A stretch of DNA of 64,000 nucleotides from Pristiophorus japonicus. Its lineage: Eukaryota. Of this stretch, positions 1-64,000 are shown piece by piece. The notes under the pieces are model-generated. The model was not told the origin of the DNA and made no database searches. It saw nothing but the letters and a program-made list of their open reading frames with translations. The number at the start of each line of letters is the position of its first letter. Within the stretch, counting starts at the first letter, position 1. The DNA lies in contig NC_092003.1 of NCBI RefSeq assembly GCF_044704955.1, positions 8,432,001 to 8,496,000 of the forward strand, in the 5' to 3' direction. Position numbers and translations under genes: made by a program.

Positions 1-78
1 CGAGTTAGGACACTGGGCAGTGAGCACAGGGGGTGATGGGTGAGCGGGACTCGGTGCGAGTTAGGATACTAGGCAGTA
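1..78 (-). repeat. End of an L2-derived 56-bp minisatellite array (runs off the window edge)
   Basis: Reverse complement of the GTGTCCTAACTCGCACCGAGTCCCGCTCACCCATCACCCCCTGTGCTCACTGCCC unit seen at 4905-5240. Confidence 0.8.
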
Positions 79-79
79 G

Positions 80-435
80 AATAAGTGCCCCTTTAAGGGC
101 ACCACAATTATAACGTGTCAAATTGGTCCAATTAAATGAACATGCTTAAATCGAGCAGCAACAAGACTAGAAGTAACTAACAATTAAATTACAATATTAT
201 TATTAGTGTTGGTAAGACACTCTGTACCCAGTCGGGTAAAAGGGTTAAAACATGGGACCCTTCTAGTCTGTGTGGTGTTGAATGGAGCCATCAGGCCATG
301 AAGAAGGCACGCTTGTATGACTGAGTCCAGACTATCGTATACAGTACAGACATTTTGCCTCATTGAAAGCCAGTGGGGTGAGCAGCGCAGTTCTCAAAGG
401 CTCCACAAGGTGGCAGTCCATTGCAGTACAGGGAG
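80..435 (-). mobile_element. Degenerate 3' end of a Tx1/L1-clade LINE
   Basis: Minus strand reads ...LGTECLTNTNNNIVI* followed by TTGTGGTGCCCTTAAAGGGGCACTT. This parallels the end (...GLECINSTGNNILI*, TTTTGGTGCCCTTAAA) of the Tx1-like copy at 17408-18064. Confidence 0.4.
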
Positions 436-714
436 TTTATCCCCAAACAAGATTTAGGAGCAGGAGTCGGCCATTCGGCCCCTCGAGCTTGCTCCGCCAT
501 TCAATAAAATCATGGCTGATCTTCGACCTCAACTCACTCCCTTTCCGTAGGGGGGCGTTCTGACCATTGTTCGATCTCAAGGAGGCAGTGCAGGAAAGGG
601 TGTCCGAGCTGAAGGTTTCTGCGCTGAAGGGTCTGCGATTCTGGAGATGAGCAGCTCGGGGGGGGGGGCAAATTTGGAAACAACACGCCCGCCTTTCACA
701 TCCACCGGACGTCC

Positions 715-1196
715 CAAAGCGCTGTACAGCCATGAAAGCATTTGCTTAGGGAGTCTCGTATCTGGCATGCGAACTATGTGGCCTGCCCCAGCAAAGCTGA
801 TGCTCTATGCGGAGCTCCTTCACGGTAAATGAGCCAAAGGTGGGCAGAGGAAACGTTACAAGGGACACCCTCAAAGCCTCCCTGCTAAAGTGCAACATCC
901 CCACCGACACCTGGGAGTCCCTGGCCAAAGACCAGTCCGCCCTAAGTGGAGGAAGTGCATCCGGGAGCACGCTGAGCACCTCGAGTCTTGTCGCCGAGAG
1001 AGTGCAGAAACCAAGCGCAGGCAGCGGAAGGAGCGTGCGGCAAACCAGTCCCACCCTCCCCTTCCCTCAATCACTGTCTGTCCCACCTGTGACAGGGACT
1101 GTGGTTCCTGTATTGGACTGTTCAGCCACCGAAGGACTCACTTTGAGTGGAAGCAAGTCTTCCTCGATTCCGAAGGACTGCCTGTGATGATGATGA
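715..1196 (+). mobile_element. RTE-clade LINE 3' fragment
   Basis: YAELLHGK..PKVGR, W...IREHAEHLE, C-terminal CPTCDRDCGSCIGLFSHRRTH zinc finger, (TGA)n tail. Near-identical to 37540-37925. Confidence 0.85.
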
Positions 1197-1204
1197 GTGC
1201 CACT

Positions 1205-2765
1205 GAAGCACATTTTGAAGCATAGGCAGTGTTGTAATGTCGGAAACGCAGCACAGCAAGCTCCCACAAACAGCTCTGTGATAATAACCGGATCGCCTGT
1301 TTTTAGATGTTGATTGAGGGATAAATATTGGCCCCAGGACACCGGGGAGAACTCCCCTGCTCTTCTTCCAATAGTGGCCCCGGGATCTTTTACATCCAAT
1401 ATTTATCCCTTAATCAACATCACTAAAACATGATCCTGGTCATTATCACATTGCTGTGTGTTGGGAGCTTGCTGTGCGCAAACTGGCTGCCACGTTTCCC
1501 ACATTACAACAGTGACTACGCTCCAAAAGTACCTCATTGGCTGTAAAGTGCTTTGAGACGTCCTGTGATTGTGAAAGGCGCTATATAAATGCAAGTCTTT
1601 CTTGTCTACCGGAGGCATCTGACAGGGCCACGATTTAACGGCTCATCCAAAAGGTGACACCTCCGACAGTCCGATGCTCCCTCAGTACTGCCCCTCAGAC
1701 AGTGCGGCGCTCCCTCAGCACTGCCCCTCAGACAGAGCGGCGCTCCCTCAGCACTGCCCCTCCGACAGTGCGGCGCTCCCTCAGTACTGCCCCTCAGACA
1801 GCACGGCGCTCCCTCAGCACTGCCCCTCCGACAGTGCGGCGCTCCCTCAGTACTGCCCCTCCTACAGTCCGATGCTCCCTCAGAACTGCCCCTCCGATAG
1901 TGCGGCGCTCCCTCAGTACTGCCCCTCCGACAGTGCGGCGCTCCCTCAGTACTGCCCCTCCGACAGTGCGGGGCTCCCTTAGTACTGCCCCTCCAACAGT
2001 ACGGTGCTCCCTCAGTACTGCCCCTATGACAGTCCGATGCTCCCTCAGTACTGCCCCTCCGACAGTGCGGCGCTCCCTCAGTACTGCCCCTCCGACAGTG
2101 TGGCTCTCCCTCAGCACTGCCCCTCCGACAGTGCGGACCTCCCTCAGTACTGCCCCTCCGACAGTGCAGTGTGGCACTCCCTCAATACTGCCCCTCCGAC
2201 AGTGCGGCGCTCCCTCAGTACTGCCCCTCCGACAGCGCGGCGCTCCCTCAGTACTGCCCCTCCGACAGTGCTGTGCTCCCTCAGTACTGCCCCTCCGACA
2301 GTGCGGCGCTCCCTCAGTACTGCCCCTCCGACAGTGTGGTGCTCCCTCAGCACTGCCCCTCCGACAGTGCGGCGCTCCCTCAGTACTGCCCCTCCGACAG
2401 CGCAGTACGGCGCTCCCTCAGTACTGCCCCTCCGACAGTCCGGCGCTCCCTCAGTACTGCCCCTCCGCCAGTGCGCCGCTCCCTCAGTACTGCCCCTCCG
2501 ACAGTGCGGCACTCCTTCAGTACTGCCCCTCCGACAGTGCGGCACTCCCTCAGTACTGCCTCTCCGACAGTGCGGGGCTCCCTCAGTACTGCCCCTCTGA
2601 CAGCGTAGTGCAGTGCTCCCTCAGTACCACCCCTCCGACAGTGCGGGGCTCCCTCAGTACTGCACTGGGAGCCTCAGGCTAGTTTTTAAGTACTCAATTG
2701 GGACTCGAACCCACAACTTTCTGACCCAGAGGCAAGAGAGAGCATGACCCACCGAGCCAATGGCG
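1205..2765 (-). mobile_element. tRNA-headed DeuSINE-like (SacSINE1-type) element with internal 33-bp tandem array (~1659-2665); a second SINE tail is inserted inverted at ~1397-1603
   Basis: Pol III A/B boxes on - strand at ~2700-2762 (TGGCTCGGTGG...GGTTCGAGTCC), unit CTCCCTCAGTACTGCCCCTCCGACAGTGCGGCG, conserved body GGGATAAATATTGGCCCCAGGACACCGGGGAGAACTCCCC. Confidence 0.85.
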
Positions 2766-3594
2766 GGGCAAAGTGGGATGCACAATACACGAGAAACTGT
2801 CCCAGGCCAATCTCAGCCAGAACTGGGGTTGGGATAAATGAGTCTGGATTCCCACTGGCTATCCAGCGACACCTGCTCTCCTCGGTAGGGGGGAGGCACT
2901 TGATCATGATGCCCCTACCAGTCGAATAGCCTCTCAACTCGCAGACTCTGGGGTCACAGATGAAGAGTCACCACTGAGTGTGGCACCAACAGTGCCTGCA
3001 GGAGGGCACCCCTGGCAGGGGGGGAGGGGGCCAGAGAGGGGAGTGGTGCCACTTTAGACCCATGAGCCAATGGCCAGCTCCCACCGTTAGCCTTTCACCT
3101 CATTTGCGAGCGCATTTCTCAGCCACCATTTTGAATCGTGTCAAGCTGACTGTCACCATGGCACCCGAAACATGTTTAGACACAGTAAACACTGGGCGGG
3201 TGGGGGTGGGCAGGTTAGAAGTTTGCAAGATCCCGGTTAACTCCTCCTGAGAGACAATCTTTTACCCTTTGAAAATCAACCGGGTGTGCAGAAAAGTCAG
3301 CTCCTTATCAGCCTGGGCCTTACTGGAATGTGCAGCAGTTGGGAGTTAACCAGTCCAGAGTCCTCGCTCAATGTCCTCCCCTCCTCTCCCTGGGCTACGG
3401 AATCCACTTGGCCATCATGTGACCCCAGCCCCCCCACCCCCGCTCAGTCAAACAGCCCGGCTGTGGAGCCTCGGCCCGGCTGTTCGACTGCGTCAGACCT
3501 CACAGCCCAACCCGGCCTTGTCCGCAGGCCATGTTCAGGACTGGCTGACTTTCCTGCCCCCCCTGCCCTACCCCCCGTCCCCCCCTAGCCCAGG

Positions 3595-4132
3595 AAAACA
3601 TAGAAACATAGACAATAGGTGCAGGAGTAAGCCATTCGGCCCTTCGAGCCTGCACCACCATTCAATATGATCATGGCTGATCATGCAACTTCAGTACCCC
3701 ATTCCTGCTTTCTCTCCATACCGCTTGATCCCTTTAGCCGTAAGGGCCACATCTAACTCCCTTTTGAATATATCTAACGAACTGGCCTCAACAACTTTCT
3801 GCGGTAGAGAATTCCACAGGTTCACAATTCTCTGAGTGAAGAAGTTTCTCCTCATCTCAGTCCTAAATGGCTTACCCCTTATCCTTAGGTGACCCCTGGT
3901 TCTGGACTTCCGCAACAACGGCATCTAACCTGTCCAGTCCCGTCAGAATGTTATATGTTTCTATGAGATCCCCTATCATTCTTCTAAATTCCAGTGAATA
4001 TAAGCCTCGTCGATCCAGTCTTTCTTCATATGTCAGTCCTGCCATCCCGGGAATCAGTCTGGTGAATCTTCGCTGCACTCCCTCAATAGCAAGAATGTCC
4101 TTCCTCAGATTAGGAGACCAAAACTGTACACA
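3595..4132 (-). mobile_element. CR1 LINE 3' fragment
   Basis: QRRFTRLIPGMAGLTYEERL..GLYSLEFRR and RRNFFTQRIVNLWNSLP motifs, (CTATGTTT)n tail. Confidence 0.9.
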
Positions 4133-4400
4133 ACCCGCTAACCCTGCTTCAGCTCTCCCCTGGGATCGTCACGTGCATTGCAGGGCAATCTCGCACCTCA
4201 GTTTCCACCGAACCTCCTGTCCTGACCCCCACACAGACCAAACCCCCCCCCACCCCCACACCCTCCATCCCTTCTCTAAGTGGGTGTGTTCTACCTGAAA
4301 TTATATTACCAGTAACTTGCCCAATGTAGTACCCAAAGTCATCTTAATGAGATTTTTTAAATATTAAGGAAGTCGGCAGATTCAGGAGAAACTCGTCCCA

Positions 4401-4419
4401 TAGCGCCACCTAGTGGCCA
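4401..4419 (-). promoter_or_regulatory. Consensus CTCF-binding motif in unique sequence
   Basis: TAGCGCCACCTAGTGGCCA (reverse TGGCCACTAGGTGGCGCTA) closely matches the CTCF consensus. Motif match only. Confidence 0.55.
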
Positions 4420-4611
4420 GATCTCGCAACTACACCGTGACTGTTGACATAGCAAAATTGAATGGTAAATGTTGACATAGCCATTTACAATGGGAAACGT
4501 TGTTAGAAAATCGTGAACAAAACGCGTGACAACTGAAAATAAGTTTTGTGGGACAGGAAGACTTTTAATAGAATATAGTAGTGTTTTGCAAGCTCAAAGT
4601 CCCACGAATCA

Positions 4612-5655
4612 GGAGTCCATTCCTCTCCCTAGCGTCTGTCTGAGGCCGAACCAGACTGTTCGCAACCTTGGTGTCATATTTCAACCTGAAATCAGCTTCC
4701 AACCGCATATCCGCAGCATAACTAAGAGCACCTATTTCCACCTCCGTAACATCGCCCGTCTCCGCCCCCTGCCTCAGCTCATCTACTGCTGAAACTCTCA
4801 TCAGTGCCTTTGTTACCTCCAGTCTTGACTATTCCAACGCACTCCTGGCCGGCCTCCCACATTCTACCCGATGTAGACTAGAGCTGATCCAAAACATGGC
4901 TGCCCCGTGTCCTAACTCGCACCGAGTCCTGCTCACCCATCACCCCCTGTGCTCACTGTCCCGTGTCCTAACTCACACCGAGTCCCGCTCACCCATCACC
5001 CCCTGTGCTCACTGCCCCGTGTCCTAACTCACACCGAGTCCCGCTCACCCATCACCCCCTGTGCTCACTGCCCCATGTCCTAACTCGCACCGAGTCCCGC
5101 TCACCCATCACCCCCTGTGCTCACTGCCCCATGTCCTAACTCGCACCGAGTCCCGCTCACCCATCACCCCCTGTGCTCACTGCCCCGTGTCCTAACTCAC
5201 ACCGAGTCCTGCTCACCCATCACCCCCTGTGCTCGCTGACCTACATTGGCTTCCGGTTAAGCAATTCTTCGATTTCAAAATTCTCATCCTTGTTTTCAAA
5301 TCCCTCCATGGCCCTCGCCCCTCCCTATCTCTGTAATCTCCTCCAGCCCCATAACCCCCCGAGATCTCTGCACTCCTCTAATTCTGCCCTCTTGAGCATC
5401 CCTGATTATAATCGCTCCACCATCGGTGGCCGTGCCTTCAGATGCCTGGGCCCCAAGCTCTGGAACCTCTCCGCCTCTCTATCCTCCTTCAAGACGCTCC
5501 TTAAAACCGACCTCTTTGACCCAGCTTTTGGTTATCTGTGCTAATATCTCCTTCTGTGACATGGTGTCAAATTGTATCTTATAATGCTCCTGTGAAGCTT
5601 ATTGGGATGTTTTACTATGTTAAAGGCACTATATAAGTACAATTTGTTGTTGAAT
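4612..5655 (+). mobile_element. L2 LINE 3' fragment with 56-bp tandem array (~4905-5240)
   Basis: VRNLGVIF..FQPHIRSITKSTYFHLRNIARLRP, LDYSNALLAGLP, LHW, GGRAF..LGPKLWN motifs of L2 ORF2; (GTT)n-like tail. Confidence 0.9.
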
Positions 5656-5704
5656 CTGCTTCAACATAGGTTTGTGATATTGAATTTCACATTCTAACCA
5701 CCAG

Positions 5705-6010
5705 ACGGACCCTCCGACTGTGCAGCACTCCCTCAGTACTGCCCCTCCGACTGTGCAGCACTCCCTCGGTACTGCCCCTCCGACAGTGCAGCACTCCCTC
5801 GGTACTGCCCCTCCGACTGTGCAGCACTCCCTCGGTACTGCCCCTCCGACTGTGCAGCACTCCCTCGGTACTGCCCCTCCAACTGTGCAGCACTCCCTCA
5901 GTACTGCCCCTCCGACAGTGCGTTGCTCCCTCAGTACTGCCCCTCTGGCAGTGCGGCACTCCCTCAGTATCGCACTGGAGCGTGTTAGCGTGGATTCAAA
6001 GTCTTTGGAG
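5705..6010 (-). repeat. SINE-derived 33-bp array
   Basis: About 8 units CACTCCCTCGGTACTGCCCCTCCGACTGTGCAG with a locally homogenised variant. Confidence 0.85.
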
Positions 6011-6375
6011 TGGAATAAGGAATGGGATCAGGGGAACGGCAGGAGGTCATTCAGCCTCTCCAGCCGGTTCTGCCATTCAGTTAGATCAGGGCTGATCTCT
6101 ACGTTACGAGTGCTGTCCCATGGACTGTGTGCTCAGAGGGTAATCTTTGTGGTGGAACTCATACCCCAGCGTGAGCGACTGCACCCTTCTGGGGCATAAC
6201 CACATTTTAAGAATAAAAACCTCTTGATCCTCACGGAGGATAATTGATGCTGCACCGCCTGAGGACAATACTTTTAACTCACTTCAAACAATAAGGGAAG
6301 GGAAGGTTTTTTTCCCCTTGTTGTGCGTGGCTGTGTGCCAGGGATAATAATGAGATCATTTGAAAACTCTACCCT

Positions 6376-6450
6376 GGCCAATTACAGGTTTCCTGCTCTG
6401 AGAATCAAAGGGATGCCAGGCCACGCCCCCCAGGGCTCCCCACGTGACCG
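6376..6450 (+). promoter_or_regulatory. Candidate Dact promoter elements
   Basis: CCAAT (~6378), TCF/LEF-type ATCAAAGGG (6404-6412), GC box CCACGCCCC (6421), E-box CACGTGAC (6441), about 450-520 bp upstream of the ATG. Motif evidence only. Confidence 0.4.
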
Positions 6451-6478
6451 GCCCAGCCTATGGGCAGCTGCCTGCCTG

Positions 6479-6855
6479 TTACATTGTGTCGATTGCTGAG
6501 TGGAGACAGACTCGCTACATTTCAGAAGAGTTACATTGTGTCGATTTCCTCAGTGAAACTAACTAGATCCATTTCAGAGGGGCAACATTGGTGTCGATTT
6601 CTCATTGGAAACTAACTCGATACATTTCAGACGAGTTACATTGTGTCGATTTCCTCAGTGAAACTAACTCGACACATTTCAGAAGAGCTACGCTGTGTCG
6701 ATTTCTCATTGGAGACAGACTCGATACATTTCAAAAGGGCAACATTGTGTCGATTTCTCGGTGAAAGCAACTGGATGCATCTCCGAAGAGTTACACTGTG
6801 TCGATTTCCTCAGTGGAACTAACTCGATACATTTCAGAGGGGCAACGTTGTGTCC
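6479..6855. repeat. ~52-bp tandem repeat, ~7 copies, immediately 5' of the Dact start codon
   Basis: ACATTGTGTCGATTTCCTCAGTGGAACTAACTCGATACATTTCAGAAGAGTT-like units start at 6481, 6533, 6585, 6638 and onward. Confidence 0.85.
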
Positions 6856-6896
6856 AGATCCTTGTTACTTTCCCTGGAGCATCCCCGGTGCTCACC

Positions 6897-7139
6897 ATGG
6901 CTCGGAAGGCAGGTGCGAGCTCCCCCAACGCCGGACTGGACAGGAACCGGATCGGGGAGAGGCTGGAAGCCAGCGTGGCCGGGCTGCAGGAACTCCGGCT
7001 GCTGCGGGAGAGGCAGGAAGAGACGGTGCGGAGGGTGCTGGCGGGGCAGGAGGAGGAGGAGGAGGGGGATGGAGGCGGCAGCCATGGACAGAGGGTCCCA
7101 GGTGGTCTCCGGCCCGCGCGAGCAGCCGGCAGCGAGCAG
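6897..7139 (+). CDS. dact4: Dapper/Dact-family protein (Dact2/Dact4 subgroup, probably dact4), coding exon 1
   Basis: Kozak ACCATGG. MARKAG...GLDRNRIGERLEASVAGLQELRLLRERQEETVRRVL matches the Dact N-terminal motif (Dact2-type DR.R.GERL.A..AGLQEL..LR..Q). Donor CAG|GTAGGA, phase 0. Family call is strong; paralog symbol is tentative. Confidence 0.85.
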
Positions 7140-7504
7140 GTAGGAGAGGGGCCGAGGGGACCCCGGGATCAGACTGGGATGCAATGATTGGGAACAAGCT
7201 GGGCTGGATTGGATGGGATCAGACTGGGATTCAATGGATGGGAGGTAGAGCAACGCTCCCACTTAACGACCTCAACAAAATGCCTCTGTTCCAGCCTCTG
7301 GAGCCAAGGTGGGTGAACAGAGTTGAGGCACAGAACAGGCTCGAGGGGCCGAATGGCCTCCTCCTGTTCCTCCCACAACCAGGGACAGGCCTTGGAGGCT
7401 GGCCAGGCTGCGCTGGATTTGATCCCCAGTCTCCGTGGTGAAAGGTTAGATTCTAACCCCCAACAACGGCTCTTGAACTCAAATCCCCTGCCTCAGTGAT
7501 TTTA

Positions 7505-7945
7505 CAGAGCTCGCCTCTGAGTTAGAAGGTGGTGGGTTCGAGCCCCGCTCAGGCTTGAGCCCATAGTCCAGGCCGATACAGTGCAGTACTGAGGGAGCGC
7601 CGCACTGTCGGAGGGGCAGTACTGAGGGAGCGCCGTACTGCGCTGTCGGAGGGGCAGTACTGAGGGAGTGCTGCACTGTCGGAGAGGCAGTGCTGAGGGA
7701 GCGCGCACTGTCGGAGGGGCTGTGCTGAGGGAGCGCTGTCGGAGGGGCAGTACTGAGGGAGTGCTGCACTGTCGGAGAGGCAGTGCTGAGGGAGCGCGCA
7801 CTGTCGGAGGGGCTGTGCTGAGGGAGCGCTGTCGGAGGGGCAGTACTGAGGGAGTGCCGCACTGTCAGAGGTGTCGTCTGTCGGATGAGATGTTAAACCG
7901 GAGGCCCCGTCTGCCCTTTTGGGTGGATGCTGAAGATCCCGCGGC
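7505..7945 (+). mobile_element. DeuSINE-like element with 33-bp array (~7580-7870)
   Basis: B box GGTTCGAGCCCC, array, then GATGAGATGTTAAACCGGAGGCCCCG body. Confidence 0.8.
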
Positions 7946-8922
7946 AGTGCCAAAGGCCGATTAACGAGGCACATGCCTCATTGTGGGACCTTGCTGTGCC
8001 CAAGATGGCCGCCCACAGTTCAAAGCCATTGGTATTTTACTGGGATGGTGGGGGGGATAATCCCAGTAATCCCAGGGTGGGTGCGAGGGAATAGCTCGGG
8101 ACAGATGACTCCTCTGCACGGCGGGGGTTTCTGGGAGACCCGGTCGCTCTCCGTGTGATGCCTCCACTCGTGGATCAGCCTCAGGTTTTCCAGATTCCCC
8201 TGTCGGGATTGGGGAGCCGGATTTAGCAGGGGAGACGGTCCATCCGGAACCCCGGCTGACCAAGCCGACGCTGATGTTGCTTCAACAGCTGGCCAGGCAT
8301 GCGCGGGGGCCCTTTAAGACCCAGCACAGTGCACTGGGCAGGGGGTAGTGGGGACAGGAAGTGGTACAATAGGCTGAAGGACCTACTCCAAGCCAAAGCA
8401 ACCTTGCAGTGGGTCTCAGACACACTGTCGGACAATCTTTGCCTTTTCAAATGCTGATTAGACGTCGTGCCTGTGTCTTGATTCCATGGCCCAGGTTGCA
8501 TGCTTAATCTGCCTGGAACCTGTCCTGGGGAGCGTCTGAATAGGGCTGGGGCCAGGCCCCACGCCCCCCTGAGTGGAGATTTCTTTGCACCTTGGCTCCA
8601 CTTTGAAAGCTTGGCATTCGGTGTCATCTAAAGCTGTGTGGGGGCTGTCCCGTGCCCTCCGATGGTCTCCGCATCGTGTGTCAGTCGTGGCTCAGTGGGC
8701 AGCATGCTCTGCCCAGAGTCAGAAGGTTGTGGGTTCAAGTCCCACTCCCACAAAAACCTATCAATCTTAGTCATGACGTTTTCAATTGACCCCCAGCGCA
8801 CGCAACCTTTGGGGGGGGGGAGAGAGAGTTCCCGATTCCCACCACCCTTTGTGTGAGGAACTGCTTCCTGACGTCACCCCTGGCTCTGATTTTAACGTTG
8901 CGTCCCCTTGTTCTGGACTCTT

Positions 8923-9390
8923 CCCCTCCGACAGTGCGGCGCTCCCTCAGTACTGCCCCTCCGACAGTGCAGCACTCCCTCAGTACTGCCTCTCCGACAG
9001 TGCGGCGCTCCCTCAGTACTGCCCCTCTGACAGTGCGGCGCTCCCTCAGTACTGCCTCTCCGACAGTGCGGCGCTCCCTCAGTACTGCCCCTCCGACAGT
9101 GCGGCGTCCCTCAGTACTGCCCCTCCGACAGTGTGGTGCTCCCTCAGTACTGCCCCTCCGACAGTGCGGCATTCCCTCAGTATTGCCCCTCTGACAATGC
9201 GGCGCTCCCTCAGTATTGCCCCTCCGACAGTGCAGTGCTCCCTCAGTACAGCCCCTCCGACAGTGCAGCACTCCCTCAGTATTGCCCCTCCGACAATGCG
9301 GCGCTCCCTCAGTACTGCCCCTCCAACAGTGCGGGCTCTTGAACCCACAACCTCCTGACGTGTGGTGCTCACTGAGCCACTGCTAACACT
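8923..9390 (-). mobile_element. DeuSINE-like head plus 33-bp array, flanked by CR1 fragments (~8770-8925 and ~9400-9620, - strand)
   Basis: About 12 units; head CTTGAACCCACAACC...CACTGAGCCAC. Confidence 0.8.
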
Positions 9391-9711
9391 GTGATAGAGG
9401 AAATCGTTTCTCTCTATCTACACTATCGAAACCCCTTATCATTTGTAAACACCTCAATTAGATTATGCCCTCTTAACCTTCTAAACTCAAGGGAACACGA
9501 GGCTAGTGTGTTTAACCTTCATATTTAACCCTTTATGCCCTGGTATCGTTCTGGTGAATCGGCACTGCCCCACCTCCGATGCTGATATATCTTCCCTGAG
9601 GGTCGGTGCCCAGAGCTGGACACACACAATGAGCCTGTGCAGACTGGCTCAATGTCAAAGCATCATCCCCCAGCTCCCCAACAACCCCTCGATCATGGCT
9701 CCATGCTTGAC

Positions 9712-10880
9712 AAGAAAAGAAAGACTTGCATTTATATAGCGCCTTTCACGACCACTGGACGTCTCAAAGCGCTTTACAGCCAATGAAGTACTTTTTTGTG
9801 GAGTGCAGTCACTGTTGTAATGTGGGAAACGCCAATTTACGCACAGCAAGCTCCCACACACAGCAATGTGATAATGACCCAGATCATCTGTTTCTGATAC
9901 GTTGCTTGGGGGATAAATATTGGCCCCAGGACACCGGGAACAACTCCCCTGCTCTTCTTCAAAATATTGCTTTGGGATCATTTACGTTCAGTTGAGAGGG
10001 CTGACGGGGCCTCAGATTAACACCTCATCCGAAAGACGGCACCTCCGACAGTGCGGCGCTCCCTCAGCACTGCCCCTCTGACAGCGCAGTACGGCGCTCC
10101 CTCAGTAATGCCCCTCCGACAGTCCGGCACTCCCTCAGTACCGCCCCTCCGACAGGGCGGCGCTCCCTCAGAACTGCCCCTCCGACAGCACAGTACTGCC
10201 CCTCCGACAGTGCGGCGCTCCCTCAGTACTGCCCCTCCAACAGCGCAGTATGGCGCTCCCTCAGTACTGCCCCTCCGACAGTCCGGCGCTCCCTCAGTAC
10301 CGCCCCTCCGACAGTGCGGCGCTCCCTCAGAACTGCCCCTCCGACAGCACAGTACGGCGCTCCCTCAGTACTGCCCCTCCGACAGTGCGGGGCTCCCTCA
10401 GTACTGCCCCTCCGACAGTGCGGCGCTCCCTCAGTACTGCCCCTCCGACAGCGCAGTACGGCGCTCCATCAGTACTGCCCCTCCGACAGTCCGGCGCTCC
10501 CTCAGTACTGCAACTCCGACAGCACAGTACGGCGCTCCCTCAGTACTGCCCCTCCGACAGTGCGGCGCTCCCTCAGTAACTGCCCCTCCGACAGCACAGT
10601 ACGGCGCTCCCTCAGTACTGCCCCTCTGACAGTGCGGCGCTCCCTCAGTAACTGCCCCTCCGACAGCACAGTACGGCGCTCCCTCAGTACCGCCCCTCCG
10701 ACAGTACGGCGCTCCCTCAGTACCGCCCCTCCGACAGCACAGTACGGCGCTCCCTCAGTACCGCCCCTCGGACAGTACGGCGCTCCCTCAGTACCGCCCC
10801 TCTGGAGCGGGACTTGAACCCACGGCCTTCTGACTCCGAGGCGAGAATGAGTGAGTGCTGCCCTGTGAGCCACGACTGAC
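9712..10880 (-). mobile_element. Full DeuSINE-like element with 33/38-bp array (~10041-10800)
   Basis: Tail AAGACTTGCATTTATATAGCGCC, conserved body, array, tRNA-like head at ~10810-10875. Confidence 0.9.
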
Positions 10881-11039
10881 ACTTCAGCGCCAGTACTGAG
10901 AGACGATGGCTGGGTGCCCTACCAGCCCTGGTGTTGTGCCGTGTGGAAGTCGCTGAGTCTCCCTCCCCAACAGTCCTGTGGGAGCACCTTCACCACACGG
11001 ACTGCAGCGGTTCAGGGAGAAGGGACCTCGGTCAGACCA

Positions 11040-12165
11040 CTCTTGGAGTAACGTGCTCAATTCTGGTCTCCAGATTGCAAAAAGTATGCTGAGGCGCTGG
11101 AGAAGCTGCGAGAAAGATTTGCAAGGGTGTAAAGGTTCTGCCTACCCGGAAAGGCTGGGACTCTCGTGGCTAAACTGAGGGGTGGCCTGGTAGAGGCCTT
11201 TAAGATTATGAAAGGGGTTCGATAGAAAGAAAGACTTGCATTTATATAGCGCCTTTCACGACCACCGGACGTCTCAAAGCGCTTTACAGCCAATGAAGTA
11301 CTTTTGGAGTGTAGTCGCTGTTGTAATGTGGGAAACGCGGCAGCCAATTTGTGCACAGCAAGCTCCCACACACAGTGCTGTGATAATGACCCAGATCATC
11401 TGTTTTTGTTATGTTGATTGAGGGATAAATATTGGCCCCAGGACACCGGGGAGAACTCCCCCTGTCTAGATTAGACGTAGAGAGGATGTTTCCACTTGTG
11501 GTAAGACCAGAACTAGGGGCCATCAATATCAGACAGTCACTGATAAATCCCAATGGGTAATTCCGGATAAACTTCTTCACCCAGAGAGGGGTGAGAATGT
11601 GGAACTCGCTGCCACAGGGAGGGGTTGAGGCGAATAGTATCGATGCATTTAAGGGGAAGCTGGACAAACACATGAGGGGGGAAAGGATAGGGTACAGAGG
11701 AGATTTATGAGGATGTTGCCAGGACGGGAGAATTTTAGCGATGAGGAAAGATTGGATAGGTTGGGGTTGTTTTCTTTGGAACAGAAGAGGCTGAGGGGAG
11801 ACCTGATTGTGTATAAAATTATGAGGGCCTGGATAGAGTGGATAGGACGGACCTGTTTCCCTTGGTAGAGGGGCCAACAACCAGGGGGCACAGATTTAAA
11901 GTAATCGGGGGGAGGTTTAGAGGGTATTTGAGGGGAAATGTCTTCACCCAGAAGGCGGTGGGGGTGTGGGGCGGAACTCACTGCCTGAAAGGGTGGTAGA
12001 GGCAGAAACCCTCACCACATTTAAACAGTACCTGGATGTGCACTTGTAACTGACAGGGCTACGGACCGAGAGCGGGAAAGTGGGATTAGGCTGGGTAGCT
12101 CTTGGTCGGCTGGAGTGGACACGATGGGCCAAAATGGCCCCCTTCCGTGCTGTAAATTTCTGTAA
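11040..12165 (+). mobile_element. Cluster of CR1 3' fragments with an interposed SINE tail (11225-11462, - strand)
   Basis: ERLDRLGLFSLEQKRLRGDL- and FFTQRGVRMWNSLP-type sequence on +. Confidence 0.8.
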
Positions 12166-12829
12166 TTCTATTCTACAAGCGGTAGACGTGTTGAGGGGGC
12201 GTGGGATGAGGTCGGGGTTGGAGGGTGGCCGGTGTACAGGATCGGCCTGTAAGGGCCAAATGGCCGGTTTCTGCGCCTGTAAACACTGAATGATGCCCAG
12301 CAGCACCTTCTGGAGGAGTACCTGGGGAGGCCTTCCTTGCCATCGACGAGATTGAGAGTATAAAAGAAAACTTCAGCTATCTCGACGTGGGGCCCTGGGG
12401 CAGTGACTGCACGACTAGAGTGCGCACACAGGTTATCGTCTATTCCTCTCCCCCACCCATCCAGATTCCAGAGCCTGCCTGTGTACAAGGGGGGGGTAGT
12501 TTTCTCTTAAGTATAGGGTGCAGAGTGACACACCCATTGGAGCTTGATGGATGTTAATCCCTTAATCGTTCGCATGTCTGACATTGTCTCGTCAGAGCTT
12601 GAGCTGATCACTGAATCGGTGCCTCCGAGCTATCTTCTGGGTGTAAATATCAATTAGGGTTCATGCTGCAGTGCCCGAACAACTTAAGTCCTCCTTTAAA
12701 TATATACTATCAATGCAAATCTCATTGCCCTGGTGCCTCGGGCGAGAGGGAGTGCCTTCGCTGGCTGGCGGCACGCTCCAGCTCGATCCCAAGTGATGCC
12801 AGCCAAGGCTCCATGGGGTCCGCACTCTC

Positions 12830-13850
12830 TCTCGGCTCTGAGGCAGTGGGTCGCGGATCCTAGTGTGCCCCCGCTACGCATGCCATAATCCAGCCCCACA
12901 CTCTCAGTGCAGTGCTGAGGGAGCCCCGCACTGTCGGAGGGGCAGAACTGAGGGAGCGCCGCACTGTCGGAGGGGTAGTGCTGAGGGAGCGCCGTACTGC
13001 GCTGTCGGAGGGGCAGTACTGAGGGAGCGCCGCACTGTCGGAGGGGCAGTACTGAGGGAGCGCCGGAGGGGCGGTACTGAGGGAGCCCCGCACTGTCAGA
13101 GGGGCAGTGCTGAGGGAGCGCCACACTGTCGGAGGGGCGGTACTGAGGGAGCGCCGCACTGTCGGAGGGGCGGTACTGAAGGAGCCCCGCACTGTCAGAG
13201 GGGCAGTGCTGAGGGAGCGCCGCACTGTCGGAGGGGCGGTACTGAGGGAGCCCCGCACTGTCGGAGGGGCGGTACTGAGGGAGCGCCGCACTGCCGGAGG
13301 GGCGGTACTGAAGGAGCCCCGCACTGTCAGAGGGGCAGTGCTGAGGGAGCGCCGCACTGTCGGAGGGGCGGTACTGAGGGAGCCCCGCACTGTCGGAGGG
13401 GCGGTACTGAGGGAGCCCCGCACTGTCGGAGGGGCAGTACTGAGGGAGCCCCGCACTGTCGGAGGGGCGGTACTGAGGGAGCGCCGCACTGTCGGAGGGG
13501 CGGTACTGAGGGAGCGCCGCACTGTCGGAGGGGCAATGCTGAGAGAGCCTCGCACTGTCGGAGGGGCAATGCTGAGAGAGCCTCGTACTGTCGGAGGGGC
13601 AGTACTGAGGGAGCCCCGCACTGTCAGAGGGGTAGTGCTGAGGGAGCGCCGTACTGCGCTGTCGGAGGGGCGGTACTGAGGGAGCCCCGCACTGTCGGAG
13701 GTGTCATCTTTCAGATGAGATGTAAAAGATCCCATGTTCAAAGAAGAGCAGGGAAGTTCTCCCCGGTGTTCTGGGGCCAATATTTATCCCTCAACCAACA
13801 TCGCTAAAACAGGTGGTGATAGGCGCTATATAAATACAAGTCTTTCTTTC
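12830..13850 (+). mobile_element. DeuSINE-like element with 33-bp array (~12905-13700)
   Basis: Array of GGGGCGGTACTGAGGGAGCGCCGCACTGTCGGA; body and GGCGCTATATAAATACAAGTCTTTC tail. Confidence 0.85.
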
Positions 13851-13859
13851 ATTGCCCCA

Positions 13860-15200
13860 GAAACGTACCGGGCCGCCTCTCCTCGTAGCAACGCGCGGCT
13901 CCCGTCGTGCTGACGAGGGTATCGGCCCGAGGTGAGGGACGGCGGTCTGTGTCTCGGACCGCCGGTCCTCCCACGCCGCACGCACTGCGCCCTGTCCCGC
14001 CTTCCCGACACCGCGTAGCGATCGGAGGGCGTGGTGAAAATATCTGCGGCCTCTTCCCCTCCCCCCCCCGCAGGGTCGGCGACACGGCCCCGAGTCAAGC
14101 GGCCGCGAGCTGCGGCGGTTACCGGGGACATAAGCGCATCGTGGAACCCGTGTCTCGCTCCCCCCTCCCCACGGGCCTGCGCGAGGGGCTACCTGGAACC
14201 AAAGCCCTGGGGAAGAGGGCGCTGAGCATTCAAGCTCCAGTAACGCGGCTCATTCCCACCCTGCTGCGTTGTCGGATTCCATTGTGAGAGGACAGTGCAG
14301 CGGGATTGGGACAAAACAAACAGGATCCTTGCAGGGAGCAGGAGCACTCAAGTTGCCCGCAGGCAGACCTCGCTCGGGTCACTGGGGCCTCATCATCAGC
14401 ACCAGCCTGGGCCAGGCGGCCTGCCAGTTAACCCCTTCTCTCCCCAGCCGAGGCCTGGTCTTCCGGCACCGCACCAGGAGCGGGGCACGGCACGGCCTCT
14501 GGGGACCCGCGTGGCCCCTTTAATTAAAGGCGCAGCCAGGCGTGAAGCAATGGGCCTCACCCTCGCGGGTGGGAGGAGAAGATCCTGCAGGGGATAATTG
14601 GAGGCGAAGCGTTGTGTGTGGGGGGGGGAGGGGACATTCTCTCCTGGGGGGCAATGCTCCTTCCTTTGCCAGTGCCCCGGACTGAGGGAAAGGGACATTC
14701 GGTGGAACCGGTGGGACATGGGGAGGTGGAGTCGGGGGGGGGGGGGGGTGTGGGGGACACCAGGATTTATATGAGGGGGAGCGTGTGGGGAGGGCGGAGT
14801 TCGGGACTAGTCGGTGTTTATGTCAGGTGGGGTTGGGGGGGGGGGGGGAAGAGAGGGCTGAGGTGGGGGGGGAGCCGGTGAGGAGCCGAGCTGGGGACGC
14901 CAAGCCTGGATCGCGGTGGGGATGCGGGCCAGGTAACGCGCGGGGCTGGTTGCCTTTCTCCCGCCTGAATCGGGTTCCGAGGCGCTGTGCTGTCAGAGCA
15001 GTGCGTTTAGCAGGGCGCAAGTCAGCAGCCTCGTAGTGACCTTTCCCCCTTCCCCCCAACCCCTTTCCCCACCCCATTCCCTCCCCCCGCAGCTCACGAA
15101 ACCCTGGCTAGGGTTCACTAAACCTGGCGGTGATGCCTCCCACAGTCGAAGTGCCCAACTACAAAGGGCCGCGTGGGAAAGACAGGCGCTTGGTGGGAGC
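13860..15200. promoter_or_regulatory. Intronic CpG-rich, repeat-free island (candidate alternative promoter or enhancer)
   Basis: Visibly dense CpG, G-runs, palindrome CCTTTAATTAAAGG (~14517-14530), donor-like CAG|GTAACG at ~14932. Confidence 0.45.
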
Positions 15201-15595
15201 CTGTGAATAAGCGGGTACGATGGTTGCTGTGAATGGGTTTGGTTGGCGGAGGTGCAGGGAAAGAGTTAAAGAATTCGAGTTGCTGCCGGGCGAAAAAAGG
15301 GATCGGGCTCCTGGTTGTTTCTCTGGGCTAATTTGCAGATAAGAGGTTTCCCAAGCTGCAGCAGATGCTGACGAAATAATTACTGGTCTCTATCACTGGG
15401 CCCTGAGTTTGTTGAAGCGCGCCAGTCTGCCCTCACAGGTAAATATCTGGCAATCAGATAAGGGCCCATGAAACTCCAGGGCCGAGGCTTGGCTCTCAGC
15501 ACCTGACACCGCAGAACAATGTGTACCTAGTGTCGGAATCAGCCAGCAATTTAATCACCGCTTTCGCATAACTGCTCGTCACTGCAGCAGCTGTA

Positions 15596-16855
15596 CTCTG
15601 TTATTGTATATATAAACCCCCTGAACCCCTCGATTAGATTCCAGCCTGTAACTCACTCCCGGGTATCGGTTATTCTATATATAAACCCCCCGAACCCCTC
15701 GATTAGATTCCAGCCTGCAACCTACTCCCGGGTATCTGTTATTCTATATATAAACCCCCTGAACCCCTCGATTAGATTCCAGCCTGTAACTCACTCCCGG
15801 GTATCGGTTATTCTATATATAAACCCCCCGAACCCCTCGATTAGATTCCAGCCTGTAACCTACTCCCGGGTATCTGTTATTGTATATATAAACCCCCTGA
15901 ACCCCTCGATTAGATTCCAGCCTGTAACCTACTCCCGGGTATCTGTTATTGTATATATAACCCCCCCCTGAAACCCTCGATTAGATTCCAGCCTGTAACC
16001 TACTCCCGGGTATCTGTTATTGTATATATAAACCCCCCCTGAACCCCTCGATTAGATTCCAGCCTGTAACTCACTCCCGGGTGCATGTTATTCTATATAT
16101 AAACCCCCTGAACCCCTCGATTAGATTCCAGCCTGTAACTCACTCCCGGGTGCATGTTATTCTATATATAAACCCCCTGAACCCCTCAATTAGATTCCAG
16201 CCTGTAACTCACTCCCGGGTATGTTATTCTATATATAAACCCCCTGAACCCCTCGATTAGATTCCAGCCTGTAATTCACTCCCGGGTATGTTATTCTATA
16301 TATAAACCCCCAAAACCCCTCGATTAGATTCCAGCCTGTAACTCACTCCTGGGTATCTGTTAATCTATATATAAACCCCCCGAACCCCTCGATTAGATTC
16401 CAGCCTGTAACTCACTCCCGGGTATCTGTTATTCTATGTATAAACTCCCTGAACCCCTCGATTAGATTCCAGCCTGTAACTCACTCCCGGGTATCTGTTA
16501 TTCTATATATAAACCCCCCCCCCAAACCTCTCGATTAGATTCCAGCCTGTAACTCACTACCGGGTATCCGTTATTCTACATATAAACCCCCCGAACCCCT
16601 CGATTAGATTCCAGCCTGTAACCTACTCCCGGGTATCTGTTATTCTATATATAAATCCCTCGATTAGATTCCAGCCTGTAACTCTCGGGTAAGCGTTATT
16701 CTATATATAAACCCCTGAACCCCTCGATTAGATTCCAGTCTGTAACTTACTCCCGGGTATCCGTTATTCTATATATAAACCCCCATGAACACCTCGATTA
16801 GATTCCAGCCTGTAACTCACTCCCGGGTATCCGTTAGTCTATATATAAACCCCCC
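15596..16855. repeat. 69-bp minisatellite, ~18 copies
   Basis: TCTGTTATTCTATATATAAACCCCCTGAACCCCTCGATTAGATTCCAGCCTGTAACTCACTCCCGGGTA; GATTAG at 15632 and 15701 gives the period. Confidence 0.95.
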
Positions 16856-17084
16856 AATCTGCACCCCACCCCCTCAAAGTGGTTCCGTCACCAGTGACCG
16901 ACTCTAAACACCATTAATCTTCTGCTCAACAATCTCTCTCTCCAGAGTCTGCCAATCTGGCAATATCGACTGAATTGTTTTTTAAACACCTTTCAAGTTA
17001 ACACTGCTCGCACCCACCATAAGCTCGGTGCTCAGTGTTCAATCTGTCCCTCTCTTTGTTGAGGCTTGTGTGCCAGCTCCATCC

Positions 17085-17335
17085 ATATGAGGAGAAATTA
17101 GCGCAGGCGACCTAAAGCTTGGTTAATAAGGCAGCTTTTAAGGAGCGTCTTCAAGGCAGAGAGCGAGGCAGAGAGGTTCAGGGAGGGAGTTCCAGAGCTT
17201 GGGGCCCAGGCAGCTGAAGGCACGGCCACCAATGGTTGAGCAATTATAATCAGGGATGCTCGAGAGGGCACAATTAGAGGAGCGCTGAGATCTCGGGGGG
17301 GGTTGTGGGGCTGGAGGAGATTACAGAGATTACCT
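17085..17335 (-). mobile_element. L2 LINE 3' fragment
   Basis: LCNLLQPHNPPR...GRAFSCLGPKLWNSLP on - strand. Confidence 0.8.
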
Positions 17336-17407
17336 GCTTGAGGGATGGAAGATGGATTCTGTAATCTATGCACATGTTCTTAAGCTCACAGGTTTGTAGA
17401 GTTGTTG

Positions 17408-18064
17408 CCTCATCTTGCTGTCCGGAGGAGGCGGGGGTCCCCGATGGAGTGCACTCTACGTGGGAGTCCACCCACTATTTATCGGGGACTTGGCCTGGAG
17501 GGTGGTGCACGGAGCAGTCCCGTGCAACAAATTTCTAAGCCGGTTCACGGGCTCCCAGGCTGCCTGCAATTTCTGCGGTCTGGAAGAGTCCGTGTTCCAC
17601 GTTTTTATTGAATGTACGAGGTTGCAGCCCCTGTTCCATTATTTAAAGGGGCTGCTCCTCAATTTCTGGTTGCACTTCAGTCCCACACTCCTGATCTTTG
17701 GGCACCCTGTGCGGAGGGGAGCGGGTAGGTCCGAGGGCCTCCTCGTAGGACTGCTCCTGGGCCTTGCCAAGGGGGCCATCAGCCGGTCCAGGCAGCGGGC
17801 GGTCGTTCAGCCCGACTGCCTGCCTCTCTTCCACGGTTACATCCGCGCCAGGGTGTCCTTGGAGATGGAGCACGCGGTGTCCACCGGTACGCTCGCGGCC
17901 CTTCCGCGAGAGGTGGGCGCCGGAGGGACTGGAGTGCATCAACTCAACAGGGAACAACATTTTAATTTGATTTGACACTGTTCCTTTTAATGTCTGATAG
18001 TTAATTTGTGAGTTTTGGTGCCCTTAAAAAATGGAGCATTTGATTTAAAGTTATACAAAAATAG
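17408..18064 (+). mobile_element. Tx1/L1-clade LINE 3' fragment with 14-bp TSD, inserted in an LTR-like sequence (~17360-18215)
   Basis: DLAWRVVHGAVPCN...CNFCGLEESVFHVFIEC zinc knuckle typical of L1/Tx1 ORF2. TSD TTGTAGAGYTGTTG at 17394-17407 and 18065-18078. Confidence 0.8.
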
Positions 18065-18215
18065 TTGTAGAGCTGTTGAGTTGGGAGTGGCTTAGCCAGT
18101 CACGTGATGTTCAGAAGACTCAATAAAACCCCGGCCAGTTGGGTTCGGGGGATCTACGATGGGGCAGGTGGTTGTGAGCCTGGTGGATGAACTGGTAATG
18201 TGCAGTGCAATTGTT

Positions 18216-18770
18216 AAACCTGGAGTACTGCATGCAGTTTTGGTTTCCATATTTACGAAAGGATATACTTGCTTTGGAGGCAGTTCAGAGAAGATTCACT
18301 CGGTTGATTCCGGGGATGAGGGGGTTGACTTATGAGGAAAGGTTGAGTAGGTTGGGCCTCTACTCATTGGAATTCAGAAGAATGAGAGGTGATCTTATCG
18401 AAATGTATAAGATTATGAGGGGGCTTGACAAGGTGGATTCAGAGAGGATGTTTCCACTGATGGGGGAGACTAGAACTAGGGGGCATGATCTTAGAATAAG
18501 GGGCCACCCATTTAAAACTGAGATGAAGAGAAATTTCTTCTCCTCTGGGGGTTGTAAATCTGTGGAATTCGCTGCCTCAGAGAGCTGTGGAAGCTGGGAC
18601 ATTGAATAAATTTAAGACAGAGATAGACAGTTTCTTAACCGATAAGAGAATAAAGGCCGGGCAGGGAAGTGGAGCTGAGTCCATGATCGGATCAGCCATG
18701 ATCGTATTAAATGGTGGAGCAGGCTCGAGGGGCCGAATGGCCTACTCCTGCTCCTATTTCTGATGTTCTT
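18216..18770 (+). mobile_element. CR1 LINE 3' fragment
   Basis: LEYCMQFWFPYLRKDILALEAVQRRFTRLIPGMRGLTYEERL. Confidence 0.9.
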
Positions 18771-19039
18771 TGCGAGTAAACCAGCTCGTTCTTTACAGCA
18801 AATGTATAGCAATGAGCCCATGAAGCAAATACATTACAGATTCAAACCTCGAGCGGTGGATCCGGGAGTGCAACAGCTGCTGACTGAGCCAAATGGACAC
18901 ATCATGGACCCAGCTTCCTTTTATTTATTTGTTCCTGGGATGTGGGCATGGCTGGCACGGCCAGCAATTAATTATTGCCCATCCCTAATCGCCCTCGAGG
19001 AGACAGTGGTGTTTTGCATTGCAGTTCTGTACAACTGAA

Positions 19040-20150
19040 AAACTTGGATTTATATAGCGCCTTTCACGACCACCAGGTGTCTATAAGCGCTTTACAGCCA
19101 ATGAAGTACTTTTGCAGTGTAGAATGTGGGAAACGCAGCAGCTGATTTGCGCACAGCAAGCTCCCACAAACAGCAATGTGATAATGACCCAGATCATCTG
19201 TTTTAGTGATGTTGGTTGAGGGATAAATATTGGCCCCAGGACACCGGGGAGAACTCCCCTGCTCTTCTTCCAATAGTGGCCGTGGGATCTTTTACGTCCA
19301 CTTGAGAGAGCAGTCGGCGCCTCGGTTTAACGTCTCATCCGAAAGATGACACCTCCGACAGTGCCGCACTCCCTCAGTACTGCCCCTCCGACAGTGCGGC
19401 GCTCCCTCAGTACTGCCCCTCCGACAGTGCGGCACTCCCTCAGTACTGCCCCTCCGACAGTGCGGCGCTCCCTCAGTACTGCCCCTCCGACAGTGCCACG
19501 CTCCCTCAGTACTGCCCCTCCGAGAGTGCCGCGCTCCCTCAGTACTGCCCCTCCGACAGTGCGGCGCTCCCTCAGTACTGCCCCTCCGACAGTGCCGCGC
19601 TCCCTCAAAACCGTCCCTCCGACAGTGCGGCACTCCCTCAGTACTGCCCCTCTGACAGTGCGGCACTCCCTCAGTACTGCCCCTCTGACAGCGCAGTACG
19701 GCGCTCCCTCAGCACTGCCCCTCCGACAGCACAGTACGGCGCTCCCTCAGCACTGCCCCTCCGTCAGCACAGTACGGCGCTCCCTCAGCACTGCCCCTCC
19801 GACAGTGCAGTACGGCACTCCCTCAGTACTGCCCCTCCGACAGTACGGCGCTCCCTCAGCACTGCCTCTCCGACAGCGCAGTACGGCGCTCCCTCAGCAC
19901 TGCCCCTCCGACAGCACAGTACGGCGCTCCCTCAGTACTGCCCCTCCGATAGTACGGCGCTCCCTCAGCACTGCCTCTCCGACAGTGCAGTACGGCGCTC
20001 CCTCAGCACTGCCCCTCCGACAGCGCAGTATGGCGCTCCCTCAGCACTGCACCTCCGACAGTACGGCGCTTTCTCAGCACTGCATTGGGAGTATCAGCCT
20101 AGATTTGTTTGTGCTCAAGTCGCGGGAGGAAGGACTGGAACCCAGTGTGT
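19040..20150 (-). mobile_element. DeuSINE-like element with 33/38-bp array (~19351-20085)
   Basis: Tail, body and array as in the other copies. Confidence 0.9.
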
Positions 20151-20306
20151 GTCTCGCTGGGCCATTTCAGATGGGCAGTTAAGAGACAACCACATCGCGG
20201 TGGGGTCTGGGGTCACGCAGCAGCCAGACCGGGCTAAGGGCGGCAGATTTCCTTCCCTAAAGGACATTAGTCTGATGCCAGTTTGTGCTTATTTTTATCT
20301 TCACAG

Positions 20307-20778
20307 TCTCTGTCGCGGGGACCTGAGGAATTGGAGGCACATCAGCTACATCGACGGGTGCCGGAGATTTACCTGGGCAGCATCGGGCAGCGCCATGCCT
20401 ATCCCGACCCGGGGGCACCGAACTCTGACCTGGCCCTGGCCGCCAATCTCTCCCGCCCAGAGGCCGCTGGTGGGCCGGGAGGGGCACCACGCGGCGGCAG
20501 CAGCGGGACCCCCGCAGAAGGGGCGGTGAGGGTCTGCCCGTCACCCGCCAGGCCGGGAGCCTCTCCACCCGCAAGCTTGGCGGCCGAAGACCCGCGCGGA
20601 ATGGCACCGGTCCCGGGCAAGGAGCGCCTGTTCTCGGCCTCCGCCGGTCCGGCCGAGACCACCCCCGGGCCCCAGGAGACGGACCGCGGCTCGGGCGAGC
20701 TGAAGCGGCTGGGCTCGGGGATGCAGCTAGTCGACGGGCCTCTGGACAGTCCGGACTCCGATTCCCGGCCCAGCTCAG
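20307..20778 (+). CDS. dact4: Dact-family coding exon 2
   Basis: Acceptor TTTTTATCTTCACAG|TCT (phase 0), open 472 nt, ends DSDSRPSS-G (the Dact SRPSSG motif); donor CAG|GTGATT, phase 1. Confidence 0.85.
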
Positions 20779-20814
20779 GTGATTGTGGGGGCAGGAGGGG
20801 GCCACGTGGTGATA

Positions 20815-22130
20815 ATACCTCCGTAACATCGCCAGTCTCCGCCCCTGCCTCCGCTCTTCCGCTGCTGAAGCCCTCATCCGTGCCTTTGTTCCCTCTAGAC
20901 TTGACTATTCCAACGCACTCCTGGCCGGCCTCTCACATTCTACCCCACGTAAACTAGTGATCCAAAACTCGGCTGGCCCCTGTCCGAACTCGCACCGAGT
21001 CCCGCTCACCCATCACCCCCTGTGCTCGCTGACCCCGTGTCCTAACTCGCAGCGAGTCCCGCTCACCCATCACCCCCTGTGCTCGCTGCCCGTGTCCTAA
21101 CTCGCACCGAGTCCTGCTCACCCATCACCCCCTGTGCTCGCTGCCCCGTGTCCTAACTCACACCGAGTCCCGCTCACCCATCACCCCCTGTGCTCGCTGC
21201 CCGTGTCCTAACTCGCACCGAGTCCTGCTCACCCATCACCCCCTGTGCTCGCTGCCCCGTGTCCTAACTCACACCGAGTCCCGCTCACCCATCACCCCCT
21301 GTGCTCACTGCCCCGTGTCCTAACTCGCACCGAGTCCCGCTCACCCATCACCCTGTGCTCGCTGCCCCGTGTCCTAACTCACACCGAGTCCCGCTCACCC
21401 ATCACCCCCTGTGCTCGCTGCCCCGTGTCTTAACTCACACCGAGTCCCGCTCACCCATCACCCCCTGTGCTCGCTGCCCCGTGTCCTAACTCACACCGAG
21501 TCCCGCTCACCCATCACCCCCTGTGCTCGCTGCCCCGTGTCCTAACTCGCACCGAGTCCCGCTCACCCATCACCCTGTGCTCGCTGCCCCGTGTCCTAAC
21601 TCACACCGAGTCCCGCTCACCCATCACCCCCTGTGCTCGCTGCCCCGTGTCTTAACTCACACCGAGTCCCGCTCACCCATCACCCCCTGTGCTCGCTGAC
21701 CTACATTGGCTCCCGGTCCAGCAACGCCTCGATTTCAAAATTCTCATCCTTGTTTACAAATCCCTCCATGGCCCTCGCCCCTCCCTATCTCTGTAATCTC
21801 CTCCAGCCCCACAACCCCCCCCGAGATCTCTGCGCTCTCCAATTCTGCCCTTCTGAACATCCCTGATTATAATCGCTCCACCATCGGTGGCCGTGCCTTC
21901 TGTTGCCTGGGCCCCAAGCTCTGGAACTCCCTCCCTAAACCTCTCCGCCTCTCTCTCCTCCTTCAAGCCACACCTTAAAACCGACCTCTTTGACCCAGCT
22001 TTTGGTCACCTGCGCTAATTTCTCCTTATGCGGCTCGATGTCAAATTTTTCATCTCATAACACTCCTGTGAAGCCTCTTGGGACGTTTCACTACGTTAAA
22101 GGCGCTATATAAATATCAGTTGTTGTTGTT
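20815..22130 (+). mobile_element. L2 LINE 3' fragment with 56-bp array (~20980-21700, ~13 units)
   Basis: LDYSNALLAG..., array, LHWLPVQQRLDFKILILVYKSLHG, GGCGCTATATAAAT..(GTT)n tail. Confidence 0.9.
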
Positions 22131-22134
22131 AAGA

Positions 22135-22830
22135 ATTAGCGCCATATACAGGGGCTAAATTCAGAGGACAGATCACACAAACTGGGCCTGTATTCCCTCG
22201 AGTGTCGAAGATTAAGGGATGACCTAATTGAGGTGTTTTAGACAATTAAAGGGTTCGATGGGGTAGATCGAGAGAAACTGTCTCCTCTGGTGGGGGGAGT
22301 CCATAGCAAGGGGGCATCACCTTAAAATTAGGGCCCGGCCGCTCAGGGTGATGTCAGGAAACACCTCTTCACACAAAGGGCAGTGGGAATCTGGAAAACT
22401 CTCCCCCCAAAAATGCTGTTGAGGCTGAGGGTCAATTGAAAACTTAACAATCAATAGTTTTTTTGTTGGGTAAGAGTATTGAGGGTTACGGAACCAAGAG
22501 CAGCCACGATCTGATTGAATGGCGGAACAGGCTCGAGGGGCCGAATGGGCCTCCTCCTGTTCCTATGGTAACGGGCTCGAGGGGCTGAATGGGCCTCCTC
22601 CTGTTACTATGGTAACAGGCCCGAGGGGCTGAATGGGCCTCCTCCTGTTCCTATGGTAACAGGCTCGAGGGGCTGAATGGGCCTCCTCCTGTTCCTATGG
22701 TAACAGGCTAGATGGGCTGAATGGGCCTGCTCCTGTTCCTGTGCAACAGTCTCGAGGGGCTGAATGGGCCTCCTCCTGTTCCTGTGCAACAGGCTCGAGG
22801 GGCTGAATGGGCCTCCTCCTGTTCCTGCGG
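22135..22830 (+). mobile_element. CR1 3' fragment whose terminal segment is expanded into a 44-bp array (~22527-22827, ~7 copies)
   Basis: Unit ACAGGCTCGAGGGGCTGAATGGGCCTCCTCCTGTTCCTATGGTA; GGGGCTGAAT at 22581 and 22625. Confidence 0.85.
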
Positions 22831-23071
22831 TCCGATCTCTGGCACACGCACCAGCTCTTGGCCTCGTGGTGGTGACCTATCCCCTGGGTGGATGCGGGCT
22901 GAGCCAGTCTCTAGCCCTTTCTCCTATCCTTTGTCTCTGCCCTGAAGGCTGATCCACTCCCCATCGGGAGTACCCAGAACTTCAGGACAAAAGCCGGGGA
23001 AATTAGGCCAGAGTTGAGGGAGATTTGAGGGACAGACTAACTGGAGAGTTCAGGCAGGCTAGTGGCAGGCA

Positions 23072-23548
23072 GGTACAGCTAGCAATAAGGAAGGTAAATG
23101 GCACGTTGTCCTTTATAATGTGGATAAAGGTGAGGTTATCCACTTTGGTGGCAAAAACAGAAAGGCGGAATATTATCTGAATGGCGGCAGATTAGGAAAA
23201 GGGGAGGTGGACCGAGACCTGGGTGTCATGGTACATCAGTCATTGAAAGTGGGCATACAGGTACAGCAGGCGGTGAAGAAGGCAAATGGCATGTTGGCCT
23301 TCATAGCGAGAGGATTTGAGTATAGGAGCAGGGAGGTCTTACTGCAGCTGTACAGGGCCTTGGTGAGGCCACACCTTAAATATTGTGTTCAGTTTTGGTC
23401 TCCTAATCTGAGGAAGGACGTTCTTGCTATTGAAGGAGTGCAGCGAAGGTTCACCAGACTGATTCCCGGGATGGCACGACTGACATATGAAGAAAGACTG
23501 GATCGACTAGGCTTATATTCACTGGAATTTAGAAGAATGAGAGGGGAT
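23072..23548 (+). mobile_element. CR1 fragment, left part of the host interrupted by the intact CR1
   Basis: VIHFGGKN...RPHLKYCVQFWSP...FRRMRGD; the reading continues as LIET at 26641. Confidence 0.9.
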
Positions 23549-23645
23549 AGAAACATAGAAACATAGAAAATAGGTGCAGGAGCAGGCCATTCAGCCCTTC
23601 TAGCCTGCACCGCCATTCAATGAGTTCATGGCTGAACATGAAACT

Positions 23646-26640
23646 TCAGTACCCCCTTCCTGCTTTCTCGCCATAACCCTTTATCCCCCGAGTAGTAAGG
23701 ACTTCATCTAACTCCCTTTTGAATATATTTAGTGAATTGGCCTCAACTACTTTCTGTGGTAGAGAATTCCACAGGTACACCACTCTCTGGGTGAAGAAGT
23801 TTCTCCTTATCTCGGTCCTAAATGGCTTACCCCTTATCCTCAGACTGTGACCCCTGGTTCTGGACTTCCCCAACATTGGGAACATTCTTTCTGCATCTAA
23901 CCTGTCTAAACCCGTCAGAATTTTAAACGTTTCTATGAGGTCCCCTCTCATTCTTCTGAACTCCAGTGAATACAAGCCCAGTTGATCCAGTCTTTCTTGA
24001 TAGGTCAGTCCCGCCATCCCGGGAATCAGTCTGGTGAACCTTTGCTGCACTCCCTCAATAGCAAGAATGTCCTTCCTCAAGTTAGGAGACCAAAACTGTA
24101 CACAATACTCCAGGTGTGGCCTCACCAAGGCCCTGTACAACTGTAGCAACACCTCCCTGCCCCTGTATTCAAATCCCCTCGCTATGAAGGCCAACATGCC
24201 ATTTGCTTTCTTAACCGCCTGCTGTACCTGCATGCTAACCTTCAATGACTGATGTACCATGACACCCAGGTCTCGTTGCACCTTCCCTTTTCCTAATCTG
24301 TCACCATTCAGATAATAGTCTGTCTCTCTGTTTTTACCACCAAAGTGGATAACCTCACATTTATCCACATTATACTTCATCTGCCATGCATTTGCCCACT
24401 CACCTAACCTATCCAAGTCACTCTGCAGCCTAATAGCATCCTCCTCGCAGCTCACACTGCCACCCAACTTAGTATCATCCGCAAATTTGGAGATACTGCA
24501 TTTAATCCCCTCGTCTAAATCATTAATGTACAATGTAAACAGCTGGGGCCCCAGCACAGAACCTTGCGGCACTCCACTAGTCACTGCCTGCCATTCTGAA
24601 AAGTACCCGTTTACTCCTACTCTTTGCTTCCTGTCTGACAACCAGTTCTCAATCCACGTCAGCACACTACCCCCAATCCCATGTGCTTTAACTTTGCACA
24701 TTAATCTCTTGTGTGGGACCTTGTCGAAAGCCTTCTGAAAGTCCAAATATACCACATCAACTGGTTCTCCTTTGTCCACTTTACTGGAAACATCCTCAAA
24801 AAATTCCAGAAGATTTGTCAAGCATGATTTCCCTTTCACAAATCCATGCTGACTTGGACCTATCATGTCACCATTTTCCAGATGCACTGCTATGACATCC
24901 TTAATAATTGATTCCATCATTTTACCCACTACTGAGGTCAGGCTGACCGGTCTATAATTCCCTGTTTTCTCTCTCCCTCCTTTTTTAAAAAGTGGGGTTA
25001 CATTGGCTACCCTCCACTCCATAGGAACTGATCCAGAGTCAATGGAATGTTGGAAAATGACTGTCAATGCATCTGCTATTTCCAAGGCCACCTCCTTAAG
25101 TACTCTAGGATGCAGTCCATCAGGCCCTGGGGATTTATCGGCCTTCAATCCCATCAATTTCCCCAACACAATTTCCCGACTAATAAAGATTTCCCTCAGT
25201 TCCCCCTCCTTACTAGACCCTCTGACCCCTTTTATATCCGGAAAGTTGTTTGTATCCTCCTTAGTGAATACCGAACCAAAGTACTTGTTCAATTGGTCTG
25301 CCATTTCTTTGTTCCCCGTTATGACTTCCCCTGATTCTGACTGCAGGGGACCTACGTTTGTCTTCACCAACCTTTTTCTCTTTACATACCTATAGAAACT
25401 TTTGCAATCCGCCTTAATGTTCCCTGCAAGCTTCTTCTCGCACTCCATTTTCCCTGCCCTAATCAAACCCTTTGTCCTCCTCTGCTGAGTTCTAAATTTC
25501 TCCCAGTCCCCAGGTTCGCTGCTATTTCTGGCCAATTTGTATGCCACTTCCTTGGCTTTAATACTATCCCTGATTTCCCTCGATAGCCACGGTTGAGCCA
25601 CCTTCCCTTTTTTATTTTTACGCCAGACAGGAATGTACAATTGTTGTAATTCATCCATGCGGTCTCTAAATGTCTGCCATTGCCCATCCACAGTCAACCC
25701 CCTAAGTATCATTCGCCAATCTATCCTAGCCAATTCACGCCTCATACCTTCAAAGTTACCCTTCTTTAAGTTCTGGACCATGGTCTCTGAAATTACTGTT
25801 TCATTCTCCATCCTAATGCAGAATTCCACCATATTATGGTCACTCTTCCCCAAGGGGCCTCGCACAATGAGATTGCTAATTAATCCTCTCTCATTACACA
25901 ACACCCAGTCTAAGATGGCCTCCCCCCTAGTTGGTTCCTCAACATATTGGTCTAGAAAACCATCCCTTATGCACTCCAGGAAATCCTCCTCTACCGTATT
26001 GCTTCCAGTTTGGCTAGCCCAATCTATGTGCATATTAAAGTCACCCATTATAACTGCTACACCTTTATTGCATGCACCCCTAATTTCCTGTTTGATGCCC
26101 TCCCCAACATCCCTATTACTGTTTGGAGGTCTGTACACAACTCCTACTAACGTTTTTTGCCCTTTGGTGTTCTGCAGCTCTACCCATATAGATTCCACAT
26201 CATCCAAGCTAATGTCTTTCCTAACTATTGCATTAATCTCCTCTTTAACCAGCAATGCTACCCCACCTCCTTTTCCTTTTATTCTATCCTTCCTGAATGT
26301 TGAATACCCCTGAATGTTGAGTTCCCAGCCCTGATCATCCTGGAGCCACGTCTCCGTAATCCCAATCACATCATATTTGTTAACATCTATTTGCACAATT
26401 AATTCATCCACCTTATTGCGGATACTCCTTGCATTAAGACACAAAGCCTTCAGGCTTGTTTTATTAACACCCTTTGTCCTTTTAGAATTTTGCTGTACAG
26501 TGGCCCTTTTTGTTCTTTGCCTTGGGTTTCTCTGCCCTCCACTTTTCCTCATCTCCTTTCTGTCTTTTGCTTTTGTCTCCTTTTTGTTTCCCTCTGTCTC
26601 CCTGCATTGGTTCCCATCCCCCTGCCATATTAGTTTAAAT
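23646..26640 (-). CDS. CR1 LINE ORF2, intact APE endonuclease plus reverse transcriptase (~1000 aa); element spans ~23549-26640
   Basis: No stop codons. APE motifs LNARS, GITETWL, GVVYRPP, MGDFN, SDH. RT motifs [31 protein letters not shown]. 3' (CTATGTTT)n tail. The first residues of the ORF-track translation (MSVSMR) come from the host element. Confidence 0.97.
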
Positions 26641-27006
26641 CTCATAGAAACAGACACAATTCTTATAGGGCTTGACAGGGTAGATGCAGAGAGGGTGTTT
26701 CCCCCGGGCTGGGGTGTCTAGAACCAGGGGTCACACAGTCTCAGGATAAGGGGTCGGCCATTTAGGACTGAGATGAGGAGGAATTTCTTCACTCAGAGGG
26801 TGGTAAATCTTTGGAATTCTCTGCCCCAGAGGGCTGTGGAGGCTCAGTCTCTGAGTATATTCAAGGCTGGGATCGATAGATTTTTGGATATTAAGGGAAT
26901 CAAGGGATCGGGCGGGAAAGTGGAGTTGAGGCCAAGATCAGATCAGCCGTGATCTTATTGAATGGCGGAGCGGGCTCGAGGGGCCGAATGGCCGACTCCT
27001 GCTCCT
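26641..27006 (+). mobile_element. CR1 3' end, right part of the interrupted host
   Basis: LIET..ILIGLDRVDAERVFP...RRNFFTQRVVNLWNSLPQRAVEA and the CR1 3' hairpin/tail. Confidence 0.85.
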
Positions 27007-27389
27007 AATTGTTATGGACATGTGGCTGGTTGGGAATCCAGATGATTGGGGTTCCAGATGTGGCTGATCGCATGTCTGATGAGTAAATAATAATGGAGTA
27101 ATAGACACGTGCTCTCAAATGCTCCCGATCGGCTTCTGAGTTGTTTTTTTCTGTGCGGTTGTGGGTGAAAGGGTATAACAGAAAGCCCGTGTGTGTGTTT
27201 TTCGATTGTTGGGTGCAAACAATGTCGGTCACAGAATGGTGTTCGCTGTTTGCTGAGTAAATGCACACACGTCGGGTACATTTATCTGCATTGTGCGGGG
27301 TGTGGTGCAAGGCGTTTCCACTAGATCGACCGCACGGGGCGAAAACCATGTGGCTGTAGTCAGTCAATGATTTTACTGGGCAATACTGA

Positions 27390-28195
27390 CAGGAGGGGGA
27401 GGGGAGAGATAGTGGGGGGAGGGGAGAGGTAGTGGGAGGGGGAGGGGAGGGTGGGATAGTGAGGGGGAGGGGAGGGTGGGAGAGTGAGGGGGAGGGGAGG
27501 GTGGGAGAGTGAGGGGAGGGGTGGGATAGTGAGGGGGAGGGGAGGGGAGGGGTGGGAGAGTGAGGGGGAGGGGAGGAGTGGGATAGTGAGGGGAGGGAGA
27601 GTGAGGGGGAGGGGAGGAGTGGGAGAGTGAGGGGTGGGATAGTGAGGGGGAGGGGTGGGATAGTGAGGGGGAGGGGAGGGGTGGGATAGTGAGGGGGGAG
27701 GGGAGGGGTGGGAGAGTGAAGGGGGAGGGGAGGGAGAGGGGAGGGGTGGGAGAGTGAGGGGGAGGGGAGGGGTGGGAGAGTGAGGGGGAGGGGAGGGGTG
27801 GGAGAGTGAGGGGGAGGGGAGGGGTGGGAGAGTGAGGGGGAGGGGAGGGGTGGGAGAGTGAGGGGGAGGGGAGGGGTGGGAGAGTGAGGGGGAGGGGAGG
27901 GGTGGGAGAGTGAAGGGGAGGGGAGGGGAGGGGTGGGAGAGTGAGGGGGAGGGGAAGGGTGGAGAGTGAGGGGGAGGGGGAGGTGGGAGAGTGAGGGGGA
28001 GGTGGGTAGTGGAGGGGAGGGGTGGGTAGTGAGGGGGAGGGGTGGGTAGTGAGGGGGAGGGGTGGGTAGTGAGGGGGAGGGGGTGAGTGAGGGGGGTGTA
28101 GTGACGATCGGGGTGGGTAGTGAGGGGAGGGGTGTGAGGGGGGGTAGTGAGGGGGGGGTGAGGAGTGAGGGTGGGCGGAGGAGGAAAAGGGTGGG
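27390..28195. repeat. G/A-rich minisatellite (~26-bp unit TGAGGGGGAGGGGAGGGGTGGGAGAG)
   Basis: About 800 bp, overwhelmingly purine on +, with regular G4-G5 runs. Confidence 0.95.
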
Positions 28196-28273
28196 ATAAC
28201 GGAGGTTACTGACCCCGGTAGAAAGGTTTCGATGTGCCTGCTCACTTACCTCCCTTTCTCTGTTGCCCCTCAG

Positions 28274-28561
28274 GTTTCTATGATGTCAGTGACAGCACCT
28301 CGTGCTCCCTCTCCAACTCCTGCACCTCGGTCTACAGCGAGTGTCCCTCCGGCTCGCGCTGGAGCATGCAGTCCCTCTCCCAGCTGCCCCGGGCCAGCGG
28401 CAACTGGAGCCGGCCCCGGTCCACCGACGAGGCCACCGTCCGGCTGATGGACCTGCGCGCGCAGAGGCTCCCGGGCGGCCTGGGGGCGCGGGCCAGCGAC
28501 GGCTGCGTGGTGAGCGGGGCCCACAGGAGGTCAAAGGTCTCCCAGCGCCCCGTGTCAACCG
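28274..28561 (+). CDS. dact4: Dact-family coding exon 3
   Basis: Acceptor CCCCTCAG|GT (phase 1). GFYDVSDSTSCSLSNSCTSVYSEC, RPRSTDE and RPVSTG are Dact2/4-type motifs. Donor G|GTAAGT. Confidence 0.92.
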
Positions 28562-28849
28562 GTAAGTGCTGTAGCGACCGGCTCCCCTCATAACTGTGTA
28601 AATGGCTTCCCTCCCGTGGTGTTGCCGGCACCCGATTGGAACTGAAGCAGCCCTCCTGCGATGCACACTGCAGGCGACCAGCTCCCAGGTCTGGTCAGGC
28701 CGCACCTTGAGCACCACATCGAGTTCTGGTTGCCAAGACGAGGGAGACATTCTAGGAGTGCAGAAAAGAGTTGCAGGGTTGCTGTTACGTTGGCAGCGGT
28801 CTGTGATAATGAGACAGAGACTTGGACTATTGCAAAGAAAGGCTTGTAT

Positions 28850-29440
28850 TGCAACAGTGACTTTTCCAACCTTCAGATGTCCCAAAGTGCTTCACAATCA
28901 ATTAAGTACTTTTTTGGCGTGTAGTCACTGTTGTAACGTAGGAAACGCGGCAGCTAATTTTTACACCGCAAGGTCCCACAAACAGCATCGTGATAATGAC
29001 ACAGATCATCTGATATTTTTTTAATGAGGTTGATTGAGGGATAAATTTTGGCCCCAGGATACAGGGGAGAACTCCCCTGCTCTTCTTCCAATAGTGGCCA
29101 TGGGATCTTTTACATCCACCTGAGAGGGCAGACGTGGCCTTGGTTTAACGTTTCATTTGTAAGACGGCACCTCTGACAGTGTGGCGCTCCCTCAGTACTG
29201 CCCCTCCGACAGTGAGGCGTTCCCTCGGTACTGCCCCTCCGACAGTGCGGCGCTCCCTCAGTACTGCCCCTCCGACAGTGCAGCGCTCCCTCAGTACTGC
29301 GCTCCCTCAGTCCTGCCCCTCCGACAGTGAGGCGTTCCCTCGGTACTGCCCCTCCGACGGTGCGGCGCTCCCTCAGCACTGGCACTGGGAGTGTTAGCTT
29401 GGATCATGTTCTCTAGTCTCTGGAGGCGGGAGTGCTCACT
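28850..29440 (-). mobile_element. DeuSINE-like element with short 33-bp array (~29171-29380)
   Basis: Body plus about 6 units. Confidence 0.85.
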
Positions 29441-29446
29441 CGGAGG

Positions 29447-29646
29447 NNNNNNNNNNNNNNNNNNNNNNNNNNNNNNNNNNNNNNNNNNNNNNNNNNNNNN
29501 NNNNNNNNNNNNNNNNNNNNNNNNNNNNNNNNNNNNNNNNNNNNNNNNNNNNNNNNNNNNNNNNNNNNNNNNNNNNNNNNNNNNNNNNNNNNNNNNNNNN
29601 NNNNNNNNNNNNNNNNNNNNNNNNNNNNNNNNNNNNNNNNNNNNNN
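29447..29646. other. Assembly gap (200 N, probably a fixed-size placeholder)
   Basis: Run of exactly 200 N. Confidence 0.99.
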
Positions 29647-30379
29647 GTGGAGGGGTAGGGGGGGTTTGGGGGGGCGGGGAAAGAGTAGACAATGATGGCC
29701 ATCTCTGCAACATACTTCGCCGGGTGCGGCAGGCCGGAGATATTCAACCATGGCAGGCGTGCGGCGAGGAACGGCAGCGACGGATTGGTTGCTACGTATT
29801 GATAATCGAGCCAATGGGATCGGGCAGCACTGACTGAGGCCGGTCGGCCGATTGTGCTTGGTCCGGGACTGTGAAAGAGCCATCCGATGTATCCCACTCC
29901 GTCTACTCCCACTGCCCTGAAAATCATTCTCCTTCAAGCATTTACCCAATCCCCTTGTGAAAGTTACTATTGAATCTGCTTCCACCTGCTTTCAGGCAGC
30001 GCGTTCCAGATCACAACTTGCTGCGTGACCCAAAAAACAATTCTAATTCCACCCCAGGCTTTTTTTGTCAATAGTCTTACATCTGTGTCCCCTGGTTACT
30101 GGCCCTCCAGCCAGCAGAACCATTTTCGACACATTAACTCTGCTGTAATTTTGAACACCTTTATTAAGTCTCCCCTTAGCCTTCTCTGCTCTAAGAACAA
30201 CCCAGGAATATCGGGAAAGGATGAACAGGCAGGTTCTCTTTCCTCTTGAAAAGAGAAGGCTGAGGGGTGACCTAATAGTAGTCTTTAAAATGATGAAAGG
30301 TTTTGATAGAGTGCATACAGAGAGAGTGTTTCCACTTGTGGGGAAGGGCATAACTAGAGGCCATCAATATAAGATAGTC

Positions 30380-31150
30380 ACCATCACCCCCTGTGCTCGC
30401 TGCCCCCGTGTCCTAACTCGCACCGAGTCCCGCTCACCCATCACCCCCTGTGCTCGCTGACCCCGTGTCCTAACTCGCACCGAGTCCCGCTCACCCATCA
30501 CCCCCTGTGCTCACTGCCCCGTGTCCTAACTCGCACCGAGTCCCGCTCACCCATCACCCCCTGTGCTCACTGCCCCGTGTCCTAACTCGCACCGAGTCCC
30601 GCTCACCCATCACCCCCTGTGCTCACTGCCCGTGTCCTAACTCGCACCCAGTCCCGCTCACCCATCACCGCCTGTGCTCGCTGCCCCGAGTCCTAACTCG
30701 CACCGAGTCCCGCTCACCCATCACCCACTGTGCTCGCTGACCTACATTGGTTCCCGGTTAAGCAACGCCTCGATTTCGAAATTCCCATCCTTGTGTTCAC
30801 ATTCCTCCATGGCCCTCGCCCCTCCCTATCTCTATAATCTCCTCCAGCCACATAACCCCCCGCCGAGATCTCTGCGCTCCTCTAATTCTGCCCTCTTGAG
30901 CATCCCTGATTATAATCGCTCCACCATCGGTGGCCGTGCCTTCAGCTGCCTGGGCCCCAAGCTCTGGAACGCCCTCCCTAAACCTCTCCGCCTCTCTTTC
31001 CTCCTTCACGACGCTCCTTAAAACCGACCTCTTTAACCCAGCTTTTGGTCAACTGTCCCTAAATGTATCCTTATGTTCTCGGTGTCAGATTCCGTTTGAT
31101 AATCGCTCCTGTAACAGTTTACTACGTTAAAGGCGCTGTATAAATGCAGG
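30380..31150 (+). mobile_element. L2 3' fragment beginning within its 56-bp array (~30380-30740)
   Basis: Same unit and L2 C-terminal motifs as 4612-5655. Confidence 0.9.
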
Positions 31151-31289
31151 GGGGCAGCCCCCTGCTGGCGGTCACTGCCCTGCATGGAACGTGACTGAGC
31201 ATGTAGCCCCATCCGGGGGTCAGGACAGGAAAAGGACTGAGTTCAGCTGTGCAGCTCACCCAGACATCATGCACTGTCTCCGATATAAG

Positions 31290-32072
31290 GTTACATAAGA
31301 AATAGGAGCAGGAGTAGGCCATACGGCCCCTCGAGCCTGCTCCGCCATTTAATATGATCATGGCTGATCCGATCATGGACTCAGCTCCACTTCCCCGCCC
31401 GCTCCCCATAACCCCTTATCCCCTTATCTGTTAAACTGTCTATTTCTGCCTTAAATATATTCAATGTCCCGGCTTCCACAGTTCTCTGAGGCAGCGAATT
31501 CCACAGATTTACAACCCTCTGAGAGAAGAAATTTCTCCTCATCTCAGTTTTAAATGGGCGGCCCCTTATTCTAAGATCGTACCCCCTAGTTCTAGTCTCC
31601 CCCATCAGTGGAAACATCCTCTCTGCATCCACCTTGTCAAGCCCCCTCATAATCTTATACGTTTCGATAAGATCACCTGAATTCCAATGAGTAGAGGCCC
31701 AACCTCCTCAACCTTTCCTCATAAGTCAACCCCCTCATCCCCCGGGATCAACCCAGTGAACCTTCTCTGAACTGCCTCCAAAGCAAGTATATCCTTTCGT
31801 AAATATGGAAACCAAAACTGCACGCAGTACTCCGGGTGTGGCCTCACCAATACCCTGTGTAACTGTAGCAAGACTTCCCTGCTTTTATACTCCATCCCCT
31901 TTGCAATAAAGGCCAAGATACCATTGGCCTTCCTGATCACTTGTTGTACCTGCATACTATCCTTTGGTGTTTCATGCACAAGTACCCCCAGGTCCCGCTG
32001 TACTGCGGCACTTTGCAATCTCTCTCCATTTAAATAATAACTTGCTCTTTGATATTTTTTCTGCCAAAGTGA
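31290..32072 (-). mobile_element. CR1 LINE 3' fragment
   Basis: QRDLGVLVHE...RPHPEYCVQFWFPYLRKDILALEAVQRRF...FFSQRVVNLWNSLP. Confidence 0.9.
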
Positions 32073-32739
32073 CCAATTCGGGGGCCAACAGTCCTATTGA
32101 TCGTATTAAATGGTGGAGCAGGCTCGAGGGGCCGTATGGCCTACTCCTGCTATCTATGTCTAATGTTCTTATAAACCCCGCGGCACTCTAAAGCGCCCCG
32201 TGCAGCCGGTGAGCCGGCCGTTAAAGCAGAAAAACCGCGGGCGTGTGGAATTTGGAACGGCCTGTTGAAGGCAGCGTGCAGTGCGAAAGACGACTAGCGG
32301 GAATATTGGTGTGTGGGGATAAGCGGTGTTTGTGGCAGACAGCGAGAGACCCAACGACCATTAGTTTGCGGGAGGAGGGACCTCCCTTAAAAATAAAAAC
32401 ACGCACCATCTCTTAACGCTTCTTCACGCTTTAAAGTTTAAATAAAAATAATCGCGCCTGGATTAAATAACTTCACACACACACACACACACACACACAA
32501 ACACGCGTGGCACTGGGTGAGGATTTGCAGACGCTCCCTTACAAAGCTGGGACTAAGGGAGCGTCACCGAGTTTAACTTCGAACAAAAACGTGAAATGCG
32601 GCCCCATGGCGGTAACAATGGCGGGAAGGTCCCAACGGTGGCAGACGGGAAGGCGTGGGCCGTGTCGGAGAGCGGGGGAGGACCCGCCAGCCCCCGATGG
32701 GTGGTCCGCCTTCCCCTAACCCCCCCCCTCCCCCGCCAG

Positions 32740-32837
32740 TCACTGGCCAAACATGCCCCTGTACATCATCTTCTCCTTCTCATAGTACCGGCTGAGTCGT
32801 AGCTCCGTCTCCTGGATATACCGCTTGACATTGGCAT
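32740..32837 (-). CDS. TTC9C: TTC9C-like TPR protein, last coding exon (exon 5)
   Basis: Acceptor CCCACAG|AT. (D)ANVKRYIQETELRLSRYYEKEKMMYRGMFGQ* matches the TTC9C C-terminus DANVRRYLQ...EKQLYLGMFG. Confidence 0.93.
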
Positions 32838-32924
32838 CTGTGGGAGGGGAAAGCGGGTAAAGGGGTCAGCTCTGGGTGATCATTTCATTTTATTTTTGAC
32901 AGCGCTGTACCGCCCTCAGGGGGC

Positions 32925-35015
<2,091 letters not shown>

Positions 35016-36630
35016 GCAAGACCATCAGCAGGCCGGGGCCATTGGAGGGAGCAGCGTACGGCGGTATACCATGGCAGGGAGCAGCGCGTGCTGCTGCAGG
35101 AGGGCGACGGCTGACTGCAGGGCAGGCAGGTACAGCAGGAGCGGCGAGGTCATAAGAACTTAAGAAATAGGAGCAGGAGTAGGCCATATGGCCCCTCGAG
35201 CCTGCTCCGCCATTCAATAAGATCATGGCTCCCTATAACCCCTTATTCCCTTATCGATTAAGAAACTGTCTGTCTCTGTCTTAAAGATATTCAATGTCCC
35301 GGCTTCCACAGCTCTCCAAGGCAATGAATTCCACAGATTTACAACCCTCTGAGAGAAGAAATTTCTCCTCATCTCAGGTCGGGGCGAAGGAGCGGCGAGA
35401 GTTCGTAGAGGGAAGTGATCGGGGCACGGGAGAGGCGTGAGTTCGGGGCCCAGAAGAGGCGAGGGCCCAGAGGCAGCACAGGCCCAGCCCACACTGCGAT
35501 ATAGAAACATAGAAAATAGGTGCAGGAGTAGGCCATTCGGCCCTTCGAGCCTGCACCACCATTCAATAAGATCATGGCTGATCATTCCCTCAGTACCCCC
35601 TTTCCTGCTTTCTTTCCATACCCCTTGACCCCTTTAGTCGTAAGGGCCACATCTAACTCCCTCTTGAATATATCCAATGAACTGGCCTCAACAACTCTCT
35701 GCGGTAGGGAATTCCCACAGGTTAACAACTCTCTGAGTGAAGAAGTTTCTCCTCATCTCAGTCCCAGACTGTGTCCCCTGGTTCTGGACTTCCCCAACAT
35801 CGGGAACATTCTTCCTGCATCTAACCTGTCCAGTCCCGTCAGAATTTTATATGTTTCTATGAGATCCCCTCTCATTCTTCTAAATTTCAGTGAATACAGG
35901 CCCAGTCGATCCAGTCTCTCCTCATATGTCAGTCCTGCCATCCTGGGAATCAGTCTGGTGAACCTTCGCTGCACTCCCTCAGTAGCAATAACGTCCTTCC
36001 TCAGATTAGGAGACCAAAACTGAACACAATATTCCAGGTGAGGCCTCACCAAGGCCCTGTACAACTGTAGTAAGATCTCCCTGCTCCTATACTCAAATCC
36101 CCTAGCTATGAAGGTCAACATACCATTTGCCTTCTTCACCGCCTGCTGTACCTGCATGCCCACTTTCAATGACTGATGTACCATGACACCCAGGTCTCGT
36201 TGCACCTCCCCTTTTCCTAATCTGCCGCCATTCAGATGATAGTCTGCCTTCGTGTTTTTGCCACCAAAGTGGATAACCTCACATTTATCCACATTATACT
36301 GCATCTGTCCTGCATTTGCCCACTCACCTAACCTGTCCAAGTCACCCTGCAGCCTCTTAGCGTCCTGTGTGCGCACTAGGTCCGTGCAGCAGAGCAGGTC
36401 TCCAGTCGTCCTGGTTAACCCCCTTGCCACTGGACCAAGACCTCGCTCTGTCAAGCCCGTGTGGTGGCTGGTGTGCAACGGCCAACCCACGTTAAAAAAA
36501 TCCACCCACAGGCATCTTCCACCCTTCAGGATGTAGTTCGGGATCCGGAATATTAGGTCCTTCATTGAAACACCTTTTTCGGTGTGGAAGCAAGCCATCC
36601 TCGTTTCGAGGGAACGCCTATGATGATGAT
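35016..36630 (+). mobile_element. Non-autonomous RTE-tailed element split by two CR1 insertions (35152-35375 and ~35501-36365, both - strand)
   Basis: Pieces rejoin as ...GCGAGGTC|GGGGCG... and ...GCGATAT|GTGTGCGCAC..., the latter contiguous in the copy at 55025-55312. The 3' end GTGGAAGCAAG..GCCTATGATGATGAT is shared with RTE. Confidence 0.75.
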
Positions 36631-37035
36631 CCCTCCTTAAAGAAGGAGCCAAAACCTGGACCAAGTCTTTTAGGACCTCCACTGTTGTTAGGTTTGCATC
36701 CTTGTTCTATCCTGTTTAGTACCAAAACGGATGACCTCACATTCAAATCCATCAATTTTTTCCATTCACCTAATCTATTGATACCCCTTTGTAATTTTAT
36801 GCTTTCAGCTACACTGCCTACAATGCCGCCTATCTTTGTGTCATCGGTAAATTTGGATGTGTGGCTCTCGATCCCATCATCTACATCGCGAATAAGTTTG
36901 CAAATGGCCCGGATTCCTTCCCTGGGCCTCAGCGCCCCCTAGGGTTAGGGACAGGGGAGTGCAGAAATAGCGGGTTCCTGCTCCTGACTGCCCCCTGCTG
37001 GTAACTTCCTGCATTACAACAGCGAGAACCCAGAG

Positions 37036-37924
37036 GTCGGGACATCCGTGAGACAAAGGTCCTCTACCAACCTGCCCCCTGCCACACAGCACTGCCCCCA
37101 CCCCACCCCACAGTTATCAAAATTCCCCACGAGGCCTTGGACAACGTGGACCATTTCCCATACCTCGGGAGGACGAGATCCAACACCGCCTCCAGTGCGC
37201 CAGTGCAGCCTTCGGCCACCTGAGGAAAAGAGTGTTTGAAGATCAGGCTCTCAAATCCACCACCAAGCTCATGGTCTACAGGGCTGTAGTGATACCCGCC
37301 CTCCTGTATGGCTCAGAGACGTGGACCATGTACAGTGGACACCTCAAAACACTGGAGAAGTACCATCAGCACTGCCTCCGCAAGATCCTGCAAATCCCCC
37401 GGGAGGACAGACGCACCAACATCAGCGTCCTCGACCAGGCCAACATCCCCAGCATCGAAGCACTGACCACACTCGACCAGCTCCGCTGGGCAGGGCCACA
37501 TTGTCCGCATGTCCCCGACACGAGACTCCCAAAGCAAGCGATCTACTCGGAACTCCGACACGGCAAGCGAGCCCCAGGTGGGCAGAGGAAACATTTCAGG
37601 GACCACCCTCAAAGCCTCCCTGATAAAGTGCAACATCCCCCACCGACACCTGGGAGTCCCTGGTCCAAAGACCAGTCCGCCCTAAGTGGAGGAAGTGCAT
37701 CCGGGAGGGCGCTGAGCACCTCGAGTCTCGTCGCCGAGAGCGTGCAGAAACCAAGCGCAGGCAGCGGAAGGAGCGTGCGGCAAACCAGTCCCACCCTCCC
37801 CTTCCCTCAACCACTGTCTGTCCCACCTGTGACAGGGACTGTGGTTCCCGTATTGGACTGTTCAGCCACCTGAGAACTCACTTTTGGAGTGGAAGGATTT
37901 CGAGGGACTGCCTATGACGACGAT
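37036..37924 (+). mobile_element. RTE-clade LINE 3' fragment flanked by a 136-bp direct repeat
   Basis: TKLMVYRAVVIPALLYGSETWT...CLRKILQI..LRW, zinc finger, TGA tail. Repeat at 36890-37025 and 37925-38060. Confidence 0.9.
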
Positions 37925-38369
37925 GAATAAGTTTGCAAACGGCCCGGGTTCCTTCCCTGGGCCTCAGCGCCCCCTAGGCTAGGGACGGGGGAAGTGAAGA
38001 AATAGCGGGTTCCTGCTCCTGACTGCCTCCTGCTGGTAACTTCCTACATTACAACAGCGACTACACTTCAGGAATACTTCACTGGCCGCAAAGCGCTTTG
38101 GGACGTCCGGTGGCTGCGAAAGATGCAGTGTAACCGCAAACCCTTTCTTTCTTTGATTTTTACGAGCGTGTTTGGATGGTGGACGGGGCTCGGCTCTGCT
38201 GCGCTCCCCCCACGGTTGAGCAGTCCGCCTAAACTCGCGCGTGGGGAGTGGCTGCCTCCACAGTATTTTGCTGTTTTTTCTGCTCGCTCAGCAAAATAAT
38301 CAAAGTCTTTGGGGGGCGGGGGGGGGGGGGGAAAAACCTCTAACACAGCGGCTGCAAGATGTTTACTAA

Positions 38370-40575
38370 TTCACAGAATGGTGGATTGATACAGCCATTC
38401 GGCCCATCGTGCCTGTGCCTGCTCTTTGAACTAGCGATCCGATTAGTCCCACTCCCTGCCCCCCCCCGCAAATCTTTTCCCTTCAAATAGTTATCCAATT
38501 CCCGGTTTGAAAGTTACCATTGAATCTGCTCCCACCGCCCTTTCAGGCAGCGCGTTCCCGATCACAACAACTCGCTGCGTAAATTAAACTCTCATCTCCC
38601 CTTCTGGTTCTTTTGCCACTGATCTTAAATCTCTGTCCGTCTGGTTACCGACCCTCATAGAATCACAGAAATTCACGGCACGGAAGGAAGCCATCTCGGC
38701 CCACCGTGTCCGCGCCGGCCGACCAAGAGCTACCCAGTCCTAATCCCACTTTCCCGCTCTGGGTCCGTAGCCCTGTCGGCTATAAGCGCACATCCAAGTA
38801 CTTTTTAAAGGGTTTCTGCCTCTACCACCCTTTCAGGCAGTGAGTTCCGCCCCAGAACCCCACCACCCTCTGGGCGAAGACATTTCCCCTCAAATCCCTT
38901 TGGAAGCGGGAACAGCTTCTTATTTACTCGCTCAAAACGCTTAAGGATTTTGAAACCCTCAATCAAATCTCCTCTTAATCGTCTCTGCTCTTGGGAGAAC
39001 CACCCCAGCTTTGCCAGTCTCTCCACGTCACTAAAATCGACCATCCCCGGGACCGTTCTACTAAATCTCCTCTGCACCCTCTCCAAGGCCGTGACGTCCT
39101 TACTAAAGTGCGGTGCCCAGGACTGGGCACAGTTCTCTGGCTGGGGCCTAACCAGTGTTTTACAGAGACAAGCCGTCAAATTGGTTATCTGAGGGTGGAT
39201 AAATTCCAGTCAGCACAGTGAGCACCTTGCATCTGATTTCGGAATTTTGTAATTTGAGGTTGTGAACATAGCAGGAGGAGGAGGCCATTCGGCCCCTCGA
39301 GCCTGCTCCACCATTCAGTGAGATCACGGCTGACCTTCGAACTCAACTCCACTTTCCCGCCCGATCCCTTGATTCCCCTAATATCCAAAAATCTATCGAT
39401 CCCAGCCTTGAATACACCCAACGACTGGGCCTCCACAGCCCTCTGGGGCAGAGAATTCCAAAGATTCACCCCCCTCTGAGTGAAGAAATTCCTCCTCATC
39501 TCAGTCCTAAATGGCCGACCCCTTATCCTGAGACTGTGTGACCCCCTGGTTCTAGACCCCCCCAGCCCGGGGGGGAAACACCCCCCCTGCATCCTACCCT
39601 GTCAATCCCCTCTCAGAATCTTACACGTTTCAACGAGATCACTCCCATTCTTCTAAACTCCAGAGAGTAGCAGCCCATTCTACACAATCTCTCCTCATTG
39701 GACAACCCTCTCATCCCAAGAATCAGTCTGGTGAACCTTCGTTGTACCGCCTCCAAGGCAAGTATATCCTTCCTTAGATAAGGAGACCAGAACTGATCGA
39801 GCATTATCTGCTTTTTGCGGAAGACAGTTCCAAACTTCTACCGCCCTTTGTGTGCACAGAGAGAATGTTCCCACTTGTGGGGAAGAGCATAACTAGAGGC
39901 CATCGATATAAGATCGTCACCCAGAAATCCAATGGGGAATTCAGGAGAAACTTCTTTACCCCAGAGAGGGGTGAGAATGTGGAACTCGCTGCCACAGGGA
40001 GGGGTTGAGGCGAATAGTATCGATGCAATGCTGCGTGCAGTTTTGGTTTCCATATTTACGAAAGGATATACTTGCTTTGGAGGCAGTTCAGAGAAGGTTC
40101 ACTCGGTTGATTCCAGGGGATGAGGGGGGTTGGCTTATGAGGAAAGGTTGAGGAGGTTGGGCCTCTACACATTGGAATTCAGAAGAATGAGAGGTGATCT
40201 TATCGAGACGTATAAGATTATGAGGGGGGCTCGACAAGGTGGATGCAGAGAGAATGTTTCCACTGATGGGGGAAGACTAGAACTAGGGGGCATGATCTTA
40301 GAATAAGGGGCCGCCCATTTAAAACTGAGATGAGGAGGAATTTCTTCTCTCGGAGGGTTGTAAATCTGTGGAATTCGCTGCTTCAGGGAGCTGTGGAGGC
40401 CGGGACATTGAATACATTTAAGACAGAGATAGACAATTTCTTAAACGATAAGGGAATAAGGGGAACGGGCGGGGAAGTGGAGCCGAGTCCATGATCGTAT
40501 CGGCCATGATCGTATTGAATGGCGGAGCAGGCTCGAGGGGCCCTATGGCCGACTCCTGCTCCTATTTCTGATGTA
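38370..40575. mobile_element. Cluster of CR1 fragments (mostly - strand; + strand at ~39860-40575)
   Basis: Multiple LERVQRRF / FFTQR..LWNSLP segments and tails. Confidence 0.85.
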
Positions 40576-40637
40576 AACCGATCTGCGATTCTACCGACGG
40601 GACGGAGGAGAGGAAACAGCAGCCAGTCGCTCAGTAC

Positions 40638-40893
40638 CCGCTAGGTTGTTGTAACAGTCGCACGTGGTGGTGTGGAGTAACTCCGTCTGCTCGGTGCTCA
40701 GCTTGACCTTCTCGACGCCAAACGCCTCCAGGGGGGTGGGCTCCTCGGGGTCCAGGCCCCTCAGATGCATGAGCGCCCAGTGGTACCTGCTAATGGCCTC
40801 GCGCACCTTCTTCTGCTTGAAGTGCTGGTTGCCCTCCACCTTGTATTGAATGGCTTGTTGAATTCGAGTCTCGAACTGGTCCTCGCGCCGATT
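40638..40893 (-). CDS. TTC9C: TTC9C-like exon 3
   Basis: Acceptor TTGTCTAG|AAT (phase 0). NRREDQFETRIQQAIQYKVEGNQHFKQKKVREAISRYHWALMHLRGLDP...LHTTTCDCYNNLA. Donor G|GTACTG, phase 1. Confidence 0.95.
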
Positions 40894-41039
40894 CTAGACA
40901 AGGGGGGGGTGAAAAGAGTTAGCGTGGGGATCTCAGAAATATTCCCGCCAAATTTAACTCCCCTCCCCACTCCTTGCTGGGGTACGGAGTCCCAGTGACC
41001 ACTGAGACCCCAGTGGGCATTATTGAGGTGGCGAGGCCT

Positions 41040-42062
41040 ATTCCCAACCTCGCCCGTCTCCGCCTCCTGCCTCAGCTCATCCGCTGCTGAAGCCCTCATC
41101 CGTACCTCTGTTACCTCCACACTTGACTATTCCAATGCACTCCTGGCCGGCCTCCCACATTCTACCAGACGTAAACTGGAGGTGATCCAAAACTCGGCTG
41201 CCCCCGTGTCCTAACTCACACCGAGTCCCGCTCACCCATCACCCCCCTGTGCTCGCTGTCCCGTGTCCTAACTCGCACCGAGTCCCGCTCACCCATCGCC
41301 CCCTGTGCTCGCTGTCCCGTGTCCTAACTCGCACCAAGTCCCGCTCACCCATCACTCCCTGTGCTCACTGCCCCCGTGTCCTAACTCGCACCGAGTCCCG
41401 CTCACCCACCACCCCCTGTGCTCGCTGCCCCCGTGTCCTAACTCGCACCGAGTCCCGCTCACCCATCAACCCGTGTGCTCGCTGCCCCCGTGTCCTAACT
41501 CGCACCGAGTCCCGCTCACCCATCAACCCGTGTGCTCGCTGCCCCCCGTGTCCTAACTCGCACCGAGTCCCACTCACCCATTACCCCCTGTGCTCGCGGA
41601 CCCGTGTCCTAACCCGCACCGAGTCCCGCTCACCCATCACCCCCTGTGCTCGCTGACCTACATTGGCTCCGGGTCTGGCAACGCCTCGATTTTCAGATTT
41701 TCATCCTTGTTTTCAAATCCCTCCATGGCCCTCGCCCCTCCCTATCTCTGTAATCTTCTCCAGCCCCACAACCCCCCAATATCTCTGCGCTCCTCTAATT
41801 CTGCCCTCTTGAGCATCCCTGATTATAATCACTCCGCCATTAGCGGCCGTGCCTTCTGTTGCCTGGGCCCCAAGCTCCCTAAACTTCTCCGCCTCTCTCT
41901 CCTTCTTTAAAAGCTTTAAGTTTAAAACCTATCTTTTGGCCCTGTCCTACTATCTCCTGATGCGGTTCGGTGTCAAGCTTTGTTTGATAATGCTCCTGTT
42001 AAACGCCGTGGGATGTTTTCCTACATTGAAGGCGCTGTATAAATGCAAGCTGTAGTTGTGGT
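41040..42062 (+). mobile_element. L2 3' fragment with 56/57-bp array (~41203-41655)
   Basis: LDYSNALLAGLPHST..KLEVIQNSAA followed by the array and the L2 end. Confidence 0.9.
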
Positions 42063-42469
42063 TATTCGACCATGGGTGGTATCACAGTTGTCCTCACCTT
42101 TCCAGCTGGAGGCTCTCGATCGTGCTCGGGAGGGGGGACCCTGGCTGACTCCCCTCATCCCCACAAATGGAGGGACAACCGAGGCTGTCAGTAACCTCCC
42201 CCTCCCCCCCCCCCCCCCCCCCCCCTTAATACGCAGGTCGAGAATAGCGGTCGGAGCAGAGGCAGCAAGTGACACAGCTCGGGTCTGCAATGGAGGGCTC
42301 ATAAAACGTTCGCAAGTAAAGAGAAGGCGCAGGCCTGACCTGATAGAGGCCTTAAAATTTATGAAGGGGGTTCGATCAGGTAGACGTAGAGAATATGTGC
42401 CACTTGTAGTTGAGACCAGAACTAGGGGTCATAAGATGGAACAGCGTGGTTACACTCGGTGCTACTCCA

Positions 42470-43832
42470 TCTTGCATTTATATAGCGCCGTTCACGGCCA
42501 CCGGATGTCCCAAAGCGCTTTACAGCCCAATGAAGTACAGTTTTGGAGTGCAGTCGCTGTTGTAATGTGGGAAACGCGGCAGCCAATTTGCGCACAGCAA
42601 GCTCCCACAAACAGCAATGTGATAATGGTCGGATAATCTGTTTTAGCGATGTTGGTTGAGGGATAAATATTGGCCCCAGGACACCGGGGAGAACTCCCCC
42701 TGCTCTTCATCGAAATAGTGCCATGGGATCTTTTACATCCACCCGAGAGGGCAGACGGGGCCTCTGTTTAACGTCTCATCCAAAAGACGGCACCTCCGAC
42801 AGTGCGGGGCTCCCTCAGTACTGCCCCTCCGACAGTGCGGCGCTCCCTCAGTACTGCCCCTCCGACAGTGCGGCGCTCCCTCAGTACTGCCCCCTCCGAC
42901 AGTGCGGCGCTCCCTCAGTACTGCCCCTCCGACAGTGCGGCGCTCCCTCAGTACTGCCCCTCCAACAGTGCGGCGCTCCCTCAGTACTGCCCCTCCGACA
43001 GTGCGGCGCTCCCTCAGTACTGCCCCTCCGACAGTGCGGCGCTCCCTCAGTACTGCCTCTCCGACAGTGCGGGGCTCCCTCAGTACTGCCCCTCCGACAG
43101 TGCGGCGCTCCCTCAGTACTGCCTCTCCGACAGTGCGGTGCTCCCTCAGTACTGCCCCTCTGACAGTGCGGCACTCCCTCAGTACTGCCCCTCTGACAGC
43201 GCAGTACGGCACTCCCTCAGTACTGCCCCTCCGACAGTGCGGCGCTCCCTCAGTACTGCCCCTCCGACAGTGCGGCACTCCCTCAGTACTGCCCCTCTGA
43301 CAGTGCGGCACTCCCTCAGTACTGCCCCTCTGACAGCGCAGTACGGCACTCCCTCAGTACTGCCCCTCCGACAGTGCGGCACTCCCTCAGTACTGCCCCT
43401 CCGACAGTGCGGCGCTCCCTCAGTACTGCCCCTCTGACAGTGCGGCACTCCCTCAGTACTGCCCCTCCGACAGCGCAGTACGGCACTCCCTCAGTACTGC
43501 CCCTCCGACAGCGCAGTACGGCACTCCCTCAGTACCGCCCCTCCGACAGCGCAGTGCGGCACTCCCTCAGTACCGCCCCTCCGACAGCGCAGTGCGGCAC
43601 TCCCTCAGTACCGCCCCTCCGACAGCGCAGTGCGGCACTCCCTCAGTACAGCCCCTCCGACAGCGCAGTGCGGCGCTCCCTCAGTACTGCCCCTCCGACA
43701 GCGCAGTGCGGCACTCCCTCAGTACTGCACTGCGAGTGTCGGCCTGGATTTATGTGTTCAAGTCTCTGGAGTGGGGCTCGAAACCACAACCTTCGGACTC
43801 AGAAGCGAGCGAGAGATACGCACTGAGCCACA
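42470..43832 (-). mobile_element. Full DeuSINE-like element with 33/38-bp array (~42791-43730)
   Basis: Head TGTGGCTCAGTG...GGTTTCGAGCCCC, array, body, tail. Confidence 0.9.
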
Positions 43833-44477
43833 ATGAGGCACATTTTGGAGTGTGCTCACTGTTGTAATGTGGGAAACGCAGCAGCCAATTTGCGCACAGC
43901 AAGCTCCCACACACAGCGATGTGATAATGACCCAGATCATCTGTTTTAGTGATGTTGGTTGAGGGATAAATATTGGCCCCAGGACACCGGGGAGAACTCC
44001 CCCTGCTCTTCTTCCAATAGTGGCCCCGGGATCTTTTACATCCGCCCTGCTCTCCTCTCCCACCTGCTCCGTGCCCCCCCCCGGCTCCCTCTCACCTGCG
44101 TTGCCATGGCTCTGGCAGTAACCCGGCAACTTCCTGCCCCGGCAACCGTGCAAACTGCCTGTGACCTCACCCTGCACCCTGACCCGGAAGTGAACATCAG
44201 GAGCCCTGCCCAGGGCTGAAGCCAGCCTGGGATCTGCCATTCCTTTCCCCCCCCTTGTCATGTGACCAGCACCAGTCTGGGCTCTGCCCCTTGTCATGTG
44301 ATCAGGGCCCACTACACAGGCAGACAGAGACAATTGCTTTGAATAATGTGTGTTTTCCCTCTTGTAGAAAGACAAATTATTTGCCTTTCCCCTCAATCTG
44401 GGACCCCAAAATTCATCTTTTGCTCAATTCAATAATTAAACAGGTCAGGAATGGGAATAATTCAATAGATTGATTAA

Positions 44478-45090
44478 ATTTATATGGCGCCTTTCACACC
44501 TCAGGACGTCCCAAAGCGTTTTACAGCCAATTTTTGGACTGCAGTCACTGTTGTAATGTGGGAAACGCCAATTTGCGCACAGCAAGATCCCACACACAGC
44601 AATGTGATAATGACCCAGATCATCTGATTTAGTGATGTTGGTTGAGGGATAAATATTGGCCCCTTTACATCCACCTGAGAGAGCAGACGGGGCCTCAGTT
44701 TAACGTCTCATCTGAAAGACGGCCCCTCCGACAGTGCGGCGCTCCCTCAGTACTGCCCCTCCGACAGTGTGGTGCTCCCTCAGTACCGCCCCTCCGAAAG
44801 TGCGGTGCTCTCTCAGTACCGCCCCTCTGACAGTGCGGCACTCCCTCAGTACTGCCCCTCCGACAGTGCGGCACTCCCTCAGTACTGCCCCTCCGACAGT
44901 GCGGCGCTCCCTCAGTACTGCCCCTCCGACAGTGCGGCGCTCCCTCAGTACTGCCCCTCCGACAGTGCGGCGCTCCCTCAGTACTGCACTGGGATTGTCA
45001 GCCTAGTTTCATGTGTTCAAGACCCTGGAGTGGAACTTGAACCCACAACCCTCTGAGTCAGAGGCAAGTGTGCTGCCCACTGAGCCACTG
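44478..45090 (-). mobile_element. Full DeuSINE-like element with 33-bp array (~44723-44988)
   Basis: Head, ~8 units, body, tail. Confidence 0.9.
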
Positions 45091-45705
45091 GCCTTCATTG
45101 GAGCTGTTTGTACGTCGCCCTTGAAGCCTCAGTTAGAATCACAGAAATTTACAGCACGGAAGGAAGCCATTTCGGCCCATCATGTCTGTGCCGGCCGACA
45201 AAGAGTCATCCAGCCTATTCCCACTTTCCAGCTCTCGGTCCGTAGCCCTGTAGCTTACGGCACTTCAAGTGCATATCCAAGTACTTTTTAAGTGCGTTTT
45301 ACAGGCAATGAATTACTTTTGAATTGTGGGAAATGTGGCAGCCAATTTGCGCACAGCAAGCTCCCACAAACAGCAATGTGATAATGACCGGGATGTTGGT
45401 TGAGGGATAAATACTGACTGCACGTAAATGCACCCCATCTGTATAAGAACATAAGAAATAGGAGCAGGAGTAGGCCATTCGGCTCCTTGAGCCATTCAAT
45501 AAGATCATGGCTGATCTACCTCAACTCCACATTCCTGCACTGTCTCCATATCCCTTAAAATCCAAAAATCTATCGATCTCAGCCTTGAATATACTCAACG
45601 ACTGAGCCTCCACAGCTCTCTTGGCCAGAGAATTCCAAAGATTCACCACCGTCTGAGTGAAGAAATTCCTTCTCATTACAGTCCTAAATGGCCGACCGCT
45701 TATTC

Positions 45706-46760
45706 AAGGCTGACACTTCAGTGCAGTACTGAGGGAGCGCCGCACTGTCGGAGGGGCAGTACTGAGGGAGCGCCGCACTGTCAGAGGGGCAGTACTGAGG
45801 GAGCGCTGCGCTGTCGGAGGGGCAGTACTGAGGGAGCGCTGCGCTGTCGGAGGGGCAGTATTGAGGGAACGCCGCACTGTCGGAGGGGCAGTACTGAGTG
45901 AGCGCCGCACTGTCGGAGGGGCAGTACTGAAGGAGTGCCGCAGTGTCGGAGGGGCAGTATTGAGGGAGCACCGCACTGTCGGAGGGGCAGTACTGAGGGA
46001 GCGCCGCGCTGTCGGAGGGGCAGTACTGAGGGAGCGCCGCACTGTCAGAGGGGCAGTACTGAGGGAGCGCTGCGCTGTCGGAGGGGCAGTACTGAGGGAG
46101 CGCTGCGCTGTCGGAGGGGCAGTATTGAGGGAACGCCGCACTGTCGGAGGGGCAGTACTGAGGGAGCGCCGCACTGTCGGAGGGGCAGTACTGAAGGAGT
46201 GCCGCAGTGTCGGAGGGGCAGTATTGAGGGAGCACCGCACTGTCGGAGGGGTAGTACTGAGGGAGCGCCGCGCTGTCGGAGGGGCAGTACTGAGGGAGCC
46301 CCGCACTGTCGGAGGGGCAGTACTGAGGGAGCGCCGCACTGTCGGAGGGGCAGTACTGAGGGAGCGCCGCACTGTCGGAGGGGCAGTACTGAGGGAGCGC
46401 CGCACTGTCGGAGGGGCCATCTTTCGGATGAGACGTTAAACCAAGGCCCCATCTGCTCTCTCAGATGGACATGAAAGACATGGCACTATTGGAAGAAGAG
46501 CATGGCACTATTGGAAGAAGAGCAGGGGAGTTCTCCCCGGTGTCCTGGGGCCAATATTTATCCCTCAACCAACCTCACTAAATCAGATAATCTGGGTCAT
46601 TATCACATTGCTGTGTGTGGGAGCTTGCTGTGCGCAAATTGGCGTTTCCCACATTACAACAGTGACCACACTCCAAAAAGTACTTCATTGGCTGTAAAGC
46701 GCTTTGGGACGCGCGGTGGTCATGAAAGGCGCTATATAAATGCAAGTCTTTCTTTCTTTC
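45706..46760 (+). mobile_element. DeuSINE-like element with 33-bp array (~45720-46415)
   Basis: Array with a 264-bp higher-order duplication; body; tail GGCGCTATATAAATGCAAGTCTTTCTTT. Confidence 0.9.
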
Positions 46761-47203
46761 AATCAGCACTTGATTGTCGATGATCAAATTTCTTTTCTTT
46801 TTACAGACAGAAAGAAGTTTCAAAGTTCCAGTGCTGGAGGGTTACAAATAGCCGTAGCATTTATTTACTGAGAAGAAATCAAACAAAAGGGGCAGTCTGT
46901 ACACAGAGCCAGCACAGCACAGCGAGTTGCTAACACAGCATTCTGGAAACTCTTTGCCCGTGAGGTACAGGTCCGTGTCCCTGCAGGGGGAGTTTGGAGG
47001 GACATAAATGCGCTATTGTCGACATCAGAGGAGGACATCGCCACCTGGCTGTGACTTCGAATGGCCGCCGGCGAGCGAACGAGTTTGCTCAGTGGTCTGC
47101 CCGTTCATAAATCGATTCTGAAAGAAACGCAAAGGGCAGCTGTGAGAGTGTGGCCGCGGGCAAACGAGCGAGCTAGCGGAGAAAATTGCTTCAATACCAT
47201 TAC

Positions 47204-47249
47204 CAGCATTCCCTCAAGCTCGTCGATCTCCTCCTTATCCAACAGCGCC
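47204..47249 (-). CDS. TTC9C: TTC9C-like exon 2 (46-nt exon of the N-terminal extension)
   Basis: Acceptor TGTGTTTTACAG|G; (R)ALLDKEEIDELEGML; donor CTG|GTAATG. Bridges the phase-2 end of exon 1 to the phase-0 start of exon 3 and lies in a unique island among repeats. Confidence 0.7.
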
Positions 47250-47309
47250 CTGTAAAACACAGGCATCAGCAAGGGTGCAGGTTACAGTCAGTGCATTGTG
47301 GCACGCTTT

Positions 47310-47675
47310 CCTCAACAACAACAACTTATATTTATATGGCGCCTTTAAAATACTAAAACGTCACACGGCGCTTCACAGCAGTGTTATAACACAAAACAGA
47401 TACATTTGACACTGAGCCGCAGAAGAAGAAATAACGGCAGGGTCAAAGAGGTCAGTTTTAAGGAGCGTCTTCAAGGAGGAGAGGTTTAGGGAGGGAGTTC
47501 CAGAGCTTGGGGCCCAGGCAGCTGAAGGCACAGCCACCAATGGTGGAGCGATTATAATCAGGGATGGTCAGGAGGGCAGAATTTGAGGAGCGCAGAGATC
47601 TCGGGGGGGTTGTGGGGCTGGAGGAGATTACAGAGATAGGGAGGGATTTGTAAACAAGGATGAGAATTTTGAAAT
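47310..47675 (-). mobile_element. L2 3' end
   Basis: FKILILVYKSL...GGCAFSCLGPKLWNSLP, (GTT)n tail. Confidence 0.8.
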
Positions 47676-47677
47676 CC

Positions 47678-49860
47678 TCATAGAAAATTACGACACAAGA
47701 GGCCATCGTGTCCGCGCCGGCCGACCAAGAGCTACCCGGCCTAATCCCACTTTCCAGCTCTCGGTCCGTAGTCCTGTAGGTTACAAGTGCACATCCAGGT
47801 ACTTTTTAAATGTGGTGAGGGTTTCTGCCTCTACCACCCTTTCAGGCAGTGAGTTCCAGCCCAGACCCCCACCACCCTCTGGGTGAAGAGAAGACATTTC
47901 CCCTCAAATCCCCTCTAAACCTTCCCCCAATTACTTTAACTCTGTGCCCCCTGGTTGTTGACCCCTCTGCTAAGGGAAATAGGTCCGTCCTATCGACTCT
48001 ATCCAGGCCCCTCATCATTTTATACACCTCAATCAGGTCTCCCCTCAGCCTCCTCTGTTCCAAGGAAATCAACCCCAGCCTATCCAATCTTTCCTCATCG
48101 CTAAAGTTTTCCACTCCTGACAACATCCTCGTAAATCTCCTCTGTACCCTCTCTAGTGCAATCACATCTTACATAGAAACATAGAAAATAGGTGCAGGAG
48201 TAGGCCATTCGGCCCTTCGAGCCTGCACCACCATTCAATAAGATCATGGCTGATCATTCACCTCAGTACCCCTTTCCTGCTTTCTCTCCATACCCCTTGA
48301 TTCCTTTAGCGGTAAGGGCCACATCTAACTCCCTCTTGAATATATCCAATGAACTGGCATCAACAACTCTCTGCGGTAGGGAATTCCACAGGTTAACAAC
48401 TCTCTGAGTGAAGAGGTTTCTACTCATTTCAGTCTTAAATGGCTTACCCCTTATCCTTAGACTGTGTCCCCTGGTTCTGGACTTCCCCAACATCAGGAAC
48501 ATTCTTCCTACATCTAACCTGTCCAGTCCCTTCAGATTTTTATATGTTTCTATGAGATCCCCTCTCACCCTTCGAAATTCCAGTGAATACAGGCCCAGTC
48601 AATCCAATCTCTCCTCATATATCAGTCCTGCCATCTCGGGAATCAGTCTGGTGAACCTTCGCTGCACTCTCTCAATAGCAAGAACGTCCTTCCTCAGATT
48701 AGGAGACCAAAACTGAACACAATATTCCAGGTGAGGCCTCACCAAGGTCCAGTACAACTGCAGCAAGACCTCCCTGCTCCTATACTCAAATCCCCTAGCT
48801 ATAAAGGCCAACATGCCATTTGCCTTCTTCACCGCCTGCTGTACCTGCATGCCAACTTTCAATGACTGATGTACCATGACACCCAGGTCTCGTTGCACCT
48901 CCCCTTTTCCTAATCTGCCGCCATTCAGATAATATTCTGACTTTGTTTTTGCCACCAAAGCGGATAACCTCACATTTATCCACATTATACTGCATCTGCC
49001 ATGCATTTGCCCACTCACCTAACCTGTCCAAGTCACCCTGCAGCCTCTTAGTGCCCTCCTCACAGCTCACACCGCCACCCAGTTTAATGTCATCTGCAAA
49101 CTTGGAGATATTACACTCAAATTCCTTCATCTAAATCGTTAATGTATATCGTAAATAGCTGGGGTTCCAGCACTGAGCCCTGCGGCACTCCACTAGTCAC
49201 TGCCTGCCATTTTGAAAAGGACCCGTTTATCCCGACTCTCTGCTTCCTGTCTGCCAACCAGTTCTCTATCCACGTCAGTACATTACCCCCAATACCATGT
49301 GCTTTGATTTTGCACACCAATCTCGTGTGTGGGACCTTGTCAAACGCCTTTTGAAAGTCCAAATACACCACATCCACTGGTTCTCCCTTGTCCACTCGAC
49401 TAGTTACATCCTCAAAAAATTCTAGAAGATTTGTCAAGCATGATTTCCCTTTCATAAATCCATGCTGACTTGGACTGATCCTGTCACTGCTTTCCAAATG
49501 CGCTGCTATTACATATTTAATAATTGATTCCAACATTTTCCCCACTGCTGATATCAGGCTAACCCGTTTTCTCTCTCCCTCCTTTTTTAAAAAGTGGTGT
49601 TACATTAGCTACCCTTCAGTCCATAGGAACTGATCCAGAGTCGATAGACCTGTAATGCGGTGACCAGAACTGCGCGCAGTACTCCAGCTGTGGCCTAATT
49701 AGTGTTTTATACAATTCAAGCATAACCTCCCCCCACCCCCCCACCCTGCTCTTGTATTCTATGCCTCGGCTAATAAAGGAAAGCATTCCGAATGCCTTTT
49801 TAACTACATTATCTACCTGGCTTGTTACGTTTGAGGATCTGTGGACATACACTCCTATAT
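47678..49860 (-). mobile_element. CR1 fragment split by a longer frameshifted CR1 RT fragment (~48170-49645)
   Basis: [37 protein letters not shown]; the host resumes at ~49650. Confidence 0.9.
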
Positions 49861-50245
49861 TCCCAGTCTGCACCAATGTTCACGTTAAGCTGCCCAGCAA
49901 TCTGGAATCCTGAGCAGCTGGACCACCAACTTTCAAATGGAAAATATAACACCCAAGAAGAAAAATTAAAGAGGGAACATTGGCCCCCATGACCAATCAA
50001 GTGGCTGTTCTTCCTGTGTGAGGCCAGAGCTACTCGGCCATGGGGGGGGGGCATCGCAGACAAGCATGATCCTTTCGATACTGGTTGCTTATTTTAAATG
50101 GTGGTGATGGGGTGGGGGAGGGTGACGGCTGGCTGGGTCATCTTCTGGATGGCACTGAGGCACACTGCCGCCTGCTCCCTGCCCCGGCTGATGCCAGGAG
50201 AAAACTGGGTGGTATGTAGCAGGATCCCACCAGGGCTGAGTGGTC

Positions 50246-50900
50246 AACATAAGAAATAGGAACAGGAGTCGGCCATTTGGCCTCTCGAGCCTGCTCCGCC
50301 ATTCAATACAATCAGGGCTGATCTGATCATGGGCTCAGCTCCACTTCCCTGCCCGCACCCTTTACTCCCTTATCGCTCAAAAATCTGTCTATCTCCGCCT
50401 TAAATATATTCAATGACCCAGCCTCCACAGCTCTCTGGGGCAGAGAATTCCAGAGATTTACAACCTTCTGAGAGAAGAAATTCCTCCTCATCTCTGTTTT
50501 AAATGGGCGGCCCCTTATTCTGAGACTATGCCCCCTAGTTTTAGTTTCCCCTATGAGTGGAAACATCCTCTCTGCATCCACCTTGTCGAGCCTCTCATTA
50601 TCTTATGTTTCGATAAGATCACCTCTCATTCTTCTGAACTCCAATGAGAATAGGCCCAACATATCTTTATTAGTCAACCCCTTCATCTCCGGAATCAACC
50701 TCGTGAACCTTCTCTGAACAGCCTCCAAAGCAAGTATATCCTTCCTTAAATACGGAGACCAGTACTCCAGTTGAAGCAAGACTTCTCTGCTTTTATACTC
50801 TATCCCCCTTGCAATAAAGGGCAAGATTCCATTTGCCTTCCTGATCACTTGCTGTACCTGAATACTAACCTTTTGTGTTTCATGCACAAGGACTCTCAGG
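50246..50900 (-). mobile_element. CR1 3' fragment
   Basis: RKDILALEAVQRRFTRLIP; FFSQKVVNLWNSLP. Confidence 0.9.
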
Positions 50901-50964
50901 TCAGGGCATTTATCAATTCAAACCATCAGGGGGAGCCAGAGCGCAGTTTACAGTCGGTTTATGC

Positions 50965-52400
50965 GTCAGTCGTGGCTTAGTGGGCAGCACTCTCGCCTCC
51001 GAGTCAGAAGGTCGTGGGTTCAACTCCCACTCCAGGGACTTGAGCACAGAAATCTAGGCCAACTTTCCCAGTGCCAGTAGTGAGGGAGCGCCGCACTGTC
51101 GGAGGGGCAGTACTGAGGGAGCGCTGCACTGTCGGAGGGGCAGTAGTGAGGGAGCGCCGCACTGTCGGAGGGGCAGTACTGAGGGAGCGCTGCACTGTCG
51201 GAGGGGCAGTACTGAGGGAGCGCCGTACTGAGGGAGCGCCGCACTGTCGGAGGGGCAGTAATGAGGGAGCGCCGCACTGTCGGAGGTGCAGTACTGAGGG
51301 GGCGCCGTACTGTCGGAGGGGCAGTACTGAGGGAGCGCCGCACTGTCGGAGGGGCAGTACTGAGGGAGCGCCGCACTGTCGAAGGGGCAGCACTGAGGGA
51401 GCGCTGCACTGTCGGAGGTGCAGTACTGAGGGAGCGCCGCACTGTCGGAGGGGCAGTACTGAGGGAACGCCGCACTGTTGGAGGGGCAGTACTGAGGGAG
51501 CGCCGCGCTGTCGGAGGTGCAGTACTGAGGGGGCGCCGTACTGTCGGAGGGGCAGTACTGAGGGAGCGCCGCACTGTCGGAGGGGCAGTACTGAGGGAGC
51601 GCCGCACTGTCGAAGGGGCAGCACTGAGGGAGCGCTGCACTGTCGGAGGTGCAGTACTGAGGGAGCGCCGCACTGTCGGAGGGGCAGTACTGAGGGAACG
51701 CCGCACTGTTGGAGGGGCAGTACTGAGGGAGCGCCGCACTGTCGGAGGGGCAGTACTGAGGGAGTGCCGCACTGTCGGAGGGGCAGTACTGAGGGAGCGC
51801 CGCACTGTCGGAGGGGTAGTACTGAGGGAGCGCCGTACTGTCGGAGGGGCAGTACTGAGGGAGCCCCGCAGTGTCGGAGGGGCAGTACTGAGGGAGCGCC
51901 GCACTGTCGGAGGGGCAGTACTGAGGGAGCGCCGCACTGTCGGAGGGGCAGTACTGAGGGAGCGCCGCACTGTCGGAGGGGCAGTACTGAGGGAGCCCCG
52001 CAGTGTCGGAGGGGCAGTACTGAGGGAGCGCCGCACTGTCGGAGGGGCAGAACTGAGGGAGCGCCGCACTGTCGGAGGGGCAGAACTGAGGGAGCGCCGC
52101 ACTGTCGGAGGGGCAGTACTGAGGGAGCGCCGCACTGTCGGAGGGGCAGTACTGAGGGAGCGCCGCACTGCTTGTCGGATTAAACATTAAACCAAGGCCC
52201 ACGTCTGCCCTCTGGGGCAATCGTAAAAGATTCCAACAGCCACGATTGGAAGAAAAGTTCTCCCTGGTGTCCTGGGGCCAATATTTATCCCTCAACCAAG
52301 ATCACTAAAACAGATGATCTGGATCATTATCACATTGCTGTGTGTGGGAGCTTGCTGTGCACAAATTGGCTGCTGCGTTCCCTACATTACAACAGTGAGT
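50965..52400 (+). mobile_element. DeuSINE-like element with the longest 33-bp array (~51075-52170)
   Basis: A box GTGGCTTAGTGG, B box GGTTCAACTCCC, ~33 units, body. Confidence 0.9.
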
Positions 52401-52562
52401 CCATTTCAAAAAAAATAGTACAGGCAACTCTCGATTATCCGTACACAGATCCAACAGAAAACCGTTGTAACGGGATTTAAAATTCTGTTGCTAACAAGTG
52501 AAAAGACAGCCCCAAATAATTTGGAAAAATCTCCTTCCACTGTGCTCATTTGTATTTGCTCA

Positions 52563-52795
52563 TTCTCTCTCGCACACTCTCTCTCCCTCCCTCGCACACT
52601 CTCTCTCTCTCTCGCGCTCTCGCGCTCTCTCTCTCTCTCTCGCACTCTCTCTCTCTCTCGCACTCTCTCTCTCTCTCTCGCACACTCTCTCTCTCTCTCG
52701 CACACTCTCTCTCTCTCTCTCTCGCACACTCTCTCTCTCTCTCTCGCACATTCTCTCTCTCTCACTCACACTCGCACATTCTCTCTCTCACTCAC
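52563..52795. repeat. Compound (CT)n/CGCA microsatellite
   Basis: Directly visible. Confidence 0.95.
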
Positions 52796-53039
52796 TGTAA
52801 AAATCACCCTCCTCTGCCCTTGCTTTGCTTGTGTGCGCGCGCTGCTGCAGCCGCTGTCTGTCGCGGCCGCTGCTGACGTTGGGAACGGGGGCAGTGCCGG
52901 CACCGGGTTCCCGGCACAGAACCTGTACATGCATGCTGGTAATGTCCATCTTTTGTTATTGTTTGTATTGACTCATTAAAGTTTTAACTTTAAAATGTAG
53001 ACTCACTCTAACGGAAAAATCGTTTCCCTGAAATAGCCC

Positions 53040-53785
53040 AATAGAAACATAAAAAATAGGTGCAGGAGTAGGCCATTCGGCCCTTCAAGCCTGCACCATC
53101 ATTCAATATGATCATGGCTGATCATGCAACTTCAGTACCCCATTCCTGCTTTCTCTCCATACCCCTTGATCCCTTTAGCCATAAGGGCACATCTAACTCC
53201 CTTTTGATATCTAACGAACTGGCCTCAACAACTTTCTGTGGCAGAGAATTCCACAGGTTCACCACTCTCTGGGTGAAGAAGTTTCTCCTCACCTCGGTCC
53301 TAAATGGCTTACCCCTTATCCTTAGACTGTGACCCCTGGTTCTGGACTTCCCCAACATCGGGAACATTCTTCCTGCGTCTAACCTGTCCCGTCCCGTCAG
53401 AACTTTATATGTTTCTATGAGATCCCCTCTCATCCTTCTAAACTCCAGTGAATATAAGCCTAGTCGATCCAGTCTTTCTTCATATGTCAGTCCCGCCATC
53501 CCAGGAATCAGTCTGGTGAACCTTCGCTGCACTCCCTCAATAGCAAGAATGTCCTTGCTCAGATTAGGAGACCAAAACTGAACACAATATTCAAGGTGTG
53601 GCCTCACCAAGGCCCTGTACAACTGCAGTAAGACCTCCCTGCTCCTGCACTCAAATCCTCTCGCTCTGAAGGCCAACATGCCATGTGCCTTCTTCACCGC
53701 TTCTGCCCCTGCATGCCAACTTTCAATGACTGGTGAACCTTCGCTGCACTCCCTCAATAGCAAGAATGTCCTTCCTCACATTAGG
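53040..53785 (-). mobile_element. CR1 3' fragment
   Basis: RPHLEYCVQFWSP...RRNFFTQRVVNLWNSLP. Confidence 0.9.
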
Positions 53786-53999
53786 GGCCCGAATAATCCA
53801 GAGTTGCCTGTACTTCATTGGCTTTGGGGTTAATAAGTGCAAGGTTTTCATTCTTGCTTATAGTCGGGACATTACGGTAAGTGCTAGGCGCGGCTGCTGT
53901 TGGGGGGGGGGGGGTATTACGGTAGCCCCGCCCCTCTCCGGTCCGGCGGCGGCGGGCTCATGAATATTAATGAGCGCTCATGCATATTCCGATCAGCAC

Positions 54000-54235
54000 C
54001 TCTCCAGGCCGACGTTCATGTGGCGGACATTACGGGTGAGGGCCCGGGTGACGGCGGTGAGCTGGCACAGGGCGGCGGTCAGCACGGCCGCCTCGGTGTG
54101 GCCGGCGGGCAGCTGGCTGAGGAGGCCGCTCTGGCCGTGTGCCTCCAGCTCCAGCTCCAGCTCCAGCTCCCGCTCCGTCGCCGGCCCCGAACTCCTTCTC
54201 GCCGCCCGGCCGCTCCAATCGCCCGCCTCCGCCAT
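54000..54235 (-). CDS. TTC9C: TTC9C-like exon 1 (N-terminal extension)
   Basis: ATG in CAAATGGCGG within a CpG island. MAEAGDWSGR...RELELELELEAHGQ...ALCQLTAVTRALTRNVRHMNVGLE(R). Donor AG|GTGCTG (weak, phase 2) joins in frame to exon 2. Confidence 0.7.
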
Positions 54236-54400
54236 TTGCAAAAGTAAAAAATGGACGTCGGGAGAAGCCGAGCTGACGCGGCTGCGTCATCGCGGCACGC
54301 CGACGCGACGGCGTCATCGCCGCGCGGGGTTGTGGGAGTTGTAGTCCCTTTTTTTCCAGAGCTACTTGAGCACAAGCCATCTTCATCATAGCTCCCTCCA
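54236..54400 (-). promoter_or_regulatory. CpG-island promoter with ZNF143/THAP11-type ACTACAACTCCC motif
   Basis: GGACTACAACTCCCACAA on - strand (54330-54347), CRE-like TGACGC half sites, YY1-like AAATGGCGG overlapping the ATG. Confidence 0.75.
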
Positions 54401-55024
54401 AACATAGAAAATAGGTAGAAACATAGAAAATAGGGGCAGGAGCAGGACATTTGGCCCTTCGAGGCTGCACCACCATTCAATATGATCATAGGCAGTCCCT
54501 CGGAATCGAGGAAGACTTGCTTCCACTCTTGGCATGAGTTCTTGGGTGGCTGAACAGTCCAATACCAGAGCCACAGTCTCTGTCGCAGGCGGGACAGACA
54601 TTCAATATGATCATGGCTGATCATTTTTGCAACTTCAGTACCCCATTCCTGCTTTCTCTCCATACCCCTTGATCCCTTTAGCAGTAAGGGCCACATCTAA
54701 CTCCCTTTTGAATATATCTAACGAACTGGCCTCAACAACTTTCTGTGGTGGAGAATGCCACAGGTTCACAATTCTCTGAGTGAAGAAGTTTCTCCTCATC
54801 TCGGTCCTAAATGGCTTACCCCTTATCCTTAGATTGTGACCCCCTGGTTCTGGACTTCCCCAACATCGGGAACATTCTTCCTGCATCTAACCTGTCCAAT
54901 CCTGTCAGAATGTTATATGTTTCTATGAGATCCCCTCTCATTCTTTTAAATTCCAGTGAATATAAGCCTAGTCGATCCAGTCTTTCTTCATATGTCAGTC
55001 CTGCCATCCCGGGAATCAGTCTGG
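54401..55024 (-). mobile_element. CR1 3' fragment with a short RTE 3' end inserted (54490-54598) with 16-bp TSD
   Basis: TSD CATTCAATATGATCAT at 54474-54489 and 54599-54614. Confidence 0.85.
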
Positions 55025-55312
55025 ATGATGAGGATGACTTGCTTCCACGCCAAAAAAGGGATGAGTTCACATGTGTTTCAATGAAGGACCTAATATTCCG
55101 GATCCTGAACTACATTCTGAAGGGTGGAAGACACCTGTGCGTGGATTTTTTTAACGTGGGGTGGCTGTTGCACACCAGCCATCACACGGGCTTGACAGAG
55201 CTAGGCCGTGGTCCAGTGGCAAGGATTACCCAAGACTAACTGGAGACCAGCTCTGCTGCACGGACCTAGTGCGCACACATATCGCCGTGTGGGCTGGCCC
55301 GTGCTGTCCCTG
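55025..55312 (-). mobile_element. Second copy of the non-autonomous RTE-tailed element
   Basis: Reverse complement of 36366-36600 plus 35470-35500. Confidence 0.75.
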
Positions 55313-55389
55313 GAGCAGGAGTCGGCCATTTGGCCCCTCGAGCCTGCTCTGCCATTCAATAAGATCATGGCTGATCTGATCTTGACCTC

Positions 55390-57533
55390 TGTCAGGAACG
55401 GGCTTTCAATCGGGCGCAGAACCTACTTTGTTCAAATAAGTTGTTAACCCTGTACAACCCCCGTAAGAAATTGATTCTGACATGTGATGCATCGTCCTAT
55501 GGGGTTGGGTGCGTGTTGCAGCAGGGTAACGCTGAGGGCCAACTACAACCTGTGGCTTATGCCTCCAGGTCGCTCTCTCAAGCTGAACGGGGATATGGGA
55601 TGGTTGAGAAGGAGGCACTCGCATATGTCTATGCGGTGAAAAAGATGCATCAGTACCTTTTTTGCAGGAGGTTCGAATTAGAAACGGACCACAAGCCGTT
55701 AACATCCCTGCTGTCAGACAGCAAAGTTGTCAATGCCAATGCGTCAGCTCGCATACAGCGGTGGGCTCTCACACTCGCTGCGTATGACTACACCATCCGG
55801 TACCAGCCCGGCACCGAAAACTGTGCTGACGCGCTCAGCAGGCTTCCACTGGCCACCACTGAGGGGGCAGCGGAGCAAAGCGCTGAGATGGTCATGGCTG
55901 TCGATGCCTTTGACAGCGCAGGCTCCCCCATCACAGCCCGCCAGATCAAAATCTGGACCAACAGAGATTCCCTCCTATCCTTGATTAAGAAATGTGTCCT
56001 GACTGGGGATTGGGCGCCCGCACACGGAGCATGCCCTGAGGAGGTCAGACCGTTTCACAGACGGATGGATGAGCTCTCCATCCAAGCCGACTGCCTACTA
56101 TGGGGCAGCCGGGTAGTCATGCCCCAGAGGGGCAGGGAAGCATTCATCAGGGAACTCCACAACGAGCACCCAGGCATTGTGCTGATGAAGGCCATTGCTC
56201 GGTCACATGTGTGGTGGCCGGGAATTGATTCAGACCTGGAACACTGTGTTCGCAGGTGCACAACGTGTGCCCAGCTAGGTAATGCCCCCAGGGAGGTCCC
56301 GCTCAGCCCGTGGCCCTGGCCCACCAGGCCATGGTCACGTATTCACGTAGACTACGCGGGCCTGTTCATGGGAAAAATGTTTCTCATTGTGGTTGATGCG
56401 TTCGCGAAATGGATCGAGTGCATCATTTTGAATTCGTGCATGACATCCACCACCGTGGAGAGTCTGCGCGCGGTCTTTGCGACCCACGGCTTGACGGACA
56501 TCCTTGTTAGCGACAATGGCCCTTGTTTCACAAGCTACGAATTCCGGGAGTTCACGTCGGGTAATGACATTAACCATGTCGGGACAGCACCGTTCAAGCC
56601 GGCCTCCAATGGTCAGGCAGAACGTGCGGTCCAAATCATAAAGCAAGGCATGCTCCGGATTCAAGGACCCTCCCTTGAATGCCGCCTATCGCGCCTCCTG
56701 CTGGCCTATAGGTCCCGACCGCACTCGTTCAGGAGGGTCCCGCCTGCGGAGCTACTCATGAAACGAACACTCAAAACTCGGCTGTCCCTCATTCATCCAG
56801 TCCTGTCCGACATTGTTGAGGGCAAGCGCCAGTCCCAAAACGAGTGCCATGACCGTAATTCAAGGGGGAGATGTATAGAAATTGATGACCCCGTATTTGT
56901 TCTCAATCACGCTTTGGGGCCCAAATGGCTTGAGGGTACTGTGATAGACAAAGAGGGGAATAGGGTCATAGTGGTTAAACTTAACAATGGGCAGATATGC
57001 CGCAAACATCTGGACCAAGTAAAAAAAAGGTTCAGCATGTACACTGAGGAACCTGAGGAAGATCATGAGATGGTATTCACACCACCGCCAGTGAACGAGC
57101 AACAAGAACATTCAGCAGCATGCACAGTCCCTGCGGTCAGCCCGGACAGGCCGGAATCACCACAGGGGACAGACACGCAGGCCAAGGCTCAACAACCAGA
57201 GCCCCAACTGCGGCGCTCCACGAGAGAGCACAGACCACCCGAGACTTAACCTGTGATCCCAATAAGACATTGGGGGGTGGGGGGAGGTGATGTCATGTAA
57301 GTAACCTTTATGTAACACTGCAATACTGTGTATACGTAAAAAATGCACACCTTGACCACAGGGGGCGAACTTGTGGGAGACACTCCTCACCTAGTCACCC
57401 AGGTATATAAAAAGGGAGGTCCCACGCCGGGTCATCACTTCTTGGTCCTGTGAATAAAGGTTCAGGTCATAGAGTGACCTTGTCCATAGAATGTGCCTCG
57501 TGTGGATTTGTGGTATTGTGTAAGGATTTTACA
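55390..57533 (+). mobile_element. Ty3/Gypsy LTR retrotransposon, 5'-deleted: RNase H and integrase, PPT, 3' LTR (57291-57533)
   Basis: Open pol frame 55441-57249: LTCDASSYGVG, YASRSL, EKEALA, TDHKPL (RNase H); HHCC; HVDYAG, SDNG, SNGQAER (integrase). PPT GGGGGGTGGGGGGAGG. LTR TGT...ACA with TATATAA and AATAAA. Flanks ACCTC/GCCTC within a CR1 3' UTR. Confidence 0.93.
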
Positions 57534-58160
57534 GCCTCAGCTCCACTTCCCCGCCCGCTCCCCATAACCCTTTACTCGCCTATCGCTCAAAAATCTGTCT
57601 TTCCACCTTAAATATATTCAATGACCCAGCGTCCACAGCTCTCTGGGGCAGAGAATTCCACAGATTCACGATCCTCAGAGAAGAAATTCCCCCTCATCTC
57701 CATTTTAAATGGACGGAACCTTATTCTGAGACAATGCCCCTTAGTTTTAGTTTCCTCTATGAGTGGAAGTATCCTCTCTGCATCCACCCTGTCAAGCCCC
57801 CTCATTATCTTATATGTTTTGATAAGATCACCTCTCATTCTTTTGAACTACAATGTGTATAGGCCCAACCTTTCTTCATAAGTCAAACCCCCTCATCTCC
57901 GGAATCAATCTAGTGAACCTTCTCTGAACTGCCTCCAATGCAAGTCTCGTCGCCAAGAGAATGCAGAAAACAAGCGCAGGCAGCGGAAGGAGAGTGCGAA
58001 AAACCAGGCTTCCCACCACCCTTTCCTTCAACGACTGTCTGTCCCACCTGCGACAGAGACTGTAATTCCCGCATTGGACTGTATAGCCACCTGAGAACTC
58101 ACTTTTAGAGTGGAAGCAAGTCTTCCTCAATTCTGAGGGACTGCCTATGATACTGATGAT
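57534..58160. mobile_element. Remainder of the host CR1 (- strand, to ~57942) and an RTE 3' end (+ strand, ~57943-58160)
   Basis: MRGDLIKTYKIMRGLDRVDAER; GTGGAAGCAAGTCTTCC..GCCTATGAT tail. Confidence 0.8.
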
Positions 58161-58176
58161 TTCTAGACATATATTG

Positions 58177-58660
58177 CTACACTGTCCCATCAAACACTCC
58201 CAGGGCAGGTACAGCACGGGGTTAGATACAGAGTAAAGCTCCCTCTACACTGTCCCATCAAACACTCCCAGGGCAGGTACAGGGGGTTAGATACAGAGTA
58301 CAGCTCCCTCTACACTGTCCCATCACACACTCCCAGGGCAGGTACAGCACGTGGTTAGATACAGAGTAAAGCTCCCTCTACACTGTCCCATCAAACACTA
58401 CCAGGACAGGTACAGGGGGTTAGATACAGAGTAAAGCTCCCTCTACACTATCCCATCAAACACTCCCAGGACAGGTACAGGGGGTTAGATACAGAGTAAA
58501 GCTCCCTCTACACTGTCCCATCAAACACTCCCAGGGCAGGTACAGCACGGGGTTAGATACAGAGTACAGCTCCCTCTACACTGTCCCATCAAACACTCCC
58601 AGGGTAGACACAGCATGGGGTTCGATACAGAGTAAAGCTCCCTCTACACTGTCCCATCAA
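58177..58660. repeat. 65-68-bp minisatellite, ~7 copies
   Basis: CTACACTGTCCCATCAAACACTCCCAGGGCAGGTACAGCACGGGGTTAGATACAGAGTAAAGCTCCCT. Confidence 0.95.
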
Positions 58661-59034
58661 TGAGCAGCCATCCTAATTGCTTCACTGCAAGACATTTAGT
58701 TTAATATCCAATACCAGCCCTCTGAATCAGTAGGATTATGTACTGATTTAGAACCTTTTTGCCCTGGAGACCCAGTTAACAGGAACCGGACTGAGACCAT
58801 CCAAATTTTCAGGAGAGTTTATTTTTAAAGTAACTGTTCAGTTTAGTTAAATTGACAATACCGTGATTAACATTCGTCATTTCAGTTGCACAAGCTGAAA
58901 TCCTATCAAACAGACAGGTCCAGGAAGGCTAAATTTTCTCAATCCATTTGGTTTAGTAAAAGGGTAAAGAATGATGGCTTTATGTAGCACTGCTTCATAT
59001 CTTATGGATTAGCACTGATACATCTTTCACCCCA

Positions 59035-59420
59035 TAATGTCCCAATGCCCTTTAACACAAAGTGTAGTCACTACTGTAATGTAGGAAACGCGGCAGCCAA
59101 TTTGCACACAGCAAGCTCCCACAAGCAGCAATGAGATAAATGAGATCATGTTTTAGTGACATTGATTGAGGGATGAATATTGGCCCCAGGACAGCGGGGA
59201 AAACTCGCACGCTTTTCTTCCAGTAGTGCGGTGGGATCTTATATGTCCACCTGAAAAGGCAGACGGGGCCTCGGCTTAACGTCTCATCCGACAGTGCAGC
59301 ACTCCCTCAGTACTGTAATGGGAGTGTCGGCCTAGATAATGTGCTCACAGCTCTGGAATAGGGCTTGAACCCACGACCTTCTGATTCAGAGGCAAGAGTG
59401 CTGCCCACTGTGCCACAGCT
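59035..59420 (-). mobile_element. DeuSINE-like element without array expansion (single unit)
   Basis: Head, one CCGACAGTGCAGCACTCCCTCAGTACTG unit, body. Confidence 0.8.
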
Positions 59421-59854
59421 CATTGGTAGCAGTGTTTTAACCAAATTGAGACAATGTGGTATGGTAAACATTTTACTGATAATGAGATACGATTACAATG
59501 AAGTGTATGGCCGGTAAACCTGGTGGTGTTTAGGGAGTGCTGGTTGGGTACCACTGCCGTGGCATCTTTTACAACCGCTGGGGTCTCAGTTTAACGTCTC
59601 ACCCAAAGGGTGATGCAGCACTTCCTCGGGAGCGTCATTCTAGATTGTGCATTAGAGTCCGGAGTTGGGTTTGAACGCACAACCTTCCGACTCTGAGCCA
59701 AGCTGACAGTAATGAGAGCAATCGATGCTATGTCCATGCGGAATCAGAAGTTGAGCTCCTTGGGTAGATCTTAGTAATATCAGCACTTCATAATCAACGC
59801 CTTCAGCAGGTGGAGTAACAAATGATGCACAGACAGGCCGCTTACAGCAAATCT

Positions 59855-59860
59855 TTTATT
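59855..59860 (-). terminator. Candidate polyadenylation signal of the upstream - strand gene
   Basis: AATAAA on - strand followed by GU-rich sequence, at the boundary between repeat-poor and repeat-rich DNA. Confidence 0.55.
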
Positions 59861-60552
59861 TACTGAATTTTCCATTTTCCATTTAAAATCTCTTAGTTTT
59901 GTACTACCTTAACATTTCACTACCGCTAGGCAGCGCCGTGCCCAATTACAGACACAAACTCCATTGTACACACATTTATTATACCAGACAGTCCCATTTT
60001 CCTGCATTGCCAATAGGTCCCTCCCTCCCTCCCTCCCTCCCCTCCGCCCCGCCCCACAGGTTAAAAAGAGAGACAATGCAAGTCAGCATTACAAGCCAAG
60101 GAGAATGCAGAACAGCGGGGCCCATGTGGAGCGTGGCCTTCGGGGTTTCGCTGCACGAAGGTTGCTCGCAGAGTTCACGGCGGCAACTCCGCACGCTTAG
60201 CACTGCCAGTCACATTCGTTGCTGCACGTCTCCTCTGCGCAACCACTCGAGGTCCATTAAAGGGAAACACTGAATAGCCGCGGTGAAGTGTCAATTGTAA
60301 CTGTAGGACTCTCGGCGTCAAAATGGGCTGGTGAAGAGTTTCTGTCTTTAACAATTATTTTTGGAACTGGCTGCTCTCCCCGTGGCATTGTTCATGGCAG
60401 GTATGAGGATGGACCTCTATTGAAGGATAGGAGCTTTATACCTACGTACAAATCATTATTCTGGTGCTATACTGCAACTGTGACCAATTTTGTGTGTCCC
60501 TTTTAAGACTAATGATGCAATATTTATGCCTTTCAGAGGCGAATTTAGCTTA

Positions 60553-60835
60553 GGCAGATCCCTTGGGTCAATTGTTCCGAGGCAGATCCTTGGGTCAATT
60601 AGAGGATAATTGTTCAGAGGCAGATCCTTGGGTCAATTAGAGGTCAATTGTTCCAAGGCAGATCCTTGGGTCAATTAGAGGATAATTGTCCCAAGGCAGA
60701 TCCTTGGGTCAATTAGAGGTCAATTGTTCCGAGGCAGATCCTTGGGTCAATTAGAGGATAATTGTTCCAAGGCAGATCCTTGGGTCAATTAGAGGATAAT
60801 TGTTCCGAGACAGATCTTTGGGCCAATTAGAGGCA
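60553..60835. repeat. 38-bp tandem repeat, ~7 copies, in the putative 3' UTR
   Basis: GGCAGATCCTTGGGTCAATTAGAGGATAATTGTTCCAA; CAGATCC at 60621, 60659, 60697. Confidence 0.9.
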
Positions 60836-63835
60836 AGACTTAAGTGTAATGCCTGGAGCCAATCACCAGATATTTTCTGTTGCTATGGAAGTTTCTCTAT
60901 GCATTGCAAACTATTGGCTTTCTTTCTTTTTTCTTTCAAATGCACCACACACAAATTTGCATTAGCGACACCCGAATTGTGACTGGCACGTCTCAAAAAC
61001 GTTAAATATACTTATATTATTCCATACAAAAAGAGAGGTTTAAAGACCGAGTCGATCAGAAAGGACAGCTTGATCGGCCTGGCCCCTAACAGATCTATTG
61101 GGTGTGGTTTGAGTTGCACTCTCTCATGAACTGAACAAGTTCTAAAGGAGGGAGGTGAGCAAGAAAGGAGTGGAACCCTTGTGTGGTTTCAGAGGGACCT
61201 GTGCTTTGTGCTAAGCCCAACAAATGTCGAAAGCAGCAGACAGCGTCAATGGGAGTTTTTGATACTGGCGATGTGCTGCCCGCTGCAGACCTGAAGCTCA
61301 GCCGATTGTGAGAAAGGCCCATCAACGTCTGCCTTATCCATGATAGGATGCAAAGTCTCATGCACTAACCTCGGACTAACAGTCCAGGGGAAAAAAGACC
61401 CGCGGGCAACCTCAAGGCGGCTCTGGGGAATTCCTCCCGACTCACTAAGGAAAATCAGCTAATGGCACTGGATCATGGCCACCCGTTACACCAGAGCAAA
61501 CACAGGGAGCTGGCCCCACGGATGCCTGCAGTTGGTCTTTGTTATAAGCAATGCCGCCCAGCACACTCGGAGACTGGCTCCTAAAGCCAAGCTTAAAGGA
61601 GGGCGGGCGGGCGGGAGGGAAGGCAATGTATGGAGTCAGGAACTTGCAAAACTCATATGAAGTAAAAAGGAAAAAAAAAAAAGGACCCAGGAATCCTTCT
61701 GGGACAGGCCAGTCTCAGCTCTGAGTTTATGGGCATTGAGCAACAAGGACCACACGCAAATTTCGCTGCTGAACGCCACCAGTTTTTATAACATTGGCAT
61801 TTACTGATTCCCCAGACTGTGCAATTTTATGACATTCAAGGGGCCAGATTTTCGGTCCAGCTTCAAGCAGGTGGAAGATCTGACCATGTATTCCCATGCG
61901 GCATTTCCACGTGCACCCGAGGAGGTGGGGGGTAGGGGACGGGAGCGACAGCGGCTGCCGGGGGGGGGGGGGGGGGGGGGTGGGGGGCTGTTCCACAGCC
62001 GTTTCTCTCGCCTTATCTTCTGTGTGCCACCCAATGACTCTAAGCAAAATATATATACAGTATCTGTATACATTCCAAGTAGAATTTAATCAGAATTTTG
62101 AATAAAATCTATAACCGCGGGTTAAATAGCCAAGCCATTTTGCTATTTCTTTCTAAACGTTCACCTCCCAATTGTCACCCACGTCCAAATATTCACTGAA
62201 CATCTAACCCTCTGAAAAGAAAGGATCCAAAAAGGTATTATGCCAAGTCCTAGGATTAGAAGAGACACTTCACGTAGGTATTCTCTAGTGGTGTTGTGTG
62301 GTGGCACTGACTTGGGGGTTCAGTGAACTGGCACTGCACCACTCCAAGTACTGTAGTCCCCTCGGTAGGTGCCCGCTAACATATAACCACTCAAGCGCTA
62401 TGGGGAACGTTCCTGGCTTACACATCCGGGAGGGCGGCGACCGCTCTTCCGATTGTGCGCCATCGCGGATCGGAAACCTATAGCCGACTGCAAGCGACGC
62501 CGGAGCTGCCACGCAAGTTGTGGCCGCGCGAGTCGTGACCCCCCACCCTTCCCATTCCATTCCCAACGACGGTGACAGGCCGCCCGGGCAGAGCCGGCCC
62601 CTGGTTCCTGAAGCCAGTCGCACGCACATCCGTACGGACCGCTGGCCCGACATGCTGTGGACCAGCCAGCTGTGCGCCGGGCCCCGTTCCCTCGCTCGTC
62701 TGCCACTCGGCAAAATCGCGTCGGGAAAAGGGAGCTCTAGAAGGAACGACAAACACATTCATCTGAAAATAGCCCCATCTCTCCCTGCCCTGCCCCACCC
62801 CACCCACCCCTGCCCCTTAAACTCGACATTAGAAAGGCTGCATCATACATTAATAACCTGCAGGCTAATGATTAGGAAACATCGCTCGAGTTGAGAAGCA
62901 ATTTTTTCTTTCTTGTAAAAATTAAAAATAAAACACGCACGCACGCAAATCCGAAGCTTGCTGGAAGGCTGTGGCAGAGGACTGTACAAAGTTCGAAGCG
63001 TCGTAAATACAAAAAGCAACTTCAGTGACTCTGCTCAGTTTTCCCTTTGCTGTTAGTTCAAGTCCCCAGTCCCACCCGTCCGCTGTGCAGTGTTAATTTG
63101 GAAGGCAAGGTTTTCCCGAGAAGAGTTTTAGGAGAAAAAGCAAAAAGCACCAAAAATTAAACAAAATGGCGCCTCCCCAGCCCTGGCCAAAAAAATATAT
63201 TTAGCGAGAGAGAGCTCATCCTGGACTGGCAAAGGGGCAAACTCGAACCCTTTCAACTCCCCCCCCCCCCCCCCCCACCCCGCCACAATAATTCTCGAAT
63301 CTAGTTCATTTAACGTTGCGGTAAGTCTGCACTATCTGCTCACAAGACCGAACTCGATGGCTGGTAGGTCCACAGAGTATGGTAACCTTCTCAAACAGCG
63401 CTGATGTACGTACTGGGAGAGGCGGTTAATAGATAACGTTGGGGAGAAGACACACACACACACACACACACACACGTATATTATCTGTGTTATATTGACA
63501 GGACGGGATTTTCTGCCCCCCACCTCCTGTCCCCAGGAACGTAGCAGTAGTTATTCTCTTTCCCCCACCCTGACATTTTAAGAAGCTCGACCCCCGCTAA
63601 AATATTTGAGCGTGCAAAGCCAGGCGGCAGGTGGCAGTCGCTGCGTGGAGAGAAATCTGTGCGGGGGGGTGGGGGGGGTCGACGATCTGCAAGTCACGAG
63701 GCCTGCTGCGTGGTTGGGATGGGCCGGGGGGGGGGGGAAGAGAGAGAGAGAGAATTCCGCGTGACGTTCCGAGTTCTTTGAGCCGTGGGGAGCAGGAGGT
63801 GCCGGCTTCACAAGGCGGGCTCAGCTCCACGCCAG

Positions 63836-63952
63836 TTAACGCGGGACGCCTGCAGTACTGTGGACGGGCGAGTCTTTAGACAGGGTATGGGGCAAGTCAT
63901 GGGGAAAGGAGGACCCTGTGCGCTGGAGGGGAGCGAACTCAGTTTGCAGATC
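63836..63952 (-). CDS. Possible terminal coding exon of an unidentified gene
   Basis: Acceptor GGCCCTTTCAG|GAT; the phase-0 reading is DLQTEFAPLQRTGSSFPHDLPHTLSKDSPVHSTAGVPR*. About 4 kb of UTR-like, nearly TE-free sequence follows. Frame and identity are unverified. Confidence 0.35.
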   Translation of the reverse strand, partial: DLQTEFAPLQRTGSSFPHDLPHTLSKDSPVHSTAGVPR

Positions 63953-64000
63953 CTGAAAGGGCCGATACATCTCCGGGAATTCCCTCACAACTGTCCCTTT

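Follow-up and report, generated by a model that had tools for sequence, protein, structure and literature searches.

Copies of one dispersed short interspersed element (SINE) in Pristiophorus japonicus carry tandem arrays of a 33-bp unit, and the locus analysed here (the window, a stretch of 64,000 nucleotides) raises the question of whether such arrays arise wherever the element lands or only in particular places. An earlier note, made from this stretch, had proposed the former, with the SINE's own microhomology and hairpin promoting slippage of reverse transcriptase or of replication at any insertion site.

The SINE consensus comprises head, unit and body (105 + 33 + 328 bp) and terminates in short T-rich repeats. 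Patterns that we take to be the A and B boxes of Pol III promoters match the consensus head at positions 10-20 and 54-64, and the element is short, dispersed and present in high copy number (exact body motifs alone give 708-5,663 matches) with a simple-repeat tail, which are features of a tRNA-derived SINE; ARAGORN identified no true tRNA gene in the 64-kb window, and an Rfam gathering scan of it returned no match. The body resembles what we assume to be the Deu domain, and we presume the label DeuSINE on that basis and from the naming in the earlier note. Wherever head and body both survive in the window, the array sits between them, its first unit usually beginning AGTGCAGT and the body usually beginning GGTGCC or GGGGCC. 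As had been claimed, the arrays are rich in GC (0.675 vs 0.52) and in CpG (observed/expected 0.69 vs 0.55).

Searching the window with up to 7 mismatches identified 225 matches to the 33-bp motif in 15 clusters, and none in any of 20 Markov-simulated windows. The clusters resolve into 13 arrays of 6-33 units and two single units (Table 1), which bears out the claim of a minisatellite at one internal SINE site, between head and body, in more than 10 copies; the position between head and body stands wherever both survive, but some arrays have kept only part of the element, those at 5713, 8927 and 33041 having no body. A copy number of 1 to about 33 likewise describes the window correctly, but its upper limit is exceeded by a 15-kb array at 0.497-0.512 Mb of chromosome C29 and by a 590-kb contig in whose first 385 kb all six samples consist of at least 96% units. 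By a crude calibration, the genome holds roughly 17,000-30,000 array loci, about 20 Mb in total. Segmental duplication or a local master as the source of the window's arrays was rejected.

Table 1. Array-bearing and single-unit copies of the SINE in the window (positions in bp; strand is that of the element).
Feature	Position	Strand	Head	Body
33-bp array, about 30 units, some 38-bp variants	1662..2666	-	remnant, 2699-2759	start, 1605-1661, then interrupted
33-bp array, 8 units	5713..5976	-		absent
33-bp array, 9 units, 93-bp higher-order repeat	7580..7869	+	7510-7563	partial, 7870-7946
33-bp array, about 12 units	8927..9338	-	remnant, 9338-9388	absent
Array, 21-22 units, 33-/38-bp forms alternating	10044..10800	-	10802-10881	full, 9717-10043
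33-bp array, 24 units	12906..13699	+		deleted, 13707-13848
Array, 21 units, 38-bp forms on head side	19354..20086	-	partial, 20088-20144	full, 19037-19353
33-bp array, 6-7 units	29172..29385	-	truncated by N gap 29447-29646 in the assembly	full, 28835-29171
SINE head and single unit (32986-33018), head-to-head with inverted array at 33041	32915..33018	+	present	absent, as in the inverted copy
33-bp array, 13 units, in intron of TPR-protein gene, fused to opposite-strand SINE half	33041..33469	-		absent
Array, 27 units (9 of 38 bp), complete element	42795..43731	-	43734-43832	42471-42794
33-bp array, 8 units	44727..44990	-	44992-45088	44478-44726, internal deletion
33-bp array, 21 units, 8-unit higher-order repeat	45720..46412	+	reduced to its last bases	full, 46413-46754
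33-bp array, 33 units, higher-order repeats	51071..52175	+	50965-51059	52175-52411
Single-unit element (unit 59287-59319)	59061..59420	-		16-bp deletion at start

Array length changes after insertion, locus by locus, as the earlier note had allowed: three duplicates of one insertion, with flanks 96-99% identical, hold 560, 1,015 and 1,215 bp of array, a difference seen between duplicated loci, alleles being collapsed in the contigs consulted, and private repeated units occur in 58 of 98 sampled arrays. Identical length and variant order across loci had been named as evidence against this, and all 98 sampled arrays (of at least 5 units) differ in sequence. Polarity along the arrays is not strong (2.2-2.5 differences per unit in the first four fifths, 3.0 in the last), and the sharing of rare variants is weak overall, at 0.082 within 100 kb vs 0.050 between chromosomes.

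Most arrays belong to copies that lie close to a chromosome end or on a small chromosome; elsewhere the unit is usually single-copy. On C1 (546 Mb), 69 of 75 array starts and 56 of 59 array-end matches among those listed fall less than 14 Mb from an end, whereas monomers (first 100 matches) spread over 8.8-312 Mb and include the interior. Among copies chosen on body sequence alone, arrays are present in 24/34 at less than 10 Mb from an end, 0/19 at 10-22 Mb and 0/16 in the interior; restricting the comparison to bodies of the GGGG form gives 23/32 vs 0/13 further in (P = 7e-6), and within a single exact body genotype array state still tracks distance from the end. On the 23-Mb C29, 264 kb of sequence contain 31 unit clusters, 28 of them multimeric. 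The parent SINE is thus genome-wide and its arrays are concentrated toward the ends, a pattern read mainly on C1-C3, C5 and C29 and from lists of the first 100 matches. Random sampling of 10-kb stretches, which found the unit in 3 of 20 from the C1 interior, one with a 28-unit array, was too sparse there, and sampling by body pattern was used instead; a further 29 relatives were chosen for likeness to a monomer and are uninformative on array frequency. An unrelated LINE follows the same zoning, its 56-bp unit being multimeric in 15/24 distal or small-chromosome places and in 1/15 interior or near-end places, and the equilibrium GC of body substitutions climbs from 0.32 in the interior to 0.47 on small chromosomes.

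The body is itself zoned. A change from GG to GGGG, about 120 bp from the array site, separates forms such that on C1, among the matches listed, 19/19 of GGGG lie less than 17 Mb from an end, and GG has none in the first 10.5 Mb and 27 in the following 10.4 Mb. This zoning is not absolute, as 12 of 47 unanchored distal or small-chromosome copies retain GG. The hairpin noted in the single-copy form is confirmed for three interior monomers, which had been selected with a pattern requiring an intact unit (z -2.6 to -4.1), although the example originally given (59035-59420) is weak (z -1.69, with 10 of 200 shuffles as good). It is lost in array units, where the energy is -4.1 kcal/mol across 863 inner units vs about -7.4 in 41 body-picked monomers.

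The base at the junction is informative as to origin, because slippage at the GTGCAGT/GTGCCGT microhomology would leave a T, unlike the G observed: genome-wide, 178,865 exact array junctions have G and 2,086 have T (1.2%, G being about 99%). Nor does T stand out among the single-base departures from the usual junction (GGTG 28, GGGT 68 and GAGG 62 vs GGGG 1,455). The shortest arrays already have G, in the one flanked dimer and in 4 of 5 other three-unit clusters, while the 3' flank of arrays mostly keeps T (n = 73; GGTG in 28, GGGG in 15). One interior trimer has T junctions.

The likely cause of the zoning is recombination near ends and on small chromosomes, by which the repeat would be transferred from one element to another and extended. 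The account that we favour, with moderate confidence, is that a single founder array passed from copy to copy through ectopic gene conversion where recombination is frequent (a description based on chromosomal position, the shift in GC and work on other species) and then grew locally. The 33-bp array would have arisen once, at one internal SINE site, and the zones in which it is found would be the most recombining ones. Breaks in or near the hairpin-forming monomer would be repaired from a nearby array-bearing copy, a repair that would import several units and keep both flanks; further unequal exchange would then build higher-order repeats and, occasionally, satellite-scale blocks. The SINE would supply the seed and the homology, and the chromosomal region the drive. 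We offer an extension of this account more tentatively, as a possibility that we would not back at present: biased ectopic conversion at ends and on small chromosomes may replace break-prone hairpin monomers with hairpin-less arrays and rewrite body sites in nested zones (GGGG out to about 17 Mb from an end, arrays to about 10 Mb, the 38-bp form of the unit mostly on the smallest chromosomes). This would constitute a position-specific molecular drive, in which SINE genotype is a fossil recombination map and interior clusters are old chromosome ends.

The alternative that survives best, though we find it doubtful, is that one or more master SINEs already had a short array, that their copies settled or persisted chiefly where DNA is GC-rich, toward chromosome ends and on small chromosomes, and that only the lengthening was local. 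The SVA retroposon, whose master carries a VNTR, is a system of this type. The shared G junction and unit haplotype follow directly from such a master, as would the distal position of both the GGGG body and the arrays and the absence of dimers among 90 body-picked loci. Of 11 hand-picked interior GGGG-body copies, arrays occur in 5 of the 10 having a unit, a count equally compatible with an array-prone subfamily and with hot islands in the interior. Array copies should then form a subfamily with diagnostic body changes, yet arrays occur across the whole spread of body haplotypes, also those with GG, with no fixed body difference from distal monomers and with body divergence of 0.070-0.081 in all zones. 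In a tree of 102 rows, which has no strongly supported branch and little power, the array label changes 29 times vs 29.2 when shuffled. Interior monomers are likewise haplotype-mixed, and mosaic bodies may accordingly reflect many masters or recurrent mutation. The dependence on end distance within one body genotype and the like zoning of the LINE also count against a master, as does the 38-bp variant: it occurs in 9/17 arrays at 8.33-8.49 Mb of C29, 1/8 at 8.50-8.60 Mb, 2/14 elsewhere on that chromosome and 1/70 on large chromosomes, and the neighbours that share it do not have bodies more alike (0.204 vs 0.185).

That same variant bears on a second alternative, in which conversion between loci, as in our favoured account, is unnecessary: the junction G, the 38-bp form and GGGG would be recurrent hairpin- or repeat-templated changes, fixed in place by allelic unequal crossing over and GC-biased conversion only where recombination is high. 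On inspection of the sequence, the left arm of the unit and the 38-bp insert are complementary, and several of the zoned changes in the body make a palindrome perfect; since the variant, like those changes, perfects local palindromes or repeats, they could recur by template switching with no transfer between loci. The monomer's hairpin, the presence of GG, GGG and GGGG forms in bodies and the rise of equilibrium GC toward the ends are all compatible with this. We nevertheless judge it unlikely, given the early G junctions beside a mostly T flank and the want of any excess of T among junction changes; moreover, most 38-bp matches among those listed share a further derived base across chromosomes, and at one site the first units of arrays have moved from G towards A (0.70 vs 0.27), which opposes a GC bias.

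Slippage wherever the SINE inserts, as the earlier note had it, is largely refuted by the zoning, and we consider it very improbable. Its premises are partly sound: the site is fixed, the monomer hairpin exists and the flanking microhomology is a true 6-of-7 match, although the example cited has lost the GTGCCGT flank to the 16-bp deletion. The interior trimer has the T junctions it predicts, and interior arrays do occur, if rarely (6 of 75 C1 array starts among those listed). Slippage during reverse transcription predicts interior arrays generally, however, and none of 35 body-picked copies more than 10 Mb from an end carries one; T junctions are scarce; and some arrays end in the 16-bp deletion form without the 3' microhomology, although many of these matches come from one satellite contig and do not decide whether the microhomology is needed. 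That the arrays are assembly artefacts is scarcely credible: contigs of the best-matching run do break at arrays, but arrays contain higher-order repeats and variants private to a single locus, pieces of several units (78-107 bp) appear in independent runs of three other organisms, and summed contig depth over arrays is high in all four runs.

SINE-derived subtelomeric minisatellites are already known from frogs and squamates, and the class is not new; in both, as here, the unit derives from a fixed part of the SINE. In Xenopus, a 52-bp part of SINE/tRNA-V, a genome-wide element, is expanded in tandem only in subtelomeric copies, and parts of LINE/CR1 are likewise expanded, which the authors connect with frequent recombination and a gain in GC (Bredeson et al. 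2024, PMC10794172). That SINE belongs to another superfamily and its site is the 3' tail, whereas the shark array lies at the head-body boundary; Xenopus also has a measured recombination map, whereas recombination in the shark is judged indirectly, from the GC shift and position. The minisatellite section of that account reports neither a derived junction common to the arrays, nor variants shared by neighbours, nor zoning of variants in the body (PMC10794172). The squamate sSat1-3 arrays, of few to hundreds of units, are subtelomeric with an evenly spread parent SINE and vary in length at orthologous loci; their units are 70-290 bp, mostly with one SINE terminus, in contrast to a 33-bp unit commonly embedded in an element that is otherwise complete (Vassetzky et al. 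2023, PMC10702118). A VNTR family of the mouse, derived from SINE B1 (Bois et al. 1998), and Alu minisatellites (Jurka and Gentles 2006), both listed in PMC9659126, also turn one internal segment into tandem repeats at many loci, the B1 unit being 6 bp vs 33 bp. SacSINE1, a SINE of about 460 bp abundant in sharks, has a tRNA head, as does ours, and a 3' tail shared with an L2 LINE, and the main text of its description does not contain "tandem" or "minisatellite" (Luchetti et al. 2017, PMC5499810). Its likeness to our element in the body is presumed from the Deu-domain sequence. The literature searched yielded no account of this array in a shark SINE, though subscription journals, Repbase or Dfam entries and supplements may contain one. 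Human ectopic gene conversion shows the properties that our favoured account requires, with donor-matched recurrent changes that increase in hotspots, decrease with donor distance and favour G/C; it concerns single-base variants and is strongest in segmental duplications, and "Alu" is absent from the main text (bioRxiv 10.64898/2026.08.26.747289).

With the shark, the class extends to a third vertebrate lineage, and does so on a large scale. The SINE also provides a specific source for the excess of tandem repeats that has been reported from the ends of shark chromosomes and from short chromosomes, and a single genome displays every stage from monomer to satellite-scale block. If the zoned variants reflect conversion between dispersed copies, the subfamily to which a SINE is assigned and the age estimated for it would vary with position on the chromosomes, and the element could serve as a proxy recombination map and fusion-scar marker where breeding for a linkage map is impossible. 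As minor observations, a contig run that we guess to be RNA is deep over the unit region, a depth uninformative on transcription, strand or polymerase, and the G-quadruplex-type score of an array is modest (maximum 1.24, mean 0.74).

The window lies on chromosome C29 (23.1 Mb) at positions 8,432,001-8,496,000 of a 5.92-Gb assembly in which C1 measures 546.2 Mb, and it holds 225 matches to the 33-bp motif in 15 clusters, 13 of them arrays of 6-33 units and two of them single units; the motif was absent from all 20 simulated windows. The SINE head contains A-box and B-box matches, and the element is a putative DeuSINE/SacSINE1, called DeuSINE-like in the earlier note. Wherever both parts survive in the window, the array sits between head and body, as had been described. 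Genome-wide, one exact junction 29-mer occurs 178,865 times (reversed control, 0). Calibration on 73 arrays chosen without unit patterns gives a crude estimate of ~650,000 units, ~21 Mb and 17,000-30,000 loci; it is based on 17 and 9 matches, and its unit count is inflated by giant arrays. Because the runs for organisms B, C and E yield contigs with multi-unit pieces of 78-107 bp, and depth over arrays is high in all four runs compared, the array is not confined to this assembly.

Most of what decides whether a copy carries an array is its chromosomal position. Monomers were told from array starts by two patterns differing only in their last base. Among the first 100 monomer matches listed on C1, positions span 8.8 to 312 Mb, while the 75 array starts there (some arrays giving several matches, and two inspected loci being monomers with a GGGG body start) comprise 18 at positions under 9 Mb, 51 beyond 532 Mb and six in the stretch between; array ends agree, with 56/59 within 12 Mb of an end. 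A unit-independent sample, the first 30 loci from each of three body-only patterns, comprised 23 arrays, 41 monomers and 26 loci without a detectable unit, with no dimers among the 90. When body-picked copies scorable by body are binned by distance from an end, arrays make up 24/34 at up to 10 Mb, 0/19 at 10-22 Mb and 0/16 further in (C4 and C5 lengths are assumed, which affects just one interior copy). Across 264 kb of C29, multimers account for 28 of 31 clusters. Counter to a purely positional view, arrays occur in five of ten hand-picked interior copies that have a unit and the GGGG rather than GG form of a body site ~120 bp from the array, and one random interior stretch holds a 28-unit array.

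The arrays probably have a common origin. Slippage between GTGCAGT and GTGCCGT, proposed in the earlier note as seeding arrays wherever the SINE inserts, predicts GGTG at the junction of adjacent units; junctions genome-wide carry T in 2,086 cases versus G in 178,865, with T no commoner there than other single changes, and the proposal is not supported. The 3' microhomology cited in its single-copy example is itself removed by a 16-bp deletion at the body start, between two TCGGA repeats (window 59287-59300; loci L002-L030), which is found in ~20 of the 29 closest relatives on GG and GGGG bodies alike. The G junction is already present in the sole flanked dimer and in four of five other clusters of three units, and the 3' flank of the 73 arrays reads GGTG in 28, GGGG in 15 and otherwise in 30. 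Three further sites distinguish array units from monomers, and the monomer hairpin is lost in array units (approximately -7.4 kcal/mol versus -4.1; z of -2.6 to -4.1 in three monomers versus +0.7 and +1.8 in two array stretches).

Array length changes after insertion. Every one of the 98 sampled arrays of at least five units is different, private repeated units occur in 58 of them, and unit distance is 0.107 within arrays versus 0.128 between, lower than in all 100 permutations. At locus L068 (C29, 13.0 Mb) one insertion lies in three tandem duplicates of a ~2-kb unit containing SINE head and array, with flanks 96-99% identical and array lengths of 560, 1,015 and 1,215 bp, the longest starting at the border of the stretch analysed. 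Near the C29 end, a 15-kb array (0.497-0.512 Mb; L061/L314/L315) still terminates in a SINE body, and in C3413, a 590-kb contig, units make up at least 96% of each of six samples taken within the first 385 kb. Satellite-scale 33-bp blocks with long higher-order repeats were observed in C3413, at L061/L314/L315 and at L327/L328 (C3, 3.03-3.05 Mb).

Judged on their sequences, array-bearing copies do not look like one subfamily. The body filter was passed by 196 of 267 copies; among these, arrays and distal monomers show no fixed difference at any body site, and all zones have a non-CpG body divergence of 0.070-0.081. A tree built from 102 copies in distal DNA or on small chromosomes gives 29 changes of the array label versus 29.2 when shuffled, a weak test as no branch is starred. 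SINE bodies of neighbouring arrays resemble one another no more than those of arrays far apart do. Of 2,113 matches to a 38-bp variant of the unit, just 21 lie on C1-C18; the variant occurs in 9/17 arrays at 8.33-8.49 Mb of C29, 1/8 just beyond and 2/14 elsewhere on that chromosome, in 0/2 on other small chromosomes and in 1/70 on large ones. Set beside these mixed bodies, an array-bearing master SINE with a distal bias, which would sit with both the zoning and the common origin, appears rather unlikely.

The body itself varies by zone. Patterns for the GG and GGGG forms are identical over the rest of their 47-49-base motif. None of the 19 GGGG matches on C1 is more than 17 Mb from an end, and GG matches there, among the first 100 listed, span 11.7-521 Mb; a shorter GG motif has 0 matches before 10.56 Mb and 27 over the following 10.4 Mb. 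In copies not chosen on this site, GGGG occurs in 2/23 interior, 6/19 near-end, 15/27 distal and 15/20 small-chromosome copies. Several other A/T-to-G/C body variants increase along the zones in the same way, and equilibrium GC of the body rises from 0.32 to 0.47. Clusters of arrays or of copies with a GGGG body, which may mark former chromosome ends or hot regions of the interior, were seen away from the ends on C3 at 229-255 Mb (13 GGGG matches; chromosome length 332 Mb), C1 at 219-228 and 295 Mb, C12 at 69-79 Mb, C17 at 32-34 Mb and C10 at 157.5 Mb.

Building on the zoning, the growth in place, the derived bases in common and the mixed bodies that were observed, we lean slightly towards a founder array that would have been copied into already inserted SINEs by ectopic gene conversion in regions of high recombination, the spread arrays then being lengthened by unequal exchange. 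That the hairpin monomer might serve as the break site is a guess. Recurrent templated mutation with no transfer between loci is improbable.

The phenomenon is real and large, and its class, the SINE-derived minisatellite, is already known. In Xenopus, a 52-bp V-SINE minisatellite is described as expanded only in subtelomeric copies, in a study that includes a recombination map (Bredeson et al. 2024, PMC10794172), and SINE-derived satellites are described in squamate subtelomeres (Vassetzky et al. 2023, PMC10702118). Passages of shark papers report tandem repeats and GC as higher at ends and on short chromosomes, as well as a substitution gradient toward chromosome ends, there without a recombination map. 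The main text of the SacSINE1 paper (PMC5499810) does not mention tandem repeats. We found no published description of a 33-bp array in a shark SINE; subscription journals, Repbase or Dfam entries and some supplements may hold one. Nor did we find in print a shared founder array together with zoned body variants, for which the mechanism is our inference.

Other minisatellites occur in the window. A 56-bp unit sits at a fixed site inside a decayed LINE-like reading frame, which we presume to be that of a LINE; it is multimeric at 1/15 interior or near-end places versus 15/24 distal or small-chromosome places. The 68-bp unit is tandem at 12/12 places seen, and the 44-bp unit at 2/81, both distal or small-chromosome.

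Minisatellites of the window outside the 33-bp SINE arrays
Feature	Window position	Remark
56-bp unit array, LINE-like element	4900-5238	
56-bp unit array, LINE-like element	20972-21698	
56-bp unit array, LINE-like element	30381-30739	
56-bp unit array, LINE-like element	41197-41655	
68-bp minisatellite	58177-58660	unit recurs at other loci
69-bp minisatellite	15597-16854	unit recurs at other loci
44-bp minisatellite	22526-22826	unit recurs at other loci

Rearrangements do join at 33-bp units, as is shown by two opposite-strand SINE halves (window 32915-33500) fused head-to-head at the unit (33018-33041), with both bodies gone. The fusion is located in the last intron of a minus-strand TPR-protein gene (exons 33564-33743 and about 32740-32837), presumably TTC9-like. 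Elsewhere in the window, a SINE body (1396-1603 and 1200-1398) interrupts, in reverse orientation, that of the element at 1662 as an insertion, and a 200-N assembly gap (29447-29646) lies immediately upstream of the array at 29172.
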